IMG/VR virus record: IMGVR_UViG_3300035698_029839
Location: 233,711 to 297,710 of that record
Length of the DNA: 64,000 bases
Reading direction: 5' to 3' (one strand)
The translations under genes and the position numbers were made by a program. Positions 1 through 64,000 of this stretch are shown in pieces. The notes under the pieces are model-generated. The model had not been told where the DNA came from, did not search any database, and was given only the letters and a program-made list of their open reading frames with translations. Within the stretch, counting starts at the first letter, position 1. The number at the start of each line of letters is the position of its first letter.

Positions 1-23
1 TGCATATTATACGGAGAAAAACG

Positions 24-209
24 ATGAAAAAGAATAGAAAAGGATTCACATTTATTGAAGTAATAATTGTTATAGCTATAATAGTTATAGTATTTTCGCT
101 TATCTCAAAGATGGCGTGGTACCTTGCTGTTGGACCAATTTTGAGCAATATAATACCCCTAGTAATAGGGGGAGTTATAGGTTATCTTGTCGGAAAAAAT
201 AAAAAGTAA
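24..209 (+). CDS. small protein with prepilin-type N-terminal cleavage/methylation motif
   Basis: KG|FTFIEVIIVIAII class III signal motif, GGAG RBS, second hydrophobic helix. Confidence 0.7.
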   Translation: MKKNRKGFTFIEVIIVIAIIVIVFSLISKMAWYLAVGPILSNIIPLVIGGVIGYLVGKNKK

Positions 210-391
210 GATTTTTTACCTAACTCTGAAATAAAACTCTGAAACTTTTAGATTTTGTAAAAGTGAAAGTAAGAGTAAGAGAATACATAACTCCTTTTAT
301 AGCAAGGGGTTATATATTTTTTTATATTATAGTTGACTTTTTTCTAAAAGTGATTATAATAAATTGGTAAAGTATAAATATTGAGGTAATA

Positions 392-1204
392 ATGACAGGT
401 CCAAACTTAAAAGAAAAATTTGCTCAAATTGACAAGCTGATGGACACAGAGGGACTGGTTGAAGTAGAAAGATCTGGCAAACCAGGCGGCACTGAGAATG
501 CTATTTGTGTAGTATCAGTATCGTCTATTGGAGAGATTGAAGTTATAACTATTATCAATAAGAAAGATGCAGACGATTATTATCAGGAAGAATGTCAAGA
601 TTCGATTGCTTATGATTTTAATGAAGTCCCTGGTATTTATCTTATTGAGTTTAAAATAGAGGGTTCTGGCCCTGATCATAACGGAGAATATGATTCATGG
701 GCAGTATTTGTAAATGTTATAAAATATAAAGTCTCTATTGTAAATAAAAAAGATCAATTCGATAAAGAGACCTATTTTAAAAGTTTTGAGTCCAAAATAT
801 ATAATGATGATCCTGGCTCTGAATTCCCGCGTGTTCTATTTATAATTAATGATAATGGAAAAGGTGTTATACTTGATATTTTAAATGAAGAAGTTGCTTA
901 TAAAAGTATTATTCAAGAGATGATAGGATATATGAACGAGATGGATCTTCGCATCGGTGTTTCTCCAGCATTAGAAGCTATGGGGCTATATACGGCATCA
1001 TTTTCTATTATCGGAGATATGGTTAATCTTTTTGATCGCGATCTAAATGAAGATATTAAAATTTTTGATATAAAATGTCTCTCTTTAATTCTGGAAGATG
1101 AACCTATCAAAATAATATCAAGAGAAGAGAAACAAAAAAAAGAATGGGATGGTTTCAGTAAATATGTAGATGAATTACGAATGAAAGAAGAACATATTAT
1201 ATGA
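392..1204 (+). CDS. hypothetical acidic protein
   Basis: 270 aa ORF, GAGG RBS, TTGACT-N17-TATAAT upstream. Confidence 0.8.
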   Translation: MTGPNLKEKFAQIDKLMDTEGLVEVERSGKPGGTENAICVVSVSSIGEIEVITIINKKDADDYYQEECQDSIAYDFNEVPGIYLIEFKIEGSGPDHNGEYDSWAVFVNVIKYKVSIVNKKDQFDKETYFKSFESKIYNDDPGSEFPRVLFIINDNGKGVILDILNEEVAYKSIIQEMIGYMNEMDLRIGVSPALEAMGLYTASFSIIGDMVNLFDRDLNEDIKIFDIKCLSLILEDEPIKIISREEKQKKEWDGFSKYVDELRMKEEHII

Positions 1205-1728
1205 TTGGAATAATTATCAATACACTACTTGTTATAGTTGTTATTATAATAGCTATTTATTTGCATATTGTTAATAAAAAGAGAATAAAAACATGGCAAC
1301 AGTTTTTGGGTCAAACTGCTACGTGTTTAAGGGATGTGGTTGAAACACAAAAACAAATTAGAGTTCAAATGAAACAGGTAGAAAAAAATAAAGAAAAATC
1401 AATAAGTTTAAGTAGTTTAAATAAAGCATATAAGGAAGTTGCTGATGAAGACGAAGAAAAAAACCAAAAAGAAAAGACAATAATTAAAACTTGTTTAGAT
1501 TGTCCTGATCATAAAATTATTCACGATCCTGATCCACATGATTGGTATTCCAACCATGATATGGCGGTAGTATGTAAACTTGTTAAAAATCCTAATATAG
1601 AACCTGATTCTAACTATACTTCGGACAGACAAGAATTTAGAAAATCGGCTTCTTCTTGCCGCCCATATAATTTAAAAAAAAAATCAACAATTCCAGATTG
1701 GTGTCCTAGAAATAAAAAGAGGAAATAA
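1201..1728 (+). CDS. hypothetical membrane-anchored Cys-containing protein
   Basis: N-terminal TM segment, CxxC, ATGA overlap with previous gene. Confidence 0.7.
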   Translation: MIGIIINTLLVIVVIIIAIYLHIVNKKRIKTWQQFLGQTATCLRDVVETQKQIRVQMKQVEKNKEKSISLSSLNKAYKEVADEDEEKNQKEKTIIKTCLDCPDHKIIHDPDPHDWYSNHDMAVVCKLVKNPNIEPDSNYTSDRQEFRKSASSCRPYNLKKKSTIPDWCPRNKKRK

Positions 1729-1732
1729 GATC

Positions 1733-2059
1733 ATGTTCGATTTTTGCGTTAAAATATGGAATGATTATCATAAAAAAATAGCTAAACGAAAAGTTGAAAA
1801 AGCTGTGAAGATGTTTGGTGAACTGGCTTCTAAAATAGATATCTTCAAGAGCCAGCAGTGTAATAGCCTTTATGTAGGAGAGGAAAAAGCCACTCAAAAT
1901 AAGGTGATATTAGAAGATTTTAAAAAAGATCTCGAAAAATCAAAGCAAGAGACATGTATTTTAATAAAAGCTGTTGATGCTGTTGATAGGAAATTGTTAA
2001 CTTCCGTTGTAATGGATTTTTATGACAGACATGCTACCAAAAATATAGATAAGGAGTAA
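1733..2059 (+). CDS. hypothetical protein
   Basis: RBS, operon packing. Confidence 0.65.
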   Translation: MFDFCVKIWNDYHKKIAKRKVEKAVKMFGELASKIDIFKSQQCNSLYVGEEKATQNKVILEDFKKDLEKSKQETCILIKAVDAVDRKLLTSVVMDFYDRHATKNIDKE

Positions 2060-2061
2060 AA

Positions 2062-2286
2062 ATGAACAACATTATCAGACAGGCTAAAAAGTTTTGGGGC
2101 TTAGATGGATTTGTGGCCATTATATTCTCTATATTCACAATCAGCGCTTTGTTGAGAGGAAGCATTCTAGGATCTATCTTAATGGGTATATTCTCCTACT
2201 GGTGGATAAAGAGAGTGTTAGGTAAACCTGCAAAACATAAGGGAGGTTATTCAACCTGCCAAAGTCCAAGAGATTTAGACTTATGA
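2062..2286 (+). CDS. small membrane protein
   Basis: AAGGAG RBS, two hydrophobic helices, ends PRDLDL. Confidence 0.65.
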   Translation: MNNIIRQAKKFWGLDGFVAIIFSIFTISALLRGSILGSILMGIFSYWWIKRVLGKPAKHKGGYSTCQSPRDLDL

Positions 2287-2380
2287 AAAATCTAACAAAA
2301 CAATACGTAGATGTTAATAAGGTATCAATAACAAAAATATTTTCTATCTCTGTAGTGACAATAAAACGGAGTAAAATTAA

Positions 2381-2782
2381 ATGAGTATAATAGGACAACA
2401 AATAGCAGAAGGCAAACGCAGATATGATTACATGGATAGAACAGATAAAAAAATACTAATGGATTGCGTGATGGGTTTCCATAAGCCAGAAGAACAATAT
2501 CATCAAGGTGTATGTGGAAATTCTTTAAAAGATTTTTTCCCAAGAAGATGTAAACATTGCGGAGAACTATTGTATCCTGACAAATGGGAGCCAGTAGAAT
2601 TTGTTGAATCAGATTGTGAGCATGAGGCTATAGGATATTATCATTCTGATAAAGAAGATGAGAAATTAGTTAACAGATTTCCACAACAATGTAAAAAATG
2701 CGGAATAGATTTAAAACCCAAAACGTGGATATCAGTAGAAAAGTGGGTGTTATTAAAAGAAATAGAACAATTACAAGAATAA
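2381..2782 (+). CDS. Zn-ribbon repeat protein
   Basis: two FPxxCKxCG repeats. Confidence 0.7.
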   Translation: MSIIGQQIAEGKRRYDYMDRTDKKILMDCVMGFHKPEEQYHQGVCGNSLKDFFPRRCKHCGELLYPDKWEPVEFVESDCEHEAIGYYHSDKEDEKLVNRFPQQCKKCGIDLKPKTWISVEKWVLLKEIEQLQE

Positions 2783-2813
2783 CAAAAATCTTAAATTAAG
2801 GAAGGACAATATT

Positions 2814-3647
2814 ATGTCAAAAAAACAAAAACAAGAAGAAAAACAGGGACAGGTACAAAAACAAATTGATAAGTGTGTTTTTGTTCTAGATGTCCCAAAA
2901 TTAGAAGAAAAATCAAAGACAATAGCAGATGTTATGTACAATGTAGAAGGGGATAACTTCAAAGATTCTCTTTACACTATGATCAAAGCTAGAACACCTA
3001 TAATTGCTATTCAGACGATAGAAGAAAAAAGATTTATGACCTATCTACAATATTTCAGGATATGTAAAAGTCTACAATTATTTACCTGGGACATTGTTGA
3101 TGGAGTGATAGACTACCAGAAACAGGATACGATAGATATTGATAATAAATGGACTAGAGATACAGGAACAGAACAAGAAAGAATTCTATCTTATATCACA
3201 GCACAATCTTCAAATTTAAGAAAAGAACATCTTAAAGAATATAAGGATAAGGGTTTGAGGGGAGATTTGTATGTTCTGCTCGATTTTCAAGGTTATTTAG
3301 ATGTTCCAAGAATTGTAAGAAGATTAAAAACTCTTTCTAATATTAACTCTTTGACAACTACCATAATAGTTGGTCCTCAAATCAAGAATGAACTTGATTT
3401 AGAAATGAGAAAAATAATTCCTACGTTATGTCCACCAGATCCACAAGATGAAGATTTCAAGTTGGCTATCTATGAAATGGCAGATATAATCGAAAACTCT
3501 GTGCCAGGAATTATTGATCACACAAAAGCAAATGAAGATCAATTACTAAAAGTGTTGCAAGGCAAAACAATCTATGAAGCACAATCATGGATGGCTAATA
3601 ACGTAGTAAAATATATGAATCTTTTAGGGAAAAAAGAAGAAGAATAA
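2814..3647 (+). CDS. protein resembling the N-terminal degenerate domain of Ycf46-type AAA ATPases
   Basis: IKARTPII..T.EE.R, FTWD..DG, LLDF..YL..P.IVRRLK; no Walker A/B seen. Confidence 0.55.
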   Translation: MSKKQKQEEKQGQVQKQIDKCVFVLDVPKLEEKSKTIADVMYNVEGDNFKDSLYTMIKARTPIIAIQTIEEKRFMTYLQYFRICKSLQLFTWDIVDGVIDYQKQDTIDIDNKWTRDTGTEQERILSYITAQSSNLRKEHLKEYKDKGLRGDLYVLLDFQGYLDVPRIVRRLKTLSNINSLTTTIIVGPQIKNELDLEMRKIIPTLCPPDPQDEDFKLAIYEMADIIENSVPGIIDHTKANEDQLLKVLQGKTIYEAQSWMANNVVKYMNLLGKKEEE

Positions 3648-3976
3648 TGGGAAATATAAATACTATTAAAGATAAAGATGGGAATCTGATAGCAGAGGCA
3701 GATATGGGACTAGCATGTTTCTCAATGGTTGTGGATATTATCCAAAAATATAATCCGACTAAGGTCGTAGGATTTCCTCGTCAAGAAGAACTTGATGAAC
3801 TACTCAACCCATGTTATGAAAAAGGAGAAGATTTTGAAGTAGTTCAACTTTTAACATTTATGAGCGATAAATCAATGTTTACAAAGGAAGATATAAAAGC
3901 ATTTGAAGAGGCAATTGAAAAGTGCAAATTTACGAATAGGGATAAAGGACCAAAGAAAATGCTCAGGAATATATGA
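3647..3976 (+). CDS. hypothetical protein
   Basis: TAATG coupling. Confidence 0.6.
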   Translation: MGNINTIKDKDGNLIAEADMGLACFSMVVDIIQKYNPTKVVGFPRQEELDELLNPCYEKGEDFEVVQLLTFMSDKSMFTKEDIKAFEEAIEKCKFTNRDKGPKKMLRNI

Positions 3977-4132
3977 GATATATAAGTCATTGCAATATTA
4001 AACTTATTGCCTGTACTATCAAAAAAGAATGGATTACTGAAATCGGAAAAGAAAGAACAAATGGAGATGGATCGGGAATTGTTTTTATTGTTAAAAAAGC
4101 AATTTTTCCAAATTTTAAAGAGGATGTAGAAA

Positions 4133-4489
4133 ATGAGCCATGTGTGGATCAAAAAAACTGCTTGGAATAAAATCTTAAATGACATAGTTAAGATACGAAA
4201 ATTAGCTGATTCTAAGCCAGAATATAGATTATATTTTTATGGAATAGAAGTTTATTCTATAAATTATGCAAGAGCCAAATCTACAAAAGAAAATGAGTGG
4301 CTTAGTATATTAATCTGTGCCGTTGGAAAAACATGTCAAAATCCCGACTTTGATAGGCAAAGAGGAATTACAGTAAATACCATTGCCGCTTTTGATAAAT
4401 GGTACATGGAAGAAAAAGAGATCAGAGAAAGATTATCACATTTAGAAGTTAGAAAAGTTGATACTATAAAAACATGTGGAGAAAAATAG
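4133..4489 (+). CDS. hypothetical protein
   Basis: ORF in operon. Confidence 0.6.
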   Translation: MSHVWIKKTAWNKILNDIVKIRKLADSKPEYRLYFYGIEVYSINYARAKSTKENEWLSILICAVGKTCQNPDFDRQRGITVNTIAAFDKWYMEEKEIRERLSHLEVRKVDTIKTCGEK

Positions 4490-4492
4490 ACA

Positions 4493-4921
4493 ATGTGTTT
4501 AGATAGATTAAAGACAAAAGAAGAAAAAAAAGAAATACTTAAGGACATGCCTAAAAAAAGTATAGTTGTTTATAAGGTTGTGAATAAATGTGAAGGTAAA
4601 TATTTTCCACCTTGTCGTTATTGTGACTCATATGTAGAAGGACTAAACAAGGTTCCTATTTTTAGAAGATATATATCAACTTGTTGTCCAAATTATAAGG
4701 GAATTTTTTTAGATTATAAGGTAGGTTTTCATTCTTTTAAATATAAAAATGATGCTCAAAAATATTCTAATCATATAACATTAAATACTTCAACAGTTAT
4801 CGAATGTCAAATAAATCAATCTTGGATTACAGAAATAGGAGAACAAAATTTAGGTGCTATAACATATTTCGGTATCTGTTTTGTAACCAATAAGATAATT
4901 TTTCCAAAATATGAGGAATAA
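4493..4921 (+). CDS. hypothetical protein, local paralog family 1
   Basis: MCL..VYKV..GFH.FK..C.I..SWI.EIG..KIIFP shared with 5900 and 6370. Confidence 0.8.
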   Translation: MCLDRLKTKEEKKEILKDMPKKSIVVYKVVNKCEGKYFPPCRYCDSYVEGLNKVPIFRRYISTCCPNYKGIFLDYKVGFHSFKYKNDAQKYSNHITLNTSTVIECQINQSWITEIGEQNLGAITYFGICFVTNKIIFPKYEE

Positions 4922-5329
4922 GAATTATAGATAGCTACGGAGAATATGATGTACAAATCATTATATAAAGATGAAAAAATGCAACAACTAGTTGACCAAC
5001 TTATGAACGGAGAAATCACCGAAAAATAATATGAAAAAGAGATAAAACTGCTTAAACAATAATGATGGCAATTTCAGTAGTATAAAGTGAAAAAGAATGG
5101 CAATTCACAATCAAAAATAGAAAAATATCACTTTTTACCACCTTACTCTTGACAATGACAAAATATAGGCTATAATGAGAGTATAACTTTTTAAAATATT
5201 TTAAAATATTTATCTGAATAAAGGCTATTATGATGTTCTATGTAAGTGTTGACGGAAAAAGATAAGGGATATGGTTGAGAGCATTAACTACTCATAAAAA
5301 ATGTTGGATAAAAACAAAAGGATGTAAAA

Positions 5330-5560
5330 ATGAAAAATTATTTAAAGAATTTTATAAAAATGGCATGGCCTGCTCTCATAGGATTCTCAATAGGACAATC
5401 AATAGGTTTTTTCATCAGACCAATTTATACATTTATACATTTTATACATCTTATAACAGATTTAATAATATTCACAATTTTAATTTTTATTCTATATAAT
5501 ATAGTAATTGGTATTGCTAAATTATGTAGAAGGGAGAAATCAAATAATGAAAATTCTTGA
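5330..5560 (+). CDS. small membrane protein
   Basis: hydrophobic; similar to 7134..7340. Confidence 0.6.
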   Translation: MKNYLKNFIKMAWPALIGFSIGQSIGFFIRPIYTFIHFIHLITDLIIFTILIFILYNIVIGIAKLCRREKSNNENS

Positions 5561-5675
5561 TAAAATTAAAAAAGCATGGAAAAAAGCACTACTCAACTAT
5601 GTAAGTTATGTAATGAAGAAATAAAAGTTATAAAAACTAAAATAGACCACCCAATTATAGAAACAAGGACTAAAG

Positions 5676-5897
5676 ATGAGTAAAGAAGAAAAACAAATAA
5701 GGATACCAACAGTTAAAGATATGCAACTTATTAATGATTACGCAGACGAACAAGATTTCTGGAAAAAAGATACTAAAGAAGAGGTGCTAGATTTATTTGT
5801 AGTCTTAGTAGGATATGGATTAGAACCACAAAAAGCAATTAATAATATAAATGGTATGATAACTGCTATGAAAAATGAATATAGAAAGGGAAAATAA
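5676..5897 (+). CDS. hypothetical protein
   Basis: AAGGA RBS. Confidence 0.6.
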   Translation: MSKEEKQIRIPTVKDMQLINDYADEQDFWKKDTKEEVLDLFVVLVGYGLEPQKAINNINGMITAMKNEYRKGK

Positions 5898-5899
5898 TT

Positions 5900-6379
5900 A
5901 TGTGCTTAAGTATATTATTAACAAAAAAAGAAAAAGATAAAATATTAAAAAATATATCGAGAAAAGGATTGACCGTTTATAAGGTTGTAGAAGTGTGTAA
6001 TAGGGAATATTATCCTATATATAGAGAACTCGATATAGAGAAATCACATTTTTCAGAAGGAAAAAATGTTGATATTCCTAGAGTTAAAAAGATAAGGACA
6101 GAAGATAAAATACCAACCTACTATAAGGCAGGATTCCACTTTTTCAAGAAATATAAAGATGCTCTAAAATCATTAAAATATTTAACTAATATTCATAAAA
6201 ATAAAAAATTTAAATTTATTGAATGTAAAATACATAAATCATGGATTATCGCTATGGGAATGAATTTCATAGAAATTACAGGAGGAGGAGAAGAATCATT
6301 TGGAGTTAGTATAGTAGCTAATAAAGCTATTTTCCCAGATAAGAATGTGGAAAATGAGAAGGACCAAAAATGTGCCTAA
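5900..6379 (+). CDS. hypothetical protein, paralog family 1
   Basis: shared motifs with 4493 and 6370. Confidence 0.8.
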   Translation: MCLSILLTKKEKDKILKNISRKGLTVYKVVEVCNREYYPIYRELDIEKSHFSEGKNVDIPRVKKIRTEDKIPTYYKAGFHFFKKYKDALKSLKYLTNIHKNKKFKFIECKIHKSWIIAMGMNFIEITGGGEESFGVSIVANKAIFPDKNVENEKDQKCA

Positions 6380-6786
6380 ATAGATTATTAACAGAAAAAC
6401 AAAAAACAAAAATATTAGACAAAATTACAAGAAAAGGTATTACTGTCTATAAGGTAATAAAAGTAATTAATTCTAAATTTTATCCTAGCTATCAAGATAA
6501 TGAGACTGCTTTTGAAGAAGGAACGAATATAGATGTTAATAAGACTAATAAATATTTGCATTTGTGGGAAGGCCCTGGAGAACAGAGAATATATAAGTCA
6601 GGTTATCATTCTTACAAAACTAAAAAAGCAGCAGAGAAATTACTAAGACATTTGAAGAATAACTGTATTGATTATAGGCTTATCCATTGTAAAATTCATA
6701 AATCATGGATACTAGAAATAGGCTTTGATCATGGTATTACTTTTGTAACAAGTAAAATAATTTTCCCTAAAAAAGAGAAGGACTAA
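6370..6786 (+). CDS. hypothetical protein, paralog family 1
   Basis: shared motifs with 4493 and 5900. Confidence 0.8.
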   Translation: MCLNRLLTEKQKTKILDKITRKGITVYKVIKVINSKFYPSYQDNETAFEEGTNIDVNKTNKYLHLWEGPGEQRIYKSGYHSYKTKKAAEKLLRHLKNNCIDYRLIHCKIHKSWILEIGFDHGITFVTSKIIFPKKEKD

Positions 6787-6787
6787 A

Positions 6788-7102
6788 ATGACTATATATG
6801 AAAAAAGATGGGACAGAGTTAAAGAACTAGCTACGCAGATAATAGAACTACGAAAAGAAGCTGAAAAAGAATTCGGAAATGATACTATATTTATGTACCA
6901 AGATGAACGAGTAACAGGAGAACTACTTATAAGAGAATCAGATATATCTATAATAGATGAAGGTTGTACCTATAATCTGTTTGAGAATAATCCAGATTGG
7001 GACAATGGCTCTAATAGCACAATGAAAGAAATAAAACAAATCTTCGACGATATTAAAATCTATGTCCCATATAAAAAAAGGACCAAAAATGTGCCTAAAT
7101 AG
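6788..7102 (+). CDS. hypothetical protein
   Basis: AAGGA RBS. Confidence 0.65.
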   Translation: MTIYEKRWDRVKELATQIIELRKEAEKEFGNDTIFMYQDERVTGELLIRESDISIIDEGCTYNLFENNPDWDNGSNSTMKEIKQIFDDIKIYVPYKKRTKNVPK

Positions 7103-7133
7103 AATATTATCAAAACATAAGGAAAACTAAAAA

Positions 7134-7340
7134 ATGATATCTAAAATATCTAAAAAATCTTATCAATATATAAAGAAATTTATAAAAAAGACATATCCTA
7201 TGCATGTTGGAATCGCTGTAGGACAAGTATTGTGTCTAATATTTATCCCTGCTCATACAATAGCATTATCGTTAATAATACAATTGTTCTTATCGATAGT
7301 TACTTTTATGCTATATACTATGAGTATATTTACTAAATAG
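7134..7340 (+). CDS. small membrane protein
   Basis: similar to 5330..5560. Confidence 0.55.
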   Translation: MISKISKKSYQYIKKFIKKTYPMHVGIAVGQVLCLIFIPAHTIALSLIIQLFLSIVTFMLYTMSIFTK

Positions 7341-7348
7341 AAATAAAA

Positions 7349-7446
7349 ATGTTAGAAATAATAACTCTTATAATATCTTTCCAAATATGATAGATATTAA
7401 CAATAATTATTGTAAAATTATTTTCCCAAAAAATGAGGAAGAATAA
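7349..7446 (+). pseudogene. decayed duplicate of the 5' end of 7449..7664 joined to a paralog-family-1 tail
   Basis: aligns codon by codon with 7449; TGG TGG became TGA TAG; followed by sequence encoding KIIFPKNEEE*. Confidence 0.65.
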
Positions 7447-7448
7447 CA

Positions 7449-7664
7449 ATGTTAGAAATAATAGCCCTAATAGTATCTTTTCAAGTATGGTGGTTACTAG
7501 CAATAATTACTGTAGTATCCTTCCTAATCACCTATATTATATCTCCTCCTCCCGTAGATGGATCTGGTATAATGCCCTTTCCTGACCCTACAGGAGCTAT
7601 ATATTTTGTAATATGTATAATACTAAACCTTATAATGTGGTTGATCTACTTCATAGCAACTTAA
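7449..7664 (+). CDS. small two-TM membrane protein
   Basis: GAGG RBS, hydrophobic. Confidence 0.7.
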   Translation: MLEIIALIVSFQVWWLLAIITVVSFLITYIISPPPVDGSGIMPFPDPTGAIYFVICIILNLIMWLIYFIAT

Positions 7665-7700
7665 TCGCGGAAAATTAATAATAACTAATACAAAGGAACA

Positions 7701-8018
7701 ATGATGAAAAACATTATAACAGAATGGACAGCATGTAATACAGGAAACACATGGACTGATGAAGATATAGAGCTAGTACTATCTGCTCCTCCTCTATCCT
7801 CTAATTTCCATAAAATAGGAAGAGCTATTGGTAGATCATATAAAGCTATAGAATTTGTCTATATTGTAGCTTCTACTCCAGTACCTACTCTAAAAGAAAC
7901 AGGAAGATGGAGTAATCCTTATATAAGACATATAGCGAGAGTTAGCCGTAAAGTAGGATGGAGAAAAGGCTGGGGATGGAAAAAATCTAATTTGTTGGAA
8001 AATGATGAAAATGAATAA
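7701..8018 (+). CDS. hypothetical protein, possible HTH/Myb-like
   Basis: WTDEDIELV...IGRAIGRS..AI. Confidence 0.55.
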   Translation: MMKNIITEWTACNTGNTWTDEDIELVLSAPPLSSNFHKIGRAIGRSYKAIEFVYIVASTPVPTLKETGRWSNPYIRHIARVSRKVGWRKGWGWKKSNLLENDENE

Positions 8019-8499
8019 ACCTATAAAACAGAAACCAAAACCATTAAAAACTCTTACTAAAGAACAAATAAGAGAATCTATACAATATACTATAAAGAAT
8101 GATATTTGTTATGGAATATTCAAAGCACCAAATAATAACTAATAATGATAATAATCAATGTGTAATAAGATATATAATAATACCTTATAATAACTAATAA
8201 TAGAAACACATAATATCTCTCTTATGAAGAGATCCATAATAAGAAATAATACAATATGATTAGTCCTAATAGGCTAGCACTCTGTCGATATTTAGATTTT
8301 TTATCTATTGTCGATAGTCCTGACCTATTAGAGAGATCAATATATTTGATAGGATATACAGATATTTAACAGGTAAAATACTGGTTTATAACATAGAAAA
8401 TACTGGTTCTCGATGAATCTTTATAAAAAAGAGAAAAAATATCTGGAAAATTAATAGATTTTTTTATTAAAATTTAAGATTATCCTATCGAAAAATCGA

Positions 8500-8632
8500 T
8501 TGTCTGGAATATCGACAGTATCGAAAAAATTCCAGACAAGCAGGAATTTTCTTGCAAAAGTGAATGAAAAATGGTAAGATATAGAAAATAGGTTGTCTGG
8601 AAAAGAGGGAGTGATTAACTAATTCCAGACAA
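8500..8632. promoter_or_regulatory. two inverted pairs TTGTCTGGAA-N20-TTCCAGACAA flanking a sigma70-type promoter
   Basis: pairs 8500-8539 and 8593-8632; TTGCAA 8552 N17 TAAGAT 8575 between them. Confidence 0.75.
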
Positions 8633-8660
8633 GTGGTTCTTTGATAGAAAGGTAGCAACA

Positions 8661-9365
8661 ATGGTAGAAATTATGTATAGGCCCTCAGATGTGGGTAAAG
8701 AGGTAAGGAATAGTCATGGAAAGATAATAAAAATAAGAAAATATCATTTAACAGAAAAGGAAAAAAAGATAGCACAAAACAAGTGGTCAAAAGTTACAGA
8801 TAATACGGACAAAAGGATAGTCAAGAGAGCAGGAGAGATCTTTTTCAATCCATTCCGCAAGGGAGTCTATTATTATCAGATATGTTCTTTATTTTTATTA
8901 GGAGCAAATAAGTGGCATAGTCTGAACTCTATCCTTAAAAAGATGGAGAAAATAATGTCAGAGGTAATAGTCAGAAAAGATGGAATTAGAATGACATCAT
9001 GGGAGAAATTCAGAGGTAAGTCTCAAAGAGTCCATGCTCTTCGCTGTAAGGATTATAAGGGAAGGGTACAGGAGAATATGGTTCTTCTTCAAAGATTGAC
9101 TAAATTCCATCCTTACGGATATAAGCTAAGACAAGTATGTAGTGCAATAGATATCATGAGAGTTACTAAGAGAGGATTTCCTAATGGTTGTTACTCTTAT
9201 AGGCTACATACTTATGATAATGAGAATCAAGCACTGCCTATGAGAGATTATAGTCAATTTGTTTTTCCTCGACATGAGAGAAAATATGTAAGTTACAAGT
9301 TTATAGGAACTGTTATAACAATGGACAAGGTTATAACTGAAGGGAAAGTAAATGAGATGTCATAA
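8661..9365 (+). CDS. basic protein, candidate DNA-binding regulator
   Basis: K/R-rich 234 aa ORF directly after the operator-like locus; function inferred only. Confidence 0.7.
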   Translation: MVEIMYRPSDVGKEVRNSHGKIIKIRKYHLTEKEKKIAQNKWSKVTDNTDKRIVKRAGEIFFNPFRKGVYYYQICSLFLLGANKWHSLNSILKKMEKIMSEVIVRKDGIRMTSWEKFRGKSQRVHALRCKDYKGRVQENMVLLQRLTKFHPYGYKLRQVCSAIDIMRVTKRGFPNGCYSYRLHTYDNENQALPMRDYSQFVFPRHERKYVSYKFIGTVITMDKVITEGKVNEMS

Positions 9366-9870
9366 ATGCAATCAAGATAGTATAAAGATTGTCATGGATG
9401 ATGATTTGTCGAAATCTACAATTCACATTATATGTGATATATGTGGTTTAGATATCGATAGTGGTGATAACCCAATGCTCTGTGATCTGTTTATTTATAA
9501 TGAGAATCTAGAGGCAGCAGAGAAATTAGGTATAGAAGCCTATATAGAAGATAAAAAGATAGGAGATAATCCTTATACTTTACTTCAATCTGATCAGATC
9601 CTTCTTAATAAGAGATGGGAGATAGGATTTAATAAGGAAAAAGATAGTTATGAGAAAGAGGCCTTATTAATTTCTGCCGAAAATTTAAAATATGCTCTAG
9701 AAAAAATGGAAGAAGAAAAAACTATTCTTACAGAACAACAAGCAGAACTATCTAAAAACCATACAAAACTATCTAAAAAGGTTAAGAAGCTCTCTAAGAT
9801 AGGATACTTGATGGGTTATAAGTATAAAAAAGACCTATTAAAGATAGTCTTAGAAATTCCAGACAAGTGA
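9352..9870 (+). CDS. Zn-ribbon plus coiled-coil protein
   Basis: CxxC..CxxC; C-terminus IPDK* is encoded by the repeat. Confidence 0.75.
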   Translation: MRCHKCNQDSIKIVMDDDLSKSTIHIICDICGLDIDSGDNPMLCDLFIYNENLEAAEKLGIEAYIEDKKIGDNPYTLLQSDQILLNKRWEIGFNKEKDSYEKEALLISAENLKYALEKMEEEKTILTEQQAELSKNHTKLSKKVKKLSKIGYLMGYKYKKDLLKIVLEIPDK

Positions 9871-9913
9871 TTTTCTAATCCTATATATAAAGAACATATA
9901 TAAAGGAGAAATC

Positions 9914-10267
9914 ATGAGTGATAAGAAAGCATATGTAGACGGTAATTTTGTTGTAGGAGTAGGGTCATATTATCTGTTACGCTGGGCGATAGCCTTTTAC
10001 CCTGCTTTGGTATTTGCAGCATGGATAGTAGAATTAACAAGGCCTGAGGCAGGAGAAAAAGAGACACTCCTTTACTTATTAACTGGCCCTTTATTCTGTA
10101 TAGTCTTTACTTTTTGTATATCTAGAATGTTGTTAGTTATTAAGGAATCATGGCCTTTCCTTGTGGGTCTTTATGCTATTACCTTATACCCGTTTATTAA
10201 ATTTATGCAGTGGCATGGTAGTTCTGGTGATACTCCTTTTCCTGGAGTTGACTGGTTTCCTTGGTAA
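9914..10267 (+). CDS. membrane protein
   Basis: three hydrophobic segments, AAGGAG RBS. Confidence 0.8.
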   Translation: MSDKKAYVDGNFVVGVGSYYLLRWAIAFYPALVFAAWIVELTRPEAGEKETLLYLLTGPLFCIVFTFCISRMLLVIKESWPFLVGLYAITLYPFIKFMQWHGSSGDTPFPGVDWFPW

Positions 10268-10310
10268 TTCCAGACAAGTGGTTTTTTAATAGTATCATAT
10301 GGAGGTAATT

Positions 10311-11273
10311 ATGAATAATAATGTTAAAAAGTTATCAGATATTGAAGCAAGTCCTGTTATTAGGAACAGAACATGGTTTAATGATCTTGATCAAGTATAT
10401 GGAACGAGTATTTCTCCTACTCATAATCTTGGTATGCCTAAAGGTAAGATTAGCTTATGGGCAGGAGAAAGAGGAGTTGGTAAGAGTAGATTGTGTATTG
10501 AGGTAGTCAAGAAATTTACTACTAACTATTCTGATGGTAAGGTTTTATATTTTCTAACAGAAGCTCCTTTGAATGATTTTGCTCAATGGGCAGTTGATGA
10601 TAATTGGCATTATAAGCATATGGTAGAATGTAGTGGTGCTAATAAGATAGATGAGATGGTTGAAATTATTTATCAAGTTAGGCCAAAACTTATATTTATT
10701 GATAGTGTTAACCAGATTGAAGATTTTACAGGCACTGCCAAATCTGCTAAAAGGCTTATAGATGGTGTTGAAGATATAAAAGGTTTAAGAGAAGCTACTT
10801 ATGATGTAGGTGCTCACTTAATCTTATTAGGTCAGATGAATGGAGATGGAAAGACTATTAAAGGTGGTTCAAGTTTGCCTCACTTGGTAGATATAGAGTT
10901 ATATGTAGTTATTGAAGATAAGAATAAGGGTTTATTTAGAATAGAAGTAGGTACAAAGCATAGATATGGCAGAACAGATAGAACTGCTAGGTTCCTGCAT
11001 ACTGACTATGGAGTAAATGAGGCATCTGAATCAGTTACTAATGATTTACCTGATGGTTATAGAAGAGTTTCAGGTTTGAGTCAGAGTGGTTTTATTACTG
11101 TTGGTCCTGATGGCTTGGCAGATACCAATGATCCTGAGTTTTTAGAGCATTTGGAGGCACATAGGTTAATTAACAATATGAACTCTGAATCTGTCTATGA
11201 TCCTGGTGATCCTGGTTTAGGATTACATATTAAGAACAGGGTTCCTACTTTATGGGAAAGATTTATTGGATAA
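10311..11273 (+). CDS. RadA/Sms-like RecA-superfamily ATPase
   Basis: Walker A GERGVGKS, Walker B IFIDS, GGSSLPHLVD and KHRYG matching RadA LEHxVD and KNRFG; GGAGG RBS favours ATG 10311. Confidence 0.8.
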   Translation: MNNNVKKLSDIEASPVIRNRTWFNDLDQVYGTSISPTHNLGMPKGKISLWAGERGVGKSRLCIEVVKKFTTNYSDGKVLYFLTEAPLNDFAQWAVDDNWHYKHMVECSGANKIDEMVEIIYQVRPKLIFIDSVNQIEDFTGTAKSAKRLIDGVEDIKGLREATYDVGAHLILLGQMNGDGKTIKGGSSLPHLVDIELYVVIEDKNKGLFRIEVGTKHRYGRTDRTARFLHTDYGVNEASESVTNDLPDGYRRVSGLSQSGFITVGPDGLADTNDPEFLEHLEAHRLINNMNSESVYDPGDPGLGLHIKNRVPTLWERFIG

Positions 11274-11543
11274 AGTTCTTGTAAAGTGAAAGAGCTTTGG
11301 TTATAATTTTTTTAAAGAAGAGCCCATTCTTATGTAAAATGAGTAAGGATAGGTACTTGAGTCTTTTTTCTATTAACAAATTTAACAATTCGTTAATATA
11401 TTCTTTAAAAAAATTAAAAAGTAGAGATAAAGTTATTGAAAAGTGAAAGTGAGTTAGTATAATAAGAGATATTGTATCACCCCTCCTCCTTTGGGGAGAA
11501 TGATATTTTTTATTGTTTTCCCCAAAATTTTTAAATTAGGGGG

Positions 11544-11572
11544 TTGACAAGTGAAAGTAGATGTGATAGTAT
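11544..11572 (+). promoter_or_regulatory. sigma70-type promoter with AAGTGAAAG spacer box
   Basis: TTGACA-N17-TAGTAT with TG extended -10. Confidence 0.75.
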
Positions 11573-11578
11573 AGAGAT

Positions 11579-11762
11579 TCGCGATAGGAGGTTCTTAATT
11601 GAACTGGCTTATCTATGCGGGTCGATGATTCGTGAATAAGGGGAGAATAGGGATATTAATTTATCTCTATTACTCCTAACTATAAATGGGACTTAGACGG
11701 TTCCCATCGTTACTATGGTTATAGTAGTGAGAGGTACTGGGTTACTTCTCGCTACTATTTTT
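11579..11762 (+). ncRNA. unknown structured small RNA
   Basis: strong promoter, several hairpins, long terminal hairpin plus T run, no long ORF. Confidence 0.5.
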
Positions 11763-11864
11763 AAAAAAGATTAAAGAAAAAAAAAGGATTATCCGATAGT
11801 AGTTAATAAATAGAAAGTAATTAGTTTTTGTTCGAGAAAATACAAATTAAGGAATAAACAAGAG

Positions 11865-12017
11865 ATGACTATCTCAACCAGAAATCCTGTTGTCGCAAAT
11901 TTACGAAGAAGAAACCATACCTTGGCAGTGCAGCCGATAAGCTGTGCCTTTATTGGTCAAAGGTATGCGGATATGCTCTGGTCCAATTGTCCTGAAAAGA
12001 AACATGGATCGGGGTAG
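11865..12017 (+). CDS. putative attenuator leader peptide, 50 aa
   Basis: MTISTRNPVVANLRRRNHTLAVQPISCAFIGQRYADMLWSNCPEKKHGSG*; AAGGA RBS; stop lies inside the antiterminator arm. Confidence 0.7.
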   Translation: MTISTRNPVVANLRRRNHTLAVQPISCAFIGQRYADMLWSNCPEKKHGSG

Positions 12018-12078
12018 TCGCTTTTGAATTTATAGTTCCTCGTTCAAAGGCGATTACCAAAGGTAATCGTCTTTTTTT
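12013..12078 (+). terminator. mutually exclusive antiterminator/terminator (attenuator)
   Basis: 12013-12028 pairs with 12043-12058 (16 bp); alternatively 12046-12058 pairs with 12062-12074, with T run to 12078. Confidence 0.85.
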
Positions 12079-12236
12079 ATTAGAAAAAAGTAAAGAGAAA
12101 AATGGAAACAATAGAAATGTTTAGAGAAATAGCGAAAGTTGATAAGATTCAGGAAAATCATAATGATTTTTATGAAATGGCTGAGAAGTATGGATTTTGT
12201 ACTCCTTGGAGTAATTGTGAAGAGGGTAATGAGTAT

Positions 12237-12274
12237 AGTTCTTTAAAAACGTAATGAATATAGTTCTTTAAAAA
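12237..12274 (+). promoter_or_regulatory. tandem boxA-like antitermination sites
   Basis: AGTTCTTTAAAAA twice; similar at 13263 and 16084. Confidence 0.55.
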
Positions 12275-12298
12275 GTAAATAGTATTATCACTTAAAAT

Positions 12299-12371
12299 TG
12301 TCCTTTAGTGTAATGGCTTAGCACGATTGCCTTTGACGCAATCAGTCGAAGTTCGAATCTTCGGAGGACAG
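12299..12371 (+). tRNA. tRNA-Gln(TTG)
   Basis: cloverleaf; ATTGC-CT TTG AC-GCAAT. Confidence 0.9.
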
Positions 12372-12468
12372 CTATGAATAGGATAATGTATAAAAATAAA
12401 AAAAGGAGTATTCCCCTATTATCAGAATATATATAATATAAAGTACATTTTAATAATAGGAGATTGTA

Positions 12469-13182
12469 ATGAAACAAAAAACAGGGCCTAAAAGGACTAG
12501 TATTATATGGCAGATGTCAAAAAAAGATTTTACAGAAAATGTGAAAAAAAGTTCTACTTTTAAAGAGATATTAAAATATTTTGGATTAGAAAATAAAGGT
12601 AGCAATTACAAAACATTAAAAAAAAGATTAGAGGAAGAAAATATAAATTATTCTCATATTCCTACAGGAGTAGGATGTAACAAAGGAATGAAAATAAATA
12701 GAAAAGCTATCTCATTAGAAAAAGTAATGATAGAAAATTCTACTTATTGCAGGGGGACTCTTAAAAAAAGATTATTAAAGAATGGTATGTTAGAAAATAA
12801 ATGTATGATCTGTGATCAACTACCTGAACATAATGGGATTAAATTAGTAATGGTTTTAGATCATATTAATGGAACTCCTAATGATCATAGATTAGAAAAT
12901 TTAAGATTACTTTGTCCTAATTGCAATAGCCAACAATCAACTTTTGCTGGAAAAAGGCATAAAAAACATTATTATTGTGAAAAATGTGGGAATAAAAGAA
13001 AAAATAAACAAAGTAAATATTGTTTTAGTTGTTCTGTTAAATTAAATGGGCAAAATAGAAGAAAAGTTAAAAATAGACCATCTAAAGAAAAATTATTAAA
13101 AGAAATAAAAGAAACTAATTATTGTGCTGTTGGTAGAAAATATGATGTAAGTGATAGTGCTATTAGAAAATGGTTGAAATGA
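12469..13182 (+). CDS. HNH homing endonuclease
   Basis: LDHING..DHRLENLRLLCPNCNS; paralog of 15078. Confidence 0.9.
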   Translation: MKQKTGPKRTSIIWQMSKKDFTENVKKSSTFKEILKYFGLENKGSNYKTLKKRLEEENINYSHIPTGVGCNKGMKINRKAISLEKVMIENSTYCRGTLKKRLLKNGMLENKCMICDQLPEHNGIKLVMVLDHINGTPNDHRLENLRLLCPNCNSQQSTFAGKRHKKHYYCEKCGNKRKNKQSKYCFSCSVKLNGQNRRKVKNRPSKEKLLKEIKETNYCAVGRKYDVSDSAIRKWLK

Positions 13183-13185
13183 TAT

Positions 13186-13259
13186 TCCCATGTAACTCAA
13201 TTAGGCAGAGTGGCACGCTGTTAACGTGTTGGTTGTAGGTTCGATTCCTACCGTGGGAG
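13186..13259 (+). tRNA. tRNA-Asn(GTT)
   Basis: cloverleaf. Confidence 0.9.
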
Positions 13260-13371
13260 TTCGATTCTTTGAAAAGTAAATAGGGGTTCCAAAAGGAACA
13301 CACATTGTGTTAAGTTTTAATTACTAACACATGGAGAGGTATAGCACTGAGTGGTATCTCTCCATGTTTTC

Positions 13372-13445
13372 TGACCTATAGCTTATGTGGGAAAAGCATT
13401 CGTCTTATAAGCGAAAGAGTCCAGGTTCGAATCCTGGTGGGTCAA
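13372..13445 (+). tRNA. tRNA-Ile(TAT)
   Basis: TTCGT-CT TAT AA-GCGAA. Confidence 0.85.
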
Positions 13446-13448
13446 TAT

Positions 13449-13521
13449 AGGCATAAAGCTCAGCAGGCAGAGCATCGTGCTGATATCACGAAGGCCGTTG
13501 GTTCGAATCCAGCTATGCCTA
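13449..13521 (+). tRNA. tRNA-Ile(GAT)
   Basis: cloverleaf. Confidence 0.9.
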
Positions 13522-13589
13522 TTAGAAAGAGGAATTCTTCTTTTTTTCCCGAAATAATATAGAATAAAGGACAAAAGGGAGAATTCATC

Positions 13590-13808
13590 ATGAAAGAAGT
13601 CTTGATAGAATTAGTAAAAAGGGTAAGTAGGAAAGCAGTTATATTAGCAATAGCTATGGTGTTGGTATATATGGTTATTATAACACCGAATGCCGTAAAT
13701 GCAGTGATAGCTATAGGGGTGATTTCTGGTTTATCAATAGTAGGAGCAGGACTTCAATTTTATTTAGATCTTAAAAAGATCAAAGATGACGAAACAGATA
13801 AAATTTAA
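13590..13808 (+). CDS. small two-TM membrane protein (holin-like topology)
   Basis: two TM helices, charged tail, AGGA-N17-GAAA promoter. Confidence 0.6.
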   Translation: MKEVLIELVKRVSRKAVILAIAMVLVYMVIITPNAVNAVIAIGVISGLSIVGAGLQFYLDLKKIKDDETDKI

Positions 13809-13947
13809 GCAGGTTGAATGTGAGTAAGTTATCGCTTATGGAGCCTGATGTGGATGGTTCGATTCCTCCTCTCTCGATTACAAATTGTTCGAGAGATAGC
13901 TTAACGGTAGAGCGCAGTAAAAACACTTATTCCTCCCACATATCTGC
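13809..13947 (+). ncRNA. Y-RNA(YrlA)-like RNA 1 with permuted tRNA module
   Basis: GCAGGTTGA..GTTATCG / CATATCTGC terminal stem; T arm, loop-closed acceptor TCTCTCGA/TCGAGAGA, then D arm. Confidence 0.75.
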
Positions 13948-13960
13948 TTTTTTAAACTTA

Positions 13961-14052
13961 GAAATATGGTGATAGGGCCTACAAAGCTTGGGTCAGCCAA
14001 CTACCCTAGGGACGCAAGTCATTGGTCTGGGGTCGAGTCCCAGTCATATTTC
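13961..14052 (+). ncRNA. non-canonical tRNA-like RNA
   Basis: 9-bp acceptor GAAATATGG/TCATATTTC, T arm CTGGG-GTCGAGT-CCCAG, atypical D and anticodon arms. Confidence 0.5.
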
Positions 14053-14060
14053 TCTTTTTT

Positions 14061-14134
14061 ACCCGCTTCGCTTAGTTGGCTAAAGCATCTGTCCTACAAA
14101 CAGAAGATCGTAGGTTCGAGTCCTATCGCGGGTA
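14061..14134 (+). tRNA. tRNA-Val(TAC)
   Basis: cloverleaf, C33. Confidence 0.85.
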
Positions 14135-14136
14135 TT

Positions 14137-14260
14137 ACACAGGTTGATCGCATGAAGGTTATCGGATAAAACATTTTTTCTTCAAACAAAAAATGCAAGT
14201 AGGGTTCAAACCCTTACAACCCAGAAATGGGAAAATTCTTCTGCACTAACATATCTGTGT
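14137..14260 (+). ncRNA. Y-RNA-like RNA 2
   Basis: ACACAGGTTGA..GTTATCG / CATATCTGTGT; T-arm-like hairpin and short closed stem. Confidence 0.7.
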
Positions 14261-14263
14261 TTT

Positions 14264-14334
14264 CCCCTATTGGTGTAATGGGAGCACGTGGCACTGTCGA
14301 TGCCAGGGCAGCAGATCGAAACTGCTATGGGGGG
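14264..14334 (+). tRNA. tRNA-Asp(GTC)
   Basis: cloverleaf, T loop ATCGAAA. Confidence 0.8.
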
Positions 14335-14339
14335 TTTTT

Positions 14340-14421
14340 GAGAGTATTGAGCAATTGGTGGCTTATCTGGCTGTAACCCAGATTCTGAAAAGACTTGTAG
14401 GTTCGAATCCTTCTGCTCTCA
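14340..14421 (+). tRNA. tRNA-Tyr(GTA)
   Basis: cloverleaf with variable arm. Confidence 0.85.
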
Positions 14422-14546
14422 TTTGGAGTTACTATGAATAAGAATTCTAGAAACTTATTTTAGTACTTTAGTCGTCTAAGGGCAAGGATACCTGTGCAAG
14501 CAGGAGATATGGTGTTCGAGTCGTCATCTAAATATTACTCCTAAAT

Positions 14547-14637
14547 GGTAAGTTGGCAGAGTCTGGCTTATTGCACTTGGTTGCTAACCAAGAGGGCCTT
14601 GAATAAGGTCCCATAGGTTCAAATCCTATACTTACCG
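14547..14637 (+). tRNA. tRNA-Ser(GCT)
   Basis: long variable arm, G73. Confidence 0.9.
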
Positions 14638-14719
14638 TTAGTGTGGAAAGCCGCACACGTAGTTACTTCCTTTTCGAAGGAGCAGACTAGGCTTGACGAA
14701 GGGGAAGAGACTCCTAACT

Positions 14720-14806
14720 GGATGAGCAAGCAGATTGGTGACTGCACTGGTTTTGAAAACCAACGAGCCTTTAAAAGCCTTGAGAGTTCGATTCCCTCCT
14801 CATCCG
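14720..14806 (+). tRNA. tRNA-Ser(TGA)
   Basis: long variable arm, G73. Confidence 0.85.
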
Positions 14807-14812
14807 CTTATT

Positions 14813-14885
14813 AGCGATATGGTGAAAATGGTAATCATAGATCCTTCATAAGGATCAGTTCCTGGTTCGATTCCAGATATCGCTA
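14813..14885 (+). tRNA. tRNA with CAT anticodon (elongator Met likely)
   Basis: GATCC-TT CAT AA-GGATC. Confidence 0.8.
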
Positions 14886-14893
14886 TTTATCAA

Positions 14894-14969
14894 CTGAACG
14901 TGGGGAAGTTTGGCCTAACCCGCCTGGTCTGGAGCCAGGAGAACGCTGGTTCAAATCCAGCCGTTCAGA
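14894..14969 (+). tRNA. tRNA-Pro(TGG) variant 1
   Basis: loop TC TGG AG. Confidence 0.8.
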
Positions 14970-15077
14970 TTTTGTAACACCGAATAGAAAATAAGCAGTC
15001 AAGACATATGTTTTATTAAAGGAATCCTGTCTTTTATGTCGAATATATAGATATAAGTTATTTAGATAGGAGATAAA

Positions 15078-15767
15078 ATGAGAAAAAGAACAAGTGTTGT
15101 GTGGAAGATATCAATAGAAGAATTAAAAAAGATAGTAAAAAAGAATGATAGTTTTGCAAAAATTTTAAAACATTTTGGGATGGCAATAGCAAGTGGAAAC
15201 TATAAAACATTAAAAAAAAGATTAAATTATGAAAATATAAGTTATTCTCATATATCTCAAGGGCTTAATAATAATAAAGGAAGAAAATTTCCAGAAAGAG
15301 CTATTCCCTTAAAAGAAGTAATGGTAAAAAACTCTACCTATTGTAGGGGAACTCTTAAAAAAAGATTATTAAAAAAGGGTTTATTAGAAAATAAATGTAA
15401 TATTTGTGGACAAATTTCTGAACATAATAATATTAAGTTAATAATGGTTTTAGATCATATAAATGGAGTTTCTAATGATCATCGCGTAGAGAATTTAAGA
15501 TTGCTTTGTCCTAATTGTAATAGCCAACAAAAAACATTTGCGGGAAGAAATTCTGTAAGAAAAAAATATAACTGTATTACTTGTGGTAAAAAAATTACAA
15601 AACATTCAAAATTGTGTAAAAGTTGCAGTGCTAGATTGCAAAAAAGAAAAGTTAAAAATAGACCTTCAGTAGAACAATTATTAAAAGAAATAAAAGAAAC
15701 TAATTATTGTGTTGTTGGTAGGAAATATGAAGTAAGTGATAATGCAGTAAGAAAATGGTTAAAATAA
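15078..15767 (+). CDS. HNH homing endonuclease
   Basis: LDHING..DHRVENLRLLCPNCNS. Confidence 0.9.
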   Translation: MRKRTSVVWKISIEELKKIVKKNDSFAKILKHFGMAIASGNYKTLKKRLNYENISYSHISQGLNNNKGRKFPERAIPLKEVMVKNSTYCRGTLKKRLLKKGLLENKCNICGQISEHNNIKLIMVLDHINGVSNDHRVENLRLLCPNCNSQQKTFAGRNSVRKKYNCITCGKKITKHSKLCKSCSARLQKRKVKNRPSVEQLLKEIKETNYCVVGRKYEVSDNAVRKWLK

Positions 15768-15769
15768 AA

Positions 15770-15841
15770 GGCCCATTCTTCTAGTGGCTAGGATATCAGG
15801 GTTTCATCCTGAAAACAGCGGTCCGACTCCGCTATGGGCTA
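15770..15841 (+). tRNA. tRNA-Glu(TTC)
   Basis: cloverleaf. Confidence 0.85.
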
Positions 15842-15890
15842 TTTAATCAAGGCAGAAACTGAGGGTTCGAGTCCCTTCCAGAGTATTCCT

Positions 15891-15962
15891 GCTCTTCTGG
15901 TGTAACGGTTAGCATCCGTGATTCTCAGTCACGAGATAGGGGTCCGACTCCCCTGAAGAGTA
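15891..15962 (+). tRNA. tRNA-Glu(CTC)
   Basis: cloverleaf. Confidence 0.85.
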
Positions 15963-16030
15963 TTTTTCCTCTTATAAGTCCTTGTCTTTTATGGATTTAA
16001 AAAAATATTAAAAAAATTGGAAAAAAGTTA

Positions 16031-16096
16031 TTGAAAAGTGAAAGAAAATCCGATATAGTAATATCATCATAACGAAAGTTATGACTTCTTTTACAA
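16031..16096 (+). promoter_or_regulatory. promoter plus boxB/boxA-like leader for the ncRNA operon
   Basis: TTGAAA-N17-TATAGT; TCATAAC-GAAA-GTTATGA hairpin then ACTTCTTTTACAA. Confidence 0.6.
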
Positions 16097-16115
16097 GTTA
16101 ATAGAGAGAAAAAAG

Positions 16116-16186
16116 AAACGGGTTGAAGTCTAAAAGTTATCGATCCTTGAAAATCAAACACACTTTTTGACACACCATATCCGTTT
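16116..16186 (+). ncRNA. Y-RNA-like RNA 3 (minimal)
   Basis: ACGGGTTGA..GTTATCG / CATATCCGT. Confidence 0.65.
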
Positions 16187-16201
16187 TTTCTAAAATATGC
16201 A

Positions 16202-16456
16202 TGTGGGTTGATTGATATTGGTTATCGATAATTACTGTGAAAAAGTGCAAGTAAGGATCAAAAAAGAGATTTAGGTAAAGTTAGATTGAGATCACGCCAA
16301 TCAATAAATCTAATGGGAAGACTGAAGATCTTTAAGAGAACCTAGGTTGAAACATACTAAAGGCTTTGTACTGTAAATTTCCCAAAACTTTGTTTAGTCC
16401 TTAGATATCCATGAGATATAAAAAAGGACATCTCCAATTTCTCCAACATATCCACA
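16202..16456 (+). ncRNA. Y-RNA-like RNA 4 with about 200-nt insert
   Basis: TGTGGGTTGA..GTTATCG / CATATCCACA. Confidence 0.65.
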
Positions 16457-16465
16457 GGCGTTTAT

Positions 16466-16537
16466 CTGAGGGTCGTCTAATCAGGATACCTCCTGTTAGG
16501 GGAGGAGATGTAGGTGTGACTCCTACTCCTTAGACCA
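16466..16537 (+). ncRNA. non-canonical tRNA-like RNA A, CCA-encoded
   Basis: cloverleaf, D loop lacks GG, T loop TGTGACT, anticodon loop TGTTAGG. Confidence 0.7.
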
Positions 16538-16540
16538 TTT

Positions 16541-16632
16541 TGCTCGGTAGTTTAAATATAAAACAGTTGCTCTGTTAATCATTTATGATTGCTTGCAACA
16601 GATGGTAGGAGTGATGCCTACCCTGAACACCA
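16541..16632 (+). ncRNA. non-canonical tRNA-like RNA B, extended anticodon arm, CCA-encoded
   Basis: GTTGC/GCAAC stem with distal hairpin; GGTAGG/CCTACC T stem. Confidence 0.65.
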
Positions 16633-16639
16633 AAATTAT

Positions 16640-16709
16640 ATTAGAGTAGTCTAATCAAGATACCCCCGTTGAGGGGGAGATGTAGGTGTGACTCCTACCT
16701 CTAATGCCA
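16640..16709 (+). ncRNA. non-canonical tRNA-like RNA C, paralog of A
   Basis: ATTAGAG/CTCTAAT-G-CCA; T arm identical to A; 5-nt anticodon loop. Confidence 0.7.
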
Positions 16710-16715
16710 ATATAT

Positions 16716-16895
16716 GTTAGGGTCTGCTCGAAAGAATTTATTCAGAGATGGGCTGTGAGCTATAAGTTTTGTTAAATGAGTTGGATGACTTGTTTAACGA
16801 AATGGGTTCGCAAAGTCAAAGAGGAAGTGTCTTACACATCCAAAGGTGAGCATGGATCAGAGACTTCGGAGGTTTGAATCCTCCCCCCAACACCA
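16716..16895 (+). ncRNA. 180-nt RNA with tRNA-like acceptor, T arm and CCA
   Basis: GTTAGGG/CCCCAAC-A-CCA, GGAGG-TTTGAAT-CCTCC, internal long hairpin. Confidence 0.6.
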
Positions 16896-16911
16896 ATTTT
16901 CATTTTTTTAC

Positions 16912-16998
16912 TGTTAGGTAGTTTAAGTAAAAAACAGTTATTAAGGCACACCCCTGTTTTGATAGCAGATGATAGGTGAGATACCTATCCCTTACACA
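16912..16998 (+). ncRNA. non-canonical tRNA-like RNA E, paralog of B
   Basis: 10-bp anticodon arm, GATAGG/CCTATC T stem. Confidence 0.6.
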
Positions 16999-17104
16999 TT
17001 GGGTAGCTTATGGGTAAAGTTGGTTATTGAGTCGATTAAAGGTTTATAGTGCTTTTAGTCAATGCCTTAATAACAGAAGGATGGGTCCGATTCCCTCCCC
17101 CGAT
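16998..17104 (+). ncRNA. non-canonical tRNA-like RNA F, very long anticodon arm
   Basis: ATTGGG/CCCGAT, D arm, GTTATTGAG/CTTAATAAC, T loop TCCGATT. Confidence 0.55.
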
Positions 17105-17135
17105 ATTTTTCTCTCTATCAGTTTAAAAAAATAAT

Positions 17136-17209
17136 TGCGGAGTAGAGCAGTCTGGCAGCTTGTCAGCCTCATAAGCTGAAGGTCGGAGGTTCAAATCCTT
17201 CCTCCGCTA
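17136..17209 (+). tRNA. tRNA-Met(CAT), initiator-like
   Basis: 1:72 mismatch, fMet-like D arm; lacks the three G-C anticodon-stem pairs. Confidence 0.8.
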
Positions 17210-17211
17210 TT

Positions 17212-17349
17212 GAAGTAAGTGGTTGTTGATATTCGTCAGATAAGGCAAATTCTAATTTTTCTCATGTCAAAAATAAGAGGCCTTTGTTATAATTCAAACA
17301 TGATTGGATTATGATGATTCGGAATATTGACTGGCCAGCCACTTACTTC
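17212..17349 (+). ncRNA. unknown rod-shaped RNA
   Basis: 14-bp terminal stem GAAGTAAGTGGTTG/CAGCCACTTACTTC plus inner stems. Confidence 0.5.
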
Positions 17350-17379
17350 TTCATTTTTCTTACACCGAATCATTATTTC

Positions 17380-17454
17380 CTGAACGTGGGAAAGCTTGGC
17401 CTAATCCGCGAGCTTTGGAAGCTCGAGACGCCAGTTCAAATCTGGCCGTTCTGA
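17380..17454 (+). tRNA. tRNA-Pro(TGG) variant 2
   Basis: loop TT TGG AA. Confidence 0.85.
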
Positions 17455-17457
17455 TAA

Positions 17458-17531
17458 CTCTCAGTGGGAAAGCTTGGTATTCCGTCTGGTTTGGGACCAG
17501 AAGATCAGAGGTTCGAATCCTCTCTGAGAGA
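17458..17531 (+). tRNA. tRNA-Pro(TGG) variant 3
   Basis: loop TT TGG GA. Confidence 0.85.
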
Positions 17532-17540
17532 TTAACCAAA

Positions 17541-17667
17541 GTGGGTTGATAGATAGTAGGTTATCGCTTATAACGAAGTGGTTGTGAGTTCGAGTCTCAC
17601 CGCGGAGGCAACTCTGTGTAGCTCAATGGCAGAGCACTAAAAATTCTATTGTCGCTAACACATCCAC
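17541..17667 (+). ncRNA. Y-RNA(YrlA)-like RNA 5 with permuted tRNA module
   Basis: T arm GTGAG-TTCGAGT-CTCAC, acceptor CGCGGAG-GCAA-CTCTGTG, D arm GCTC-AATGGCA-GAGC. Confidence 0.8.
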
Positions 17668-17700
17668 GGTTTTTTTAATAGTATAGCACTGAATAGTGTT

Positions 17701-17771
17701 GGGGGTATCGTCCAACGGGAAGACATCTGGTTTGCAACCAGAAAATAAGAGTTCGATTCTCTTTACCTCCA
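17701..17771 (+). tRNA. tRNA-Ala(TGC)
   Basis: G3:U70. Confidence 0.9.
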
Positions 17772-17778
17772 TTCTCTT

Positions 17779-17852
17779 GGGGACGCATGTGCCAAGGGTG
17801 GCGAGAGACCTTTGCAAGGTATCTGTGGTCAGTTCGATTCTGATCGTCTCCA
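17779..17852 (+). tRNA. tRNA-Ala(TGC), second copy
   Basis: G3:U70. Confidence 0.8.
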
Positions 17853-17854
17853 TT

Positions 17855-17963
17855 AAACAGGTTGATTGGTTAAAAGTTATCGATAAGTTCGACTCTTATT
17901 CTCCCCTTCTTTCATGGGGAGAAATGGCCTGGGGCCACCTTTTCTCCTACCACACATCTGTTT
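17855..17963 (+). ncRNA. Y-RNA-like RNA 6
   Basis: AAACAGGTTGA..GTTATCG / CACATCTGTTT; T arm then closed acceptor TCTCCCC/GGGGAGA. Confidence 0.7.
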
Positions 17964-18041
17964 TTTATAAAAAAAGGAAATTCTAAGTATATGTCGAAAT
18001 AGTAAGTAGTAAGCTATTTAACAATTACTTAGGATTTCAAT

Positions 18042-18449
18042 ATGAACTATAAGACAGGAAAATATGCAAAGAAAAAATGTATTGGATGTGGATTAAAAAC
18101 ATTAAACATAAAATTTTGTAGTAATAAATGCCAGCAATTATATTTTTGGGAAAAAAGAAAAAAAGAGATAAAAAAAACAGGAGAGATCCCAGAAAGAAGA
18201 GTTGGTATACGATATCTTAAAGAGGTCAGGGGAGATAAATGTGAGATATGTGATCTTAAAGAATGGAATGGAAAAGATATTACTATGATCATGGATCATA
18301 TCGATGGAGACTCATTAAATAATAAAGATCTAAATCTTAGATTGATTTGTCCTAACTGTGACTCTCAGTTATCAACCTATAAAAATAGGAATAAAGGTAA
18401 TGGTAGACATTCAAGAAGAGTAAGATATGCAGAAGGTAAAAGTTATTAA
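18042..18449 (+). CDS. HNH endonuclease
   Basis: MDHIDG..NN...NLRLICPNCDS. Confidence 0.85.
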   Translation: MNYKTGKYAKKKCIGCGLKTLNIKFCSNKCQQLYFWEKRKKEIKKTGEIPERRVGIRYLKEVRGDKCEICDLKEWNGKDITMIMDHIDGDSLNNKDLNLRLICPNCDSQLSTYKNRNKGNGRHSRRVRYAEGKSY

Positions 18450-18450
18450 T

Positions 18451-18523
18451 GCTGGTGTAGCTCAATTGGCAGAGCGCCTCATTTGTAATGAGGATGTTGT
18501 GGGTTCGACTCCTATCACCAGCT
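18451..18523 (+). tRNA. tRNA-Thr(TGT)
   Basis: cloverleaf. Confidence 0.9.
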
Positions 18524-18528
18524 TTAAA

Positions 18529-18600
18529 GGTGCGATAGCTGAGGCGGTTTAGCGCGAGACTGAAAATCTTGAGACGGAGGTTCGAGTCCTCTTCGTACCA
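18529..18600 (+). tRNA. tRNA-Phe(GAA)
   Basis: cloverleaf. Confidence 0.9.
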
Positions 18601-18614
18601 CTTTGTAGCACTGA

Positions 18615-18687
18615 GGGCCTGTAGCTCAATTGGCAGAGCGCCAAGCTCATAACTTGTGGATTGTAGGTTCGAGTCCTTCCTGGCCCA
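18615..18687 (+). tRNA. tRNA with CAT anticodon, probably Ile2 (lysidine)
   Basis: GGGCCTGTAGCTCA start typical of Ile2. Confidence 0.75.
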
Positions 18688-18749
18688 TTAATAATTTTTT
18701 TTAGGAGAAAGATCATGAAACGTAAGAAAGAAAAATCTGGTAAAATGTA

Positions 18750-18824
18750 GGGTGTGAAGCTTATTCTGGTAAAGCACGCGACTTTTAATCGCGAGTCTTG
18801 GGAGTTCGAATCTCCCTACACCCA
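18750..18824 (+). tRNA. tRNA-Lys(TTT)
   Basis: cloverleaf. Confidence 0.9.
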
Positions 18825-18829
18825 TTAGT

Positions 18830-18903
18830 GCCTTTGAAGCTTATTTGGCAAAGCACCTGGTTCTTACCCAGGAGTCTTGAGCGTTCGAATCGCTCCAGAG
18901 GCA
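18830..18903 (+). tRNA. tRNA-Lys(CTT)
   Basis: cloverleaf. Confidence 0.85.
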
Positions 18904-18909
18904 TTTCCT

Positions 18910-18982
18910 GTCAGAGGTGATGTAATTGGCAGCATATCAGACTGTGAATCTGAGTGAGCGAGTTCAAATCTCGTCCTTTGAC
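18910..18982 (+). tRNA. tRNA-His(GTG)
   Basis: G-1:C73. Confidence 0.9.
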
Positions 18983-19068
18983 CTTTTAAAAGGATTTGAA
19001 AATAAATAAAGGATTCAGATCCCTATTTTAGAATATAAGGTATAAACTATTTTTTTTGGAGAATAGAA

Positions 19069-19398
19069 ATGCCTTATAAAAATAAAGAAGATCAGTTAGA
19101 ATGTCAGAGAAGGTACTATCGTAATCATAGAAAAACTATGATCGAAAGAACCAATAAAAGAGCCAAAGAAATACGAAAATGGTGGAAAGAGTATAAAAAA
19201 ACACAAAAATGTGAAAAATGTGGAGAAAATCACCCAGCTTGTATTTGTTTTCATCATAGAGATCCAGAAGAAAAAGATATAGATCTATCCACTGCCGTTA
19301 CTCATAATCATTGGGGAGAAAAGAGAATAAAAAAAGAGTTATTAAAATGTGATGTTATTTGTTCTAATTGTCATCTTAAAATTCATTGGAATGATTAA
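19069..19398 (+). CDS. HNH endonuclease
   Basis: CxxC, FHHRDP, CDVICSNCH. Confidence 0.85.
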   Translation: MPYKNKEDQLECQRRYYRNHRKTMIERTNKRAKEIRKWWKEYKKTQKCEKCGENHPACICFHHRDPEEKDIDLSTAVTHNHWGEKRIKKELLKCDVICSNCHLKIHWND

Positions 19399-19404
19399 TT
19401 TTTC

Positions 19405-19475
19405 GCTCGGGTGGTCTAATGGAATGATGACAGATTGCAAATCTGTAGGCGAGAGTTCGATTCTCTCCCTGAGCT
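19405..19475 (+). tRNA. tRNA-Cys(GCA)
   Basis: U73. Confidence 0.9.
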
Positions 19476-19900
19476 TTTCCAGACAAGTGGTTTTTTATTA
19501 TTATTAAGTATAAATATTAATTTTTGGTAAAAAGGATTAAAAGATGGTAAAATATGTATTAACTGAAGAACAAGAAAAGAAGTTAAACGATGCAGATCTT
19601 GGACAATGGAAGAAACTAAATAATAAGGGTCAACAAGCTATTAAACAGAGAATGGCGATTGCTGACAGAATTGGACTAAAATTATCTGAAATAAAAAGAA
19701 TAGATTTATGAAGAAATCAGATGAAGACAGTTGTAGTGGTTTTAAAAGAGGATGGACTTCTGATCATGAAGAGTGCATAACATGTAAGAAGAATAGTCCT
19801 GCCAGATATAAAAAGTGCATGCAAGCAGTTAAAAAGTCGTTAAAAGAGAACTTTAGCACCGATGAAGAGATAGAGAAGTGGAAAAAAAAGAAAGTGAGAA

Positions 19901-20164
19901 ATGAAGATGAAAAGCTATAAATCGATACCTGTCGAAGTAGAAGCAATTCAATTTTTCGATACTAAAGAAAGTTTTGATGAAACTAAAGAGATTTTTGGAG
20001 AAAGATTATCTTCTAGTCTCCGAAATTTTCCTAGAGCTTTTTTTAGAGTAGAAAATGGGAAAACTGTCCCTTTATATAATAATTCATGGATCGTGAAAAA
20101 AGATAATAAATTAGAGATTTTGGATGATGAAACATTTAAAAAAACATATGAAGAGAAAGGGTAA
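19901..20164 (+). CDS. hypothetical phage protein
   Basis: YK..PVEVEAIQF...FKKTYE motif. Confidence 0.7.
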   Translation: MKMKSYKSIPVEVEAIQFFDTKESFDETKEIFGERLSSSLRNFPRAFFRVENGKTVPLYNNSWIVKKDNKLEILDDETFKKTYEEKG

Positions 20165-20556
20165 AAAATGGTATTTTTTAAAAGGTATAAAATAAATGGG
20201 ATGTTATTGTTTTGGAACATTTGGTTATGGGCTATTCTTTTCATAACAGGATGTAGCACTGTCAAAACTCCTCCTTGGAGTGAGAATGAAGTTTCAAGAA
20301 TGTCTGAAGTAGGACAAAATAAAACAGTTCCTATAGTTTTAATAAAGGTAGATTGATGGATATATCTAAAATATTTTGTTTTTTAGGACTTCATGACTGG
20401 TATTATGGAAATTTCCAGACAGGAGAGATGTCAAAATGGACAGGAGATCATGTTGGAGTTAGAGGAAGATCCTGTGTAAATTGTAATAAAAACCAAATAA
20501 AGAAAAAGAAGAAATATGTAACTGTTGATAGTTTTGAAAAACAATCAAATGAATAA

Positions 20557-20588
20557 GCGGGTGTGGTATAATGGCAAAATGCAAGGTT
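20557..20588 (+). pseudogene. 5' half of a tRNA (Gly-like), truncated at the anticodon loop
   Basis: GCGGGTG-TG-GTAT-AATGGCA-AAAT-G-CAAGG-TT ends at the HNH stop codon. Confidence 0.65.
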
Positions 20589-21250
20589 TATATATTTAAA
20601 AATCCATGATCTAAATCCCAGTGATGATTGGGACAAAGAAACATTAAATTTTTAATATCATTAACAACTTTTAATTTTGTGTTTTTGTTAAATTGATTAA
20701 TAGCTTTAATATGACACAAATCTAATTTGTTATTATATGAACAAAGTGGACATTTATTTGGTTTAAGATTATAAAATTTTGCTATTTGATGAGCATGATT
20801 TCTGATGGATTGATATTTGTGTCTTGCATAGGTAGATGTAAAATCTTTAATATATTTCTCTCCATATTGTTCTATTCTGTTAAGAGTAAGACATTTTTGA
20901 CAATAATGGGTTTTTGATTGAGTTAGATTTTGACATCTTAAACATTTTCTTTTAGGGCGTTTTGGAAAAAGACTATTATTTGTTTTTGCAGCACAGGATC
21001 TAGAACAGTATTTAGGGTTTTTAGTTTTTGTTCCACAAGTAAAACAATTAATTATAGGTCTATTAGGAGCTTTTATTTTTATTATTTCTCCAAAACATTC
21101 TTTTAAAGCATTATTCCATGATCCGAATCTTTTGCTTACAGTCCATTTATCAAAAGATCCATATTTATTATAATCATTTAATGATGGAATTTTTTTTATT
21201 TTAATTTTAACTCTTTTAAGGTCTTCTATAAGTTTATTAGTTGTTATCAT
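20588..21250 (-). CDS. HNH homing endonuclease
   Basis: KRFGSWNNAL homing-endonuclease-associated repeat, LCHIK..NLMFLCPNHH. Confidence 0.85.
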   Translation of the reverse strand: MITTNKLIEDLKRVKIKIKKIPSLNDYNKYGSFDKWTVSKRFGSWNNALKECFGEIIKIKAPNRPIINCFTCGTKTKNPKYCSRSCAAKTNNSLFPKRPKRKCLRCQNLTQSKTHYCQKCLTLNRIEQYGEKYIKDFTSTYARHKYQSIRNHAHQIAKFYNLKPNKCPLCSYNNKLDLCHIKAINQFNKNTKLKVVNDIKNLMFLCPNHHWDLDHGFLNI

Positions 21251-21273
21251 TATTACTCCTATAGTTTATTTAT

Positions 21274-21346
21274 GGGAATGAAACTCAATTGGACGAGTCT
21301 CACACTTCCACTGTGGGTGTTGCGAGTTCGAATCTCGTCATTCCCT
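21274..21346 (+). tRNA. tRNA-Gly(TCC)
   Basis: divergent cloverleaf, U73. Confidence 0.8.
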
Positions 21347-21438
21347 TTACTTATATTTCGGCATAAATGATTTGAATTCCTTTATTTTTATGGAAAAATA
21401 ATAAATTCATTTTCGAAAATGGATAAAATAAATTTAAT

Positions 21439-21510
21439 GCGAAATTGGTGTTAATGATAGCACATATGCTTGCCGAGCATAAGGTAAGAGTTTGAATCTC
21501 TTATTTCGCT
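21439..21510 (+). tRNA. tRNA-Gly(GCC)
   Basis: cloverleaf, U73. Confidence 0.85.
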
Positions 21511-21515
21511 TTCAA

Positions 21516-21588
21516 GCCCCTGTACCAGAATTGGCATATGGACTGCGTTTAGACCGCAGGGATGGAGGTTCGAGTCCTCTCGGGGGCA
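21516..21588 (+). tRNA. tRNA-Leu(TAG), short variable arm
   Basis: CTGCG-TT TAG AC-CGCAG. Confidence 0.8.
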
Positions 21589-21649
21589 TTATTTCCAGAC
21601 AAGTGGTTTTTTAATATTATATGATGTTAACTATGTAAAAGAGGTAATC

Positions 21650-22030
21650 ATGAAACGTGTACTAACAATGGATGATATTAGAAAAGGGATGTATGTTACT
21701 GTTCTTCAAGGTAAGATAGAGCAGAAAGTAATCCCTACTCTTAATGGTCCTAGAATCGTTGATAAAGAAAATGATTATTGGAACGGAAAAATTTTAGAAG
21801 TTACTGCTGTTGATATGCCTTATATTGTAGTTAAACTCCATACAAACATGAGTTGTTCTACATATTCTCTTGATGTTAGGATTGTCCAGTTTATGCTTCT
21901 TTCTCCAGAATATATTAAAGCTTGTTGTCCTGATATAAAGATTTCTAAAGATCTTTTTTGGAAGGATATTAAAGATGATTCTATAAAGAATGTTAATACT
22001 ACTATTGAAGAGATTTTTAAGGATCTCTAA
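21650..22030 (+). CDS. hypothetical protein
   Basis: repeat promoter, GAGG RBS. Confidence 0.75.
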   Translation: MKRVLTMDDIRKGMYVTVLQGKIEQKVIPTLNGPRIVDKENDYWNGKILEVTAVDMPYIVVKLHTNMSCSTYSLDVRIVQFMLLSPEYIKACCPDIKISKDLFWKDIKDDSIKNVNTTIEEIFKDL

Positions 22031-22209
22031 CACTGATTTTATGGATATAGAATTACAACAATTAAAAGATGAATTAAGCGTGGTCTCTATGAGATTAGTT
22101 TATGTAACTGAAGATATTTCTATTAAAATGGCTGAAGGGGACAAATTAAATCAAAGAAAAATTGATTTAGTTGAAAAAATAATGAAATTAGAAGATTAAC
22201 AAAGATAAA

Positions 22210-22283
22210 GCACCTGTAGTCTAATTGGAGAGGCACTGCGCTTCTAACGCAGATACATGCGGGTTCGAGTCCTGCCAGGTGTA
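22210..22283 (+). tRNA. tRNA-Arg(TCT)
   Basis: cloverleaf. Confidence 0.9.
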
Positions 22284-22288
22284 ATCAA

Positions 22289-22363
22289 GCTCCCGAAGCT
22301 TAAATGGATAAGCATCTCTCTCCTAAAGAGAAGTTTTTGTAGGTTCGAGTCCTATCGGGAGTA
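22289..22363 (+). tRNA. tRNA-Arg(CCT)
   Basis: cloverleaf. Confidence 0.85.
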
Positions 22364-22368
22364 TTAAA

Positions 22369-22441
22369 GCCCCTATAGTATAATCGAATAGAACATCGGC
22401 CTACGAAGCCGAAGATGGGAGTTTGAGTCTTCCTAGGGGCA
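22369..22441 (+). tRNA. tRNA-Arg(ACG)
   Basis: cloverleaf. Confidence 0.85.
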
Positions 22442-23074
22442 TTATATTAGTTTTTTAATAATGTTTTTTATATCATTAAAAGCTTGTTTTAGTATTTTGT
22501 CATTAGATACTAAATCTGGAATAACTATTAAGTTGATGTTTTTGTTAGTTGCTATTTTAGTTTTTTTAGAGTCTATGTTTTGTATTTTATTTAATTTAGT
22601 TTGACCATAGATAGGTTTGAAATGAACTATACCATTCCATTCAATAGCCAATTTAAGACTAGGGATAGCAACATCTGTTTCTAATCCATTTAACATAATT
22701 TTATCGTTAGCTAAAATAGTTAAATTAGGAAATTCTTTTACAAGTAAATTGTAAAATTTAGTTTCTATTTTAGATCTACGAGATTTCCTTTTTAATTTGT
22801 TATTATAAGTGGCAGCGCAAGATTTAGAACAAAAAGATTTACCTGATTTAGATTTTTTTATTTCTGATGGAAGAGTTGTTATTTTTTTATTACAAGATCC
22901 ACAAAAGGTTTTTACGAGGTTTATTTGTTTTTTATGATTATTAAAGCATTTTCTATTGCAAAAAGTGTGTTTATATCTATAACTATATTTTCTTATATTG
23001 CGAGTATGATCAGCTAAAATTCTTTCAAATAATTTTTTACAGTAGTAACATTTTAATTTAATAACTTTTCGCAT
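22442..23074 (-). CDS. Zn-finger plus PD-(D/E)xK-type putative homing endonuclease
   Basis: CxxC/FCxxxC repeats; ETDVAIPSLKLAIEWNG.VH. Confidence 0.8.
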   Translation of the reverse strand: MRKVIKLKCYYCKKLFERILADHTRNIRKYSYRYKHTFCNRKCFNNHKKQINLVKTFCGSCNKKITTLPSEIKKSKSGKSFCSKSCAATYNNKLKRKSRRSKIETKFYNLLVKEFPNLTILANDKIMLNGLETDVAIPSLKLAIEWNGIVHFKPIYGQTKLNKIQNIDSKKTKIATNKNINLIVIPDLVSNDKILKQAFNDIKNIIKKLI

Positions 23075-23173
23075 AGTTTATATCCTGAATTTATTTTTCT
23101 TATTATTTATATATTCTATTAAAAAATCTTAAATCCTTTTTATTTTTTTTCGAGTCCTGAGTGGGACGTTAAT

Positions 23174-23245
23174 AGGTCGGTGGTGTAATGGCTAGCATAT
23201 TGGTCTCCAAAACCGAAGATTAGGGTTCGACTCCCTACCTTCCTG
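23174..23245 (+). tRNA. tRNA-Trp(CCA)
   Basis: G73. Confidence 0.85.
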
Positions 23246-23371
23246 TTTATTCCAGACAACTGGTTTTTCGTAATGATAGAATAAGAGTAGTTAAAAGAGG
23301 TAGTTTGACATTTCTTTCACTTTTTTATTTTTCTCTTGAAAGTGAAAGGGTGCTGCCATATAATAGATGAT

Positions 23372-23512
23372 GAGCAGTGGTAGAAATTGGTATGGCTACA
23401 ATAACATTAGGTAGTTGTATATATCTAGTGGTTGTGTAAGCATTTATATTGTGAACCCCCTTTTTTAAGGTCAGCGGGTCCAAACCGAAACAGGTTTAAG
23501 CCCTGTCTGCTC
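23372..23512 (+). ncRNA. tRNA-like RNA with large central insertion
   Basis: GAGCAG/CTGCTC, Leu-like D loop, ACAGG/CCTGT T stem; own TTGAAA-N17-TATAAT promoter. Confidence 0.45.
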
Positions 23513-23681
23513 TTTATAAGTTAAATAAGAAATGAGATAGTAGTTTGGTAAGCTAAAAATTAATGACACGGCTGAGGCAGGGCGACCCCCTACTACGTAG
23601 AGATCGACACTTACTTAGATTTATTTTTACCAGAATAAATTGAAAAAGTTAGTTTTTATCTATCTTATTTCTTTTTTATAT

Positions 23682-23754
23682 GCCCAGGTAGGCCAACGGC
23701 AGAGTCAACGGTCTTAAAAGCCGTAAAGTGGAGGTTCAAATCCTCTCCTGGGCA
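23682..23754 (+). tRNA. tRNA-Leu(TAA), short variable arm
   Basis: cloverleaf. Confidence 0.85.
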
Positions 23755-23784
23755 TTACGGTTTTTTAAATGTAAGGAGTAAGAA

Positions 23785-23997
23785 ATGTTAGTATTGAGTA
23801 GACAAAAAAATGAATCGATTATGATTAATGATGGAGATAGACTTATAGAGATCTGTATCGTTGATGTGCGTGGTGATAAGGTTCGACTTGGAATAACGGC
23901 TCCAAAAGATATCCCTGTTCATAGAAAAGAAATTTATGAAGCGATTCAAAGAGAAAAAGAAGAAGAACAGAATAAGGATATTTCAGATCCTCTTTAA
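23785..23997 (+). CDS. csrA: carbon storage regulator CsrA
   Basis: [34 protein letters not shown]. Confidence 0.95.
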
Positions 23998-24003
23998 AGA
24001 TAA

Positions 24004-24076
24004 GCCCAGGTAGCCCAACGGCAGAGGCGGTAGACCCAAAATCTATTTAGTGAGAGTTCGAATCTCTCTCTGGGTA
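24004..24076 (+). tRNA. tRNA-Leu(CAA), short variable arm
   Basis: cloverleaf, C33. Confidence 0.8.
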
Positions 24077-24414
24077 TTTCCAGACAACTGGTTTTTAGAA
24101 AATATAGAATATGGTAAAAAAGAAAAAAGAAGCTAAAAAAGAAGAGCTAAGAGAACATATTCTCTCAGAACAAGAGATGTCGGAATTAGCTAAGGCTAAT
24201 GTCAAAAAAGATATGACAGATGGAGACATTTTCAAGATGGTTAGAAATCTTGAAATAGATGGAGTGGACCAAGGATTCAAATTAATCAATAGTTCAGAGT
24301 TCTATTGGGTATTAATGGAATCAAGAGACAAAATTCCAGACAAGTGATTTTTCTTAACATAGTGTTATTGTGTTGTAAAAATAATAATAGTATTTTGATG
24401 GAGGTCAAAAAACG

Positions 24415-26088
24415 ATGATTAAGACAGAGAAAAGAAATTTTGGTATGCATCCTAAGCTCTTGATGGATACCATTCAGAGACAAGCAGGAACACTCCAAAA
24501 AGCCAACCTTGAAGGTGTTATGAATGCTATTGAGGCAGGTAGTCCTGTAGTAAGAATCGAATTTGTAGTAAAGAATGGTATTGCAAGACTTTCCATCGGA
24601 GACGATGGGCGTGGTATTGAATCAAAAAAAGAGGTCGAAGATTTCTTCGAGACCTTTGGAACCCCTCACACTGAAAATGAAACGACTATATGGAAACAAT
24701 TCCGTATGGGTCGTGGCCAAATGTTTGCTTTTGGAAAAAATGTTTGGAGAACATCAACATTCAAAATGATTGTTGATATTAAAAAGCATGGTTTGGAATA
24801 TGAGTTACAAGAAAACCTGCCTTTTGTCAATGGTTGTCAAATCGACATTGAGCTTTATAAAAATCCTGTCGGTTATTCTCATAATAGTATTGAATCATAT
24901 AAAGAATGTATCATGGAACAGGTCAAATTCATGGAAGGTACAATTCTTTTTAATGGGGAGCAAATAAACACTCCTGCTTCTGAATGCTCCTGGGATTTTG
25001 AAGATAAGAATTCCTATTACCTGTTTAATATTGGTGCAGATTTCAAGATATATAATCTTGGAGCATTTGTTATGAAACCCTCTCCCACTGATATGGGAAT
25101 GATGGGCGTAGCTGTTTCCAAGAAACAGTTGAAAGTAAATTTTGCAAGAAATGATATTCAGCATGATTGTGTTACCTATAATGAAATGAAAGCTGTTATC
25201 AAAAAGAATCGTATCAAGAAAACACGGCAGAACAGAAGAAACCTTAATACTTGGGAAAGAATTGCTACCCTCAAAGATTTAAGGGATGGTGGGCAGGAAT
25301 TAAAAGACATACAAACCTTATCTCTTATTCCTACCGCACAAGGGAAATGTATTTCTCTCAATGCTATAAGAAAGTTAAAACAGCAATGGTGTTTTGCTCC
25401 GTTAGGAGACAGATATGCCGATAAGTTAATGGAGAGAGAACAGGCTGTTTGCCTTAACAAGGGAATACTTTCAGACCTTGGTTATACAGGAAAGAAATCT
25501 ATGTTCTTTGTTTGGCTCACAGGTAGTGAAAATGCGTATAGTTATGGTAACACCGAATGGGACGATATCGGAAAACTTTTTGTTGATTTCAAGAGATTGA
25601 GAGACGGAGTATCTGATTCTTATAATATTTTGCCGAATAAAAAATATACTCCCACTGAAAGAAGAATAATCAATGTTATACAAAAGATGAATTGTTGGAC
25701 AGGGAGACAGATATTACTTGGTTATTCTGATACTGCCTCTGCTTGGACAGATGGTTCTACATATATCTGTTTAGACCGTTCCTATCTCAAAGGTAAGAGT
25801 ATGAGTTGGGGTAGAGATATTGGTAGGGTATTATTAACTATGACTCACGAAATGGCTCATGATGAAGATTCAAGAAGAACCCATATTCATGGCCCTGAAT
25901 TTTATGAGAACATGGTGCAAATATTACAGTCTAACAATTCTCCTTTGGCTTATTGTGCTGATTTCAAATATGCTATGGAGAAAAGCAAAATAGAAGAGAA
26001 AAGAACTAAAGAATTAAATAAAATCAAAAAAGCAGAACAAAAAGTAGATGCTAAATTAGGTATTGCAGCAAAAGAAAAGAAAGCATAA
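24415..26088 (+). CDS. GHKL (HSP90/MORC-like) ATPase with C-terminal HExxH motif
   Basis: EGVMNAIEA, DDGRGI, FRMGRG; THEMAH near C-terminus. Confidence 0.8.
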   Translation: MIKTEKRNFGMHPKLLMDTIQRQAGTLQKANLEGVMNAIEAGSPVVRIEFVVKNGIARLSIGDDGRGIESKKEVEDFFETFGTPHTENETTIWKQFRMGRGQMFAFGKNVWRTSTFKMIVDIKKHGLEYELQENLPFVNGCQIDIELYKNPVGYSHNSIESYKECIMEQVKFMEGTILFNGEQINTPASECSWDFEDKNSYYLFNIGADFKIYNLGAFVMKPSPTDMGMMGVAVSKKQLKVNFARNDIQHDCVTYNEMKAVIKKNRIKKTRQNRRNLNTWERIATLKDLRDGGQELKDIQTLSLIPTAQGKCISLNAIRKLKQQWCFAPLGDRYADKLMEREQAVCLNKGILSDLGYTGKKSMFFVWLTGSENAYSYGNTEWDDIGKLFVDFKRLRDGVSDSYNILPNKKYTPTERRIINVIQKMNCWTGRQILLGYSDTASAWTDGSTYICLDRSYLKGKSMSWGRDIGRVLLTMTHEMAHDEDSRRTHIHGPEFYENMVQILQSNNSPLAYCADFKYAMEKSKIEEKRTKELNKIKKAEQKVDAKLGIAAKEKKA

Positions 26089-26207
26089 AGCACTGAATAG
26101 ACAAGAGTTATAAAAAGTTTCTTTATTTCTTATTTTTACTCTTGACAAAAAAGTGAAATTAAGTATAATAGTAACATTGAAAGTGATTTATATAGAAAGG
26201 GTTTGTT

Positions 26208-26495
26208 ATGTATCCAGTATTCGTCCTGTTGGGGCTATTAATATTAGCCATATGGTTAGTTGTTAAGTTGCTAAAAAGTGCAAAGTTTGACAAGTGGGTT
26301 AAAGACTTGTGTAGTGGGAAAGTTAACACCGAATCACCCAAAGATATTATCAAAGATATTACTAAAGATGAAGATGTTCTTGGGAAAAAGGTAGAGAAGA
26401 ATAAGGAAGTGGCTAAAAAGCTCACAGAAGAATCATCAGGTATTACAGATTTTCTTGGTAGAAAAGAAGAATCAACAGAGAAGGAGGGCAGTTGA
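26208..26495 (+). CDS. small membrane-anchored protein
   Basis: N-terminal TM; TTGACA/TATAAT promoter. Confidence 0.7.
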   Translation: MYPVFVLLGLLILAIWLVVKLLKSAKFDKWVKDLCSGKVNTESPKDIIKDITKDEDVLGKKVEKNKEVAKKLTEESSGITDFLGRKEESTEKEGS

Positions 26496-26603
26496 TGGTA
26501 TAGACTATGGAGGTTGTCTTACATGTGTATGGTAGTAAATGTTGTAGTAAACGTTGTAGTTAAACAAAAATGTTAATATTAAATTAAATTTGGAGCAAAG
26601 GTT

Positions 26604-27938
26604 ATGAAACCTAAACACATTATTATTTTAGCGATTATCGCAATCGCGTGTATCATCGTGGTCTCGTTATTCACAGGTTTTGTTAGTGTTAACGATGGTC
26701 AAAATTGGGTATATCTCCAGTATGTCAACGGAACAGTTAGAATTGTTGATGAGCCTGGGATGTATATGAAAGCTTTTGGTAAGACAAGGGTTTATCCTCG
26801 ATTTATTGAATTTCGTTACAATGATGATCCAGATGACGGAGATAAATCTAAAGAGTCTATCGAAGTTACATATAATGATGGTGGTATGGCAGATGTATCG
26901 ACTTACATTCGTTTAGCAACACCATCATTGAAAGAAAACCGTATCAAATTTCATCAGCAGTTTGGTGGTAATAAGGACAACATTAAGGCATCGACAAAAT
27001 CTTATATGATTGATTGTCTAAAATCGACAGCACCGTTAATGAGTTCTTCAGAAAACCAGTCGGCTCGTAAAGCAGAATTTAAGCAAGTTGTAGAAGGCCA
27101 ATTGAAAAAAGGCACATTCAAAATGCGTAAAGAGCAGATTGTTAGAAAAGACGTAACAGACAAGACGGGTGAAGGCATTACTATTTTTAAGACCGAGATA
27201 GTTAATGATAAAGATGGAATGCCTATTGTCGTTACCTCTTCTCCTATTACTGAAGATTTCGGAATGACAGTTGTTCAGTTTTCTGTTACAGCAACAAATT
27301 ATGACCCAGATACAAAGAAACAGTTTTCAGCTAAGAAAGCATCGTTCTTACTTACGGAACAGGCTAAAGCTGATCGTGAGAAAGAGACTCAAGAACGTCT
27401 GATGGTTGTAGAGAGAGGCTTAAGAGAGAAAGCTGAAGAGACTGCAAAAGCTAATGTATTGAAAGCTAAAGCAGTTATTGCGGCTGAGTTAAAAGCTGAA
27501 GTTGCTCTTCAAACTAAACTTCAAGCTGAAACCGCGGCGGCTATGCAATTATCTGTTGCAAAAATTAACAAAGCAGAACTGTTGATGATTGCAAGTGCTA
27601 AGCTTGAAGTAGCTCAGATTAAGGCTAAAGAAGCTGAACAGGAAAAGATTGCAGCAATCCTGAGAGCAGAAGGTCGTAAGGAAGCTATCGAATTATCAGG
27701 TGATATTACTGAACTCGAAGAAGCTGTGATTGCCGCTGAAGTTAATAAAGCAGCAGCAGTTGCCGAAGCTATGGCTAAGATGCGTGGTCCTGAAGTTGTA
27801 ATCTTTGGTTCAAAAAGTGAAGGTGGTGGCGGTAACGATATCACTCAAGCTCTTTTTCAGTTAAGATTAATGCAAGATGCAGGTCTTATCAAGAAAGTTA
27901 ATGTTGATTCATCAAAGGTTCAGCGTAAAGTTAGGTAA
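26604..27938 (+). CDS. SPFH/band-7 (flotillin-like) membrane protein
   Basis: N-terminal TM, PG.Y.K.FG, AEA-rich coiled coil. Confidence 0.8.
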   Translation: MKPKHIIILAIIAIACIIVVSLFTGFVSVNDGQNWVYLQYVNGTVRIVDEPGMYMKAFGKTRVYPRFIEFRYNDDPDDGDKSKESIEVTYNDGGMADVSTYIRLATPSLKENRIKFHQQFGGNKDNIKASTKSYMIDCLKSTAPLMSSSENQSARKAEFKQVVEGQLKKGTFKMRKEQIVRKDVTDKTGEGITIFKTEIVNDKDGMPIVVTSSPITEDFGMTVVQFSVTATNYDPDTKKQFSAKKASFLLTEQAKADREKETQERLMVVERGLREKAEETAKANVLKAKAVIAAELKAEVALQTKLQAETAAAMQLSVAKINKAELLMIASAKLEVAQIKAKEAEQEKIAAILRAEGRKEAIELSGDITELEEAVIAAEVNKAAAVAEAMAKMRGPEVVIFGSKSEGGGGNDITQALFQLRLMQDAGLIKKVNVDSSKVQRKVR

Positions 27939-27972
27939 TATATTACACCCCATGACCTCCATGGGATACTAT

Positions 27973-28007
27973 AAGCCCCTCTATCGTAATGGTAGCGGGG
28001 TTTTTTT
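27973..28007 (+). terminator. intrinsic terminator
   Basis: GC hairpin plus T run. Confidence 0.75.
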
Positions 28008-28087
28008 ATAATTCCAGACAAGTGGTTTTTTATTGCGGTGGTATGAGAAATGAAATAAAATGAAATTATTAGAAATGGAGAAATGAA

Positions 28088-28849
28088 ATGTTAAAAAAAG
28101 ACGTGCCAAACGGAGTTATTATCTATGAAGGGCCTAGTGTTATAGATGGTGAGCCAATTGTAGTAATTGCTAATAGTTTCAAGACTAATAAGAACCGTAA
28201 AATAGGGGATATGATACAAACATGGATTTTACGATCTGATATTCATCCTAATGACGCTCTTAAAAGTGGTGACGATTTTAGTATTTGTGGGGATTGTATT
28301 CATCGTGGGAAGTACGTAAAAGAAACTGATACAGTTACAAATAGGACTTGTTATGTAAACTTATATCAGCAAGGCGTTTTCTCTATTTACAATGCTTATA
28401 AACGTGGCTCTTATCCTGTTTGTGATATTAAGTATTTACAACTCTTTCGCAATAGGCATGTTAGAATTGGTTCATATGGTGACCCTGCAGCAGTGCCTAT
28501 TTATGTATGGGATAGTATTACAAAATTCAGCAAAGATTATACTGGGTATACACACCAATGGAAATTTTGCGATTACCAATATTCTATGTATTGTATGGCT
28601 AGTTGTGAAACTGAAACCGAACAAAATCTTGCTGATATTCATGGGTGGAGAACTTTCAGGATTATCAAAGATGTTGACACCGAATTAATAGATGGGGAAA
28701 TGCGTTGTCCTGCTCAAACTCATGGGACTCATTGCGACAAGTGCGGTATTTGTAATGGTTCTATGTCAAACCGTAAAAATATAGTTGTAGTCTTTCATGG
28801 TGCGCAAGGTCGTGAAAAACAATATCTTTCTAAAGTATCATGTAAATAA
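28088..28849 (+). CDS. Cys-rich conserved phage protein (gp88-like, possibly Fe-S)
   Basis: N.KIG, ICGDC, TCYV, RIGSYGDPAAVP, GYTHQW, CPAQ..CDKCGIC. Confidence 0.65.
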   Translation: MLKKDVPNGVIIYEGPSVIDGEPIVVIANSFKTNKNRKIGDMIQTWILRSDIHPNDALKSGDDFSICGDCIHRGKYVKETDTVTNRTCYVNLYQQGVFSIYNAYKRGSYPVCDIKYLQLFRNRHVRIGSYGDPAAVPIYVWDSITKFSKDYTGYTHQWKFCDYQYSMYCMASCETETEQNLADIHGWRTFRIIKDVDTELIDGEMRCPAQTHGTHCDKCGICNGSMSNRKNIVVVFHGAQGREKQYLSKVSCK

Positions 28850-28912
28850 TTCCAGACAACTGATTTTTTAATAGTATAGGTTGTTAATGATAATAAATTT
28901 TGGAGAAACAAA

Positions 28913-29302
28913 ATGACTGAAAATGAAAAGAATAAAGGTCCTTTATATGTGTATTGCCATGATTGTGAAACATTATTGGCAAAATGCTATGACATAAGCT
29001 CTGCTCACGTTGTATGCGCTGCTCATCGTAAGGACGAGCATAGTGGTTGCACAGTTACTACTGGTAATAAGTATTATTTTGATAATGTTTTTCCTCATAT
29101 AGAGTTAGAGCCTAATAAGGTTCTTCTTACTGTTCTTGGTGGTGTTGTTGATCTTGTTAATAAGCCTTTTGGTATTGAGGTTGAGATCAGGGATTTTGAT
29201 GTTGAGGGTATAGATGCAGAGGGTGATGAGCGTTGTAAAAAAGACTCTAATGGTGACTGGTATCAAGAAATGCTTTGGGAATCAACAGTAGAAGTATTAT
29301 AA
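28913..29302 (+). CDS. hypothetical protein
   Basis: C-terminal V.GG..DFDV.G.D motif shared with 37007. Confidence 0.75.
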   Translation: MTENEKNKGPLYVYCHDCETLLAKCYDISSAHVVCAAHRKDEHSGCTVTTGNKYYFDNVFPHIELEPNKVLLTVLGGVVDLVNKPFGIEVEIRDFDVEGIDAEGDERCKKDSNGDWYQEMLWESTVEVL

Positions 29303-29805
29303 TAATTCCAGACAAGTGGTTTTTTACTTGACTATAAAGTGAAAGTAAAGTATAATTAAATTTTTGGAGTAAATAAAATGAGTGAATATACAAGATTATA
29401 TAAAGAAGATGTCAGAGCTCCTATTTGGAAAAATATGATAAAAGAGTTAGAATTGCCTAAAGATACAAATGAGATATCAATAAAAATGATATCTTATATG
29501 ACAGAAAGAAATAAGCAGCAAGCAATAGAATTTCAAAAAAACCAGAGTGCTAAAAGCTTAAAAAGTAGTGTGAAATAGAATTAAATTTTTTGGAAAAAAA
29601 TGAAAAAAGATAGAGAAATAAAACTTAAAAAAATAGAGAATTATGTTAAAGACAAAATGAAACTTTTTGGTAATTCAGAAGATATTAGAGGAAAAGCAAT
29701 TATGGAAGTTCTTCAAAATATTGATGCTATTTCAAAAGGTATTATATAATCTAGGAGTGTGTTTTTTGTTATTATATGCTGTTAATATGATTTTTGGAGA
29801 AAAAA

Positions 29806-30546
29806 ATGAAAAACAAGAAAAAGTGGAAGATTTTAATAATAGGTATAATAGTTTTTATGTTGATTAATATTTCTTATGGGGATGATAAACTTAAAACACG
29901 AGAAGATTATGAGAATTTTATAAAACAACAACAGGTAAAAATAGAAACATTGGAAAAAACAGTTTCTGAGCTAAAAAAACAAGTACTTGATTTAGGATGG
30001 GAATTACATCCTCTTAAATATGGAATGGATCCGAATATAACTGAGCGATTAAAAGAAGAAAATGGAAAATTACAAATTATTATAAAAGATCAAAAGACAG
30101 AAATTCAGCGGCTACTGTCCCTGTTTCAACAGATAAGAATTGACCCAAATTCAGAACCGAATAATATTCAAAAACTCATGATTGAAAAGGAAGAAAAGGA
30201 GTATCAGAAACGATTAGTAAATTATAAGAAATATAGTAGAAGAGAAAACCCACCGCAAACAAGGGAAGAAATTTTGAGGAAAGAATTAGAAGAGTTTTTT
30301 ATGGATATCACGGAAGTTAAGTGGGTTAAATTTAATGATAACACTATATATGTCGGTTTTAATTCTTATCCTCTTGATGGAAATGCTATACTTCGAGGGG
30401 CAGCTCTTCACGGTAATAAAGCAATAAATTTTGGATGTCATGTATGGGCAGTACATGAAGATCAAAAAAATAATTATCCATATTATGGAACCCTTAATGG
30501 TAAATGGTATGATGAGATAACAGCGAGATATGGAAAAATTAAATAA
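29806..30546 (+). CDS. secreted or membrane-anchored coiled-coil protein
   Basis: signal-like N-terminus, GGAG RBS. Confidence 0.7.
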   Translation: MKNKKKWKILIIGIIVFMLINISYGDDKLKTREDYENFIKQQQVKIETLEKTVSELKKQVLDLGWELHPLKYGMDPNITERLKEENGKLQIIIKDQKTEIQRLLSLFQQIRIDPNSEPNNIQKLMIEKEEKEYQKRLVNYKKYSRRENPPQTREEILRKELEEFFMDITEVKWVKFNDNTIYVGFNSYPLDGNAILRGAALHGNKAINFGCHVWAVHEDQKNNYPYYGTLNGKWYDEITARYGKIK

Positions 30547-30872
30547 TATAAATATTTGATTTTTATTTATAGAGTGCTTAAATAGAATAAATCAACGTAT
30601 GGATTCACTGGAGATTGAGAAGTTAGCAGATTAATTTTGGAGTTAATAAGATGTTAAATGTAGAGTGTGTAGATAAAAAAGAAAACGGTGTGGAGATAGT
30701 CTTTTCAGATCCAGATGGAGATGAGGCTATTAAGGTGTGTGTTTCTGAGAAAACTGCTTGGAATTTGGAGAGAGAAATTCAAAGACAACGCTATGCGGCG
30801 AAAAAAGAATAATTCCAGACAAGTGGTTTTTTATTATTATAAGTTGTTAATATAATTTTTTAGGAGAAAAAA

Positions 30873-32207
30873 ATGCCAGTAGTAATAGAACATAAAAAAT
30901 TTAGTTGCACAAAGTTGGGTAGCAATAATAATAAGTTTTGGAACGTAACACTTTATGATAATGATGATGTTATGTCAGAATGGGGAAGACAGGGGAAAAC
31001 CTCACAATCTAAAACTTGGCCAGGTGTGGGTCGTTCTTTTATGGAAAAGAAGATAGAAGAAAAGAACAAAAAAGGGTATCATGAAAACCAAGTAGTCGAA
31101 GGGTCTGGGGAAGTTTCAATATCAGGACATAAAGTTGCTAACACTGAATTAAAAGATATAGCAGCTAAGCAAATAAAATCTAAAAATCCTATCGTAGCAA
31201 AATTAGTTAGTTTTTTAGTCGATGTAAACGCTCATGCTATACATAAAGCAACAGGCGGTAAAATTACATATGATACAAGCTCCGCTACGTTCAAAACTAC
31301 ACAAGGAGTAGTTATACCATCGCAAGTTACAAGGGCAAGAGATTTGTTATCTACTATGTACGATTATGTTAAAAATAACAAATTTGATATGATAGAGGAT
31401 AATTTGAACGAATACTTATCTTTGATTCCGAGAGATTTTGGTATGCACAAGATGAGTCCTTCTGATATTCTTCCAGATGTTGCAGCTGTTGGAGCAGAGA
31501 ATGATATTTTAGATGGTTTGGATTCTTCTTTTGCAGGATTACAAACGTCCACACCGAAAAAGAAAACGACGAAGAAAACAACAAAGAAAAAAGATACTCC
31601 ACAGATTTTTGATGTAGAAATGGGTATTGTTACAGATAAGAAAATCATATCTCATGTCAAACATCTTTATCAATCAACACGCAGAAGTATGCACCAGTCC
31701 AACAGTTTATCTGTACAAACAGTTTACTCTGTAACTATCAAGACAGTAAAAAATGCTTTTGATAGTCATGGAGCAAAGATGAAAAATATTTGGCAGTTGT
31801 GGCATGGTACAAAAGCAAGTAACCTTTTGTCTATTATGAGACAAGGTTTGATTATACCACCGTCAAGCTCTGGACATGTAACAGGTCGTATGTATTCAGA
31901 TGGTGTTTATTTTTCTGATATTAGTACTAAAGCATTAAATTATGCCACTAATTATTGGGGAGGTGGGGGTAGTACTGATAAAACATTTATGTTCTTAGCA
32001 GATGTTGCGATGGGAAAATATCATATAGCTAAAGATTCATGGACTAATTATCCTGTCTCTGGTTCAGATAGCACTTGGGCTAAAGGTAGAGACAAGGGAG
32101 GTGTTAATAGTGGCGTAATAAATGATGAAATGATAGTATATCGTACCGATCAGTGTAATTTGGTTTACCTTGTCGAATTTGTACCAAGGAATCAGCTTAG
32201 GAAATAA
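30873..32207 (+). CDS. WGR-domain PARP-like ADP-ribosyltransferase
   Basis: NNNKFW..EWGRQG (WGR), YLSLIP (regulatory domain), LWHGT / G.MY.DGVYFSD..K..NY / DEMIVY (H-Y-E triad). Confidence 0.9.
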   Translation: MPVVIEHKKFSCTKLGSNNNKFWNVTLYDNDDVMSEWGRQGKTSQSKTWPGVGRSFMEKKIEEKNKKGYHENQVVEGSGEVSISGHKVANTELKDIAAKQIKSKNPIVAKLVSFLVDVNAHAIHKATGGKITYDTSSATFKTTQGVVIPSQVTRARDLLSTMYDYVKNNKFDMIEDNLNEYLSLIPRDFGMHKMSPSDILPDVAAVGAENDILDGLDSSFAGLQTSTPKKKTTKKTTKKKDTPQIFDVEMGIVTDKKIISHVKHLYQSTRRSMHQSNSLSVQTVYSVTIKTVKNAFDSHGAKMKNIWQLWHGTKASNLLSIMRQGLIIPPSSSGHVTGRMYSDGVYFSDISTKALNYATNYWGGGGSTDKTFMFLADVAMGKYHIAKDSWTNYPVSGSDSTWAKGRDKGGVNSGVINDEMIVYRTDQCNLVYLVEFVPRNQLRK

Positions 32208-32867
32208 ATTCCAGACAAGTGTTTTTTGTTTTAGTAGAATGTAAATAATAATATTAATTTTTCGGCGAAATAGAATGACATATACAGAAACTTACAAAAT
32301 AAAAGTAACAACTTATATAAGAATTAAGTATGATGATGGAGCAAGAGATGGAATTCTTATTGAGAATGAAAAGGATAGTGATTATGTGAAAGTGTTTTTT
32401 CCTGTAGAGATGACAATAGAAGTAATTACTAGAGATATGATTTATAAAGCAGGGAAAATGATGGAAATTAATTTTAATAATTCTGGTTTGTGGGAATAAT
32501 AAAATCCAGATGAATAAAAATTAGTTTGTATGAAATGTTGAAGTAAATAATAATCTTTCGGAGAAAATCATGAATGTGAGAAAAATAGAAATATATATAA
32601 ATCTTTGTGATAGTAGGCGTAGATTCCAAGTTGTAGATGATGATAGCTTTAGTAAGGACATTAAATGTGCCTATGATCTTACTAAAAATTGTTCTCCTGA
32701 ATGTGCAACATGTAGGATATGGGGATCTTCCAAGAAAGCGTCATGCGACAGGGTAGGAGAGGGTTTTGATATAGGCTCTCTTGAATAATTCCAGACAAGT
32801 GGTTTTTCAATAGTATGGTATAGTGAAGTATAAAAACTAATAATATTAAATAATGGAGAAACGAAAA

Positions 32868-33452
32868 ATGTGTACAGTATTAGCAGCAACATCAATTTTA
32901 GAAATTCTTCAAGAAGGAATGAAGAATGGAGAGGTTTTTACCTCTTTTGATATCACTGTTGGAGCAAGGGCCGTAGTCTCTGATAAGGTCTTTCACAGTG
33001 ATGTTAGACGTATCGTTAATGGAGAATTTGATAATGGCGAAATGGCTAGCTATAATAGAGAGCTTTGTTCTCTTAATATTCCTTCAAGCCCCCAAGCTTT
33101 TGTCTTTTTCCCTGATGGAAAATTGGCAACTGACCATCCTCTCGTATCAGACAGCACCGACCCTAATGATGGTACGGATGATGGTACGGATGGCACTGTA
33201 TCGGTTGTCCTCGATGATGATGAGTATAAGCTCACCAAAGATGGACGTGTCAACATTCCTAAGAAACTTTTCAGCCAGATCGTGCCTAGTGCGGGTAGTT
33301 ACGATGTGCTTGTGAACGGCAGTTTGAAAAGTGTTGCACCGAACAAAGACGGACGTGTAAGGCTCTGCCTTATACGAATCGGTATCAATGACAGCAAAGT
33401 TAAACTTTCAGTCGATACCACAAACAATACTATCAATCTTGAAACTATTTAA
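32868..33452 (+). CDS. hypothetical protein with AbrB-like C-terminal repeats
   Basis: TKDGRVNIPK and NKDGRVRL. Confidence 0.6.
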   Translation: MCTVLAATSILEILQEGMKNGEVFTSFDITVGARAVVSDKVFHSDVRRIVNGEFDNGEMASYNRELCSLNIPSSPQAFVFFPDGKLATDHPLVSDSTDPNDGTDDGTDGTVSVVLDDDEYKLTKDGRVNIPKKLFSQIVPSAGSYDVLVNGSLKSVAPNKDGRVRLCLIRIGINDSKVKLSVDTTNNTINLETI

Positions 33453-33568
33453 TAGTTTCGACTAATTCCTACTGATAAGGGCAAGTTAATAGCTTGCCCT
33501 TATAATTCCAGACAAGTGATTTTCTATTTTGGTATAGTGTTAATGTTATTTTATATTGGAGAAATAAG

Positions 33569-34270
33569 ATGAATAGAAATATGTTATATGTAGAATATCC
33601 TTTGGCAAGGTCATTATTTGAAGCTATTGAGTGTCTGGAAAATGGAGGAAGTGTCTGGCAGGAAATATCAGATGATTTTCCTGATTGTGCAGGATTTGAT
33701 ACTTCCGAAGATTTAGCAGATAATTTTCCTGATGATGAAATTGAGGAGTATGATTTGATTCATCTTGTTCCTAAGGGGTTGGAATCAATTCCAGCAAGAC
33801 CTTTCGTAATAGAAGAAACGGTCTGGGCAACAGAAAGATTCTTCATTACAAATGATTTATATATGCACAAGGGAGACTCTTATAAGATAGTCGAAATTAG
33901 TGATGATGGTAAGAGTATCAAACTTGATGTTCCTAAAAATGAACAAAAGGACACGATGTGGCCTGCTGATAAATTTTGCAGATGTGTACTTCCTGTAGAT
34001 AAGAAAAAAGTCTATGCTCTGGCTGATATGACAAGTAGTAGTGTAGGATATGATTTGGACAATGTTTATGAAGATTTGAGTTTCCTCAAGGAAGAGTGTG
34101 ATGGAGATACTGTTTGGTCTGATAGTTATCAAAATGAAGATGAATTCATAGATTATATGAAATCATTGGGACATAGTGTATCAGGAATAAATTGGGATAT
34201 TGTAGGATATGGTAGAGAAACAGGAGAATTAGTCTATGCGATTCAGCAATGTTTCTTGAGAACAAGATAA
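33569..34270 (+). CDS. hypothetical acidic protein
   Basis: repeat promoter, GGAG RBS. Confidence 0.75.
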   Translation: MNRNMLYVEYPLARSLFEAIECLENGGSVWQEISDDFPDCAGFDTSEDLADNFPDDEIEEYDLIHLVPKGLESIPARPFVIEETVWATERFFITNDLYMHKGDSYKIVEISDDGKSIKLDVPKNEQKDTMWPADKFCRCVLPVDKKKVYALADMTSSSVGYDLDNVYEDLSFLKEECDGDTVWSDSYQNEDEFIDYMKSLGHSVSGINWDIVGYGRETGELVYAIQQCFLRTR

Positions 34271-34589
34271 TTTTTATTGATTTTATTTCTCCAACATGAG
34301 GAGCGTGGTTGATTCCATGCTCCTCACTCCATTTCCAGACAAGTGGTTTTTTATATTGGTAGATTATGATAAAAGAAATAAAAAAACTTAGAGAGCAAAC
34401 AAATAAAGCAGAAGTTGCTTTGTATCAGGCAGTTATGGATTTAGGCAATCATATGAATAAGTGCAATTGTGATGATTTGCATTTTTCGAGTTCAGTTAGA
34501 TATGATTTTGTTAATACTATTTCTCATCATGAGGTTCATACATTTTGTCTTAATTGTGGTGGATTTATTACTTTAACGGAGATATAAAA

Positions 34590-35162
34590 ATGCCAGTAAA
34601 AGAAAATCCTACAAGAGATGTCAAATGCAGATGTGGTAAAACAACTACTGTTAATATTGAGCCTGCAATAGCATATTGCAAAACTACAAGATTTGTTTGT
34701 GAGTGTAAGAAAGTGGTTCATATTACAGATTATTGCAATGGCTGTATCACTTATATGTTTCCCTCTAAAGAGGTAGATGAAGCTTTTCTCAAAATGAGGG
34801 AAGAAGATGAGGAAAGAAAGAATAAAGATAGGAAGAGATGTACGGGTCGTATAGCAGATTTTTACACTTTTATAGATGAAATACCTGTTGGTACAAGACT
34901 TTCTACTATTGAAGATTGTAAAAAGTGCGATGGAATGAAAGGTTGTGGAGTATCACAGCATTGTTTAATAACAGAAAAACAGATACAAAGAAAATGTTTT
35001 AATCATTGTCCTAGATGTGATGCTGGTGAAAATGATATTGAGTGGGGAGAAAAAGATTGGTCTGATGAATCAGCTTGGCAAGACGCTGTTTGTAAGAAAT
35101 GTGGGTGTATGTTTTCAGAAGTATATATTTATAGTTGTTCAGAAATTGATGCACCGATATAG
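34590..35162 (+). CDS. Cys-rich Zn-finger protein
   Basis: multiple CxC/CxxC; GGAG RBS before ATG 34590. Confidence 0.7.
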   Translation: MPVKENPTRDVKCRCGKTTTVNIEPAIAYCKTTRFVCECKKVVHITDYCNGCITYMFPSKEVDEAFLKMREEDEERKNKDRKRCTGRIADFYTFIDEIPVGTRLSTIEDCKKCDGMKGCGVSQHCLITEKQIQRKCFNHCPRCDAGENDIEWGEKDWSDESAWQDAVCKKCGCMFSEVYIYSCSEIDAPI

Positions 35163-35221
35163 TTTCCTAATGGATAATTCCAGACAAGTGATTTTTTGTT
35201 ATTATAGGTTGTTAATAAGAA

Positions 35222-35338
35222 AAAAGAATAAGGTTGTAGTTCAACTGTCAGAATGATGGACTAGGCTCTGTTGAGAAGTCGCAATTTTCTATCCTAGTTA
35301 CAAGATGTGGAATCGAGACCACCAATTCTTATTCTTTT
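35222..35338 (+). ncRNA. tRNA-like RNA in a repeat cassette
   Basis: 11-bp outer stem, D-arm-like TAGTTCAACTGTCAGAAT, T-arm-like GTGG/CCAC. Confidence 0.45.
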
Positions 35339-35362
35339 ACTAATTTATTTTTTGGAGAAAAA

Positions 35363-35677
35363 ATGAGTAATTTAGCTTATATACAAACAGTTGAAGTAAA
35401 GAAAACCTATGCAGAAGAAATAGTTATAGATGTAAGAGTCTGGGATAATTTTACTGAGGGAGACTCTTATATAGGAGAAAAGGGACAAGTAGGAGATAGG
35501 GGAGTTGATGTAAAAGATGATATGTCTATTCTCCAGTATTGTAAAGATATTGGTTCTGATGATAGTGCTAGTATTTGTAGTGTAATAGATAGTATTCTCG
35601 AAAATAAAAAGGGTGTAGAAATCAATGGCACTTTTTATGAGTGGGACGAAATAAAACATATATTTCCAGACAACTGA
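35363..35677 (+). CDS. hypothetical protein
   Basis: ends FPDN* inside the repeat. Confidence 0.7.
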   Translation: MSNLAYIQTVEVKKTYAEEIVIDVRVWDNFTEGDSYIGEKGQVGDRGVDVKDDMSILQYCKDIGSDDSASICSVIDSILENKKGVEINGTFYEWDEIKHIFPDN

Positions 35678-35955
35678 TTTTTTAATAGGGTAGAATATGG
35701 ATGATAAAATTCTAAAAAATTTAATAGCTATCATAGAGAATTTTGATTTTCAGGTTATGTGGAATGCTGATTTTGGAAAATATTGTGTTCTTCGTCATAT
35801 AGTCCATTATATTGATGGTGAAGCAATGGTTAATTTTAGAGATTTTAGAGCAAAACATATAGACTTATATAATTGTTCTATGGATGATTTTATATTTTTT
35901 CGGAAATCACAAATGACAGAAATATTAAAACATATAAAAAAGTGAGGGTATTAAA

Positions 35956-36729
35956 ATGACTAATGGAACATTAAAAACAGTAGTAGGCGATGTTACTAAT
36001 CCTCAAAGACTGACACCGAATGAGGTAGTAATTATACCTCATTGTTGTAATAATAAAGGTGTGATTGGTGCAGGAGTAGCTTTAGCACTTAAAAAGAAAT
36101 GGCCAGAAGTAGAAAAAGAGTATATGTCTGGTTCTTTAGAGCTTGGTTCTGTTTCTTGTGCTGTATTAGATGATGGAGTAGTTGGCCCGAATCAGGAAAA
36201 TCCTAAAGTAACAACTGTCATTTATAATATGATAGGTCAAGATGGAACTGTTTCTACTATTAATTCTAAACCTGTTAAGTATTGGGCTTTAGTAAAGGCA
36301 ATGAAAATTATTGAGGGAAGATGTGAAAATATAAGAAATTGGAATTGGTTTCCTGGATGGAGTCCTAATCCTGTTATCCATTGTCCTAAATTTGGTTCTG
36401 ATCTCGCTGGTGGCAATTTCGATTTCATATTAGAGTTAATAAGAGAAATATGGATAGAGAATGGTATAGATGTAGTCGTGTATGAGTTTGTACCTAAAAT
36501 AAATGGAGAAAAAATGAGTAAACAAATTTGTAAAGTATTAATTAGGAATTTACATGGAGATCCACAAGTTATTGGATGGATCAATGAATCTGAGGTTGCC
36601 CCGATGTTAAGGCTTAATCAGCAATATAAGATTAAGGGGAAGCCGATGTTTATGGTTCAAGCTATTCCTTATCTCGATATTACTGATGCTGTTCAAATAG
36701 TTTTATCATCTGATGAGTTTGACAAGTAA
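35956..36729 (+). CDS. macrodomain (ADP-ribose binding/hydrolase) protein
   Basis: VGDVT, HCCNNKG.IGAGVA.AL.KKWP, PKFGS.LAGG. Confidence 0.85.
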   Translation: MTNGTLKTVVGDVTNPQRLTPNEVVIIPHCCNNKGVIGAGVALALKKKWPEVEKEYMSGSLELGSVSCAVLDDGVVGPNQENPKVTTVIYNMIGQDGTVSTINSKPVKYWALVKAMKIIEGRCENIRNWNWFPGWSPNPVIHCPKFGSDLAGGNFDFILELIREIWIENGIDVVVYEFVPKINGEKMSKQICKVLIRNLHGDPQVIGWINESEVAPMLRLNQQYKIKGKPMFMVQAIPYLDITDAVQIVLSSDEFDK

Positions 36730-37006
36730 TTCCAGACAACTGATTTTTTAGTTATGTAGGTTGTTAATGATAATTTTTCTTGGAGATAAAAATGAGTAAA
36801 ATGAAAATTGCTATTTTGTTTGAAGCCAACGGTTCTGGAGATACAATAAATAGAACTTGGGGAGAAGATATTATCGAATATAGTAAAACCGATGATATAC
36901 AAAACATTCTTGATGAAGCAATAAATAAAACAAATGAAGCATTAGAGGAAGTCCAAACTTCTGATAGGGCTGTACACTCTTTTGTTTTAGAATTTTTGGG
37001 GAAATA

Positions 37007-37300
37007 ATGAAAAAATTTGCGATAGTAGATAGTTTCGGAAAAATAGTAAGTGGCGATGATATTAAAGCTGAAAATGAGTTAGAAGCTCATAGGCTTATTA
37101 GAAAAGCAAATGAGGAAAAACTTGTTGAGTTGCCAAGTCTTATCATAATTGAGGTGGGTGGAGGTCTTATTCAGGACGTTTCAATACCCGATTCAGCAAA
37201 TGTAGTTATTGAAGTGCATGATTTTGATGTTGATGGTGCTGATGAAGAACTCCATACAGATGCAGATAATAGACAATATAGAAAATCGGAGTGGGTCTAA
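37007..37300 (+). CDS. hypothetical protein
   Basis: C-terminus paralogous to 28913. Confidence 0.7.
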   Translation: MKKFAIVDSFGKIVSGDDIKAENELEAHRLIRKANEEKLVELPSLIIIEVGGGLIQDVSIPDSANVVIEVHDFDVDGADEELHTDADNRQYRKSEWV

Positions 37301-38165
37301 TGAAGTTGTCGGTTAATATAGATGAAAAAACAGCAGAAGTTAATTTTGGTTCTCTTACATTTGATTCTGGCAAAAAAATAATACTTGATAAAGGAGAAGT
37401 AGAAGAAGTAAGAGCACGTCTCAAATTAGCAAAGGCAGAGGGTAAGCTCTGTGCAACAGATTCTTTAGAACCTATCGCTCATGATAAAGAATTCTTTGTT
37501 ACAGGAGCTTATGTAAAGGGAGTCAAGTTTGGGACAAAGAGCCTGTTAGTGGTAACAAGCATAGATTCTGATACATTTTGCGATGGAGCAGAATGCAATG
37601 ATAGAGTAGAAAAAGAATACGGACTGTGATAATTCCAGACAAGTGGTTTTTTACTTGTGTATAAAGTGAAAGTAAGGTATAATTAAATTTTTGGAATTGG
37701 ATAATTTTAATCTTGTATTTATATGTTGCAGTTTGCTTTATGGTAGAGCTTAGTAAAACTAATATATATAAAGAGAATAAGGAAAGAGTAGGACTTCGAG
37801 TCATTGCCTTAATTATTATAGGGTTGATCTGGTTACCTGCTGTTATCGCAAAGATTGTTCCTAATATGCTGGAAGATTGGGCATCTTAATTTTTGCAGAA
37901 AGAAGAGAATAATATACTACTATGAATATCATGTGGAAAATAGAAACAGTCTTGAAGGTTGATGGGACTAAGACAACAGTGAAGGTAGCCCCCACACAGG
38001 TATGGGAAGGTATAAACGTCTCAGATTCGATCCTGAACCATTTAAGAGGTACTTCAACAGCACATATAACCTATAATAACCAGATTTTCAAAGATATACC
38101 TATAAACTGGTATTTAATAGAGAATTAACTAATTCCAGACAAGTGATTTTTTAATAGGATAGATT

Positions 38166-38516
38166 ATGATTATTAAACAAAAAATGGATACTAAGCCAGT
38201 AGTTATTGAAACTACAAAGTCTATGAAAAAAGATGTTGATATATTTTTTTATGAGGATAATGAGGAACAGGAACAGAAACAAATTATAACACTGAATATA
38301 TATTATGAAGATAGAGATGGGGAAAATTGGTTAGACCATTTTACAGTTAATGAAGATGTAACTCAAATTGAGGATAGAGCAGATGTTGCAAGTGAAGTGC
38401 TTGACCATTTACACGAAGAAATATCACAACAATCGGAGATACAATCAGTCTGTGATACTGTTGATAGAATAGTAGATGAAACAATTAAGAGACTTAAGAT
38501 TCAAGAGGTAAACTAA
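38166..38516 (+). CDS. hypothetical protein
   Basis: follows repeat. Confidence 0.65.
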   Translation: MIIKQKMDTKPVVIETTKSMKKDVDIFFYEDNEEQEQKQIITLNIYYEDRDGENWLDHFTVNEDVTQIEDRADVASEVLDHLHEEISQQSEIQSVCDTVDRIVDETIKRLKIQEVN

Positions 38517-39031
38517 TGGGAGAAAAAATAAGAGATAGAAAAACACTTATATACCTCAATGCAAAAGATTTAACTCAAGTAGAGATAGAAGCTCTTGGAG
38601 ATATGGAGTTAGGTACTTGTGATAATTGTGGAGAGATAGATAGTTCAATGAGATTGAAGTGGATTGATGGTGAAGATTTTTATGATGATGCTCATTGTGT
38701 TGCTCTTGTAGCGAGTGGAATGTATTCGATTTGTGATAAATGTTATGAAAGACGAATAGTATATATATCATTATGCGGTAGTTGTGATAAATATTTTATA
38801 GTATCTGAAAAAGGAAATAAAGAATGTCCTAATTGCCATAGCGAGAATTTGGTTTATGGCTGTGTCGAAGAAATAGAATCAGGGACATTTGTAATTTATA
38901 ATAAAATAAATGATTTGTATTGGAGTAATGAATATGGGTGGGTAAATAAAAAGAGCGCTACTATCTTTAAGAAAGAAGAGAAACAGACAATAGATTTACC
39001 TATTGATGGGGAAATTAAAGAAAATCAATAA
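38516..39031 (+). CDS. Zn-finger protein
   Basis: four CxxC. Confidence 0.7.
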   Translation: MGEKIRDRKTLIYLNAKDLTQVEIEALGDMELGTCDNCGEIDSSMRLKWIDGEDFYDDAHCVALVASGMYSICDKCYERRIVYISLCGSCDKYFIVSEKGNKECPNCHSENLVYGCVEEIESGTFVIYNKINDLYWSNEYGWVNKKSATIFKKEEKQTIDLPIDGEIKENQ

Positions 39032-39064
39032 TTCCAGACAAATGAAAATTTGATTAGGTAGGTT

Positions 39065-39916
39065 ATGAAGATACAAACATTTTCAGTTGTAGTCGGTGGT
39101 AAAAAATGTAATGCTCATTGTCCTTATTGTGTTTCTAAAATGACTGGGTTAGAAGATTGTTCAGAAACAGGATATATTAATGAGCGTAATTTTCACAAGG
39201 CCTGTCAGTTTGCAAAACAATCTGGAGTTAGTACTGTATTATTAACAGGTAAGGGAGAACCTACTCTTTATATGAATCAGATTGATAGGTACCTTAACAT
39301 ATTAGAACAGTATGATTTTCCTTTTATAGAGCTTCAAACAAATGGAATGGATTTGCCATTACATAATGAAGAGTTATTTAATTGGTATAATAAGGGTATG
39401 ACTACTGTTTGTCTTTCTTGTGCTCACTGGTTGACAGATAGGAATAGAGAAATTTTTGGAGAGTTATTTGAACCTTTGGAGAAGAATATAAACCGCTTGC
39501 ACCGAGCAGGACTTTCTGTGAGAGCAAGTTGTGTAATGTGTAAGGATTATATTGATAATGCATCATCAGTAGGGGCTTTTGCTTTGTGGTGTAAAGAACA
39601 TAAAGTAGAACAATTCACTGCTCGTCCTGTCGGCATTGATGAAAATAGTGATAATGAGAAAATCAAAGAATGGGTTAGAGAACATTCTATATCTAAAATA
39701 CAACAAAAAGAAGTAGAAACACTTTTTGAAAAGGTTGGTTTTCTTTTGTTGGAATTAGCTCATGGTGCTAAAGTATATGACTATTATGGACAAAATGTCT
39801 CTATAAATAGTTGTCTCACTCATAGTCCAGATCCTGATGATATTAGACAGTTGATATTTTCTCCTGATGGTCATTTAAGATATTCTTGGGTGTATGATGG
39901 TGCTATTATAATCTAA
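39065..39916 (+). CDS. radical SAM protein
   Basis: CNAHCPYC, TGKGEP, LQTNG. Confidence 0.9.
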   Translation: MKIQTFSVVVGGKKCNAHCPYCVSKMTGLEDCSETGYINERNFHKACQFAKQSGVSTVLLTGKGEPTLYMNQIDRYLNILEQYDFPFIELQTNGMDLPLHNEELFNWYNKGMTTVCLSCAHWLTDRNREIFGELFEPLEKNINRLHRAGLSVRASCVMCKDYIDNASSVGAFALWCKEHKVEQFTARPVGIDENSDNEKIKEWVREHSISKIQQKEVETLFEKVGFLLLELAHGAKVYDYYGQNVSINSCLTHSPDPDDIRQLIFSPDGHLRYSWVYDGAIII

Positions 39917-39973
39917 TTCCAGACAAATGGTTTTATGTTTATGTAGGTTGTTAATTAAACTTTCGGAGTAAAT

Positions 39974-40453
39974 ATGGGAACTAATTTTTACATAAAAGGA
40001 TATGAACATCAAGGGAATGAAGCCCATACAGACCCACAATGGCATATAGGTAAAAGAAGTGCTGCTGGGCTTTTTTGTTATGATTGTGGTATATCTCTTT
40101 GTAAGGGAAAAGTACATTCTGGCGATGAATTTCACACCGCTTGCCCTAAATGTGGCAAAACTCCCACAAAGGAAACTTTGCTAGAAAGCTCTGGTGGTCT
40201 GGAGTTAGGTTTTAATTCAGATGATACAAAGATAAAAGAGGGTGTAGCAACTGCTAGCTCTTTCACTTTTGCTATGTCTAGGCTTAAAGTACCTATAAGG
40301 GTTCTTGATTCATTTGCAAAATATCCTAACGATGCAAAAGTTATAGTAGATGAATATGGTAGGGAATTTAATTATGGGGAATTTTGGAGGTTGTTAAAAC
40401 CGATACCAAAGGTCTTACAATTTACACACATGGTAGGCAAGGAGTTTTGTTAA
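39974..40453 (+). CDS. conserved phage protein
   Basis: MGTNFY, HIGKRS.AG, DEYG motifs. Confidence 0.75.
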   Translation: MGTNFYIKGYEHQGNEAHTDPQWHIGKRSAAGLFCYDCGISLCKGKVHSGDEFHTACPKCGKTPTKETLLESSGGLELGFNSDDTKIKEGVATASSFTFAMSRLKVPIRVLDSFAKYPNDAKVIVDEYGREFNYGEFWRLLKPIPKVLQFTHMVGKEFC

Positions 40454-40946
40454 TTCCAGACAAGTGATTTTTTGATAGGGTAGATTATGAAAATCTTTAC
40501 TAAACAAAATATCACCATTTTGATTATTACTTTTATTATTGCAATAATTCCTTGTTGTATAGGATTAAAGAGAGGAAAACAAATAAAATTACAAAAAGAG
40601 TATATAATAGTATTGGAGAAAAAATTAAATGGCTAAACAAAAGAATTTTTTATGTAAGTTTAATGTTACGAACTGTGATACTGAAATAAATTTTTTCTAT
40701 ATCGATCAGGGGAAGAATGAAGAAGAAGTTATTGAAAAAAACGAAGTAGAACACGATGCTTGCGGTCTTGATACCGAAGAATCTCCTGTTGGTGGTTGTA
40801 TTGGTGAAAAATGCACAGAACTTTGTAATGTTTATCCTATCACCGAATCACAGAAGAAATTTTTGAACAGTGTGGGTATCTTCTAATTCCAGACAAGTGG
40901 TTTTCTATTTGTGTAGGTTGTTAATATTATTTTTCGGAGAAACAAG

Positions 40947-41240
40947 ATGACTGACATAGAGAAAATGACAAAAATTTTGAGTGACTTAAGGTTAATTAGT
41001 AATACTGACTGCCTTGGGCAAATAGCAACGACAGCAAAAAATCGTAAAAGTGACTTAATGAGGTGGGCTACATTGTCGTGGGAAAAAGAAGATAATGTTC
41101 AGTTGTTACCTGAATACCAACACCGTAAACCGTACGATGCAATTGGTAAAATCGTGAAAATCAACAAAGTTAAGATGCAAGTCAATTTTAGTGGAGTGGT
41201 TTGGAATGTACCTAAAACAATGTTAGTCAAAGCCAAATAA
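40947..41240 (+). CDS. small SH3-like protein
   Basis: GKIVKIN..K..V.....WNVP..ML. Confidence 0.6.
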   Translation: MTDIEKMTKILSDLRLISNTDCLGQIATTAKNRKSDLMRWATLSWEKEDNVQLLPEYQHRKPYDAIGKIVKINKVKMQVNFSGVVWNVPKTMLVKAK

Positions 41241-42229
41241 ATAGTGTAGCCCTGCGAGATTATACTTTTTGGAGAAAAAATGAAAGTTAAAAAGACAATT
41301 TATAGAGTAGGAAATGGTTGGTATAATTTTGAAAATGTCCCACAAGGTTTTGTTAAGATTTGTAATCTTGCTTGCGGAACTGATATAAAAGCGTTAAATC
41401 AAGCTAAAAGAATGAACTCAAATTGCGAATATGAAATTAAGACGATGGAGAATTAAAATGACAGAAAAAGAAAAAATAGAAGAACAGAAACAAGAGCAAC
41501 AATGTAGAATTACTGCTGAAATTCTTAAAATTAAAGATAAGAATATTTTGATAAATCTTCAATCAGTAATAGATGTAAAATTACAAAAAATACTGAAGAA
41601 TTAAAAATGAAAATGAGAATATATTATGCAGGACTTGATGGCGCAATTGGTTGTATAGCTATTGAGGGAAGTGGTGAATGGAATCTTTTAGAGTTAAATA
41701 GTAGAGATGGAAGTGTTTGTAGACTAGGTGAACATATACTTAAAAAACTTAAAGATAATGATAATTAAACCTTATAATTCCAGACAAGTGGTTTTGTGCT
41801 TGTGTAGGTTGTTAATGTTAATTTATATTGGAGAAAAAAATGGTTCATATAACTGTTGCTAAAATAAATGGAGAAGAAGTTAGATATGATGCTTGTGTAG
41901 AAAAAGGGAAAAAACCAGATTGGTTGGAGACTTTTACATATCTTGGAGAAGGGACAATTTATTCTATCAACGGGATATTACAATTTGAATGTAATGTATG
42001 TGATTTTTATAAAAAGAATCTTTAAGAGTAAATTATGATAGATAAATATAAACCATATAAACAAGGTGTTATGTTAATTGGTGGTCAAGAAAAATTTAAT
42101 GCTTTAGAGCAGATATGGAGAAATATCACTACCTATATTGATAAGGTAGAAATATTCAAAAAAAGAGCAACAAAAGCAGGATATAATTATAATCAAATTA
42201 TGTGCTTTTTAGAAATGTAGGAGAAAATA

Positions 42230-42604
42230 ATGTCAACAGCAGCAACAATACAAATAGGTAAAGAGTATTTTTATTGTTCTAGTGATGGTTATCCTAAAGA
42301 TGTCATAGAAGATAATCTCAAACCACTTATCAAACAAGCAAAAGAAAAAGACAAAAGAAATCCTGATTTTTCTTTTATTAAGATTTTACAAATGTTGATG
42401 AAAGATGTCGATTTTGAAAATCCTGATTATTGTGCTTCTAGCCAATACTATTATAGTATAGATGATGATGGAAAAGTTTTTGTCCAGAATAGGGTTGGTA
42501 AAATGGTAGAATGTGCTTTTGTCGATGATGGAATGTTTATTGTTGATGATGGGAACACTACAAAATGGAAAGATTGGCAACAATATGAAGATGTTTTTAA
42601 GTAA
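42230..42604 (+). CDS. hypothetical phage protein
   Basis: MST.A.I..SDGYP motif. Confidence 0.7.
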   Translation: MSTAATIQIGKEYFYCSSDGYPKDVIEDNLKPLIKQAKEKDKRNPDFSFIKILQMLMKDVDFENPDYCASSQYYYSIDDDGKVFVQNRVGKMVECAFVDDGMFIVDDGNTTKWKDWQQYEDVFK

Positions 42605-42664
42605 TTCCAGACAAATGGTTTTTTTCTCTTATAGATTGTTAATGATAACTTTTGGAGAAATAGA

Positions 42665-43279
42665 ATGAGTGAAACAGTAGAAACAATTAGATGCAAAGGC
42701 CATACAATCGAAATCAAACAAGATGATTGTGGTTATAACCCTCGTGAAAACGATAATATCTGTATTATCCATACCGCTCATAGAAATTATAGTTTTGGAG
42801 ATAAAAGCTATAATGATAGTGATAGCATACACGAGGCCGAAAGAGAAGCAGTAAGAAATGGAGATATAGTTTTACCATTATATATGTATGAACATAGTGG
42901 TATAACAATATCACTTTCACCTTTTTCTTGTCGTTGGGATTCTGGGCAAGTAGGTTTTGTTCAAGTGCCTCGTAAGAAAATAATAGAAGAATTTGGTAAG
43001 AAAATATTTACAAAGAAACTTAAAGAAAAAGCGTTAAAATGGGCGAATATAGAAGTAACAGAATTAGACAGCTATTTAAGAGGGGAAGTTTATGGTTTTG
43101 TCATTGATGATGGTGATAGCTGCTGGGGATATATCGGAGATATGAAGTATTGTATTGAAGAAGCAAAAGGGACAGTTAATTGTATTGTTAAACACAATAT
43201 AAAAGAACATTGTGAAATAGTTAAACAGTGGATTAAGAACAAAGTCCCGTTACAATATAGAAAAACCCTTGCAATGTAA
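42665..43279 (+). CDS. conserved phage protein
   Basis: LPLYMYEHSGITIS..WDSGQVG..YLRGEVYGF..DSCWGY. Confidence 0.8.
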   Translation: MSETVETIRCKGHTIEIKQDDCGYNPRENDNICIIHTAHRNYSFGDKSYNDSDSIHEAEREAVRNGDIVLPLYMYEHSGITISLSPFSCRWDSGQVGFVQVPRKKIIEEFGKKIFTKKLKEKALKWANIEVTELDSYLRGEVYGFVIDDGDSCWGYIGDMKYCIEEAKGTVNCIVKHNIKEHCEIVKQWIKNKVPLQYRKTLAM

Positions 43280-43342
43280 TTCCAGACAACCGATTTTTTG
43301 CTTTGGTAGGTTGTTAATACTACTTATTTATGGAGAAATAAA

Positions 43343-44398
43343 ATGAGTGATTTAGTAGACTGGAATAGACCTGAAAAAGGCGTAGCAAGAAACTTTGCTA
43401 TGGAATATGAGGGAAAAATATATAATACTTTCCTTTGTTTGCCTGCTCATTCTTGTTTAGACCTTAGACAAGGGCTGAAAAATGGTTCTGTGAGAAAAAC
43501 TGATAGGATTATTGCTGTTGATAATAATCCTGATAATTGGATGAGAACCGAAAGATTCTTGCAAAGGAATTTTGGAGCTAATTACATTTTCTTCAAGGGT
43601 AATGTTGAAGATTTTCCAATGGCTCGAATGATGAAAGAAAGAAACTTCCCTAAGATTGATTTTTCTTTCTTTGATTTGTGTGGACAACTTTGCCCTACAA
43701 GAGTAAAATGGCTTTTTGACAATAGGGTATGTTTTGCACCGAATTGTCGTTTTGGTTTGACAGTATCAGCGGCTCAACGATGGATGAAACAATGGGAAAA
43801 AATAATCTGTAATATTGCTACGGAAATGTTTTATTCCGATGACCTTGAAACACTTTTGACTAATGCTAAAAATAACCTTGCAAAAGATATTTTTGGATTA
43901 CCTATTGATATTAAAAAACGGCAAAAACTGAAAAAGAATAAGATAACAGAATTTACAAATGTTATTAAAAGTATTAAAGCATCGTGTTCTATTTTTATGA
44001 TGGCAATGAATAATTTTAATATGACAATCAATCGTGTCTATCGTTATAAAGAATCAAATGATGATGAAAAGCATACTGAAATGGTCTTTATTGATTTCCG
44101 CTTCGATGGAAACGATATAGGTGATGATATTTGTCTTGATGTTATTGAAGAATTTAAGTCAAGTGGATATTATTCCAATAGAAAGAAAAGACCTGTTGAC
44201 AAACCAAAAATTGTGCTAAAAAATGCTAATGCTATTGCTCGGCATATGGGTATCTATGGAAACTTTGAAAGTATTTTTGATATGAAACCTTGTTCAAGAG
44301 CGCATATTAAAATCAATGCTAAAAAGTTCGGTCTTAATCCTAAGAATGTTACTACAAAGATTGAAAAAAGACTTAAAAAGTATGGTTTGAAAGCATAG
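43343..44398 (+). CDS. hypothetical protein, possible SAM-dependent methyltransferase fold
   Basis: IIAVD and IDFSFFDLCG strands. Confidence 0.55.
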   Translation: MSDLVDWNRPEKGVARNFAMEYEGKIYNTFLCLPAHSCLDLRQGLKNGSVRKTDRIIAVDNNPDNWMRTERFLQRNFGANYIFFKGNVEDFPMARMMKERNFPKIDFSFFDLCGQLCPTRVKWLFDNRVCFAPNCRFGLTVSAAQRWMKQWEKIICNIATEMFYSDDLETLLTNAKNNLAKDIFGLPIDIKKRQKLKKNKITEFTNVIKSIKASCSIFMMAMNNFNMTINRVYRYKESNDDEKHTEMVFIDFRFDGNDIGDDICLDVIEEFKSSGYYSNRKKRPVDKPKIVLKNANAIARHMGIYGNFESIFDMKPCSRAHIKINAKKFGLNPKNVTTKIEKRLKKYGLKA

Positions 44399-45005
44399 GA
44401 TATATTTTTCCAGATGTTTGTATACAGTATAAAGACCATTTATTTTTAATTTAAGAAAGAATGGTGAAGCAAGAAAGACAAGAGTATATAAGAATAAAAG
44501 CAAAGTATAATTTATAATTTATAAATCATAAAAACAATGTAACTAGATAAGGAGAGAAAATGGACCCGAATGATTTAATCAATTATGATCCTGAAGATGT
44601 TCAAAATGTATTTGAGTAATTCCAGACAATCGGTTTTATGAAAAGGTAAGGTATGATATTTAAACATAGAGAAACTCAGAAACCTGCATTATGGATAACT
44701 CCTTATAATGCAAACTGGCGGGATCAAGATGATCCTAATTTGTATAAAATTACAGACTGGACAGATTTGCCAGACTCTCAGCCTTTTTATTCACAACTAG
44801 GAATACCTATAGAAATATGGAAAGGGCAAGGAAAGAAAGCTCTTTGGTTCTATTTTCTGGCTTTCCTAAAAGAAGATCATAGGTTTGTACATGATTTTTG
44901 GTTCTTTCTTTTGCCCTCTGGTTTTCCTGATAAGATTATTGGTTAATTCCAGACAAGCGATTTTTTATTATTATAGGTTGTTAATACTATTTTTGGAGAG
45001 AAAAA

Positions 45006-45470
45006 ATGGAAACTATGCAACAGTTTAATAATGTTTGTGTTGAAGAAATAGAAAATTACTATAAAAAAAGAAAAGAAATTGAAGAAGATATAAAAAATTT
45101 AGAAACAAAAAAAGAAAATTTAAGATACCCTCGTATGAAAAGCATTTTTACGTCAATAGCTGAGCAAATACAAAAGAGATTAAAAGCAAGTGGATATGTT
45201 TTTTATGGGCCTTTTGGGTTATGTTGTGAAACTACTATTTATTGGTTAAAAGATATGGAAAAAGATATAATAAAAGATGATAATATTTTGGGGGGTTTAA
45301 CTCTTATATCTAATGGTAACGAATGGGCGATTAGAGATAAAAATAAAGTTAATGACAATTATGCAAAAGGAAGTATAGCAGAAATGAATGGTATGAATTA
45401 TGCCACTGTACAAATAGAAGAAAAAATGAATATTGATTGGCTTGTAGAATTTGCAAAAGAAGATGGTTAA
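45006..45470 (+). CDS. hypothetical protein
   Basis: repeat cassette, GGAG RBS. Confidence 0.75.
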   Translation: METMQQFNNVCVEEIENYYKKRKEIEEDIKNLETKKENLRYPRMKSIFTSIAEQIQKRLKASGYVFYGPFGLCCETTIYWLKDMEKDIIKDDNILGGLTLISNGNEWAIRDKNKVNDNYAKGSIAEMNGMNYATVQIEEKMNIDWLVEFAKEDG

Positions 45471-45923
45471 TTCCAGACAAGTGATTTTCCGATGTTATAG
45501 AGTATGGCAAAAGGAAAAAAACATTCTGTTTTGAGAGTAAGAAAAAAGAGTTTAACGGATAGAACTCGTCTCAATACTATGGTTATTCCTGACAAAAAGA
45601 AAACAAAAAACAAAAAGAAATGCAGAAAGAAGGTAAATTATGACGACTAGAAAGGACACATTCGGAGTATTTGTCTACACGAAAAAAAATGATAGAAATG
45701 TTTCTTATGAGTATTTCTCAGAAAATAAAAAAGCAGTTACAGCTGCTAAAAAAACCTTTTCTGACCTGCCGAATAAGAAAGATTGTTATGTAGAAGTATG
45801 GGAACAGGACGAGAGAGGGATGTGGGGAAGTGTTGGAGAGCCTATTTGGAAATCAGATAAGTAATTCCAGACAAGTGATTTTTTCTTTCTATAACTTGTT
45901 AATGTTAATTTAATGGAGAAATA

Positions 45924-46229
45924 ATGATAGAAATAATGATAGAAATAATGATTGGTGCATTGCTTGCGATTGTTGCTTATTTGTTTTTGGGTTATCTTTG
46001 GAAACAAAGGAAACAGAAGAAACAGTACAAAAAATGTGTTTATCAGGTGGTTGAAATGCTTAGAGCATACAACAGAAACCCTGCTGATATAAAAAATTGC
46101 GAAACACAATATGAGGCTGTTTGTAAGGCAACTGAATATTTGACTGCTACTGTTTGTGAAGAAATGTTGCAATATCTCCCTAAAGAAGAACAAATAGATT
46201 ATGAAAAACAGTTTAAGAGAGATAAGTAG
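45924..46229 (+). CDS. small membrane-anchored protein
   Basis: TM segment; ATGATAGAAATA tandem at start. Confidence 0.65.
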   Translation: MIEIMIEIMIGALLAIVAYLFLGYLWKQRKQKKQYKKCVYQVVEMLRAYNRNPADIKNCETQYEAVCKATEYLTATVCEEMLQYLPKEEQIDYEKQFKRDK

Positions 46230-48231
46230 ATTATGAGAACATTAAACAAAAGACAAAAGAAAATTCTGGACAAATGGTTCGAGACAATAAAAAACGAGCC
46301 AGGACTAGGTGTGGCAGATGTTGTTGAAGACTTATTGCCATATGATATATGGAAAGAACTCGAGAGGCTAAACGATCACGAGACTATCTACCAGAATATC
46401 AACAGATATATCAATGACAAAGCTATGGCAGACTAGTTTCCAGACAACTGATTTTCAGGAGAGATATATTATGACAGATAAGATAAAACAAATATTTGAG
46501 CATTTTATGGCCCTGAGATTTGCTCATATAAAAGTTGCTGATCCTTATTATAAAGAGTGGCAAGATAGATTTGAAACTGGTATAGAGTGGCAAAAGTCAG
46601 ACTACTCTAATCGGTTTGCACTAAAAACTCTTGCTCCAGATCTTTATCCTGATGATAAAGATGATTTCTTTATAAGAGAGTAATTCCAGACAACTGATTT
46701 TTTACTCTTATAGGTTGTTAATCGCAACACCGAATAGGAGAAACAAATGCAAACTGCTACAAAATTACAATATGATTATTGATTGTTATAATTCCAGACA
46801 AATGGTTTTCTGGAACAGTATAATGTAAATAGACGAGATATAACCCTAAAGTAAAGCCTGAAAGAGAGGTGCTAGATGCGAAGTTAAACTAACTATTTAT
46901 TAATGGGATATTTTTAGAGAATTTTTGAACTTCGAGTTTTTGTGGTCTTCTCAAGCAAGTAAAAAGACCACCAGCAATTATTCTTTTTAGCTTGTTTTTG
47001 ATTTGTCAAAAGTCCCTCATTTTGAGGAGAGATGAGGGACTATTCCTTTTCCAGACAAGTGATTTTCTCTTATTGTAAGTTGTTAATGATTATCTTTTGG
47101 AGATAAAAAATGTTTATAATATTAGCAACAGGAAATTGGCCAGGAGCTTTCACGATAGTCGGTGTTGCTTTTGCTTTTGCTTGGTAGATGAGGGGCACTT
47201 AAAATGAGTAAAGTAAGAAGATGTCCTTGGTGTAATAAAGTTGTTGTAGGACACCCTAATAAGAAATTCTGTAACACTAAACACAAAGATAAATATCATA
47301 ACACTAAAAACCCTAGAGGAATATACAAACACTTGCACCCTGATAATATCTCAATAGAAGATGAAATGCACCCTTGCGATCCGCACTCGTTAGGTCAAGA
47401 ATAGTTTTCCAGACAAATGGTTTTTTGTTTCTCTAATGTATGGCAAAGAAAAAGAAAATTAAAATAAGACGACCATTTTTAGGCTTTGAAAATAAAGCAA
47501 AAGATGAGATAATAATTGATGAAGAAAAGATAAAACAAACTTTCCCTGATATACAACAAAGATTAGAATATGTTAATGCACTAATAAATAAATTCTAGAA
47601 AAAAGAAAAATGAAAGTTGAAAAAGCAATACAATACTATAAAGAACGTCTTATCCGCAAGGCAAAGAAAAACGGATTGTGGGAAAACTTTGGACAAGAAG
47701 AAATAGGTATATTAGAAGAGATTTACTCCAAACATAAATACAAAGATGATGGAGTTTGGGATAAGATAGAAGCTTTTGATAATTGGTGTATGAATTGTGA
47801 TTTAGGAGTACTAAAAAATGAATAATGGAACAATCAGAGTGCTAGGAGATATGCCAACAGAGTTAAGATGTCCGTATGGCTGCGATGGTGGTGATGTTAC
47901 AGTCGATTCTAAAACAGGAAAATGTAAAATTTGCGGCAGAGTTTACAATATAGAACCTACGCAAATAATAGTAGGGGTTTTTCCAGACAACTGATTTTTT
48001 GCTTTTGTAGGTTGTTAATCGAAACCTTGCGGAGATATAAAATGGACTGGTTAGATAAGAAAATACAAGAACAAAAACATAATATTGATATTATGAAAAG
48101 AGTTTGCGATCCTTTTGAACCTGCTGATTTACAGGAAAAAAAAGAACGCGGAGAGCTTGACGAATAACTTCCAGACAAGTGGTTTTGTGCTTGTGTAGGT
48201 TGTTAATCGAAACCTTTTAGGAGTAAACGAA

Positions 48232-48543
48232 ATGAAGTTAATGACAAAAGAAATCCTGGATAAAATACCTGCTTTGTATGCAGACGAAAACATTCCACTT
48301 GGTGAAAAAATCTGTTATGTTAGATTCTTTCACCCTTTTTCAAGTTGGAAATGGTTCGCAACGGAATTTGACCCCGAAACAGGTATATTTTTTGGATGGG
48401 TTGATGGTTCTTTTCCTGAATGGGGAAATTTTTCTCTTGAAGAAATGCAAGGTGTTAAGGTTAGAGGTTTGGGAATTGAAAGAGATATGCACTTTACCCC
48501 CAAACCAATGAAAGAAATATCCGAATATAAAGAAAGAGGTTAA
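48232..48543 (+). CDS. DUF2958-family protein
   Basis: WKWFATE.D....FFGWVDG...EWG.FSL.E....IERD.HF. Confidence 0.8.
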
Positions 48544-48692
48544 AACAGAAGCCTTGTTATCCTTTCCCGATAGTCTTTAGTTGCAAGTCGGTAATAAATT
48601 AAAGATGAAGGATAGCAAGGCATTTTTCCAGACAAGTGGTTTTTTGTTTGTGTAGGTTGTTAATCGAAACCTTTTTTTAGGAGTAAACGAAA

Positions 48693-48959
48693 ATGGCAAA
48701 AAAATCATTCAGAACGGACGAGGCTTTTGCAAGTATTGCGACAGCAATCAATTTAGTTGCAGCCGAAATGGAAAAGCCAAAAGAACAGCAAAACGAAAAA
48801 AGAGCGGGACAGGTTGCTTTGGCAGCAGTCAAAGTTATTGTTGATTCTGAAGCAGCATCAATGAATAGTGATAAATTTGACCTTGCCCCGATAGCAGAAA
48901 TTGAGGGAAAAATTGAGCAAGCAGTCGGGACAATCGAACCGCCGCCACTAACATTTTAA
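48693..48959 (+). CDS. hypothetical protein
   Basis: AGGAG RBS, terminator downstream. Confidence 0.75.
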   Translation: MAKKSFRTDEAFASIATAINLVAAEMEKPKEQQNEKRAGQVALAAVKVIVDSEAASMNSDKFDLAPIAEIEGKIEQAVGTIEPPPLTF

Positions 48960-49649
48960 GGTTTTCGGTTTGCCCCCTGTCTGATGCAGGGGGTTTTTCT
49001 TTTCCAGACAAGTGGTTTTTTACTATTATAGATTGATAAGTTAATAATCTTTTTTAGGAGTAAAAAATGATACAAGTAAAAACAACAAAAAAACCTATCG
49101 AACTTGGGGCAATTCCAAAAAACACGATGGCGCATACAAAAGGTCTCGATGAGATTGATTTGTGGGCGGCAAAAGTCGGAAAAGCAGAAAAAAGAAAAAG
49201 AGAAATAACACCCGTTAAAAAACATATTGTTTGTACTTAATACCTCAAAACCTTGCCTCTGCTTATCTAATAAATAAGCAGGGGCACCTTTTCCAGACAA
49301 GTGGTTTTTTACTCTTATAGATTGTTATTTGAAAAGTAAATAAAAGAGCCGAAAGAAATTAGTGAGATATTGTTTAAGGCATAGGGTTACAGACCTAAAG
49401 AATGCGCAAGGGCGAAGCCCCTGAGAACTAACTAACAAGTCTGATTAGTCTTTTCTGTAAGAAGATAGCATATATAGACAATATCCTACTACTTCCTTTC
49501 TGCCCAATTTTGGAAACTACTAATTTTGTTTTTCATAGCCCCATCCAGCGGTGGGTAATAACACTGGACGTAATAAGGAATAAATTCCAGACAGGTGGTT
49601 TTTTATTATTATAGTTTGTTAATGATAACCTTTTTTTAGGAGTGAAAAA

Positions 49650-49943
49650 ATGTTAGGGAAAAAAACAAATTGTGATTTATCAGCAGGGATAGCAAAACTT
49701 GACCTTGAAAAACTTACAAAACAGGTAGAAATTCACTTTTATTCTCTTATGGAGAAAATAAGACGAAAATCATCTAGTATAATAAACGATAGTCTAAAAA
49801 TAGAAGATAGAAAAGATAGTTTATCTTCTATGTCGGCAACGGGTGCTGATGAATTTACTAGATTATCTGAAAGCCTCGCAGAGACAACCGAATTATTACA
49901 TACATTATACAACACAACAGATAGAGAAATAATTATCGAATAA
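49650..49943 (+). CDS. hypothetical protein
   Basis: repeat cassette. Confidence 0.7.
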   Translation: MLGKKTNCDLSAGIAKLDLEKLTKQVEIHFYSLMEKIRRKSSSIINDSLKIEDRKDSLSSMSATGADEFTRLSESLAETTELLHTLYNTTDREIIIE

Positions 49944-50295
49944 TAAAAATTTGGCAACTTTCCAGACAGATGGTTTTTTGTTATAGTAGGTTGTTAATGA
50001 TAACCTTTTTTTAGGAGAAAAAAACAATGTTAGACTTTATTGATGTTATAGATTTAACAAGTGAAAAAGATGAGGGAAGAAATAGACAAACATCTTTGTC
50101 AATAAGTGATAAAAAACCTCTTGAATTAGGTGTTGTCGGTGGAATATCTCACAATACAAATATTACTTTTGATAAAATCAATGCTCAAAAGATGATTGAT
50201 TTTTGTCAAACGATAATAAATAAAGAATAATTCCAGACAGGTGGTTTTTTGTTATAGTAGGTTGTTAATGATAACCTTTTTTTAGGAGTAAAAAA

Positions 50296-51030
50296 ATGAC
50301 AGAAAAAACAACAAAAACAGCAGTAAAAGCGGTTGACAGTGGATTAAAAGTCAACCTCCCAATTACGACAAAACCTGTCGTGATTGAAAGAAAAATGTCG
50401 TCAAAAGGTATTGCTGACGATATGACAAGTCGTATTATGGGAAAATTGATTGGTTTTGGGGATTTATACGACCCTAAAACTCAACAATTTTTGAGTGAAG
50501 ATGAATTGAAAGCAAAAGGCGCGGTGTTTATTACAGTGTCGTTGAATAAAATCTTGATTGTTGGCAAAGATACAAACGCAAAAAGCAGACTCACGAAAGA
50601 ACCGACTCCATATATCAGAAAAACGACAAAAATTCAGGTCATTGGCAACGTAAATTGGACCCCTTTTATCAACAAACGTGGTTCAAAAGACTTTGTATCG
50701 GCTGAGCAAAGAGCAAACAAGGTCGAAAATTACGAGAATTGCAAAGCAATCGGAAAAAAAGATGATTTTCGTTATGTTTGCGGCGTAGTTTTTCAGGTTT
50801 TGGAAAGTGCAAAGTATTACGATGAAAATGGTAAGGAATACGATAAAGACAAACTTACTGCTGAATATCTCAAAACAGCAAGCAAAGCAAGCAAGCAGAA
50901 AGAAGCCGACAAACACGGTATAGAATTAAAGTTTGACCCTCAGTATAGGACAACACGTATCGACAGTTGCGACTATCTCAGGGGGTTCGGCTTTGAGTAT
51001 AAGCCGACAGACAATCACCACAACTCCTGA
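50296..51030 (+). CDS. hypothetical protein
   Basis: last repeat cassette, AGGAG RBS. Confidence 0.8.
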   Translation: MTEKTTKTAVKAVDSGLKVNLPITTKPVVIERKMSSKGIADDMTSRIMGKLIGFGDLYDPKTQQFLSEDELKAKGAVFITVSLNKILIVGKDTNAKSRLTKEPTPYIRKTTKIQVIGNVNWTPFINKRGSKDFVSAEQRANKVENYENCKAIGKKDDFRYVCGVVFQVLESAKYYDENGKEYDKDKLTAEYLKTASKASKQKEADKHGIELKFDPQYRTTRIDSCDYLRGFGFEYKPTDNHHNS

Positions 51031-51050
51031 ATAGGTTGTTGCCTATTTTA

Positions 51051-51088
51051 ACCCTACCTATCTTAACCCGATAGGTAGGGTCTTTTTT
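51051..51088 (+). terminator. intrinsic terminator
   Basis: ACCCTACCTATC/GATAGGTAGGGT plus T run. Confidence 0.85.
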
Positions 51089-51302
51089 ATTCTCCTGATA
51101 AAATAATTCTGGATAGAGATCATTCAGGATATAAAAGATCAATTTGCGTAAGGGTGACCCTTACCTACTTAGTCTCATACCTCCCCTATATTCTTATCGT
51201 TTTGAAAAATCGGTCATATTAGCAAAGGAATTTTACATTTAAAACTTTTTAAATATTTTTATTAAAGGGATTTTAATATAAAAAATAGAATTATACTCTA
51301 TT

Positions 51303-52016
51303 ATGGCATTAACTAACTCAGAAAGACAGAAAAGATACAAATTAAGAAATCCTAAAAAAGCGAGATCTGGAAGAGTTAAAAATAGAAAAATTATTAGAGA
51401 ATTTTTATCTAATAATAAATGTGAATGTGGAGAATATAACCCAAATAAGCTATGTTTTCATCACAAGAATAATTCAGAAAAAGATTTTAAAATAACAAAT
51501 CTTGTATCATATAGTACAAATCGATTATTATCGGAGATATCCAAATGTATTGTATTATGTCAAAATTGTCATGCTAAATTACATATAGAACTAAAATATA
51601 AAGATCGATTATTTTTATTGCTAAATAGCTATAAGAACTCTCCTAGATATAAAAGATATAATAAAGAATCAAAACTTCTTTTATATTTCTATAAAGAGAC
51701 TTGTAATTGTTTAAATTGTAACCACGATTATAACGCCTCTCTTTGCTTTCATCATATAGATTTTGCTACAAAAAAGAAAGCAGTATCTCTCTTAAAAACT
51801 ATCCCTTCAATTAATAAAGAATTATCAAAAACTATATGTTTATGCAGAAATTGCCATGAAGATTTTCACTGTAAATATGGAAGAAAAACCAATCAATCTC
51901 AATTAGAACAATATATAGGTAAAAATGTAGAACCACTCAAAGTGGATATAAAAGATTACTTACCTCTTATCGAACAAAACATTTCTAAATACTACAACCT
52001 ATCTTTTTCCCTATAA
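51303..52016 (+). CDS. tandem-HNH endonuclease
   Basis: two LCFHH...LC.NCH units. Confidence 0.85.
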   Translation: MALTNSERQKRYKLRNPKKARSGRVKNRKIIREFLSNNKCECGEYNPNKLCFHHKNNSEKDFKITNLVSYSTNRLLSEISKCIVLCQNCHAKLHIELKYKDRLFLLLNSYKNSPRYKRYNKESKLLLYFYKETCNCLNCNHDYNASLCFHHIDFATKKKAVSLLKTIPSINKELSKTICLCRNCHEDFHCKYGRKTNQSQLEQYIGKNVEPLKVDIKDYLPLIEQNISKYYNLSFSL

Positions 52017-52368
52017 AGAGACTCCTTTTATCGAAATATCGATTAGTGGACCCTAAAAACAAAATCTAGGAAAATTCTGCCGAAAAAATAATAGATTTTT
52101 AATCTATCTCTCTAATAAATAGGCAAAAGTGAGTTTTATAACTTGAAAGTGAAAGTGATAAGATTATAATTTTGGGATAAGAAATAAGAGAGAAATCGGT
52201 AAAACGGAGATAAATGAATGAAAACAAATGATATAATCGAAAAGATATCAGAAGAAATGGTTTGTGAGAATGCTTGTCCTCAATTTCAACAAATACATTA
52301 TGAAATAGAAAAATGCACTTGTTATAAAAAAGAAGTAATCGAATCAGTTAAAGAGCTTGGGAATAAGA

Positions 52369-52740
52369 ATGGGTAAAAATATTGCCGACATAAGAAGAGA
52401 AAATGAGATAATCTATGGGACAAAGGACAACACATTTGATGATTTTCCTATAGCAATCAGGGTTAAGGTAATAACTCCTTGTGAAGATTTCACATTCTTT
52501 GATGGAGAGACTGGCGTAGTTACTCAAAATACAGGAGATTATTTAGGTATATCTGTAGAGTTTGATGATCCTCATCGTTATAGGGACGGTAGTGTGTTGA
52601 CAGGGTTTAATTTTAATCCCAAGAGCTTATGTGTTCTAAATAAGATAACAGAAGAAATAGCAGAATCGATAAGAGAAAAGATCGGTTTGGATGAATTTCA
52701 GAAAGAACGATCAGCCAGATTTATGATATTAGACTTATGA
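52369..52740 (+). CDS. hypothetical protein, ILDL-tagged
   Basis: ends RFMILDL. Confidence 0.75.
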   Translation: MGKNIADIRRENEIIYGTKDNTFDDFPIAIRVKVITPCEDFTFFDGETGVVTQNTGDYLGISVEFDDPHRYRDGSVLTGFNFNPKSLCVLNKITEEIAESIREKIGLDEFQKERSARFMILDL

Positions 52741-53054
52741 ATTATAAAGTCGGAGATAAGATTAAGATAAAAACATGGGAAGAGATGGAAAAAGAGTTTG
52801 GATTCGGAAATAATAACAAAACTATCATAACTTGTTCTGGACTTTTTAATTCTACAATGGAAAAAGAAATTGAAGAATTAAAAACTAATAGAATATTAAC
52901 AGTTAAAGAAGTAGAAATTAATCATCGTTATAGAATGAAAGAAAGAACTAGTGAAATAGCATGGACTTGGTCAGATGATATGATTAGGTGTTTAGTAAAA
53001 GACTATAAAGTACCTGACCCTATAAAATCACGATTGGAGATATTAGACTTATGA
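52737..53054 (+). CDS. SH3-like protein, ILDL-tagged
   Basis: YKVGDK..IKTW; ends RLEILDL; paralog of 53266. Confidence 0.8.
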   Translation: MNYKVGDKIKIKTWEEMEKEFGFGNNNKTIITCSGLFNSTMEKEIEELKTNRILTVKEVEINHRYRMKERTSEIAWTWSDDMIRCLVKDYKVPDPIKSRLEILDL

Positions 53055-53265
53055 CAGATGAACAGATAATAAAAAGATTTAGAAAAAGAGAAAAAATATT
53101 AGGAGTATGGTCAGCAGAAAGAGGTTATGATGCTTGGGATATTTTTATTAAAAAAGAAAAATGGTGTCAGCTATCGGCAGTTACAACAACACCATTAAAA
53201 GATATGTTAAGAAATTATCCAACAGCTAATATCGATTGGGATACAGTTACAGCTAGGAAATTAAC

Positions 53266-53598
53266 ATGAGATATAAAGTAGGAGATAAAGTAAGAATAAA
53301 GACTTGGAAACAGATGAAGAAAGAATTTAGACTAATAAAATCATCGACAGGGAAGTCTCATATGAGCATAGATATAGGTCATTATCATATAGCTTTTAAT
53401 CCAAGCACAGAAATAAAACTTAATAAATTAAATACTAATAGAATAGTAACTATTGCAAAAGTAAAAGAAACCATAAATAACAGATATTATATTATGAAAG
53501 AAATATCAAATCATATGTTTGATGAAAAAGTAATAAAGAATATAGTAAAAGAAATATATGAACCTATTTGTAGTAGATTAGAGATATTAGACTTATGA
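53266..53598 (+). CDS. SH3-like protein, ILDL-tagged
   Basis: ends RLEILDL. Confidence 0.8.
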   Translation: MRYKVGDKVRIKTWKQMKKEFRLIKSSTGKSHMSIDIGHYHIAFNPSTEIKLNKLNTNRIVTIAKVKETINNRYYIMKEISNHMFDEKVIKNIVKEIYEPICSRLEILDL

Positions 53599-53864
53599 TA
53601 AATTGGATCAATACAAAAGAAGAACTTCCCAGAGCGGGAGATTTAGTTATTATTTATAGTGAAGATAAAACAGTGATAGAAACAGAAATAGAAAAAACAA
53701 AATATTGGGCAGGTGTATGGAATGCTGAATATACTAAAGAATGGGAAAAATATAAAGAAAAATCATTATATTGTTTTTGGGCTCCAATAAATAAACCAGC
53801 ATTAGATATGCCAGTAAGGTTTATAGAATCTATAGAAAACAGATCGGATATATTAGACTTATAA
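53595..53864 (+). CDS. DUF551-like protein, ILDL-tagged
   Basis: WI...E.LP start; ends RSDILDL. Confidence 0.7.
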   Translation: MINWINTKEELPRAGDLVIIYSEDKTVIETEIEKTKYWAGVWNAEYTKEWEKYKEKSLYCFWAPINKPALDMPVRFIESIENRSDILDL

Positions 53865-54130
53865 TGACAAAAGATACTACACTTTTTAATAATAGTACTA
53901 TAGCAGAAGTACAGGAAGGTGAATACTTTCCACCTGTGAGTATAGCATGGGATAAGGATGGAAGAAGTATGTATCTTCCTGTTCATTATGAAAAGAAATT
54001 AGTGCAATACGATATATCAGTAGGACAATATGTTTATTCTGATGGAAGATTTGGAGCAACATTTTTTAAGATAAGAATAGATAATTCCAAGAACATTATA
54101 AAAGACAGATTTGAGATTTTGGACTTATGA
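53864..54130 (+). CDS. hypothetical protein, ILDL-tagged
   Basis: ends RFEILDL. Confidence 0.75.
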   Translation: MTKDTTLFNNSTIAEVQEGEYFPPVSIAWDKDGRSMYLPVHYEKKLVQYDISVGQYVYSDGRFGATFFKIRIDNSKNIIKDRFEILDL

Positions 54131-54426
54131 TAATTTGGAATAAAATAGCAGAAAAATTACCAAAGATAAATAAAAATATTTTTCTTTTTGGAGAAGAACT
54201 GCAACATATAAGATATGGTTGTTTACGTATTTTTGATCCAAAAAAATCTGAACTTTTAGATCCTAAAAAAAAGCTCAAAGAAGGAGATACTTATTGGCAG
54301 GTTCATATGAAAATAGGAGAACAATTTTGGGTATTACCAGAAAGATATCCTTATTGGTTAACTAATAAAGAATTAGTTGCACAAATAATAGAAAAAACAG
54401 ATAGACTTAATATTTTAGACTTATAA
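54127..54426 (+). CDS. hypothetical protein, ILDL-tagged
   Basis: ends RLNILDL. Confidence 0.75.
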   Translation: MIIWNKIAEKLPKINKNIFLFGEELQHIRYGCLRIFDPKKSELLDPKKKLKEGDTYWQVHMKIGEQFWVLPERYPYWLTNKELVAQIIEKTDRLNILDL

Positions 54427-54923
54427 TGCAGAATAATTTAGTAGGAAAAATGGTAACTTTTGAACAAGGCGATGATGGAATAGAAGTCACAGGAGAAGTC
54501 ATGACTCTTACTACTGACAATCATGGTAATTTACGTTTGTATGTATGGATAGCAAAAGAAAAAAAATTATTTCATGTCCCTTCTCATATTATAAAAGATA
54601 TTATTCCAAATAGAAAAGAAATAAATACTTACAAGTGGTATTCAATATTAGAAATTAAACCGCCGCTAAGTCATGCTGTTGTTGGTTTTTTCACAGAAGG
54701 AAAATACGAAAACCAAATAAGACTTTTACATCGTTATGAAGAGGCTGACGAGGAAAAGACAATAATTTTATGGACATCTATTAGTCTAAAAAATTCTGAT
54801 GAAGTTGCAGATGATGAATGGATTCCTCCTAATAGTACTATGTGGAGATTCATAGATACAGATATTCCATTAGAAATAATAGATAACCAACAAATAGATA
54901 GATTACACATATTAGATTTATAA
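54426..54923 (+). CDS. hypothetical protein, ILDL-tagged
   Basis: ends RLHILDL. Confidence 0.75.
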   Translation: MQNNLVGKMVTFEQGDDGIEVTGEVMTLTTDNHGNLRLYVWIAKEKKLFHVPSHIIKDIIPNRKEINTYKWYSILEIKPPLSHAVVGFFTEGKYENQIRLLHRYEEADEEKTIILWTSISLKNSDEVADDEWIPPNSTMWRFIDTDIPLEIIDNQQIDRLHILDL

Positions 54924-54932
54924 GGAGTAAAA

Positions 54933-55325
54933 ATGAATAAAAAAATAGATATTAAAGCAACAAGTGAAAAGATTAACCTTGCTATTATAGGTAAAACAAT
55001 GTATGATATATTTACGAGAAAGATAATAAGGCCTCCTTACTTACTCATTAGATATGCCTATAATACTAAAAGTGGCCTTATGATTTCTTTTATATTACTT
55101 CTTGTCTTATTAAGCTTATTTATATGGCTTGTAGCAGGAAACGTTTTTTGGATATCTCTTTTTCTAATGTTTATATGGTTTGTTAGTCTTATAGCTATGT
55201 TTTGTCATCATGATGATAATTATTTCCGTACTCTTGATACCGAACCCAAATGGGTTTTAAAATTTATAAAATCTTTAACTCAAATGAAAGAAGATATCAT
55301 AACAACAGATAAAGAAAGAGAGTAA
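54933..55325 (+). CDS. membrane protein
   Basis: two TM; resembles 57223 but untagged. Confidence 0.7.
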   Translation: MNKKIDIKATSEKINLAIIGKTMYDIFTRKIIRPPYLLIRYAYNTKSGLMISFILLLVLLSLFIWLVAGNVFWISLFLMFIWFVSLIAMFCHHDDNYFRTLDTEPKWVLKFIKSLTQMKEDIITTDKERE

Positions 55326-55691
55326 AAAATGCATAAACAAAAACCTGGAGACGTTAAAATAAGAATACCCAAAAGCAGACAAAAAGAGATATTTAATATA
55401 CTAATAGAATTCTTTAACAAGCATCAAATGTACGACGGAGAAAGTATTTGTCAATCAGATGACGCTATTATAGATTCTCCTGATCTTGTTGGGGACTTAG
55501 CGGATCTTTTATTTAAGGACACAGAGATAGATTATGAATAATCCGACATTAGATAAAATAAAGAATTTTGCGGTAAAAGAATTAAAGAATAAATATGGTT
55601 TCTGTGGTCTAGCTGATGGTGATGATATGTGTATAATCAATGCTACCGATTCGGAAAACAAAGATATAATTATTAAGATAGAGATTAAAAA

Positions 55692-56093
55692 ATGAAAACT
55701 TGTCCTAATCCTAAATGTGGTAGTCATAAAATAATCATATTTGACTCTGATAATAATTATTGTCAAAAATGTAATGAATGGTTTCCAGCCGTAGCTGAAG
55801 AGGAATGTATAGCAGGATGTAGAGTATATGCAAATGAAGAAATAAAACATCATAAAGATTGTCTCTATTACCCAGAAAGCTTATCAAAAATGCATGATGA
55901 TTTCAAAACAAAACATATGGAACTTATTACTAAATTAGCAGATGATATATGGGCAGTAGGAAAGAAATTAGAGTCAAGAGAATTTGAAACAAGTAAAGAA
56001 TTAAAAGTTATTTCAGGTTGTCTTCATGATATTAGAGCAGAACGTGATACTGAATGGTACAAAAAATTCAAAATAGATGAGGAAAAATCATGA
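55692..56093 (+). CDS. Zn-ribbon protein
   Basis: CPNPKC, CQKC. Confidence 0.7.
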   Translation: MKTCPNPKCGSHKIIIFDSDNNYCQKCNEWFPAVAEEECIAGCRVYANEEIKHHKDCLYYPESLSKMHDDFKTKHMELITKLADDIWAVGKKLESREFETSKELKVISGCLHDIRAERDTEWYKKFKIDEEKS

Positions 56094-57226
56094 CAACAGC
56101 AATATATGCATTTAGTGGCGACCCTATAACATATGGTCATATTGACATAATCAACAGAGCTAGAGCAACATTCGACCAGGTTATAGTAGCCATCGGAGAG
56201 AACCCTGATAAAAATTATACTTTTTCTTTAGAGGAAAGAGAAAGTATGGCTAAGCAGTGCTTCAATGATTCATCAATCAGGGTTCTCTCATTTTCTAACT
56301 TACTAGTGGACTTTGCTTATGAACAAGGAGCAAGTGTAATAATCAAAGGAGTAAGAAACTCTGCTGATTTTGACTATGAAAGTATCTTACATTCTATTGG
56401 TCAAAGTCAAGAAGTTGGAATAGATACTCACATACTCTTCGCTGACCCCAGATTGGCACACATTAGCAGTAGTGTAGTTAAGGCAATAGCACAGCATAGT
56501 GGATCGATACACGAATACGTACCACTACACGTTAAACAAGCTATTGAAGAAAAGATATATGACCAAACTATCATAGGAGTAACAGGAGAGATTTGTGCTG
56601 GCAAATCTCATATATGTAAAATGTTAAGTAGATATCAACATTTTACAGGTGGTTATCAAAACATCCACAATATAGAATTGGATCAGATTGGTCATGATAT
56701 TCTTTCTAAACTCACAGATCCACCTTATGTACAAATAAGAAAAGAGATAGGCGAATTTGCACCTACATCTATTGAAGAGGATGGTTTTATCAACAGATCA
56801 GTATTAGGATCAATAGTATTTAATGATTCTAATAAACTACAAAAATTAAACGACATAATGACTAAACCTATAATGATTAGATTAAGAAAAGAAATTTCGG
56901 GAAAGAAAGGAATAATTTTAATCAATTGTGCCTTATTGGCAGAAGCTCATATACTCCACACATGCAACAACAACACCATTCTAATAAAGGTGGATAAAGA
57001 CACTCAAAGAAAAAGATTATTGGATCGTAGGCTAACTGAAGAGCAAATAGAGACACGTCTGAATAGTCAATACACTTATGATCGTAAGAAGTATCAAATA
57101 GAAGAAAATATCTATCATAATCGACATGGTAAGTTTTGGGAAATTGATAATACTAGTATGATAACTATGGAAGATTTACATAAGGAATTTGAAAAGATAC
57201 TAACAGATATAAGAAAGAAAAATTGA
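56090..57226 (+). CDS. coaD: phosphopantetheine adenylyltransferase fused to dephospho-CoA kinase (CoaD-CoaE)
   Basis: AIY.FS.DPITYGHIDII.RA, KGVRN..DFDYE, ISSSVVK; then IGVTG.I.AGKS, D.IGH, INRS.LG.IVF, RL.SQ. Confidence 0.9.
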   Translation: MTTAIYAFSGDPITYGHIDIINRARATFDQVIVAIGENPDKNYTFSLEERESMAKQCFNDSSIRVLSFSNLLVDFAYEQGASVIIKGVRNSADFDYESILHSIGQSQEVGIDTHILFADPRLAHISSSVVKAIAQHSGSIHEYVPLHVKQAIEEKIYDQTIIGVTGEICAGKSHICKMLSRYQHFTGGYQNIHNIELDQIGHDILSKLTDPPYVQIRKEIGEFAPTSIEEDGFINRSVLGSIVFNDSNKLQKLNDIMTKPIMIRLRKEISGKKGIILINCALLAEAHILHTCNNNTILIKVDKDTQRKRLLDRRLTEEQIETRLNSQYTYDRKKYQIEENIYHNRHGKFWEIDNTSMITMEDLHKEFEKILTDIRKKN

Positions 57227-57657
57227 TGAATACATTATATTATTTTATCACGCGAAAAATAATTAGGAGTACTTTTGCTAATATACATATAGTATTTAAA
57301 TCTTTATTTTACATGTTGTCAATAGCAAGTTTATCAACTATTCTTCCTATTATTTTTAGGACATATTTATTTTTTCCTACTCCAAATGCAATGGGAATTC
57401 TTACTATTATATATCTTGCTATTTTTGGAATTCTTCTTTTTATACGTCTTATACAGATATTAGATTGGTATGATATAGAGGATGAACCACATTTTGTCCA
57501 ACAATTTATTGAAGATTGCTGTCGTTCTGATAATAATTTAGAAGAAAAGTATAAACAAGAAAAAGAAGTAAGATTACAAGTAATAAAACAAAAGAAAGAA
57601 GCAAAAAGACTCAAAGCAGAACTAATTAATAATAGAACTGATATATTAGACCTATAA
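57223..57657 (+). CDS. membrane protein, ILDL-tagged
   Basis: ends RTDILDL. Confidence 0.75.
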   Translation: MMNTLYYFITRKIIRSTFANIHIVFKSLFYMLSIASLSTILPIIFRTYLFFPTPNAMGILTIIYLAIFGILLFIRLIQILDWYDIEDEPHFVQQFIEDCCRSDNNLEEKYKQEKEVRLQVIKQKKEAKRLKAELINNRTDILDL

Positions 57658-58151
57658 AAAAGTTTTAAATAGAAAAGGAGTAAATAATGTCAAGACATGC
57701 AGAATTAAGAAAAGAAGAGGGAGTAGAGCATGTATCAACAAAAGAAGATGGAGCTTTGAAGTGCTGGAGAGATCAACATAGAATATGTTCTTCTCAATGT
57801 GTTGCTTGGGTAAAGATGGGAACTACTAGAAAGATCTATTGTAAAGCCTTGCCATCAGGACAACATGAGATTGCCGAATATGTTGAAGAAGAGAATGGAG
57901 CATAATACGCCATTTAAAGAACAAAATATTAAATATGTCACGATTGAGGGTAAAGAGCCTATTTGTTTTTCTTGGGGAATAAATAGCTTTGGTTTTGGTA
58001 CAACAACTTTCTTTTATGAAGATGATAAATTAAAGTGTGATAATGAAACTCTTAGTAAAGATAGTATAAAAAAGATTCTTTGTGCTTTGGTCGATGAAGC
58101 AGAGTTTATAGATAAATAGAACCAGTTTAATCTTATTCCCGAAAAAATATT

Positions 58152-58523
58152 ATGATACTTAATTTTATTTTATATGGTTATATTGTTCCATTGATATGGG
58201 CTATTATTATTGGTCAGGTTGTGATTTATTTTGATTCTGAATATCGATCATGGGAGATAGGGAAAAAAATAGGGATTCATCTCCATTATTTTGTGATATC
58301 TTTTATTCCTGTTGCTGCTCCTGTTGCTCTTACTCTCATAGCAGGAATAGATTTGAGAGAACATTATAAGCGTAGACACAATGATGATGGAGAAAATTTT
58401 GACAATTATAGAACATTTAGGGAATCAGAAGAGGCAGAACTTGCAAAGAATATTGGTATTAAAATAGTTAAAAATGAGAAGATCAACCCTATAACTGATC
58501 GATTAGAGATATTGGACTTATAA
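58152..58523 (+). CDS. membrane protein, ILDL-tagged
   Basis: ends RLEILDL. Confidence 0.75.
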   Translation: MILNFILYGYIVPLIWAIIIGQVVIYFDSEYRSWEIGKKIGIHLHYFVISFIPVAAPVALTLIAGIDLREHYKRRHNDDGENFDNYRTFRESEEAELAKNIGIKIVKNEKINPITDRLEILDL

Positions 58524-58699
58524 TGCGTTGTCATATTTGTAAAAAAGAAATAGAAGGAAATTATCATAAACACACTTGCGATATTGATGGTATAGATGAA
58601 GAATTTTATACTCATCCTGGAGATTGTGATAAAAAATTTCTTGATGAATCTACAAATAAAAAACCTGCAAATAGTAGGTTTGAGATATTAGACTTATGA
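58523..58699 (+). CDS. 58-aa Zn-finger protein, ILDL-tagged (absent from ORF track)
   Basis: MRCHICKKEI...FYTHPGDCD...RFEILDL; paralog of 58696. Confidence 0.75.
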   Translation: MRCHICKKEIEGNYHKHTCDIDGIDEEFYTHPGDCDKKFLDESTNKKPANSRFEILDL

Positions 58700-58896
58700 T
58701 GGAATTTGGAAATACATTTAAATGTCATACTTGCAGAAAAGAAATAAACAAAGATTATCATAGATATCATCATAGTCTCGATAATATAGAGCTAAATTTT
58801 TATACTCATCATGGGATTTGTGATACAATATTTCGTGGTAAATATGTTAAACCTTTTGAAGAAATAGATAATCGATTAGAGATATTGGACTTATGA
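58696..58896 (+). CDS. Zn-finger protein, ILDL-tagged
   Basis: ends RLEILDL. Confidence 0.75.
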   Translation: MMEFGNTFKCHTCRKEINKDYHRYHHSLDNIELNFYTHHGICDTIFRGKYVKPFEEIDNRLEILDL

Positions 58897-59255
58897 AGAA
58901 TAACTTTTTAAAATTAAAAAAGAATAAACATTATAAATTTGTTTTATTAGATCCTGATCGAATGATATCATTAACGATATCGAAACCTGATAAGAAAAAA
59001 TTTTTTAAGTCCTCCACAAAAAATAAAACGGCAGCAAAAACAACACATTCTTCTTATGGAACTTATTCTAGGAATCTTATGATGGGTCATGCAACCCTTG
59101 TATCTATTCAAGATGCATTAGGCAGTTGTGAAACTTTAAGACAGATGGAGGCAGATATGATAAAAGATACAGAACAAGGCATAAATAAGAAAATATTTTG
59201 TCCTCATTGTGAGGCAGAAAAGATACATGACAGATTCGAGATATTGGACTTATGA
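58893..59255 (+). CDS. hypothetical protein, ILDL-tagged
   Basis: ends RFEILDL. Confidence 0.75.
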   Translation: MKNNFLKLKKNKHYKFVLLDPDRMISLTISKPDKKKFFKSSTKNKTAAKTTHSSYGTYSRNLMMGHATLVSIQDALGSCETLRQMEADMIKDTEQGINKKIFCPHCEAEKIHDRFEILDL

Positions 59256-59596
59256 GTGTAATAACAATTATATTAATAATATATCTAATTCAATTAATGG
59301 TATCTTGTCCAATTTTTTCAATAATTTGGTACAGGGATAATATAAAAAATGGAAAAAGAAAAGCAATACTTGAAGCTTGTAAGGGAGGACTTATAAGTTT
59401 TGTACCAGTAATACCTATAATGGCAATAACGTATTTAATTTATATAGAAACTGGAAATGAATTTAAAAAATGGTTAAAAAATGATCCTACTTCTCCTGAC
59501 AATATGAATGATCCAGATTTTATTCTTCCGCAAAAAAAGATCAAGAAAATAATTTTAGAACCAATAAAAAACAGAACAGATATTTTAGATTTATAA
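59252..59596 (+). CDS. membrane protein, ILDL-tagged
   Basis: ends RTDILDL. Confidence 0.75.
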   Translation: MSVITIILIIYLIQLMVSCPIFSIIWYRDNIKNGKRKAILEACKGGLISFVPVIPIMAITYLIYIETGNEFKKWLKNDPTSPDNMNDPDFILPQKKIKKIILEPIKNRTDILDL

Positions 59597-59613
59597 TACT
59601 GGAGATAAAAATT

Positions 59614-59922
59614 ATGTCTTTTTTATATTTTTATATTATTTCGTCATTATGGTGTGTAATAATCGGCCAGATTATAGCTTTTTTTGAATGGAAATCAGAT
59701 CCAGGAAGGCCAAGGATAGTTATTCATATCGGAATTTTTGTTTTGTCTTTTGTCCCTATTATTAGCCCTTTTATAGCAACTCTTGCATTGATTGTTAAAT
59801 CAATTGATTATTCATATAAGAAAATTTTGGAATGGGTTCAGACAGCCCCATTTCCTAAAGTTATTAAGAATAAAAAACCAATCGATTTTATCGAAGAACG
59901 TGTTAATATTTTAGATTTGTGA
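59614..59922 (+). CDS. membrane protein, ILDL-tagged
   Basis: ends RVNILDL; similar to 58152. Confidence 0.75.
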   Translation: MSFLYFYIISSLWCVIIGQIIAFFEWKSDPGRPRIVIHIGIFVLSFVPIISPFIATLALIVKSIDYSYKKILEWVQTAPFPKVIKNKKPIDFIEERVNILDL

Positions 59923-59929
59923 GAAAAAT

Positions 59930-60418
59930 ATGGTTAGAAAGAAAATATTTAAAGATTTATTTGATCGAGAAATAAAAGTTGAGGATATTGTTCTTAATGT
60001 TTGGGCAAATAATGAGAGTTATAGGATGCAAGGAGAAGGAGATCCAGGAGTTGTCCAATATAGGACAGCTAAAGTAATAAAATTCTGTCCTCAGAGTATT
60101 AGAATAGAATATATGCAAGGTAAAACCTTAAAAGATAGTAGTATCTATAATACTCATAATAGGATTATTGTCATGACAAAAAATAAAGAAATTGTTGATA
60201 CTTCCGATATAGACAAGGAAATGGAAATAAAAAACGCTGAAATAGAAGTGAGAAATAAAACAATAAAAAGATTAATGAAAGATTTAGGAACGAATGCCAA
60301 ATATAAAAAAGAAGCAGATGAAGAAATAGAAAATTATATAGAAAAAATAGAAGAGTTAGAAAGTACTATTGATAAGTTGATACAAGATTATAAAAGATTT
60401 AGTTTATTAGATTTATAA
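59930..60418 (+). CDS. coiled-coil protein, LLDL-tagged
   Basis: ends RFSLLDL. Confidence 0.75.
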   Translation: MVRKKIFKDLFDREIKVEDIVLNVWANNESYRMQGEGDPGVVQYRTAKVIKFCPQSIRIEYMQGKTLKDSSIYNTHNRIIVMTKNKEIVDTSDIDKEMEIKNAEIEVRNKTIKRLMKDLGTNAKYKKEADEEIENYIEKIEELESTIDKLIQDYKRFSLLDL

Positions 60419-60431
60419 GAACGGAGTTATT

Positions 60432-60977
60432 ATGGAAGAATACGCTTCAGAACAAGAACAAATAGATTATGAAAGGATTAAGGATGGTGACTATTTATTT
60501 TCTTTAGGTATAGATATTACTCCTCTTTTAGAAGAACTGCTTAAACAAGATACAGAAGGTTTAACTATAAGTCCATTAAAAGAAGGAGAAGAAATAGAAT
60601 ATGAAGGTAAATTAGAAGATTTGAGAGTTATGTGTAAAAATGAAGAAATGTCTTTATGTGCTATAAAATATGTTATTCCTCTTGATAACGAAAAAAGAGA
60701 GAATTATCATGTTTTGAGTCATTATATAGTAGTTTTAGTAAAAGAAATTGACATAGAAGATGAAAGTAGTTTAATGCATAAAATAAAATTTCAAGAACAA
60801 GTTCTTATTACTCTTAGGAAAATTACAGATTATTTTGAGATGGGAAGACCTCCATTATGTTTTTATTTATATTTCCCAGAAAATATAATTATTGATAATG
60901 ATGGTAATAAATTATGTAAGATTGAAGCACAAACGGAATGGGAGCATCACGAAGAATTTGGAGAACATAAAGATTAA
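60432..60977 (+). CDS. hypothetical acidic protein
   Basis: GGAG RBS; followed in frame by MLEILDL*. Confidence 0.75.
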   Translation: MEEYASEQEQIDYERIKDGDYLFSLGIDITPLLEELLKQDTEGLTISPLKEGEEIEYEGKLEDLRVMCKNEEMSLCAIKYVIPLDNEKRENYHVLSHYIVVLVKEIDIEDESSLMHKIKFQEQVLITLRKITDYFEMGRPPLCFYLYFPENIIIDNDGNKLCKIEAQTEWEHHEEFGEHKD

Positions 60978-61006
60978 ATGTTAGAGATATTAGATTTATG
61001 AATAGA

Positions 61007-62137
61007 TTATCTATATTCTATTTTACAAGCAGCAGAAATTCTTAATATATCCAAACCAGACAAATCATCATTAACTGAAAATCTTAATATATCATTATCT
61101 TCTGGTTTTAGAATTATAGGTTCTAGTATTGTGTTTCTTACTGACAACCATGTATTTGTTTTTCCTGCGCTTCCATGTGCAACTATTTCTGCTCCTGATA
61201 ATTGCAAGATGTCAGATAATTGTTGAGCAATTGCAGCAAAAGCAACTTCCCCATTTATTATTCTCTGGTATACTATTCCAGAGGCTGCTGATACCCCTAG
61301 AAAAGAATCGTATGGGATATAGGGCATTGTAGGAGAAGTTATGTTATCAACTCCTCCGTCTATTGTGCTGTCAAAGGTATTATTTGCCAAAAAATAAGAA
61401 AGTTCATGAACATGTACCCATGTTCCTAATTTAGGGGTAATATCAAAATTCCCAGATCCAGGGATGTTAGAAATTCCTTCAAACTGTATATCGTCCATAT
61501 AAAATTTAGGTAATTTGCCTTCTTCGTCAATAATTTCTACTCGTAAAGCATTTAAGGTTTCTCCTGTTAGTGCCATATCTTCTAATGGAATAGTTATTCG
61601 TTGCCAAACTTTGAAGATATTCCAACTAAAATAATCTTCTAAACCAACACTATTTCCTACCATTGTTCCTGCTCCTACGTCCCATCCATAAACTTCAATA
61701 CTATCTCCTGCTTTCCAGTCTTTATCTACATATATCCATATTATTAAAAATTGATAATTTGTTAAAATTAGATCAGAACCTTTAGCTATTTGCAAAGTAT
61801 CATTAAGGTCTCCATTATCATATTTTATACTTTGAGTTCCTCCTCCTGTATGATTTTGATCTGTGCTATCAATATCCCATTTTCTTCCACTAATTATAGA
61901 AGCGGTCCAATAAGAATTGTCTGTTCCATCATTAATATTTTCTGTATAATCAACAGTTCTTCCTATATTCATATCAATACCATATTCAGAACTGGTAAAG
62001 TATCGAATACTATTTTCATATTTTTTGAGTGGATGGGTTGCTACTACTAAACCATTATTGCTATCTTTATCATCATGAGTGATGACATGAGCATTTTTGT
62101 GATTTTTAGGATCTGTTATATAACTATCTATTCCCAT
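61007..62137 (-). CDS. putative virion protein with carbohydrate-binding-like beta domain
   Basis: G/T/D-rich, W..I.IPL.D..FY.DDIQF pattern. Confidence 0.6.
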   Translation of the reverse strand: MGIDSYITDPKNHKNAHVITHDDKDSNNGLVVATHPLKKYENSIRYFTSSEYGIDMNIGRTVDYTENINDGTDNSYWTASIISGRKWDIDSTDQNHTGGGTQSIKYDNGDLNDTLQIAKGSDLILTNYQFLIIWIYVDKDWKAGDSIEVYGWDVGAGTMVGNSVGLEDYFSWNIFKVWQRITIPLEDMALTGETLNALRVEIIDEEGKLPKFYMDDIQFEGISNIPGSGNFDITPKLGTWVHVHELSYFLANNTFDSTIDGGVDNITSPTMPYIPYDSFLGVSAASGIVYQRIINGEVAFAAIAQQLSDILQLSGAEIVAHGSAGKTNTWLSVRNTILEPIILKPEDNDILRFSVNDDLSGLDILRISAACKIEYR

Positions 62138-62139
62138 AA

Positions 62140-62727
62140 TTATCCTATTGAAGATGCGCTATGATAATTAAATATTAATGTTATATCTACTTCTGTTCCT
62201 GTTTGGGAGGTATATATAGTAATTATATTATTTTTTGGGACAATAATATCCTGATCAAAGTTAAAAGAATTTATATCATCAGAAGATCCGACATAAATTC
62301 TTTCAAGTTCAGTTCCTCCTGAAAGTCCTGTTATATTGTCTCCAGTTAAAAAAGTTCCTGTTGCAGTTTTACCACTTCCTAAATTTAAATTAGATGGAGT
62401 GGCTGCTATCCCTCCAATTGGAGTTCCTGTATCTTTTCCTTCTATTTTTATTATTTCTGATTGTCCAGTTCCTGCTAATCTATAATGTATTCCTTCAAGA
62501 ATCATGTCGGTATTATCAGTATTTTTTATATAACAAATACAAACATCTCCAGTATCAGCCGAAGGATCAGCATATGTGGGAGTTTGTTGAAGAATTAGAT
62601 TAAAAGCTAGTCCTTCTTCATGATTAACATGATGTTCTGTTGATGAAGTAATAGCTATTGTTTTTAACCTATTTTCAGTATTAACTCCAGCCGAAAATCC
62701 TGTCCCTTGGCCATCTTCAATTAGCAT
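62140..62727 (-). CDS. putative virion protein, IEDG.G.G family
   Basis: paralog of 63380 and 62759. Confidence 0.65.
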   Translation of the reverse strand: MLIEDGQGTGFSAGVNTENRLKTIAITSSTEHHVNHEEGLAFNLILQQTPTYADPSADTGDVCICYIKNTDNTDMILEGIHYRLAGTGQSEIIKIEGKDTGTPIGGIAATPSNLNLGSGKTATGTFLTGDNITGLSGGTELERIYVGSSDDINSFNFDQDIIVPKNNIITIYTSQTGTEVDITLIFNYHSASSIG

Positions 62728-62758
62728 TGTATTTTCTCCTTATTTTCTTTATATTTAA

Positions 62759-63366
62759 TTACTCTTCGAACCAGTCTATTGTTACTCTTGTTTTTGTCCC
62801 AGCGGATTCAGCCGATCCTTTAATCCCTATTGATTGATTTCTTCCTAAAATTATAGCATCATTAAAATTAACAGTAAAAGAATTAGATCCGCTTATTCTA
62901 ATAGTATATATACTATCTCCTCCAGAGATTATAAGAGGAGTTGTAACGTCATTATGTATACAAGTTGTTTCTGATGTTAAGGCAGATGTTGCATTCATAT
63001 TAGAAGGTATTTTTTCTTCTCCACCTGATAAGGTTGTTGGTTTTAACCATACTCCGAATTTTGTTAATCCAGTTAATGGCTCTTCTGTAGAAAAAGTCAT
63101 TCCATGTACATATAATTTATCATCTCCCGTATATGTTATATATCCCACTCCTTCTGTTGCTCCTCCTAAAAGTTGTGTTGCTGGTAAGTTTATAACAAAA
63201 GCTTTTTGCTCATCTTTTGAAACATAATAAATACGAGCATTAGATCTAGCACTAGTATCTAATCTATTAGTGTCAGTTACACCAGCTTTTTTCCCTGACC
63301 CCTTGCCATCTTCTATAACTGAAATAATACACCTTGCCTTTCTTTATACTTGAGAATGTATCCCAT
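62759..63366 (-). CDS. putative virion protein, IEDG.G.G family, frameshifted N-terminus
   Basis: RBS+ATG at 63366 stops at 63313; IEDGKGSGKKAG frame is open from about 63343 to 62759. Confidence 0.5.
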
Positions 63367-63379
63367 TTATTTTCTCCTA

Positions 63380-63967
63380 TTATTCACTTGCATATCCTAA
63401 TATATTAATAGATCCTTCTCCTGTTTCTTCTCCTTTTAAGTTTACCGATAATGTATCGTTTGTACCTAAAATAATACTGCCATCGGTATGATAATAAGCA
63501 GGAGCTTTACTATAGCACCAATAAAAAGCAGTGGTTCCTGGAGTATGTCCTATCATTCCATCACCAGCAGAATCGTCCCAATATAAAACAGTTAGATCTA
63601 TTGTATTTACTGAGGTTCTGTTTAAATTTCCTGCTCCTCCTATTATTATATTGGTATCTGGAACTGTATCTCCGAAAATTAATTCCCCAAAACAACATGT
63701 ATTATGACTGGCAGTTCCTCCGTTCCAGTTAAACCAAAGATCTGTAATAAAAAATTTTGAAGAAGAAGATGTATTTTTAATAAATAACATTCTTCCACCT
63801 GTTGTTGTTACTGTTAGCATAGGCGTAGAAATACCAAAAGCACTATCAAATTCATGACTTTTATGAGATAAGGTGCTTTCAGTAACCGCCTTTGTTAGTA
63901 AAAGATTATTTGCATCAATTTGAGCTTTCTTACCTGATCCCTTACCATCTTCTATTATAATTCCCAT
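63380..63967 (-). CDS. putative virion protein, IEDG.G.G family
   Basis: MGIIIEDGKGSGKKA. Confidence 0.65.
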   Translation of the reverse strand: MGIIIEDGKGSGKKAQIDANNLLLTKAVTESTLSHKSHEFDSAFGISTPMLTVTTTGGRMLFIKNTSSSSKFFITDLWFNWNGGTASHNTCCFGELIFGDTVPDTNIIIGGAGNLNRTSVNTIDLTVLYWDDSAGDGMIGHTPGTTAFYWCYSKAPAYYHTDGSIILGTNDTLSVNLKGEETGEGSINILGYASE

Positions 63968-64000
63968 ATTCTATTCCCTATTTAATCTTTATCTCTATAT

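What the first reader, a model, noticed from the sequence alone, without database searches (positions are those of the whole stretch)
8500..9365. Candidate master regulator of the TTCCAGACAA regulon with an autoregulatory operator
Seen: the only full inverted copies I found lie here, as two pairs with identical geometry (TTGTCTGGAA-N20-TTCCAGACAA). They bracket a sigma70-type promoter directly upstream of a basic 234-aa ORF with no motif I recognise. Inference: this protein binds the box, activating the single-site promoters and repressing itself. Alternatively it is a recombinase or initiator acting at these sites.
Basis: inference. Interest (0 to 1): 0.65.

Follow-up and report, generated by a model that had tools for sequence, protein, structure and literature searches.

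The report
Megaphage promoter-box regulator candidate with operator
A giant marine phage puts one 10-base box in front of about 50 genes, and an uncharacterised basic early protein whose own host-type promoter is bracketed by two inverted pairs of that box is the best, still unproven, candidate for the factor that reads it.

Summary
TTCCAGACAA occurs 45 times in the window (0.13 expected). The only inverted copies form two N20 pairs at 8500/8530 and 8593/8623. They bracket TTGCAA-N17-TAAGAT upstream of a 234-aa ORF (pI 10) that matches no known family.

The window is the end of a 298-kb fragment of a roughly 480-kb phage. The box heads 44 co-oriented promoter-like cassettes from 9.8 to 50.2 kb.

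The ORF has over 100 metagenomic homologues. Across 58 distinct upstream regions the same layout recurs: inverted pair, host-type promoter, inverted pair, RBS, gene. The box sequence differs between phages, and each phage's operator box matches the box of its own downstream promoters. In two complete relatives (548 and 461 kb) the gene plus its pairs heads a 32-60-kb block of boxes.

Phage sigma factors are weak rivals. One keeps an unchanged DNA-reading helix although the box changes. The small ones sit behind a box promoter in one genome.

The predicted structure is confident but shows only a weak winged-helix-like core. DNA binding is not shown. A deeply conserved RadA-like ATPase neighbour keeps a replication or recombination role open.

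If true, it is a MotA-like function in a new protein family.

The parts
8500..8509 (-). Box copy, left arm of the distal inverted pair (TTGTCTGGAA on +)
   Evidence: Exact match. The arm keeps the box. On the minus strand it is followed by a T-run and TAGGAT, so a weak leftward promoter cannot be excluded.
8530..8539 (+). Box copy, right arm of the distal pair, ending 12 nt before the -35 hexamer
   Evidence: There is no -10-like hexamer at +27 (the sequence there is AAAGTG), so this is a binding site, not a promoter.
8552..8580 (+). Host sigma70-type promoter TTGCAA-N17-TAAGAT with TGn extension; predicted start near 8587
   Evidence: Read. It belongs to the phage's TTGnAAAGTGAA... early promoter class. 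The position is conserved in 52 of 60 related regions at 9/12 or better, and 38 of 60 carry TG.
8593..8602 (-). Box copy, left arm of the proximal pair, about +6 to +15 of the predicted transcript
8623..8632 (+). Box copy, right arm of the proximal pair, 29 nt before the start codon
   Evidence: In RNA the two proximal arms could also pair as a 10-bp hairpin.
8647..8652 (+). Ribosome-binding site GAAAGG, 8 nt before the ATG
   Evidence: The same GAAAGG appears in nearly all related loci.
8661..9365 (+). ORF234: basic early protein of an uncharacterised family, candidate reader of the box
9352..9870 (+). ORF172: zinc-ribbon plus coiled-coil protein. Its start overlaps the ORF234 stop, so it is probably co-translated. 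Found only in the closer clade.
   Evidence: A homologue starts at +691 in 48 loci. It is absent in L071, where the ATPase gene follows directly.
9857..50240 (+). Block of 44 single-site box cassettes (41 exact, 3 TTCCAGACAG), all on the + strand. Each consists of the box, nTGr, a T-run, TAGrTT and R.
10299..11273 (+). RadA/Sms-like RecA-core ATPase behind the box at 10268; the conserved neighbour of the ORF234 family
8400..8480 (.). Conserved AT-rich module left of the distal pair, function unknown
   Evidence: Its sequence is kept across phages whose boxes differ. No Rfam family matches it.

Best explanation
ORF234 is an early phage protein made by host RNA polymerase from a sigma70-type promoter. 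It binds the phage's own 10-bp box as a sequence-specific DNA-binding protein.

At about 50 co-oriented sites the box lies in the -35 region, followed by an A/T tract and a TAnnnT hexamer. There the bound protein stands in for the missing -35 contact and switches on a 40-kb block of tRNAs and small accessory genes. This works like T4 MotA at middle promoters.

At its own promoter, four box copies in two inverted pairs sit at about -87 to -48 and +6 to +45. They carry no -10 of their own. When occupied they would clamp the early promoter and set or shut off the protein's own synthesis.

Shown: the anatomy, its conservation, and the co-variation of operator and promoter boxes. Inferred: that ORF234 is the binder, and the signs of regulation.
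For: 1. Box statistics and strand bias.
2. Cassette logo: the box, G10 T11 G12 R13, T14-19, and TAnnnT at +27 in 35 of 47 sites, i.e. 17 bp after the box. Cassettes abut stop codons (24 of 41) or tRNA 3' ends.
3. The arms of the pairs keep only the box and not the -10 part, so they look like free-standing binding sites.
4. The same layout (pair, promoter, pair, RBS, gene) is found in related loci. Both pairs exceed the 99th percentile of shuffles in 36 of 58 distinct regions.
5. At least 12 box variants occur between phages. In every phage with enough downstream DNA, the operator box equals that phage's promoter box.
6. In the complete genome G002, TTCCAGAC occurs 41 times on the gene strand, in a block headed by the pairs and the homologue. 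In the complete genome G003, TGCCAGAGT occurs 74 times forward. Its only reverse copies within the block are the two operator arms just upstream of the homologue. Cross-counts are at background.
7. The ORF234 promoter belongs to the phage's host-type early class.
8. The protein has pI 10. The AF2 model has pLDDT 92, and nearly all of the 50 listed VIA matches are winged-helix domains, most of them DNA-binding proteins.
9. The sigma rivals are weakened.
10. ORF234 terminal branches are longer where the box core departs from CCAG (median 0.33 against 0.21, p = 0.005).
Against: - No experiment or model shows DNA binding.
- The fold matches are weak (Z at most 5.2, within the range the tool calls common), and no whole-fold relative exists.
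- I found no residue whose identity tracks the box independently of phylogeny. The branch-length signal is confounded by lineage isolation.
- The family's most deeply conserved trait is adjacency to a RadA-like ATPase, even in 47-52% GC relatives that lack the N20 pair layout.
- In L045 the inverted pairs also flank other early promoters, so pairs mark promoters controlled by the box reader, not necessarily autoregulation.
- The transcription start is unresolved. The best -10 predicts about +39, yet 11 genes start at +33.
Confidence: 0.45

Rival explanations
1. The box is read by some other phage product, either a small phage sigma factor or an unidentified early DNA-binding protein. ORF234 is merely the first and most tightly controlled gene of the regulon. 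Its own job would lie in DNA replication or recombination together with the RadA-like ATPase it always precedes, for example as a loader or mediator.
For: The ORF234-family and RadA-like genes are adjacent in 44 close loci and in three very distant members. The genome encodes two sigma70-family proteins, and the small one has an early-class promoter. With 17 bp between the box and TAGrTT, the box sits where a sigma region 4 would read. Pairs also occur at other early promoters in L045.
Against: Sigma2's region-4 helix is unchanged between phages with TTCCAGACAA and with TGCCAGAGTG. In G003 the tandem small sigma genes lie directly behind a box promoter, so they act downstream of the box reader. 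Box copies without any -10 element, conserved as inverted pairs, fit a free DNA-binding protein better than a holoenzyme. In phages where only TTCCAG is constant, that core lies 21 bp from the -10-like hexamer, too far for a usual -35. No other candidate gene is tied to the pairs.
Confidence: 0.3
2. ORF234 is a replication initiator. The four box copies plus the conserved AT-rich module at 8400-8480 form an origin, and the RadA-like ATPase is the helicase it loads. Autorepression through inverted repeats would parallel iteron-plasmid Rep proteins. The dispersed boxes would be a secondary, DnaA-box-like transcriptional use.
For: Several of the listed fold rows are Orc1/Cdc6/Cdt1 winged-helix domains. 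The helicase-like neighbour is conserved. The region left of the pairs is 72-82% A+T, with a module conserved across phages. Inverted repeats overlap the gene's own promoter.
Against: There are no tandem direct iterons. The roughly 50-75 further boxes are dispersed, co-oriented with the genes, and carry fixed promoter-like sequence downstream, which an origin does not explain. ORF234 gave no hit in Pfam (which holds the Rep and initiator families) or in PDB sequences. Cumulative GC skew shows no turn at the site. The Orc-type rows are tied with many unrelated winged-helix proteins.
Confidence: 0.1
3. The inverted pairs act in RNA, not DNA. The proximal pair forms a 10-bp hairpin in the 5' leader that sets mRNA stability or translation, and the box in other transcripts is a processing or termination signal.
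For: The leader 8587-8665 folds with the arms paired, at -17.1 kcal/mol and z = -2.25. The box is followed by a U-run and abuts the ends of genes.
Against: The distal pair lies upstream of the promoter yet has the same geometry. Single boxes form at best a 3-4-bp stem, and many variants (gTGa) form none. Relatives replace the T-run by an A-run, which fits DNA shape rather than a U-tract. No Rfam family matches.
Confidence: 0.05

Closest known systems
T4 MotA (with AsiA): sigma appropriation at middle promoters
   Same: Both are early phage proteins of about 210-234 aa. In T4 the protein binds a 9-10-bp phage-specific box that replaces the -35 element at about 60 promoters, which otherwise keep a host-type -10. 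Those promoters drive tRNAs and prereplicative genes (PMC2988021, read). Here the numbers, cargo and position in the programme are alike.
   Different: There is no sequence or fold relationship: no MotA family among the Pfam hits, PF09158 absent from the record, and MotA not among the fold matches. The box here is invariant, whereas MotA boxes are loose. The spacing to the best -10-like hexamer is 17 bp, not 12 +/- 1. Operator-like inverted pairs sit at the gene's own promoter. AsiA (PF09010) was not searched for; none of the four ORFs scanned at this locus hit an AsiA family.
Phage-encoded sigma factors such as SPO1 gp28 (from my own knowledge, not tested here)
   Same: An early product redirects host core polymerase to a private, highly conserved promoter sequence used by a whole gene block.
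   Different: ORF234 has no sigma region 2 or 4. The phage's real sigma genes fit the role poorly.
Iteron-plasmid Rep proteins (RepA, RepE, pi): autorepression at inverted repeats (from my own knowledge)
   Same: These are basic proteins of similar size built from winged-helix domains. They bind inverted half-sites over their own promoter and are linked to a helicase.
   Different: ORF234 has no Rep family hit. There is no tandem iteron array. The half-sites are 30 bp apart centre to centre. The remaining sites are dispersed promoters.
Mu Mor/C and lambda CII activators that bind at or over the -35 region
   Same: These are phage activators needed by sigma70 polymerase at promoters that lack a usable -35. 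Mor binds a dyad centred at -43.5 (abstract of PMC4390567, listed).
   Different: They are small dimers on compact dyads or direct repeats at one to a few promoters. They are unrelated in sequence, and they have no genome-wide regulon of about 50 sites.

Membership tests
T4 MotA family | MotA N-terminal activation domain and C-terminal double-wing (MotCF) domain | tested here: not met
   ORF234 gave no MotA family among its Pfam hits. PF09158 was not found anywhere in the record. MotA is not among the 50 rows listed for the VIA or Foldseek searches.
T4 MotA family | Box placed 12 +/- 1 bp upstream of a sigma70 -10 element, replacing the -35 | tested here: inconclusive
   The box does replace the -35 region. 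TAnnnT lies 17 bp after the box in 35 of 47 sites and 12 bp after it in only 13 of 47. The reference geometry is from PMC2988021.
T4 MotA family | Needs the co-factor AsiA bound to sigma70 region 4 | not tested
   AsiA was not searched for. ORF172, the co-translated neighbour, has a zinc ribbon and is absent from the distant clade.
Winged-helix DNA-binding proteins (fold class) | Helix-turn-helix followed by a beta-hairpin wing, with a clear structural match to known members | tested here: inconclusive
   Nearly all of the 50 listed VIA rows are winged-helix domains covering residues of about 60-190, but Z is only 4.0-5.2. The best Foldseek E-value is 0.79.
Sigma70-family sigma factors | Regions 2 and 4 | tested here: not met
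   ORF234 has no Sigma70_r2 or Sigma70_r4 hit. The record's two sigma-like ORFs lie elsewhere.
Iteron-type replication initiators (Rep_3-like) | Rep family domain and tandem direct iterons at an origin | tested here: not met
   No Pfam, NCBIfam or PDB sequence hit. Repeat analysis of 8100-8700 shows inverted pairs, not an iteron array.
Iteron-type replication initiators (Rep_3-like) | Inverted half-sites over the gene's own promoter, and a linked helicase | tested here: met
   Two inverted pairs flank the promoter. A RadA-like ATPase is the conserved neighbour. This feature is shared with many regulators and does not by itself define the family.
Autoregulated phage transcription factors (functional class) | The factor's own recognition sequence, in operator-like arrangement, at its own promoter, conserved and co-varying with its other sites | tested here: met
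   That ORF234 is the factor remains an assumption.
Autoregulated phage transcription factors (functional class) | Direct sequence-specific binding of the protein to the box | not testable with these tools
   No protein-DNA prediction or assay was available. The homodimer job gave no verdict.

The most novel reading that the evidence does not exclude
ORF234 founds a large, unnamed family of -35-replacing activators with at least 280 clusters at 50% identity, none matching any Pfam family and none detected in GenBank phage records by tblastn with ORF234 or two distant members. Its DNA specificity drifts together with 50-75 promoters and its own operator. This would give each megaphage a private promoter code that insulates its early-to-middle switch from related co-infecting phages. 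The same protein would be functionally coupled to a RadA-like motor, linking transcription switching to DNA replication or recombination.
Probability: 0.25. Interest if true: 0.8.

Novelty: new variant of a known kind. Interest (0 to 1): 0.62.

Why it matters
Nearly nothing is known about how uncultured 300-550-kb phages time their genes. This locus gives a complete and testable circuit: a host-type promoter, a candidate regulator, an operator, and a regulon of about 50 sites.

Natural specificity variants exist in related phages (TTCCAGACAA, TTCCAGGCG, TGCCAGAGTG, ATCTAGAC and others). Protein and box can therefore be swapped in a simple reporter without culturing the phage.

It would also be a source of orthogonal promoter and activator pairs, and a case study of protein-DNA co-evolution across a whole regulon.

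Tried and rejected
- **Family and homology searches for ORF234.** All were blank: Pfam, PHROGs and NCBIfam; PDB sequences searched with the family profile; Foldseek against PDB and BFVD; ESM Atlas by shape and by features; tblastn of ORF234 and of two distant members against 50,697 phage records; megablast of the locus; and Pfam on ten long distant members.
- **Literature.** A search for the box found only unrelated primer sequences.
- **Homodimer prediction.** Score 0.00, no verdict. This is not evidence either way.
- **T7-type RNA polymerase.** PF00940 was not found in the record, but that search had no positive control.
- **"G003 lacks the small sigma".** I first concluded this and withdrew it after one search found two divergent copies.
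- **Specificity residues.** Residue-by-residue search (for example position 157 R/M/H, position 152 Y/T) gave only clade-level splits, with 5-9 trait changes on the tree.
- **Box plus T-run as an intrinsic terminator.** Rejected: the stems are 0-4 bp.
- **T-run as a -10 element.** Rejected because relatives use an A-run at the same place.
- **Sigma54-like reading of CTGGAA.** Rejected on orientation and on the missing -12 element.
- **GC skew.** No inflection at the locus.
- **Motif-without-gene test.** A scan of viral contigs for the box cassette found only the two known relatives and one 14%-complete fragment, which is uninformative.

Full report
**What the window is.** The 64-kb window is the last part of a single 297,710-bp virus record with 31% G+C. 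CheckV rates the record 62% complete, which implies a phage of roughly 480 kb. It carries 33 tRNA genes. No GenBank phage matches it, either in DNA or through this protein.

**Check of the observation.** TTCCAGACAA occurs 45 times in the window against 0.13 expected. In the whole record it occurs 50 times on the + strand and 3 times on the - strand.
- The only paired inverted copies are 8500/8530 and 8593/8623. Each pair has exactly 20 nt between arms, and the pairs start 93 bp apart.
- Between them lies TTGCAA-N17-TAAGAT with a TGn extension at 8552-8580. GAAAGG at 8647-8652 follows, then the ATG at 8661.
- The ORF is 234 aa with pI 10.0 and matches no Pfam, PHROG or NCBIfam family.

**What the single boxes are.** There are 41 exact single copies plus three TTCCAGACAG variants. 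All lie on the + strand between 9.8 and 50.2 kb, at a median spacing of 577 bp.
- In 24 of 41 cases the box directly abuts a stop codon, and four abut a tRNA 3' end.
- A fixed context follows the box: G10 T11 G12 R13, T at 14-19, then T27 A28 G29 r T T and a purine at 33.
- TAnnnT is found at +27 in 35 of 47 genome-wide sites, which is 17 bp after the box. It is found at +22 in 13 of 47.
- The box therefore occupies the -35 region of a promoter that has a host-like -10 but no usable -35.
- Related phages put an A-run where this one has a T-run. That points to a DNA-shape spacer, not a -10 element or a U-tract.

*The start point is unresolved.* The +27 hexamer predicts a start near +39. Yet 11 of 43 genes have their ATG exactly at +33. 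For the radical SAM gene at 39065 that ATG must be real, because the CxxxCxxC motif lies at residues 15-22. Either these are leaderless starts, or those genes are read from upstream promoters.

*Cargo of the block.* It holds the tRNAs, a PARP-like protein, an SPFH protein, the radical SAM enzyme and many small ORFs.

**The arms of the pairs are not promoters.** The right arm at 8530 is followed by the -35 of the host-type promoter and has no -10-like hexamer. The minus-strand arms in this phage and its relatives keep the box core but not the TG, T-run and TAGrTT context. The box is thus a separable module that recurs without polymerase-binding elements. This is what a free-standing DNA-binding protein needs and a sigma subunit does not.

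Relative to a start near 8587, the arms lie at about -87 to -48 and +6 to +45. Bound protein there would flank and overlap the polymerase footprint.

**Related phages.** The protein has 126 word-search relatives at 43-71% identity. A profile search found 280 cluster representatives, 210 of them at E up to 1e-10. None has a named domain. I fetched 80 metagenome loci and three long viral contigs.
- The upstream layout is conserved: an inverted pair centred near -143, then TTGACA/TTGCAA-N17-TAnnAT with its -35 starting at a median of -113 (52 of 60 regions at 9/12 or better, 38 of 60 with TG). A second inverted pair follows near -50, then GAAAGG and the ATG.
- Both pairs exceed the 99th percentile of shuffled controls in 36 of 58 distinct regions. 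Most of the rest still show CTGGAA...TTCCAG by eye.
- The box itself differs between phages: TTCCAGACAA, TTCCAGGCG, TTCCAGGTAA, ATCCAGACA, ATCTAGAC, AACCAGTCGC, TCCCATAGAA, TCCACAAG, TTCCGCAAG, TACCAGA, TGCCAGAGTG and TTCTAAACAT.
- Wherever enough downstream DNA was held, the operator box equals the box of that phage's own downstream cassettes.

*Whole genomes.* These make the same point.
- G002 is complete at 548 kb. It has 41 TTCCAGAC on the gene strand, in a block from 155 to 187 kb headed by the pairs and the homologue.
- G003 is complete at 461 kb with terminal repeats. It has 74 forward TGCCAGAGT, most of them in a block from 367 to 427 kb. The only reverse copies within the block are the two operator arms just upstream of the homologue.
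- Each genome holds the other's box only at background level.

**Who reads the box?** Three lines favour ORF234.
- It is the one gene tied to the operator in all these phages.
- Its promoter belongs to the phage's host-type early class, TTGnAAAGTGAA...TATAAT, which has 14 co-oriented copies in the record. It can therefore be made before any box promoter fires.
- It is strongly basic. Its confident AF2 model (pLDDT 92, pTM 0.88) gives a match list made almost entirely of winged-helix domains, most of them from DNA-binding proteins, over residues of about 60-190. Z is only 4.0-5.2.

*The sigma rivals.* The record encodes two sigma70-family proteins.
- The 243-aa one sits next to a clamp-loader gene and is 55-84% identical in the three relatives. 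Its region-4 helix is unchanged although the box differs.
- The small one has an early-class promoter here. In G003, however, its two tandem counterparts lie directly behind a box promoter, so they act downstream of the box reader.
- No T7-type polymerase and no MotA domain was found.

*A weak co-evolution signal.* ORF234 terminal branches are longer in phages whose box core departs from CCAG (median 0.33 against 0.21, one-sided p = 0.005, or 0.018 without the longest branch). Isolated lineages could show both effects for unrelated reasons. I could not find a residue that tracks the box independently of phylogeny.

**What argues against, or for something more.**
- The gene is followed by a RadA/Sms-like RecA-core ATPase in 44 loci. 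The same holds in three very distant members from 47-52% G+C phages.
- Those distant members lack the N20 pairs. One of them (L108) nevertheless has its own 20-nt motif twice upstream of the gene, 90 bp apart, and once before the ATPase gene.
- This deep pairing keeps open a replication or recombination role: either instead of box reading (rival 1) or together with it at an origin-like control region (rival 2).
- The region left of the pairs is 72-82% A+T and holds an 80-nt module conserved across phages with different boxes. GC skew shows no turn there, and there are no iterons.
- In L045, further inverted pairs flank two strong host-type promoters ahead of the tRNA region. The pairs therefore mark early promoters controlled by the box reader, and not strictly autoregulation.
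- The proximal arms could also pair as an RNA hairpin in the leader. The distal pair, which lies upstream of the promoter, has the same geometry, and that favours a DNA-level role.

**Comparison with known systems.** In function the closest system is T4 MotA. That is an early protein reading a phage-specific box that replaces the -35 at about 60 middle promoters, which keep a sigma70 -10 (PMC2988021). Membership is excluded, because there is no homology in sequence or fold.

The design also differs in three ways: an invariant box, 17-bp rather than 12-bp spacing to the best -10-like hexamer, and an operator at the gene's own promoter. The operator logic resembles iteron-plasmid Rep proteins and classical phage repressors. 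That comparison rests on my own knowledge and was tested only through the negative family scans.

**Steps that failed or were left out.** The homodimer job returned no verdict.

**Verdict.** I give it about 0.45. An unidentified reader, with ORF234 acting as a DNA-metabolism protein, gets about 0.3. An initiator or origin reading gets about 0.1.

Noticed in passing
window 12299-24076: An array of 33 tRNA genes lies inside the box block. Four box copies (19477, 21593, 23250, 24078) begin 1-4 nt after a tRNA 3' end.
   Followed up: partly
window 30873-32207: A 444-aa ORF carries WGR, PARP regulatory and PARP catalytic domains (PARP E = 1.9e-25) and sits behind a box promoter.
   Followed up: no
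window 39065-39916: A radical SAM protein whose start codon lies exactly 33 nt after the start of its box. CxxxCxxC at residues 15-22 shows that this ATG is the real start. Ten other genes share this exact offset, so their mRNAs may be leaderless.
   Followed up: partly
window 260, 11440, 29336, 37663, 52146 (and nine more places in the record): A second promoter family, TTGAAAAGTGAAAGT followed by TATAAT. AAAGTGAAAGT occurs 14 times on the + strand and never on the - strand. It looks like the host-polymerase early class. The ORF234 promoter and the small sigma gene's promoter belong to it.
   Followed up: partly
window 8400-8480: An AT-rich module of about 80 nt (ATCGAyGGATCT ... TCTGGAAAATTAATAGATTTTTTTATT) is conserved upstream of the distal pair in phages whose boxes differ. 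It has no Rfam match and its function is unknown.
   Followed up: partly
window 10299-11273: A RadA/Sms-like RecA-core ATPase (TIGR00416 E = 2.8e-15, far below the family cut-off; PDB RadA 2.7e-5) always follows the ORF234 family gene, even in very distant relatives (L106-L108).
   Followed up: yes
window 9352-9870: ORF172 has an N-terminal CxxC...CxxC zinc ribbon plus a coiled coil and is acidic. Its start overlaps the ORF234 stop codon. A homologue sits at the same offset in 48 loci of the closer clade and is absent from the distant clade.
   Followed up: partly
window 49585, 49960, 50231: Three one-mismatch boxes (TTCCAGACAG) have the full downstream promoter context. They extend the block to 50.2 kb.
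   Followed up: yes
L045 9189-9505: In a 57%-identity relative, two further inverted pairs of its own box (TACCAGA) flank two strong TTGACA-N17-TATAAT promoters ahead of the tRNA region.
   Followed up: partly
genome record 139346-140077 and 179029-179661 (outside the window): Two sigma70-family genes. The 243-aa one lies next to a clamp-loader-like gene and is highly conserved. The small one is early-class here but lies behind a box promoter in G003.
   Followed up: yes
window 56090-57226: A fusion of a cytidylyltransferase-like domain and dephospho-CoA kinase (CoaE), outside the box block.
   Followed up: no
genome record about 154717-154850 (outside the window): A 9-nt tandem repeat, AGTAGTTCA, in about 15 copies.
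   Followed up: no

What the first reader, a model, noticed from the sequence alone, without database searches (positions are those of the whole stretch)
9857..50240. Dozens of cassette-like units delimited by TTCCAGACAA abutting the previous gene's end
Seen: all dispersed copies are on the + strand. At least 15 begin on the base immediately after a TAA (e.g. 10268, 28850, 36730, 39917, 45471, 50231). Three supply the gene's final codons and stop (IPDK*, IPDK*, FPDN*), and four follow tRNA 3' ends within 5 nt. Downstream there is typically a TANNNT -10 about 17 nt later (TAGGTT, TATAAT), then GTTAAT and a GGAG RBS. Whole modules are near-identical before unrelated genes (29306 vs 37633; 41778/48169/48626; 49585/49960/50231). 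Known: analogous to T4 MotA-box promoters and to PeSL mobile promoter cassettes of T4-type phages. Inference: a promoter class that doubles as a recombination joint for shuffling accessory genes.
Basis: partly seen in the sequence, partly recalled or inferred. Interest (0 to 1): 0.75.

Follow-up and report, generated by a model that had tools for sequence, protein, structure and literature searches.

The report
Megaphage promoter box with candidate regulator
About 45 small accessory genes of an uncultured salt-lake megaphage each carry the same portable promoter module, headed by the 10-base box TTCCAGACAA, and a new winged-helix-like phage protein that guards its own gene with inverted copies of the box is probably what reads it.

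Summary
TTCCAGACAA occurs 45 times in the window against 0.13 expected. There are 44 co-directional modules between 9857 and 50240.

The consensus is TAA, box, GTGR, T-tract, seven variable bases, then TAnnnT at +27 to +32. After that comes either GTTAAT, a GGAG ribosome site and the ATG, or an ATG exactly at +33 (10 sites).

The window is the end of a 298-kb contig of a megaphage from a salt-lake metagenome. Two relatives of 351 and 548 kb keep the identical box at orthologous intergenic sites, although their proteins are only 25-75% identical.

A 234-aa protein of unknown family (window 8661-9365) has only a winged-helix-like core. In all ten lineages examined its gene sits behind a canonical sigma-70 promoter flanked by two inverted box pairs. 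When the box differs in a lineage, both these operators and the promoters of the next genes change with it.

Best reading: a phage-specific, activator-dependent promoter class, MotA-like in logic but not in family.

Some modules are 91-96% identical in front of unrelated genes, as with PeSL cassettes. Recombination itself was not shown.

The transcription start (+33 or about +39) is unresolved, because no RNA run was listed.

The parts
8500..8539 (.). Operator pair 1: TTGTCTGGAA, 20 nt, TTCCAGACAA, upstream of the -35 of the promoter of the candidate regulator gene
   Evidence: The same layout is found in all ten lineages examined.
8552..8580 (+). Canonical sigma-70-type promoter TTGCAA, 17 nt, TAAGAT, with AAGTGAA in the spacer ('class E')
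   Evidence: The counterparts in relatives are TTGACA-N17-TATGAT, TAGTAT, TACAAT or TAGAAT.
8593..8632 (.). Operator pair 2: TTGTCTGGAA, 20 nt, TTCCAGACAA, downstream of the -10 element, in the 5' leader
8661..9365 (+). Gene of P0001 (234 aa), the candidate box-binding regulator
   Evidence: No Pfam, PHROG, NCBIfam or PDB sequence hit. AlphaFold2 pLDDT 91. Only weak winged-helix matches, Z 4-5. More than 120 homologue clusters at 43-71% identity.
9352..9870 (+). Overlapping gene of P0002 (172 aa, CxxC...CxxC N-terminus). Its last codons IPDK* are supplied by box 9857.
   Evidence: An overlapping or closely following gene is present after the regulator gene in every relative examined.
9857..9895 (+). 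Box module; overlaps the stop of the gene before; ribosome site and ATG at +57
10268..10306 (+). Box module before the AAA ATPase gene; TAGTAT at +22, GGAGG at +33
   Evidence: The orthologous box is present in G001, G002 and six other lineages.
19477..19515 (+). Box module 1 nt after tRNA-Cys
21593..21631 (+). Box module 4 nt after tRNA-Leu; TATGAT then GTTAAC
23250..23288 (+). Box module 3 nt after tRNA-Trp; TAGAAT
24078..24116 (+). Box module 1 nt after tRNA-Leu; short class, ATG at +33
24334..24372 (+). Box module that supplies IPDK* of the gene before. This overlap is conserved in G002.
28012..28050 (+). Box module directly after a terminator hairpin
28850..28888 (+). Box module, long class (TAGGTT GTTAAT, then GGAG)
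29306..29370 (+). Composite module: box followed by the sigma-70-type promoter TTGACT-N17-TATAAT; 93% identical to module 37633
30813..30851 (+). Box module, long class, before the PARP-like gene
32209..32247 (+). Box module; TAGAAT shifted by 1 nt
32789..32827 (+). Box module; the box is conserved before the orthologues in G001 and G002
33506..33544 (+). Box module, long class, after a hairpin
34333..34371 (+). Box module, short class (ATG +33). The G001 orthologue also starts at +33 of its own box.
35178..35216 (+). Box module, long class
35664..35702 (+). Box module, short class; supplies FPDN* of the gene before
36730..36768 (+). Box module, long class
37633..37697 (+). Composite module (box plus sigma-70-type promoter), twin of 29306
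38133..38171 (+). Box module, short class (ATG +33)
39032..39070 (+). Box module, short class, before the radical-SAM gene. Its CxxxCxxC motif starts at residue 15, so the ATG at +33 is the real start.
39917..39955 (+). Box module, long class
40454..40492 (+). Box module, short class
40887..40925 (+). Box module, long class
41778..41816 (+). Box module, long class
42605..42643 (+). Box module, long class
43280..43318 (+). Box module, long class
44620..44658 (+). Box module, short class
44947..44985 (+). Box module, long class
45471..45509 (+). Box module, short class
45865..45903 (+). Box module, long class
46438..46476 (+). Box module, ATG at +33, with AGGAG inside the module
46684..46722 (+). 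Box module, long class
46792..46830 (+). Box module (TATAAT GTAAAT) with no ORF of 35 aa or more within 200 nt downstream
47049..47087 (+). Box module, long class, directly after a 13-bp hairpin
47407..47445 (+). Box module, short class
47981..48019 (+). Box module, long class; supplies FPDN*
48169..48207 (+). Box module, long class (leader sub-family CGAAACC)
48626..48664 (+). Box module, long class (same sub-family)
49002..49040 (+). Box module directly after a terminator (9-bp GC stem plus T run)
49291..49329 (+). Box module after a hairpin; no ORF of 35 aa or more within 200 nt downstream
49585..49650 (+). Module with TTCCAGACAG; 87-91% identical through the ribosome site to 49960 and 50231
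49960..50027 (+). Module with TTCCAGACAG, same sub-family
50231..50296 (+). Module with TTCCAGACAG, same sub-family; the last module of the array

Best explanation
Each unit is a portable promoter-plus-leader module of a phage-specific promoter class, used in the accessory-gene and tRNA region of an uncultured megaphage.

Shown:
- The module is a linear DNA motif: an A/T-rich or TAA flank, an invariant 10-bp box, an A- or T-tract, and a -10-like TAnnnT exactly 17 bp after the box.
- It always points at the gene downstream.
- It is conserved at orthologous sites in relatives.

Inferred:
- Host RNA polymerase with its primary sigma reads the -10-like element.
- The box stands where a -35 element would be. 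It is read by a co-evolving phage factor, most likely the 234-aa winged-helix-like protein P0001 (window 8661-9365).
- P0001 is made early from a canonical sigma-70 promoter. It then switches on the roughly 50 box promoters.
- It shuts off its own promoter through four boxes, arranged as two inverted pairs that flank that promoter.

About a fifth of the modules place the ATG exactly at +33. This suggests either a start site at +33 and leaderless mRNAs, or translation of those genes from read-through transcripts.

Because the 60-70-bp modules are so alike, they probably also recombine or convert one another. That would move promoters and genes as cassettes.
For: Strength of the motif:
- 45 copies against 0.13 expected in the window.
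- 50 copies on the + strand and 3 on the - strand in the contig, 45 of them inside 42 kb.
- Position-specific conservation of box, tract and TAnnnT.

Direction. In G001, 32 of 35 copies lie on the - strand with the genes. The 3 copies on the + strand each precede a + strand gene.

Placement. Modules directly follow stop codons, hairpins or terminators, and tRNAs.

DNA-level rather than RNA-level:
- RNAalifold finds 0 pairs in 30 modules.
- No Rfam family other than tRNA matches the window.
- The T-tract is replaced by an A-tract in many G001 modules.

Footprint across relatives. The identical box lies before orthologous genes in G000, G001 and G002, while the flanks and the proteins (25-75% identity) have diverged.

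Link to P0001:
- In 10 of 10 lineages the gene lies behind TTGACA-N17-TAnnAT flanked by inverted pairs of the lineage's own box.
- The same lineage-specific box stands before the orthologous third gene and the AAA ATPase gene. The variants are TTCCAGACAA, ATCCAGAC, TACCAGAGAA, TTCCAGAGAA, TACCAGAAAA and TGGCCAAAA.
- The GACA of the box is not kept across lineages, so a host -35 contact is not what constrains it.
- P0001 has a confident model (pLDDT 91) whose only structural matches are winged-helix DNA-binding domains.

No phage RNA polymerase was found.

Module kinship. Identity of 91-96% is limited to box-through-ribosome-site, before unrelated ORFs. Three window-specific gene blocks relative to G002 are exact box-to-box units.
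Against: - No transcription start is mapped. No RNA run was listed.
- Binding of P0001 to the box is inferred only from gene neighbourhood and covariation. The fold matches are weak (Z about 5, no Foldseek E below 0.1), and the complex job with DNA was not folded.
- The geometry is not self-consistent for a sigma-70 promoter. With the -10 at +27 to +32 the start should be near +39, yet 10 real genes start at +33, and one ribosome site lies at +33 to +37.
- The short class is enriched for GG at +23 to +26 (my count from the sequences). This could be a weak ribosome site and would need a transcript that starts further upstream.
- The phage encodes two group-3/4 sigma factors that could read the box instead.
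- Activation as opposed to repression is not decided by any result.
- Recombination was not shown. The contigs simply break at the repeats, and no close relative is available.
Confidence: 0.55

Rival explanations
1. The box is the -35 element of promoters read directly by one of the phage's own sigma factors (a middle or late class). P0001 is only one of the regulated genes, not the reader.
For: Two sigma-70-family genes (210 and 240 aa, group 3/4-like) lie behind a class E promoter at contig position 179067-181000. G001 has at least four. The rigid 17-bp spacing between box and TAnnnT suits a single protein that reads both elements. A co-evolving sigma would also explain lineage-specific boxes.
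Against: The -10-like element (TAGAAT, TATAAT, TAGGTT) looks like that of a primary sigma, not of group 3/4 sigmas (established knowledge). The inverted pairs with a 20-bp gap on both sides of a sigma-70 promoter occur only at the P0001 gene, in all ten lineages. That fits operators of an autoregulated DNA-binding protein, not promoters. A 10-bp invariant box is long for sigma region 4.
Confidence: 0.2
2. The modules are weak host-sigma early promoters (CAGACA, 18 nt, TAGGTT), and the box is the operator of a repressor (P0001) that shuts the whole accessory region off later.
For: The consensus scan calls several modules sigma-70-like, as CAGACA-N17/18-TAGAAT, TATAGT or TATATT. The four boxes around P0001's own promoter look like repression. 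At contig positions 221520 and 227911 a box lies just downstream of a class E promoter, which is an operator-like position.
Against: The GACA part is lost in other lineages (CAGAGA, CAGAAA, GGCCAAAA), although their class E promoters keep TTGACA. The phage already has a strong canonical promoter class of about 30 copies. Poor -35 elements with a fixed box are the hallmark of activator-dependent promoters (established knowledge: pho box, MotA box).
Confidence: 0.15
3. The element acts at the RNA level. It would be a site for processing, stability or ribosome loading in long polycistronic transcripts, and this would fix the distance to the ATG.
For: An ATG lies exactly at +33 in 10 modules here, at least 9 in G001, and others in L080 and L079. 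The U-rich tract could bind ribosomal protein S1 (inference).
Against: No conserved RNA structure and no Rfam match. The tract may be A or T. Modules follow terminators and tRNAs, where a new transcript is needed. Operator pair 1 lies upstream of the promoter it flanks, so it is not in that transcript.
Confidence: 0.05
4. The repeats are attachment sites of a site-specific cassette system, like an integron.
For: The cassettes are co-directional, and each repeat abuts the end of the gene before it.
Against: No tyrosine recombinase was found in G000 or in the complete G001. The repeat has no internal inverted-repeat structure. It carries a -10-like element and a ribosome site, and it is stable at orthologous positions across distant relatives.
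Confidence: 0.03

Closest known systems
T4 middle promoters (MotA box with MotA and AsiA)
   Same: Dozens of promoters with a good -10 element and no canonical -35. A phage-specific box takes the place of the -35 and is read by an early phage protein, so the early-to-middle switch is built into the promoter sequence.
   Different: The box sequence and position differ: TTCCAGACAA, 17 bp before the -10-like element. No MotA_activ domain is found in either genome. The candidate reader is an unrelated new family with a winged-helix-like core. Its gene carries a conserved four-box auto-operator. An AsiA-like partner is not known.
PeSL cassettes of T4-type phages (PMC2839356, PMC4122927)
   Same: About 50 intergenic modules per genome, concentrated in a hyperplastic region before small genes of unknown function. 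Each runs from the stop codon of the gene before, in an AT-rich context, through a promoter to the ribosome site and start codon. Modules are near-identical before unrelated genes.
   Different: PeSLs carry a consensus sigma-70 promoter and an internal stem-loop. Here the -35 is replaced by a lineage-specific box, and no stem-loop is part of the module. PeSL-mediated indels and mini-circles were shown experimentally. Here recombination is only inferred.
Pho-box promoters read by the winged-helix activator PhoB
   Same: A winged-helix protein binds a box that replaces the -35 element and recruits polymerase with the primary sigma (established knowledge).
   Different: PhoB binds direct repeats as a phosphorylated dimer. 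Here there is a single box at target promoters, and inverted pairs 20 bp apart at the factor's own gene. There is no receiver domain.
Phage sigma-specific promoter classes (for example SPO1 gp28 and gp33/34)
   Same: Phage-specific conserved hexamers at fixed spacing define a temporal class (established knowledge).
   Different: The -10-like element here is like that of a primary sigma. The operator architecture points to a separate DNA-binding protein.

Membership tests
T4 MotA-dependent middle promoter | MotA box (a/t)(a/t)(a/t)TGCTT(t/c)A centred near -30 | tested here: not met
   The box is TTCCAGACAA and has no TGCTT core.
T4 MotA-dependent middle promoter | Sigma-70-type -10 element, with no canonical -35 | tested here: met
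   TAnnnT lies at a fixed position in 35 of 44 modules. The best -35-like hexamer is CAGACA, at 18-bp spacing.
T4 MotA-dependent middle promoter | The genome encodes MotA (MotA_activ domain) | tested here: not met
   PF09114 gives no match at E of 1 or less in G000 or in the complete G001. P0001 has no Pfam hit. The MotA C-terminal domain family and AsiA were not searched.
PeSL cassette | Intergenic module from the upstream stop codon, in an AT-rich context, to the ribosome site and start codon | tested here: met
   Definition taken from PMC2839356, section 13.
PeSL cassette | Consensus sigma-70 -35 and -10 elements | tested here: not met
   The -35 is replaced by the box. Only the two composite modules, 29306 and 37633, hold a consensus promoter.
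PeSL cassette | Stem-loop (terminator or attenuator) inside the module | tested here: not met
   0 consensus pairs in 30 modules. At least six modules are merely preceded by a separate hairpin.
PeSL cassette | Clustered in a hyperplastic region before small genes of unknown function | tested here: met
   45 of 53 copies lie within 42 kb. Variable genes are interleaved with conserved ones relative to G002.
PeSL cassette | Indel breakpoints between close relatives fall in the modules; mini-circles exist | not testable with these tools
   The closest relative has 71% identity in P0001. The runs are held only as assembled contigs, which break at the repeats.
Canonical sigma-70 promoter | Transcription start 6-9 nt downstream of the -10 hexamer | not testable with these tools
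   No RNA run was listed. The ATG at +33 abuts the hexamer in 10 modules, which does not fit this geometry.
Integron cassette array | Tyrosine recombinase gene present, and attC sites with internal inverted repeats | tested here: not met
   PF00589 is absent from G000 and G001. No structure is predicted in the repeat. Adjacency to the array was therefore not examined.
Promoter of a phage-encoded RNA polymerase | The genome encodes a single- or multi-subunit RNA polymerase | tested here: inconclusive
   PF00562, PF00623 and PF00940 give no match. The PF00940 controls could not ring. No catalytic motif of the NADFDGD, DxDGD or T7 type was found in six-frame scans. A very divergent enzyme, for instance in the 5139-aa ORF of G001 that has no domain hit, cannot be excluded.

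The most novel reading that the evidence does not exclude
The P0001 family is a new kind of phage transcription initiation factor. It docks host polymerase on a 10-bp box and fixes the start exactly 33 bp downstream, directly after the TAnnnT element. That geometry fits no sigma-70-family promoter. A fifth of the regulon would then be made as leaderless mRNA. Its DNA specificity has drifted from lineage to lineage together with about 50 portable promoter modules, and these modules serve as the homology for shuffling accessory genes in marine and saline megaphages.
Probability: 0.25. Interest if true: 0.75.

Novelty: new variant of a known kind. Interest (0 to 1): 0.55.

Why it matters
Megaphages of 300-550 kb are known almost only from metagenomes, and how they time their gene expression is unknown.

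This work gives a complete, testable regulon:
- a defined box;
- about 50 targets per genome;
- a candidate regulator of a new protein family with its own operator;
- natural specificity variants in related lineages, which act as a ready-made swap experiment.

The modules would be compact, orthogonal promoter parts. They also offer a second, independent example, besides the T4-type PeSLs, of promoters that may double as the seams along which accessory genes are exchanged. The fixed ATG at +33 raises a concrete question about where polymerase starts on such promoters.

Tried and rejected
- RNA evidence. No RNA run was listed for the region, so no start sites could be read.
- Read laying on 44500-50400 with four DNA runs. 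Only low-depth assembled contigs were available. All 'joints' and loose ends have 20-43-nt sides that sit in modules, which is what repeats longer than the assembler's word give. They were not used for or against recombination.
- Complex prediction with two copies of P0001 and the operator DNA was not folded. It is no evidence either way.
- Fold searches of the P0001 model gave nothing significant in PDB by Foldseek, BFVD or AlphaFold DB clusters. The exhaustive aligner gave only winged-helix domains at Z 4-5.
- A profile search of PDB sequences gave 0 hits, and the ESM Atlas gave no usable hit.
- The 'phages' collection has no near match to 12 kb of the window.
- An exact 18-mer scan of viral contigs gave one chance hit. 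The degenerate pattern found the relatives.
- Literature. The box string occurs in 128 papers; the ten listed are on unrelated subjects, none about phage.
- A mini-hairpin (CCAG ACAA CTGG) plus U run acting as a terminator was rejected. Position +10 is C in only 10 of 54 copies, position +13 is A in 20, and the run can be A.
- An archaeal-type promoter was rejected. The box is not TATA-like, and the phage encodes bacterial sigma factors.
- A phage RNA polymerase was sought by three Pfam families and by motif scans and was not found.

Full report
**What the window is.** The window is the last 64 kb of a 297,710-bp IMG/VR virus contig (G000). The contig has 31% G+C and CheckV estimates it 62% complete. 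DNA runs that hold it are labelled salt-lake metagenomes.
- Nearly all genes are on the + strand.
- The window holds 33 tRNA genes between 12.3 and 24.1 kb.
- It also holds many small ORFs without family hits, and a few accessory genes: a PARP-like protein, an SPFH protein, a radical-SAM protein, and a fused cytidylyltransferase-like/dephospho-CoA kinase.

**The observation.** TTCCAGACAA occurs 45 times in the window, against 0.13 expected.
- In the whole contig there are 50 copies on the + strand and 3 on the - strand. Of these 53, 45 lie at contig positions 242-284 kb, that is, in this window.
- Aligned on the box, the motif reads: T/A-A-A at -3 to -1, the invariant box at 0 to 9, G-T-G-R, T-tract at +14 to +19, about seven variable bases, then T27, A28 and T32 (83% each).
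- Of the 44 modules, 41 have the tract, 35 have TAnnnT exactly at +27 to +32, and 25 have TAA immediately before the box.
- After the hexamer there are two sharp classes. In 22 modules GTTAAT follows, then a GGAG ribosome site and an ATG at +57 to +81. In 10 modules an ATG follows exactly at +33 (binomial P about 3e-8).
The counts are 17 boxes right after a real TAA stop, 4 boxes that supply IPDK* or FPDN*, and 4 boxes 1-4 nt after a tRNA.

**Promoter, not RNA element or attachment site.**
- The module always points at the gene behind it. In the relative G001, 32 of 35 boxes are on the - strand with the genes. The three + strand boxes each precede a + strand gene.
- Several modules directly follow hairpins or terminators.
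- Thirty aligned modules give no consensus RNA structure at all, and Rfam finds only tRNAs.
- In G001 the T-tract is often an A-tract at the same place. That fits DNA shape, not a U run.
- No tyrosine recombinase is encoded.

**Conservation.** A degenerate pattern scan of IMG/VR found two relatives that use the same box.
- G001 is 547,943 bp, estimated 100% complete, with 35 copies. G002 is 350,866 bp with 26 copies.
- Syntenic proteins are 25-67% identical to G001 and 30-77% to G002.
- The exact box nevertheless stands before orthologous genes in two or all three genomes (AAA ATPase, the 199-aa ORF at 32853 and the PARP-like gene in all three; the 557-aa ORF and the 253-aa ORF at 28088 in G000 and G002), while the bases around it have diverged.
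- Even the overlap in which the box encodes the C-terminal IPDK* of a 78-aa protein is kept in G002.

**The candidate reader.** Just upstream of the array lies a canonical promoter, TTGCAA-17-TAAGAT (8552-8580).
- It is flanked on each side by an inverted pair, TTGTCTGGAA-20 nt-TTCCAGACAA (8500-8539 and 8593-8632).
- These hold the only - strand boxes in the window, and two of the three in the contig.
- The gene behind it (8661-9365, P0001, 234 aa) has no Pfam, PHROG, NCBIfam or PDB sequence match.
- It has more than 120 homologue clusters at 43-71% identity in metagenomes, on contigs of up to 394 kb.
- Its AlphaFold2 model is confident (pLDDT 91).
- Foldseek finds nothing significant in PDB, BFVD or AlphaFold DB clusters.
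- Most of the best matches of the exhaustive aligner are winged-helix DNA-binding domains at Z 4-5.2: Fur, OmpR, forkhead, ORC/Cdc6, TFE and histone H1/H5. This is a weak but uniform signal.

**Covariation.** I fetched the gene's surroundings in seven further lineages.
- In every one the gene sits behind TTGACA-N17-TAnnAT flanked by inverted pairs (one pair seen in L077, degenerate in L080), but the repeated word differs.
- The words are ATCCAGACA (L104, L080), TACCAGA (L077), TTCCAGA(A/G) (L081, L105), TACCATAAAA (L079) and TGGGCCAAA or TTGGCCAA (L106).
- The same lineage-specific word stands before the orthologous third gene and the AAA ATPase gene downstream. In L080 it recurs 10 times in 20 kb with the same tract and spacing.
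- So operators and target promoters change together. The GACA that could pass for a host -35 is not conserved.
- The most economical reading is an autoregulated DNA-binding protein, P0001, that reads the box. This is inference; no binding test was possible.

**Which polymerase.**
- No beta, beta' or T7-type polymerase family and no catalytic motif was found in G000 or in the complete G001.
- A very divergent enzyme cannot be excluded. G001 has a 5139-aa ORF without any domain.
- The phage does encode sigma-70-family proteins of group 3/4 type. These are the main rival readers.
- The -10-like element (TAGAAT, TATAAT, TAGGTT) looks like a primary-sigma element. This favours host holoenzyme plus a box-binding activator, as at MotA- or PhoB-dependent promoters (established knowledge).
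- A second promoter class, TTGA(A/C)A-AAGTGAAAG-TATAAT, occurs about 30 times across the contig. It drives both P0001 and the sigma operon. That fits an early class that launches the regulators.

**The unresolved point: the start site.**
- With the -10 at +27 to +32, a sigma-70 holoenzyme should start near +39.
- Yet ten genes start at +33. One is a radical-SAM protein whose cysteine motif begins at residue 15. Another is a gene whose G001 orthologue also starts at +33 of its own box.
- The same distance recurs in G002, L080 and L079.
- Either transcription starts at +33 (T at +32, purine at +33 in 91% of copies) and these mRNAs are leaderless, or these genes are translated from read-through transcripts.
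- The short-class modules are enriched for GG at +23 to +26 (about 12 of 19 against 2 of 20 in the long class; my count). This could be a weak ribosome site and would favour read-through.
- No RNA run was listed.

**Cassette behaviour.**
- Pairwise identity of the variable part of the modules has a median of 49%, but it reaches 96% (49960/50231), 93% (29306/37633) and 91% (49585/50231).
- Identity begins at the box, or at the TAA, and stops at the ribosome site or ATG. The ORFs on both sides are unrelated.
- Such sub-family identity at non-consensus positions indicates recent copying or conversion of whole modules. This is as described for PeSLs of T4-type phages (PMC2839356; PMC4122927).
- Against G002, conserved genes are interleaved with unrelated ones. 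Three window-specific blocks (29306-30812, 32209-32788, 33506-34332) are exact box-to-box units.
- This is consistent with module-mediated exchange, but it is not decisive, because nearly every gene junction here carries a module.
- The laid contigs only break at the repeats.

**Verdict.** The elements are a clade-wide, phage-specific promoter class with a probable new regulator. Their logic is that of MotA-type middle promoters, and their genomic habit is that of PeSL cassettes, but they are members of neither family. The recombination role and the start site remain open.

Noticed in passing
window 8552-8580, 11270-11310, 11430-11470, 11540-11580, 16020-16065, 23325-23365, 26135-26170, 29327-29355, 37654-37682, 52130-52175; contig-wide in G000: A second promoter class: TTGA(A/C)A, then AAGTGAAAG in the spacer, then TATAAT. 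AAGTGAA occurs 61 times on the + strand and 9 on the - strand of the contig, and about 30 copies are in full promoter context. It precedes the P0001 gene and the sigma-factor operon (contig position 179067), and the same spacer word appears in G001. What reads the spacer word is unknown.
   Followed up: partly
window 8019-8500: A 480-bp stretch with no ORF of 50 aa or more lies upstream of operator pair 1. The - strand box at 8500-8509 is followed leftwards by a T-tract and TAATCT at the standard spacing. This looks like a divergent box promoter that would transcribe this stretch. Part of the stretch (TTTTAATAAAAAAATCTATTA) is conserved in G002. It could be a non-coding RNA or a regulatory or origin region.
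   Followed up: no
window 12299-24076: 33 tRNA genes (19 amino-acid specificities, including three tRNA-Met), interspersed with small ORFs, class E promoters and box modules.
   Followed up: partly
window 30873-32207: A 444-aa protein with WGR, PARP regulatory and PARP catalytic domains (Pfam E 2e-25). It is conserved at 56-67% identity in G001 and G002, each time downstream of a box (in G001 and G002 a short ORF or a canonical promoter lies between).
   Followed up: partly
window 12469-13182 and 15078-15767: Two paralogous ORFs (237 and 229 aa) inside the tRNA region. Both match the same single gene of G001 (61% and 67% identity) and of G002.
   Followed up: no
window 56090-57226: A fused cytidylyltransferase-like plus dephospho-CoA kinase protein (378 aa). 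This suggests a phage-encoded coenzyme A or nucleotide cofactor step.
   Followed up: no
G000 contig 126364-129978 (L004:6364-9978) and 46821-49805 (L003:6821-9805): A type IA topoisomerase interrupted by an intein with a LAGLIDADG homing endonuclease. The 994-aa helicase (L003:6821-9805) aligns to a much shorter helicase profile (987 residues over about 550 profile positions), so it probably carries an insertion; its Pfam domains were not searched, and the weak Hint/intein hits belong to a different ORF (L003:4264-6153).
   Followed up: no
G001 486468-501887 (L111:468-15887, - strand): A single 5139-aa ORF with no Pfam domain at all in the complete 548-kb relative.
   Followed up: partly
L079:17432-18478 and L106:5289-5492: Relatives carry an IS605 OrfB/TnpB (Cas12f-like) gene (L079) and a CsrA homologue (L106) close to the regulator locus.
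   Followed up: no
window 46792-46830 and 49291-49329: Two well-formed box modules are not followed by any ORF of 35 aa or more within 200 nt. They may drive small RNAs or very short peptides.
   Followed up: no

Follow-up and report, generated by a model that had tools for sequence, protein, structure and literature searches.

A family of huge phages places a short leader ORF, kept by selection to contain every one of the 20 amino acids and inferred to be translated, inside an RNA on/off switch located directly upstream of their tRNA gene array, an arrangement that looks like one sensor for shortage of any charged tRNA. The element was first seen in a 64-kb stretch (64,000 nt, positions 233,711 to 297,710; hereafter the window) of the IMG/VR contig IMGVR_UViG_3300035698_029839, a 297.7-kb uncultured phage with 32% G+C, and it recurs in about 50 related uncultured huge-phage sequences. 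Wherever downstream DNA is available in these relatives, the same tRNA array (Gln-Asn-Ile-Val-Asp...) follows. The element has the geometry of a four-region leader-peptide attenuator, but its sensing scope and its target would be new, and its polarity (stalling gives read-through) is inferred rather than shown.

Results

A leader ORF with all 20 amino acids overlaps competing hairpins upstream of a tRNA array

We first re-examined the features proposed in a preliminary description made from the sequence alone, and found that its observation is real. The leader ORF has 50 sense codons, 40 distinct codons and all 20 amino acids, and its TAG stop codon lies in the 5' arm of a 17-bp hairpin (z = -4.9) that shares a strand with a 13-bp intrinsic terminator stem followed by T7 (Table 1). 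A second 50-codon ORF (ORF2), two exact tandem copies of TAGTTCTTTAAAAA and the tRNA array lie downstream. The only numerical slip concerned the tRNA count, given as 34, whereas ARAGORN finds 33, covering all 20 amino acids.

Table 1. Features of the leader, the switch and their surroundings, in window coordinates
Feature	Coordinates	Strand	Description	Supporting observations
RecA-like ATPase gene	10299-11273		Upstream gene used to find related loci	
A-rich tract and promoter-like region	11769-11830	+	UP-like tract followed by a region that would drive the leader transcript	About 85-97% nucleotide identity across 13 loci; single copy in the window; promoter function inferred
Shine-Dalgarno-like motif	11849-11853	+	AAGGA, 11 nt before the ATG	AGGRA-type motif kept at a similar distance in orthologs
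Region 1	11859-11875	+	Last 6 nt of the 5' UTR, start codon and codons 2-4; pairs with region 2 (anti-antiterminator and lock on the translation start)	
Leader ORF	11865-12017	+	50 codons plus TAG (12015-12017)	Frame, start and stop conserved
Hairpin inside the ORF	11928-11947	+	Codons 22-28, followed by a T-rich stretch; candidate RNA polymerase pause or synchronisation hairpin (pause function inferred)	89.3% of cells paired; 7 of 8 pairs, 39 cells, changed on both sides; covariation score 0.71 against 0.29 in shuffles (0 of 500 as high); 19 orthologs
Region 2	12011-12029	+	Last two Gly/Ser codons, stop codon and next 12 nt; pairs with region 1 or region 3	Invariant TCGCTTTT core
Region 3	12042-12058	+	3' arm of the antiterminator; 12046-12058 is also the 5' strand of the terminator stem	
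Region 4	12062-12078	+	3' strand of the terminator stem (12062-12074), overlapping the T7 run (12072-12078)	
Start/stop helix (1:2)	11859-11875 with 12011-12026	+	14-bp helix in RNAalifold	98.9% of cells paired (36-49% in slid controls); 2 pairs changed on both sides; 19 orthologs
Antiterminator (2:3)	12013-12029 with 12042-12058	+	17 bp	93.8% of cells paired; 4 pairs changed on both sides; 21 orthologs
Terminator (3:4)	12046-12058 with 12062-12074	+	13 bp plus T7	95.9% of cells paired; 26 cells changed on both sides; 0 of 500 shuffles as high; 21 orthologs
ORF2	12102-12254		Second 50-codon ORF	All 20 amino acids in the window, in 2 of 12 family members
Tandem boxA-like sites	12236-12274	+	Copies of TAGTTCTTTAAAAA at 12236 and 12261, just before tRNA-Gln	Belonging to the system uncertain
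tRNA array	12299-24076	+	33 tRNA genes covering all 20 amino acids, interrupted by a few ORFs	Same gene order in all related loci with downstream sequence

To determine if these properties exceed chance within this one sequence, we compared the leader with other 50-codon windows, since unremarkable codon diversity against background had been named in advance as grounds for discarding the idea. Only 2 of 17,210 stop-free 50-codon windows in the 64 kb reach 40 or more distinct codons, and 1.8% have all 20 amino acids. Independent draws from the codon usage of this phage gave P(all 20) = 0.04 and P(>=40 codons) < 1e-5. Given the peptide, however, 40 codons exceeds the AT-biased synonymous usage of the genome (P = 0.0009) but not roughly uniform synonymous usage (P = 0.14). 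GC3 is 0.42 in the leader against 0.22 in genes, and the codon diversity and GC-rich codons stressed in the preliminary description are absent in distant members. We therefore treat codon diversity as largely a by-product of amino-acid completeness plus a GC shift that fits the RNA helices inside the ORF, and from one sequence alone the finding would be suggestive and no more.

The leader recurs in related huge phages and its amino-acid completeness is under selection

Conservation of leader and switch in related phages had likewise been put forward as a check. To this end, we used the upstream RecA-like ATPase gene as a handle and fetched 61 loci from viral and metagenome collections (individual related loci are designated by L numbers below). 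Nucleotides 11756-12089 of the window are 70-80% identical in about 25 of these loci, even though their ATPase proteins are only 42-66% identical to that of the window. In alignments (19 orthologs) the ORF keeps its start, stop and frame, every indel inside the ORF is a multiple of three, the first six codons and the 12 nt after the stop are almost invariant at the nucleotide level, and the middle of the peptide drifts. More distant versions exist in L004 (a 548-kb contig), L030, L034 and L045, and a 35-codon form occurs in L058 and L049.

Of 22 distinct leaders read from the fetched loci, 18 have all 20 amino acids, 3 have 19 and 1 has 18. An unbiased profile search of 1.84 billion cluster representatives returned 30 more leaders of 49-53 residues, and of the 27 not already seen, 25 have all 20. 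In total, 43 of 49 distinct leaders are complete, against about 4% expected per sequence by chance. By contrast, only Met1 and one Trp are invariant in 21 aligned leaders, and Cys, His and Tyr sit at different positions in different orthologs, so what is kept is the composition and not the sequence. A neutral simulation on the family's own tree with its per-site rates, starting from a complete ancestor, yielded 2-4 complete tips out of 21 (maximum 17 in 5,000 runs) against 19 observed (P<2e-4). As an internal control we used the neighbouring ORF2 family, which has the same size, comes from the same genomes and carries a conserved FYELAEKYGFCTPW-type motif: the completeness of ORF2 in the window is a coincidence, as only 2 of 12 members are complete. 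Both decoding boxes of Ser, Leu, Arg, Ile and Gly are used in 106 of 115 cases, against about 87 expected, which hints at coverage of tRNA species rather than only of amino acids; since the sequences are related, we regard this as suggestive only. No enrichment or cluster of codons for particular amino acids related to the operon, the feature that gives each classical attenuator its specificity, was found, and about 5 of the amino acids occur only once per leader.

Three mutually exclusive helices are conserved with compensatory changes

We then asked if the RNA structures are conserved as well. The terminator, the antiterminator and a third helix that the preliminary description had missed are each conserved with compensatory changes, and a covarying hairpin lies inside the ORF (Table 1). 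The antiterminator is the RNAalifold consensus of the switch fragment, and in the distant clade GAA:TTC is replaced by AGATA:TATCT. The stop codon lies inside region 2 in all orthologs, including the distant 35-codon clade, where it sits 9 nt deeper in the arm.

The third helix (1:2) is a long-range pairing between the translation start region and region 2. Its duplex energy is -14 to -20 kcal/mol in 20 of 22 orthologs, against -5 to -9 for shuffles, and its clearest covariation links codon 2 to the stop codon, with ACT and TAG in most sequences but ATT and TAA in L034 and L148. The helix explains why synonymous sites of codons 1-4 are frozen, and in L147 region 1 is kept although the start codon has moved just downstream of it.

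Folding with and without the segment that a ribosome would cover had also been suggested beforehand as a check. Untranslated RNA is predicted to adopt 1:2 plus the terminator in the consensus structure, in 17 of 21 orthologs and in the window (P = 0.9), and a ribosome placed at the stop codon gives the terminator in all. With a lone ribosome in mid-ORF, regions 1 and 2 are both free and equilibrium folding predicts the 1:2 helix plus the terminator in most orthologs. In several orthologs (L008, L009, L012 and L020) the terminator wins at equilibrium under every mask tried. The 2:3 against 3:4 balance is too fine and too variable between orthologs for equilibrium folding with ribosome masks to assign the polarity, so the decision must be kinetic. 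The positions of amino acids that occur only once were not decisive for the polarity either: they never fall in the last two codons and rarely in the first ten, concentrating in codons 11 to n-3, but both avoided zones are also constrained by RNA pairing or by conserved sequence.

The switch is directly followed by a syntenic tRNA array

In four relatives the distance from the T-run to tRNA-Gln is only 11 nt (L026), 22 nt (L020), 26 nt (L015) and 30 nt (L008). This leaves no room for a separate promoter, so in those phages the array has to be transcribed through the terminator. In the window, on the other hand, a weak promoter-like site lies between the terminator and tRNA-Gln.

The element matches no Rfam, Pfam or PHROG family

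Rfam searches with permissive thresholds returned no leader, attenuator or T-box family (His_leader, Trp_leader, Leu_leader, Thr_leader and others) at E <= 10 in 11400-12300, the only hits being terminator-like small-RNA models below their thresholds. Pfam and PHROG searches likewise gave nothing for the leader. Searching 50,697 phage records by blastn with the region and by tblastn with the flanking ATPase gave no relative closer than 26% identity, and no cultured phage carrying the element was found. A loose switch pattern returned 80 loci in bacterial and archaeal genomes, but none matched the nhmmer profile of the element, so they are chance hits. Full-text literature searches found no description of such a leader, and the huge-phage survey PMC7162821 does not mention attenuators or leaders.

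Discussion

We favour, with moderate confidence, a ribosome-mediated transcription attenuator that gates the phage tRNA operon and whose leader has been selected to contain every amino acid, so that slow decoding at any kind of codon is registered. Our comparisons show a conserved leader with selection on its completeness, four RNA regions forming three mutually exclusive helices, a stop codon inside region 2 and a position directly upstream of the tRNA operon, whereas translation of the leader is deduced from conservation of frame, start and stop and from the constraint at the amino-acid level, the untranslated and stop-codon states are folding predictions, and the operation of the switch is an inference. 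In this view, untranslated RNA would fold into 1:2 plus 3:4 and terminate. A lead ribosome that keeps pace with RNA polymerase would reach the stop codon and cover region 2, so that 3:4 forms and transcription terminates. If the lead ribosome is delayed at any hungry codon while the start region is still occupied, by that ribosome or by a following one, region 2 would be free to pair with region 3 as it emerges, the terminator could not form, and transcription would run into the tRNA array, whose products relieve the delay. This is the same negative-feedback logic as in the his, trp and pheST leaders, extended to a whole tRNA set: by analogy with the his, trp, thr and pheST leaders, whose codons match what their operons supply, an operon supplying tRNAs for all 20 amino acids would need a leader with all 20.

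The interpretation given in the preliminary description, that a ribosome reaching the stop blocks the antiterminator whereas stalling at any depleted codon allows read-through into the tRNA set, is thus supported in part. Its core idea is strongly supported by the comparative evidence, but with the 1:2 helix the untranslated leader is predicted to terminate rather than read through, and a stalled ribosome in mid-ORF does not by itself guarantee antitermination. Read-through requires that the start region be occupied or that kinetics favour the 2:3 helix. In some leaders, moreover, an amino acid occurs only 2-3 codons before the stop, where a stalled ribosome would already cover part of region 2, although no amino acid that occurs only once falls in the last 2 codons. 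There is no experimental evidence of any kind, as the phages are uncultured, and neither the response of read-through to tRNA charging nor the proposed triggers (anticodon nucleases, starvation), which are inference, were assayed here. The host has not been identified, and hence it is not known if it couples transcription and translation. About as likely as not, in our estimation, is the furthest-reaching form of the model, a virus-encoded, cis-acting universal sensor of charged tRNA in which a single leader peptide, kept by selection to contain all 20 amino acids and apparently both decoding boxes of the six-codon amino acids, lets the translating ribosome report shortage of any tRNA and opens a terminator in front of a complete tRNA operon. 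This would give the phage demand-driven control of its own decoding supply, for instance when host tRNAs decay, are cleaved by anticodon-nuclease defences or do not match the codon usage of the phage.

A real rival, although we consider it unlikely, is the same attenuator with the opposite polarity, a stringent-like checkpoint in which smooth translation of all 50 codons allows read-through (for example because the ribosome has left the stop codon and following ribosomes keep region 1 occupied) and a stall for any amino acid leaves regions 1 and 2 free to pair, so that the terminator forms and tRNA synthesis is shut off during starvation. The equilibrium folds with a lone ribosome in mid-ORF are in its favour, as is the concentration of amino acids that occur only once in codons where a stalled ribosome covers neither region 1 nor region 2, and bacterial stable-RNA synthesis is itself shut down when any amino acid is short. 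However, the placement of the stop codon inside region 2 is only needed if the terminating ribosome is meant to block region 2, and a ribosome coupled to RNA polymerase would still be on the stop codon while regions 3 and 4, 27-60 nt downstream, are being made. In addition, seven or eight amino acids occur first within codons 2-10, where a stall masks region 1 and would give the wrong output, and the feedback would not be closed by the products of the operon.

Less likely still is a sensor of translation initiation or ribosome availability, or a purely translational lock, in which occupancy of the start region (1:2 against 2:3) is what matters, the content of the ORF is secondary and its completeness serves some other purpose. 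Sequestration of the start codon by the best-conserved helix and the retention of region 1 in L147 fit this idea, but it explains neither the selection for all 20 amino acids, nor the conserved ORF length of 48-53 codons, nor the location of the stop codon. We regard as very unlikely that the ORF is an ordinary small phage protein gene with its own terminator, the array being transcribed by leaky read-through or from other promoters and the all-20 composition being incidental. The ORF does have a start, a stop, a Shine-Dalgarno-like motif and a terminator, and part of the peptide (the DMLWS...P segment) is fairly conserved within the main clade. Yet completeness persists across the family while the sequence does not, the non-coding nucleotides after the stop are more conserved than the peptide, synonymous sites of codons 1-6 are frozen by RNA pairing, no Pfam or PHROG match exists and the ORF2 control family does not keep completeness. 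Least probable is an RNA-only element (a small RNA or a protein- or ligand-binding leader) with an accidental reading frame: the whole region is strongly structured (z = -7.5) with four conserved helices, but indels only in multiples of 3, the conserved start and stop and a property visible only at the amino-acid level all require translation, and no Rfam family matches, even with permissive thresholds.

The classical leader-peptide attenuators of amino-acid operons and pheST (trp, his, leu, thr, ilv, pheA) also have a short translated leader, four RNA regions forming 1:2, 2:3 and 3:4, a stop codon placed so that a terminating ribosome covers region 2, untranslated RNA predicted to terminate, and regulated genes that supply what the leader codons demand. 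Here, in place of a run of codons for one amino acid, each of the 20 is represented and kept by selection, the leader is long (35 codons in the distant clade), region 1 is the translation start region and not the stretch holding regulatory codons, the target is a tRNA gene array rather than biosynthetic or synthetase genes, and the carrier is a phage. Multivalent attenuators such as the thr (Thr and Ile) and ilvGMEDA (Ile, Leu, Val) leaders also respond to more than one amino acid, but sense two or three related ones through clustered codons, whereas this leader covers all 20, often as single scattered codons. The nearest functional analogues are leaders that sense general translation stress, toiL upstream of topAI-yjhQ (PMC12121999) and bmrB upstream of bmrCD (PMC4191407), in which ribosome stalling in a short upstream ORF, caused by many different insults, switches downstream genes, in the bmrB case through an intrinsic-terminator attenuator. 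They respond to ribosome-targeting antibiotics at particular positions, their downstream genes are a toxin-antitoxin pair or a transporter, no selection for amino-acid completeness has been described for them, and none controls tRNA genes. Stringent control of stable-RNA synthesis (RelA and ppGpp) similarly couples tRNA synthesis to the charging state of any of the 20 tRNA families as read out on the ribosome, but is trans-acting, protein- and alarmone-based and acts at promoters, while here the sensor would be a cis-acting RNA and peptide and the favoured polarity is the opposite one (more tRNA on stalling). T-box riboswitches are leader RNAs with competing terminator and antiterminator helices that report tRNA charging, but they bind one specific uncharged tRNA directly and need no translation, whereas the ORF properties argue for sensing by the ribosome.

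How phages regulate their large tRNA arrays is essentially unknown, the arrays usually being discussed only in terms of codon usage or escape from host tRNA-targeting defences. Attenuation by leader peptides has always been tied to one to three amino acids, and a leader whose only strongly conserved protein-level property is that it contains every amino acid would be a different design principle, with composition rather than sequence as the selected trait. It would also be the first attenuator known to us that controls tRNA genes, and a compact RelA-independent way to couple stable-RNA synthesis to overall decoding capacity. As the element is short (about 250 nt) and self-contained, the hypothesis is directly testable, and the element could also serve as a generic reporter of decoding stress.

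Additional features flanking the switch

The two boxA-like sites ahead of tRNA-Gln, which the preliminary description had included, may be sites for processive antitermination, for which a conserved boxA consensus (GCTCTTTAACAA or TGTTCTTTGAAAA type) just downstream of the promoter or leader of a stable-RNA operon would be expected. Related TGCTCTTTTT-type motifs follow the terminator in L015, L020, L029 and L058, that is in only 4 other loci out of the 19 examined, and matches at 2 mismatches are no more frequent in the window than chance; the sites are thus not consistently conserved, and these observations do not settle whether they act as boxA elements of the system. An extension of helix 1:2 that pairs the Shine-Dalgarno motif with the conserved TTCCTC loop appears in the minimum-energy fold of the window but not in the RNAalifold consensus. 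The Shine-Dalgarno spacing of 11-13 nt is long, which weighs somewhat against the favoured model, as do the weak promoter hexamers in the window. The conserved A-rich tract and promoter-like region lie 35-95 nt upstream of the ATG, and in relative L008 the hexamers read TTGACG-17-TATAAT.

Features flanking the leader and within the tRNA array

Coordinates of additional features at the locus and in related loci
Feature	Sequence	Position
Sigma-70-like promoter and the hairpins that follow it	window	11544-11762
Conserved core within this region	window	about 11604-11645
Last hairpin of this region, followed by a T-run	window	11722-11757
Loop between regions 2 and 3	window	12030-12041
ORF2	window	12102-12254
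tRNA array	window	12299-24076
HNH endonuclease gene	window	12469-13182
Weak match to YrlA and tmRNA-like fragment	window	17546-17664 and 17779-17855
tRNA-like gene with aberrant anticodon	L003 (relative)	11032-11107
tRNA-like gene with aberrant anticodon	L013 (relative)	5197-5268
Leader with displaced start codon	L147 (divergent relative)	2040-2215

Inspection of the sequences on either side of the leader revealed a sigma-70-like promoter (TTGACA-17-TAGTAT, preceded by TG) that is followed by about 190 nt of very stable hairpins, the last of which precedes a T-run, like a terminator. No match to this region was found in Rfam and its function is unknown, but it could be a small RNA or a further leader element. 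When compared to the related loci L013 and L029, only a 35-42-nt core of this region is 95-97% identical.

We also noted two features bearing on the helix between the start-codon region (region 1) and the stop-codon region (region 2) of the leader. In the divergent relative L147, the leader's start codon lies just downstream of region 1 instead of inside it, while the region 1:2 pairing is kept, showing that the RNA helix is conserved independently of the position of the start codon. Moreover, the sequence TTCCTC(G) in the loop between regions 2 and 3 is conserved in at least 90% of orthologs and is complementary to the leader's AGGAA Shine-Dalgarno motif. While the consensus fold does not include this pairing, the 1:2 helix extends to it in the minimum-energy fold of the window.

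Between the attenuator and tRNA-Gln lies a 50-codon ORF (ORF2) encoding a small protein with a conserved FYE[LM]AEKYGFCTPW-type motif that is present in most related loci; ORF2 has no Pfam or PHROG match. Although ORF2 also contains all 20 amino acids in this window, only 2 of 12 orthologs do, indicating that this is coincidence.

The 33 tRNAs of the array look like a minimal complete decoding set, with one U34 tRNA for each four-codon box plus a few extras, such that the phage could in principle decode nearly all codons by itself. An HNH endonuclease gene sits between tRNA-Gln and tRNA-Asn, two tRNAs that are only 5-30 nt apart in several relatives, and thus looks like a mobile insertion into the array. 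The array also contains a weak match to the Y RNA-like family YrlA (37 bits versus a gathering score of 69) and a tmRNA-like fragment (22 bits), which may be tRNA-like non-coding RNAs. Finally, ARAGORN reported tRNA-like genes with an aberrant two-base 'anticodon' in two relatives, L003 and L013, that may be tRNAs with unusual anticodon loops or decayed copies, and that are located right after tRNA-Val.

What the first reader, a model, noticed from the sequence alone, without database searches (positions are those of the whole stretch)
13809..17963. Six Y-RNA(YrlA)-like RNAs with a common scaffold and different tRNA-mimic payloads
Seen: six loci (13809, 14137, 16116, 16202, 17541, 17855) share 5' RGGTTGA..GTTATCG and 3' CAYATCY ends. 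These form a bulged terminal stem and a second stem that varies in sequence but keeps its pairing. Copies 1 and 5 enclose a circularly permuted tRNA (T arm, loop-closed acceptor stem, D arm); 2 and 6 carry partial versions; 3 is minimal; 4 holds about 200 nt. Several have anticodon-loop-like heptamers after TATCG (CT-TAT-AA, CT-TCA-AA, CT-TGA-AA, CT-GTG-AA). Known: bacterial YrlA Y RNAs have this permuted layout and bind Ro60/Rsr. No Ro60 gene is visible in this window. Inference: an expanded phage Y-RNA family that tethers host or phage Ro to different partners, or acts as nuclease decoys.
Basis: partly seen in the sequence, partly recalled or inferred. Interest (0 to 1): 0.85.

Follow-up and report, generated by a model that had tools for sequence, protein, structure and literature searches.

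The report
Six phage Y RNAs among tRNAs
A huge phage hides six Y RNAs (small RNAs that partner the Ro60 RNA-quality-control protein) inside its tRNA gene array. They share one Ro60-type docking stem but carry different, mostly tRNA-like, inserts, and the phage's own Ro60 gene lies 51 kb away.

Summary
GGTTGA-N7-12-GTTATCG occurs six times in the window against 0 expected, each time with a matching 3' CAYATC end. The ends form a bulged closing helix and a second stem, both with strong covariation.

Copies 1 and 5 match Rfam YrlA below threshold and carry a covarying T arm, loop-closed acceptor stem and D arm. A covariance model built only from the minimal copy (copy 3) and its relatives in other contigs gives 29 hits in 156 unrelated phage Ro60 loci. 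All 29 lie on the Ro60 strand, nearly all beside the gene. Control loci give 0 hits.

The window is the last 64 kb of a 297.7-kb phage contig. That contig encodes a full Ro60 50.8 kb upstream on the same strand, in a conserved AAA+–Ro60–ankyrin–Rnl1 RNA ligase block. Two related huge phages (351 and 548 kb) keep both the Y RNA array and the Ro60 block.

These are Y RNAs of the YrlA/YrlB kind. Three things are new:
- their place inside a tRNA array, far from Ro60
- six diversified paralogues
- a roughly 200-nt payload of unknown type in copy 4

Function is inferred, not shown. The anticodon-like loops are not conserved.

The parts
13809..13947 (+). Y RNA copy 1, YrlA type. It has the scaffold, a short hairpin, a T arm (13853-13869), a loop-closed acceptor-like stem (13870-13896) and a D arm (13899-13913). 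A U6 tail follows at 13948-13953. It starts 1 nt after the stop codon of ORF 13590-13808.
   Evidence: (YrlA 20.4 bits, partial)
14138..14259 (+). Y RNA copy 2. It has the scaffold, a long A/U hairpin, a T arm (GUAGGG-UUCAAAC-CCUUAC) and a 4-bp GNRA hairpin, but no D arm. It lies between tRNA-Val (ends 14135) and tRNA-Asp (starts 14263/4).
   Evidence: R1 28.8 bits, E 3e-4
16031..16059 (+). Sigma-70-like promoter candidate (TTGAAA-17-TATAGT) upstream of copies 3 and 4. A similar TTGAAAGTGAAAG...TATAAT sequence lies upstream of the copy-3 orthologues in L019 and L240.
   Evidence: consensus match only, and the region as a whole is not enriched in such matches
16116..16186 (+). Y RNA copy 3, minimal (YrlB-like). 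It has the scaffold plus a small apical hairpin, with a U-rich tail.
   Evidence: (99% of cells paired, 6 compensatory pairs, 0 of 500 shuffles)
16202..16456 (+). Y RNA copy 4. The scaffold encloses a roughly 200-nt structured payload of unknown type. Its conserved elements are GGGAAGACU, ACGCCAAUC and an internal AGGUUGAAA, a covarying 7-bp hairpin and a GGGAAG/UUUCCC helix.
   Evidence: (no Rfam family)
17541..17667 (+). Y RNA copy 5, YrlA type. It has the scaffold, a UCG-CUUAUAA-CGA mini hairpin, a T arm (17584-17600), an acceptor-like stem closed by GCAA (17601-17618) and a D arm (17621-17635). It starts 9 nt after tRNA-Pro, and a GG-U7 tail follows.
   Evidence: YrlA 37.2 bits, full length; z -2.3
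17855..17963 (+). Y RNA copy 6. It has the scaffold, a T arm (AUAAG-UUCGACU-CUUAU), a 7-8-bp closed acceptor-like stem and a short GGCC hairpin in the D-arm position. It abuts the tRNA-like RNA at 17779-17855, and a U6 tail follows.
   Evidence: z -2.9; R1 37.7 bits, E 3e-6; the L019 orthologue scores YrlA 34 bits

Best explanation
The six elements are Y RNAs of the bacterial and phage YrlA/YrlB kind, encoded by a roughly 300-kb phage.

Shown here:
- The 5' and 3' ends of each RNA pair into a bulged closing helix (variable pairs + GGU/AUC + one bulged pyrimidine + UG/CA).
- An asymmetric internal loop and a second, covarying stem follow.
- This module is the same one found on RNAs encoded beside Ro60 genes in many other phages.
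- The phage encodes its own Ro60, 50.8 kb upstream on the same strand.

Inferred:
- The module is the Ro60 docking site.
- The RNAs are made as part of the tRNA precursor transcripts. Copies 3 and 4 may have their own promoter.
- Their ends are cut by the tRNA-processing enzymes that release the neighbouring tRNAs.
- Each RNA loads onto phage Ro60.
- The variable payloads act as adaptors or gates. They comprise tRNA-like elbows in copies 1, 5 and 6, a partial elbow in copy 2, none in copy 3, and an unknown 200-nt fold in copy 4.
- The payloads would couple Ro60 to different partners: a host 3'-5' exonuclease such as PNPase, as shown for other Ro60-Y RNA particles, and tRNA-handling or repair enzymes such as the Rnl1-type ligase encoded 2.3 kb downstream of Ro60.
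- The likely purpose is surveillance, repair or selective decay of tRNAs and other structured RNAs during infection.
For: - Motif count: six against 0 expected.
- Covariation of the closing helix and stem 2.
- tRNA-like domain: 20 of 33 pairs carry compensatory changes, 93.9% of cells are paired, and 0 of 500 shuffles did as well.
- Rfam YrlA: full-length sub-threshold hits on copy 5 and on orthologues or relatives.
- The same scaffold forms arrays of 4 (L243) and 5 (L079) RNAs directly upstream of Ro60 in GC-rich phage contigs. Those contigs were found through the RNA motif alone.
- Model R1 was built only from the minimal copy (copy 3) and its relatives in other contigs. It gives 29 hits at E<=0.1 in 1.67 Mb of Ro60 loci, all on the Ro60 strand and nearly all within 1.7 kb upstream or just downstream of the gene.
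- R1 gives 0 hits in 0.93 Mb of control viral loci that all carry the 5' motif by chance.
- The same contig encodes Ro60: Pfam TROVE 1.8e-30 and vWA_Ro60 1.9e-61, and E 3.5e-114 to Xenopus Ro60 structure 1YVP.
- Window position 1 corresponds to contig position 233,711, and Ro60 lies at 195,013-196,737.
- Ro60 orthologues (84% and 73% identity) and the Y RNA array co-occur in the 351-kb and 548-kb relatives, about 44 and 47 kb apart on the same strand.
- The AAA+–Ro60–Ank–Rnl1 block is conserved.
- Published precedent: YrlA RNAs mimic tRNA and lie next to Ro60 in bacteria and 22 phages (PMC4201824). A Thermus phage Ro60 binds two phage Y-like RNAs and host PNPase (PMC12135203).
Against: - No copy reaches the Rfam YrlA gathering score (best 37.2 against 69 bits).
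- The 5' motif is GUUGA(A/U), not the published GNCGAA.
- The genes are 51 kb from Ro60, whereas published YrlA genes lie within about 4 kb.
- There are no expression, end-mapping or binding data.
- The host is unknown.
- The partner proteins and the purpose are inference only.
- Copy 4's payload has no known counterpart.
Confidence: 0.75

Rival explanations
1. The RNAs are Ro-independent tRNA-mimic decoys. They would soak up host tRNA-targeting defence nucleases or tRNA-modifying enzymes and so protect the phage's 33 or more tRNAs. On this view the shared scaffold is only a stabilising clamp.
For: The payloads keep tRNA elbow features: the T loop GGUUCGA, the D loop GG, and covarying arms. 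They also sit inside a tRNA array.
Against: - The scaffold is the part shared with RNAs encoded next to Ro60 in unrelated phages, and this phage clade keeps Ro60.
- The region that an anticodon nuclease would recognise is not conserved: only a 3-4-bp hairpin with a variable loop is.
- Copies 3 and 4 have no tRNA-like part.
Confidence: 0.08
2. The scaffold is operon punctuation: processing or termination signals of the tRNA transcripts. A long closing helix followed by a U run would work as an RNase III/E site or an intrinsic terminator, and the RNA product would have no function in trans.
For: Most copies are followed by a U run, and several abut tRNAs.
Against: - The payload hairpins covary and are conserved across divergent phages, which punctuation does not need.
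- tRNA-Asp starts 3-4 nt after copy 2, so termination there would cut off the downstream tRNAs.
- The terminator scan does not call these sites.
- The association with Ro60 in other phages would be left unexplained.
Confidence: 0.07
3. Copies 1 and 5 are true circularly permuted tRNA genes. They would be processed and joined into functional, chargeable tRNAs.
For: The order T arm, acceptor 3' strand, loop, acceptor 5' strand, D arm is that of a permuted tRNA.
Against: - There is no conserved anticodon arm, and the loops after GUUAUCG differ between orthologues.
- The acceptor closing loops carry no CCA (read directly).
- Rfam tRNA scores only 16.2 bits in a partial match, and ARAGORN calls nothing there.
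- The same layout is the defining feature of YrlA (PMC4201824).
Confidence: 0.02

Closest known systems
YrlA (Rfam RF02553), the tRNA-like Y RNA of Salmonella, Mycobacterium and mycobacteriophages (Chen et al. 2014, PMC4201824)
   Same: - The 5' and 3' ends pair into a long stem with an internal loop.
- The interior carries a T arm, a loop-closed acceptor-like stem and a D arm.
- A short conserved purine-rich motif lies near the 5' end.
- The genome also encodes Ro60.
- Copy 5 aligns to the model over its full length.
   Different: - All scores are below the gathering threshold.
- The 5' motif is GGUUGA(A/U) followed by (R)GUUAUCG, not GNCGAAN0-1G.
- There are six paralogues rather than one or two.
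- The genes are interleaved with tRNA genes 51 kb from Ro60, not within about 4 kb of it.
YrlB and other minimal bacterial Y RNAs
   Same: Copy 3 has the scaffold with no tRNA-like domain, as do the 68-70-nt RNAs that head the Ro60-adjacent arrays in L243 and L079.
   Different: I made no sequence-level comparison with published YrlB. The assignment is by architecture only.
Yrl1 and Yrl2 of Thermus phage phiLo, with phage Ro60 and host PNPase (PMC12135203)
   Same: These are phage-encoded Y-like RNAs that partner a phage-encoded Ro60. This is the best experimental precedent for the proposed mechanism.
   Different: The phiLo RNAs lie directly upstream of Ro60, number two, and were identified by a CGAA motif. 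Here there are six, they lie far from Ro60, they sit in a tRNA array, and they carry tRNA-like and novel payloads.
Metazoan Y RNAs (Rfam RF00019)
   Same: - A closing helix with a bulge serves as the Ro60 site.
- The module is variable, and a U-rich 3' tail follows.
- From memory, GGUCCGA...GUUAUC in human Y1 and Y4 resembles GGUUGA...GUUAUC here.
- This phage's Ro60 is as close to vertebrate Ro60 as to Deinococcus Rsr.
   Different: Rfam Y_RNA gives no match at E<=10. The bulge is on the 3' strand here. The sequence resemblance was recalled, not tested.

Membership tests
YrlA (Rfam RF02553) | Covariance-model score at or above the gathering score (69 bits) | tested here: not met
   Copy 5 scores 37.2 bits (E 1e-5, full length). 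Copy 1 scores 20.4 bits (partial). The others give no hit. Ro60-adjacent relatives also score below threshold, at 36-51 bits.
YrlA / bacterial Y RNA | tRNA-like domain: T arm, loop-closed acceptor-like stem and D arm | tested here: met
   Met for copies 1 and 5: 10 sequences, 20 of 33 pairs with compensatory changes, 0 of 500 shuffles as good. Copy 6 and its orthologues have it with a weaker D arm. Copy 2 lacks the D arm. Copies 3 and 4 lack the domain.
YrlA / bacterial Y RNA | The 5' and 3' ends pair into a long stem interrupted by a bulge or internal loop | tested here: met
YrlA / bacterial Y RNA | GNCGAAN0-1G motif near the 5' end (PMC4201824) | tested here: not met
   The motif here is G-U-U-G-A-(A/U), with U where C is expected. 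The same U variant occurs on RNAs directly upstream of Ro60 in L243, L079, L285, L303, L311 and L325. It is therefore a variant of the Ro60-linked motif, not a different element.
YrlA / bacterial Y RNA | Encoded within about 4 kb of Ro60 on the same strand (PMC4201824) | tested here: not met
   Same strand and same genome, but 50.8 kb apart. The relatives show about 44 and 47 kb. No Y-like scaffold lies within 4 kb of this phage's Ro60.
YrlA / bacterial Y RNA | Statistical association of the RNA module with Ro60 genes | tested here: met
   Scaffold model R1 gives 29 hits in 156 Ro60 loci, all on the Ro60 strand. It gives 0 hits in 100 control loci.
YrlA / bacterial Y RNA | Bound by Ro60/Rsr; carries tRNA-type modifications; substrate of RNase P | not testable with these tools
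   Needs biochemistry.
Metazoan Y RNA (RF00019) | Match to the covariance model | tested here: not met
   No hit at E<=10 in 13500-18300.
Permuted tRNA gene | A complete tRNA, including a conserved anticodon arm, once the permutation is undone | tested here: not met
   No conserved anticodon arm. Rfam tRNA scores 16.2 bits in a partial match against a gathering score of 29. ARAGORN calls nothing.

The most novel reading that the evidence does not exclude
The phage runs a modular RNA-adaptor system. One Ro60-docking scaffold is produced in six versions from the tRNA precursor itself, and each displays a different bait: full or partial tRNA elbows, none, or a new 200-nt fold. This would let a single phage Ro60 be pointed at different RNA classes or enzymes. 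Ro60 would work with its conserved AAA+ ATPase, ankyrin protein and Rnl1 ligase neighbours and with host exonucleases. The result would be a phage-encoded tRNA surveillance and repair particle that counters host tRNA-cleaving defences. Copy 4 would define a new Y RNA payload class.
Probability: 0.25. Interest if true: 0.8.

Novelty: new variant of a known kind. Interest (0 to 1): 0.6.

Why it matters
Y RNAs are known to partner Ro60 in animals, bacteria and a few phages. What their variable modules do is still largely open.

This phage clade offers a natural series of six RNAs with the same docking stem and different modules. They are expressed together with tRNAs and paired with a phage Ro60 that sits next to an RNA ligase.

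That makes the adaptor (tethering) hypothesis directly testable with one protein and six RNAs. It links Ro60 to tRNA repair or counter-defence in huge phages.

It also shows that searches restricted to the neighbourhood of Ro60 miss Y RNAs. They can hide in tRNA arrays tens of kilobases away.

Tried and rejected
- **Phage record search:** megablast of the region against GenBank phage records found no match.
- **Genetic code:** I checked for stop-codon reassignment and found no clear gain, so I kept the standard code.
- **Ro60 inside the window:** Pfam on 30 of the 35 ORFs of at least 150 aa, and a TROVE HMM on all six-frame ORFs of the window, gave no hit. The 557-aa ORF just after the tRNA array was a candidate, but it has GHKL-like and HExxH motifs and is not Ro60.
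- **Short motif scans:** Longer patterns were needed.
- **Profile searches for Ro60:** two profile-based Ro60 searches listed only the best 80 loci and did not show this contig. A codon-restricted TDNETWxG pattern did.
- **Exact-protein look-up of Ro60:** not on record.
- **Model R1 with filters off:** it found only copy 3 in the window. Default filters also found copies 2 and 6. Copies 1, 4 and 5 have inserts too long for this model.
- **Rfam on copy 4 and its orthologues:** nothing consistent.
- **Bacterial genome scan with the RNA motif:** The only structured hit was L589, a phage-like tRNA array binned into a Saccharibacteria MAG. This gave no host clue I would trust.
- **GGTTGA next to the Ro60 ribosome-binding site:** at chance level for a hexamer, so I dropped it.

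Full report
**Setting.** The window has 32% G+C and carries 33 tRNA genes on the + strand between 12.3 and 24.1 kb, interspersed with HNH endonuclease ORFs. It is the last 64 kb of the viral contig IMGVR_UViG_3300035698_029839, which is 297,710 bp long. Window position 1 corresponds to contig position 233,711. No GenBank phage record is similar at the DNA level.

**Observation.** GGTTGA-N7-12-GTTATCG occurs six times, all on the + strand, with none expected in shuffles. Each copy ends in CA(C/T)ATC(C/T), read directly. From closing stem to closing stem the elements are:
- copy 1: 13809-13947
- copy 2: 14138-14259
- copy 3: 16116-16186
- copy 4: 16202-16456
- copy 5: 17541-17667
- copy 6: 17855-17963

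All six fold so that the ends pair and a second stem follows.

**Relatives.** Motif scans found further arrays.
- The same six-member array occurs in a 350,866-bp viral contig (L019).
- At least two members occur in a 547,943-bp contig (L240).
- Seven further metagenome fragments carry members (L481, L482, L484, L486-L489). Three further loci only duplicate contigs already in hand: L480 and L485 match L019, and L483 matches the window.
- One contig binned into a Saccharibacteria MAG carries 20 tRNAs and five such RNAs in the same order. It is probably a mis-binned phage fragment.

In all, 39 distinct sequences were collected.

**Scaffold structure.** In twelve minimal members, RNAalifold and pair counting give a closing helix of variable pairs + GGU/AUC, one bulged pyrimidine and UG/CA. 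An internal loop and a second stem follow. 99% of cells are paired, six pairs carry compensatory changes, and 0 of 500 shuffles did as well. Slid controls reach only 29-62% paired. Across all 39 sequences the three variable pairs outside GGU/AUC are always paired, with two to four pair types each. In stem 2, each 5' strand pairs much better with its own 3' strand than with other copies' strands. None of 10,000 permutations did as well, and only 1 of 720 (the identity) for the window's six.

**Payloads.**
- Copies 1 and 5, with eight orthologues, share a T arm (loop GGUUCGA), a 7-8-bp stem closed by a loop where a tRNA has its acceptor stem, and a D arm with the GG dinucleotide. Twenty of 33 pairs have compensatory changes and 93.9% of cells are paired, with 0 of 500 shuffles as good.
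- A 3-4-bp hairpin formed by the UCG of GUUAUCG and a downstream CGA recurs. Its loop varies, so the 'anticodon-like heptamers' are not conserved features (alignment).
- Copy 2 keeps an A/U hairpin (with strand-swapped orthologues), a T arm and a GNRA hairpin.
- Copy 6 keeps a T arm, a strongly covarying acceptor-like stem and a weak D-position hairpin. Its L019 orthologue scores 34 bits on YrlA.
- Copy 3 has only a small apical hairpin.
- Copy 4 encloses about 200 nt that are conserved in seven phages. It has a covarying 7-bp hairpin and a GGGAAG/UUUCCC helix, and no Rfam family matches it.

**Identity.** Rfam YrlA aligns to copy 5 over its full length (37.2 bits, E 1e-5) and to the tRNA-like core of copy 1 (20.4 bits). 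Both are below the 69-bit gathering score.

The decisive evidence came from outside the window. Two GC-rich phage contigs were fetched purely because they matched the RNA motif (L243 and L079). Both turned out to encode Ro60 right next to the match. They carry four and five tandem RNAs with the same scaffold (GGGUUGAA...GGUUAUC...CGCAUCC) directly upstream of the gene.

I then built a covariance model (R1) from the minimal copy 3 and eleven relatives from other contigs only. It gave 29 hits at E<=0.1 in 156 phage Ro60 loci (1.67 Mb). All 29 are on the Ro60 strand, and nearly all lie within 1.7 kb upstream or just downstream of the gene. It gave no hit in 100 control viral loci (0.93 Mb), each of which contains the 5' motif by chance.

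The scaffold is therefore the Ro60-linked Y RNA module. It is a U variant of the published GNCGAAN0-1G motif (PMC4201824).

**Ro60.** The window has no TROVE protein. A codon-restricted search for the TDNETWxG motif hit the window's own contig. The ORF is 575 aa and matches:
- Pfam TROVE at 1.8e-30 and vWA_Ro60 at 1.9e-61
- Xenopus Ro60 (1YVP) at E 3.5e-114
- human RO60 at E 4e-111
- Deinococcus Rsr at E 1e-92

It lies at contig 195,013-196,737 on the + strand, 50.8 kb upstream of the first Y RNA (contig 247,519). No Y-like scaffold lies beside it.

Orthologues (84%, 73% and 62% identity) occur in the L019 and L240 contigs and in a fourth contig. In the first two, Ro60 is again about 44 and 47 kb upstream of the array on the same strand.

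The block AAA+ ATPase – Ro60 – ankyrin protein – Rnl1-type RNA ligase is conserved in the L019 and L240 contigs (L491, L493). The fourth contig (L492) keeps AAA+, Ro60 and the ankyrin protein, but no ligase match was found there. In this phage a queuosine-salvage gene and a LAGLIDADG endonuclease also lie nearby.

**Mechanism.** The shown facts are the structure, its conservation, its link to Ro60 genes in general, and the presence of Ro60 in this genome.

The rest is inferred:
- The RNAs are excised from tRNA precursors. Copy 2 lies 2-3 nt after tRNA-Val and 3-4 nt before tRNA-Asp. Copy 5 lies 9 nt after tRNA-Pro. Copy 6 abuts a tRNA-like RNA.
- They bind the phage Ro60 through the scaffold.
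- They use their payloads to gate Ro60 or to tether it to partners.

Experimental precedents exist: Ro60–Y RNA–PNPase particles in bacteria, and a Thermus phage Ro60 that binds two phage Y-like RNAs and host PNPase (PMC4201824, PMC12135203). The neighbouring Rnl1-type ligase and the tRNA-like payloads point to tRNA surveillance or repair, but nothing here tests that.

**Rivals.** Ro-independent decoys, operon punctuation and true permuted tRNAs are each disfavoured by the Ro60 association, by conservation of the payloads, or by the lack of a conserved anticodon arm. Details are given under rival explanations.

**Novelty.** Phage Y RNAs next to Ro60 are known: in 22 phages in PMC4201824, with Bacillus phage G and CcrColossus cited in PMC12135203, and jumbo-phage TROVE proteins noted in PMC7824862. 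In the papers I searched I found no description of any of the following:
- Y RNA genes interleaved with tRNA genes tens of kilobases from Ro60
- six diversified paralogues in one phage
- the copy 4 payload

I rate this a new variant of a known kind.

Noticed in passing
window 13966-14058: An unannotated tRNA-like RNA between copy 1 and tRNA-Val. It has a 9-bp closing stem (AGAAATATG/CATATTTCT) and a T arm (CTGGG-GTCGAGT-CCCAG). Neither ARAGORN nor Rfam calls it.
   Followed up: no
window 16457-17130 (and L019 10820-11110): A cluster of unannotated tRNA-like sequences between copies 4 and 5. T-arm-like hairpins (GTAGG-TGTGACT-CCTAC) occur twice, and some sequences end in ACCA. The stretch 16990-17105 looks like a tRNA with an insert of about 45 nt in the anticodon arm. 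The cluster is conserved in the related phage.
   Followed up: no
window 17779-17855: A tRNA-like RNA with an acceptor stem and a T arm that ARAGORN does not call. Rfam gives a partial tmRNA match (21.8 bits, E 6e-6). It directly abuts Y RNA copy 6 and is conserved in relatives.
   Followed up: partly
L490 (contig 191,013-200,737); also L491 and L493: Ro60 sits in a conserved block: AAA+ ATPase (535 aa), Ro60, ankyrin-repeat protein and an Rnl1-type RNA ligase (402 aa). In this phage a queuosine-salvage gene fragment and a LAGLIDADG endonuclease lie nearby.
   Followed up: yes
window 30873-32207: A eukaryote-style poly(ADP-ribose) polymerase with WGR, PARP regulatory and PARP catalytic domains (catalytic domain E 1.9e-25).
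   Followed up: no
window 24415-26088: A 557-aa protein just after the tRNA array. It has an N-terminal DDGRGI (GHKL ATPase-like) motif and a C-terminal HEMAHD motif, and no Pfam match. Identical copies occur in several metagenomes.
   Followed up: partly
window 23785-23997: A 70-aa CsrA homologue (precomputed Pfam PF02599), encoded just upstream of the last tRNA gene of the array (tRNA-Leu, 24004-24076).
   Followed up: no
window 12469-13182, 15078-15767, 20588-21250 (-): HNH-type homing endonuclease ORFs are interspersed among the tRNA and Y RNA genes.
   Followed up: no
L589 (CAZAFQ010000014.1, binned as Candidatus Saccharibacteria): An 11-kb contig with 20 tRNAs and five Y-like RNAs in the same order as in this phage. 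It is most likely a phage fragment binned into a bacterial MAG, so it gives no reliable host clue.
   Followed up: partly
L243 (626-1162 on the - strand view) and L079 (1992-2725 on the - strand view): GC-rich phage contigs with four and five tandem Y RNAs directly upstream of Ro60. Multi-copy Y RNA arrays are therefore not unique to the huge phages.
   Followed up: partly
window 56090-57226: A fused cytidylyltransferase-like and dephospho-CoA kinase protein, suggesting the last steps of CoA synthesis.
   Followed up: no
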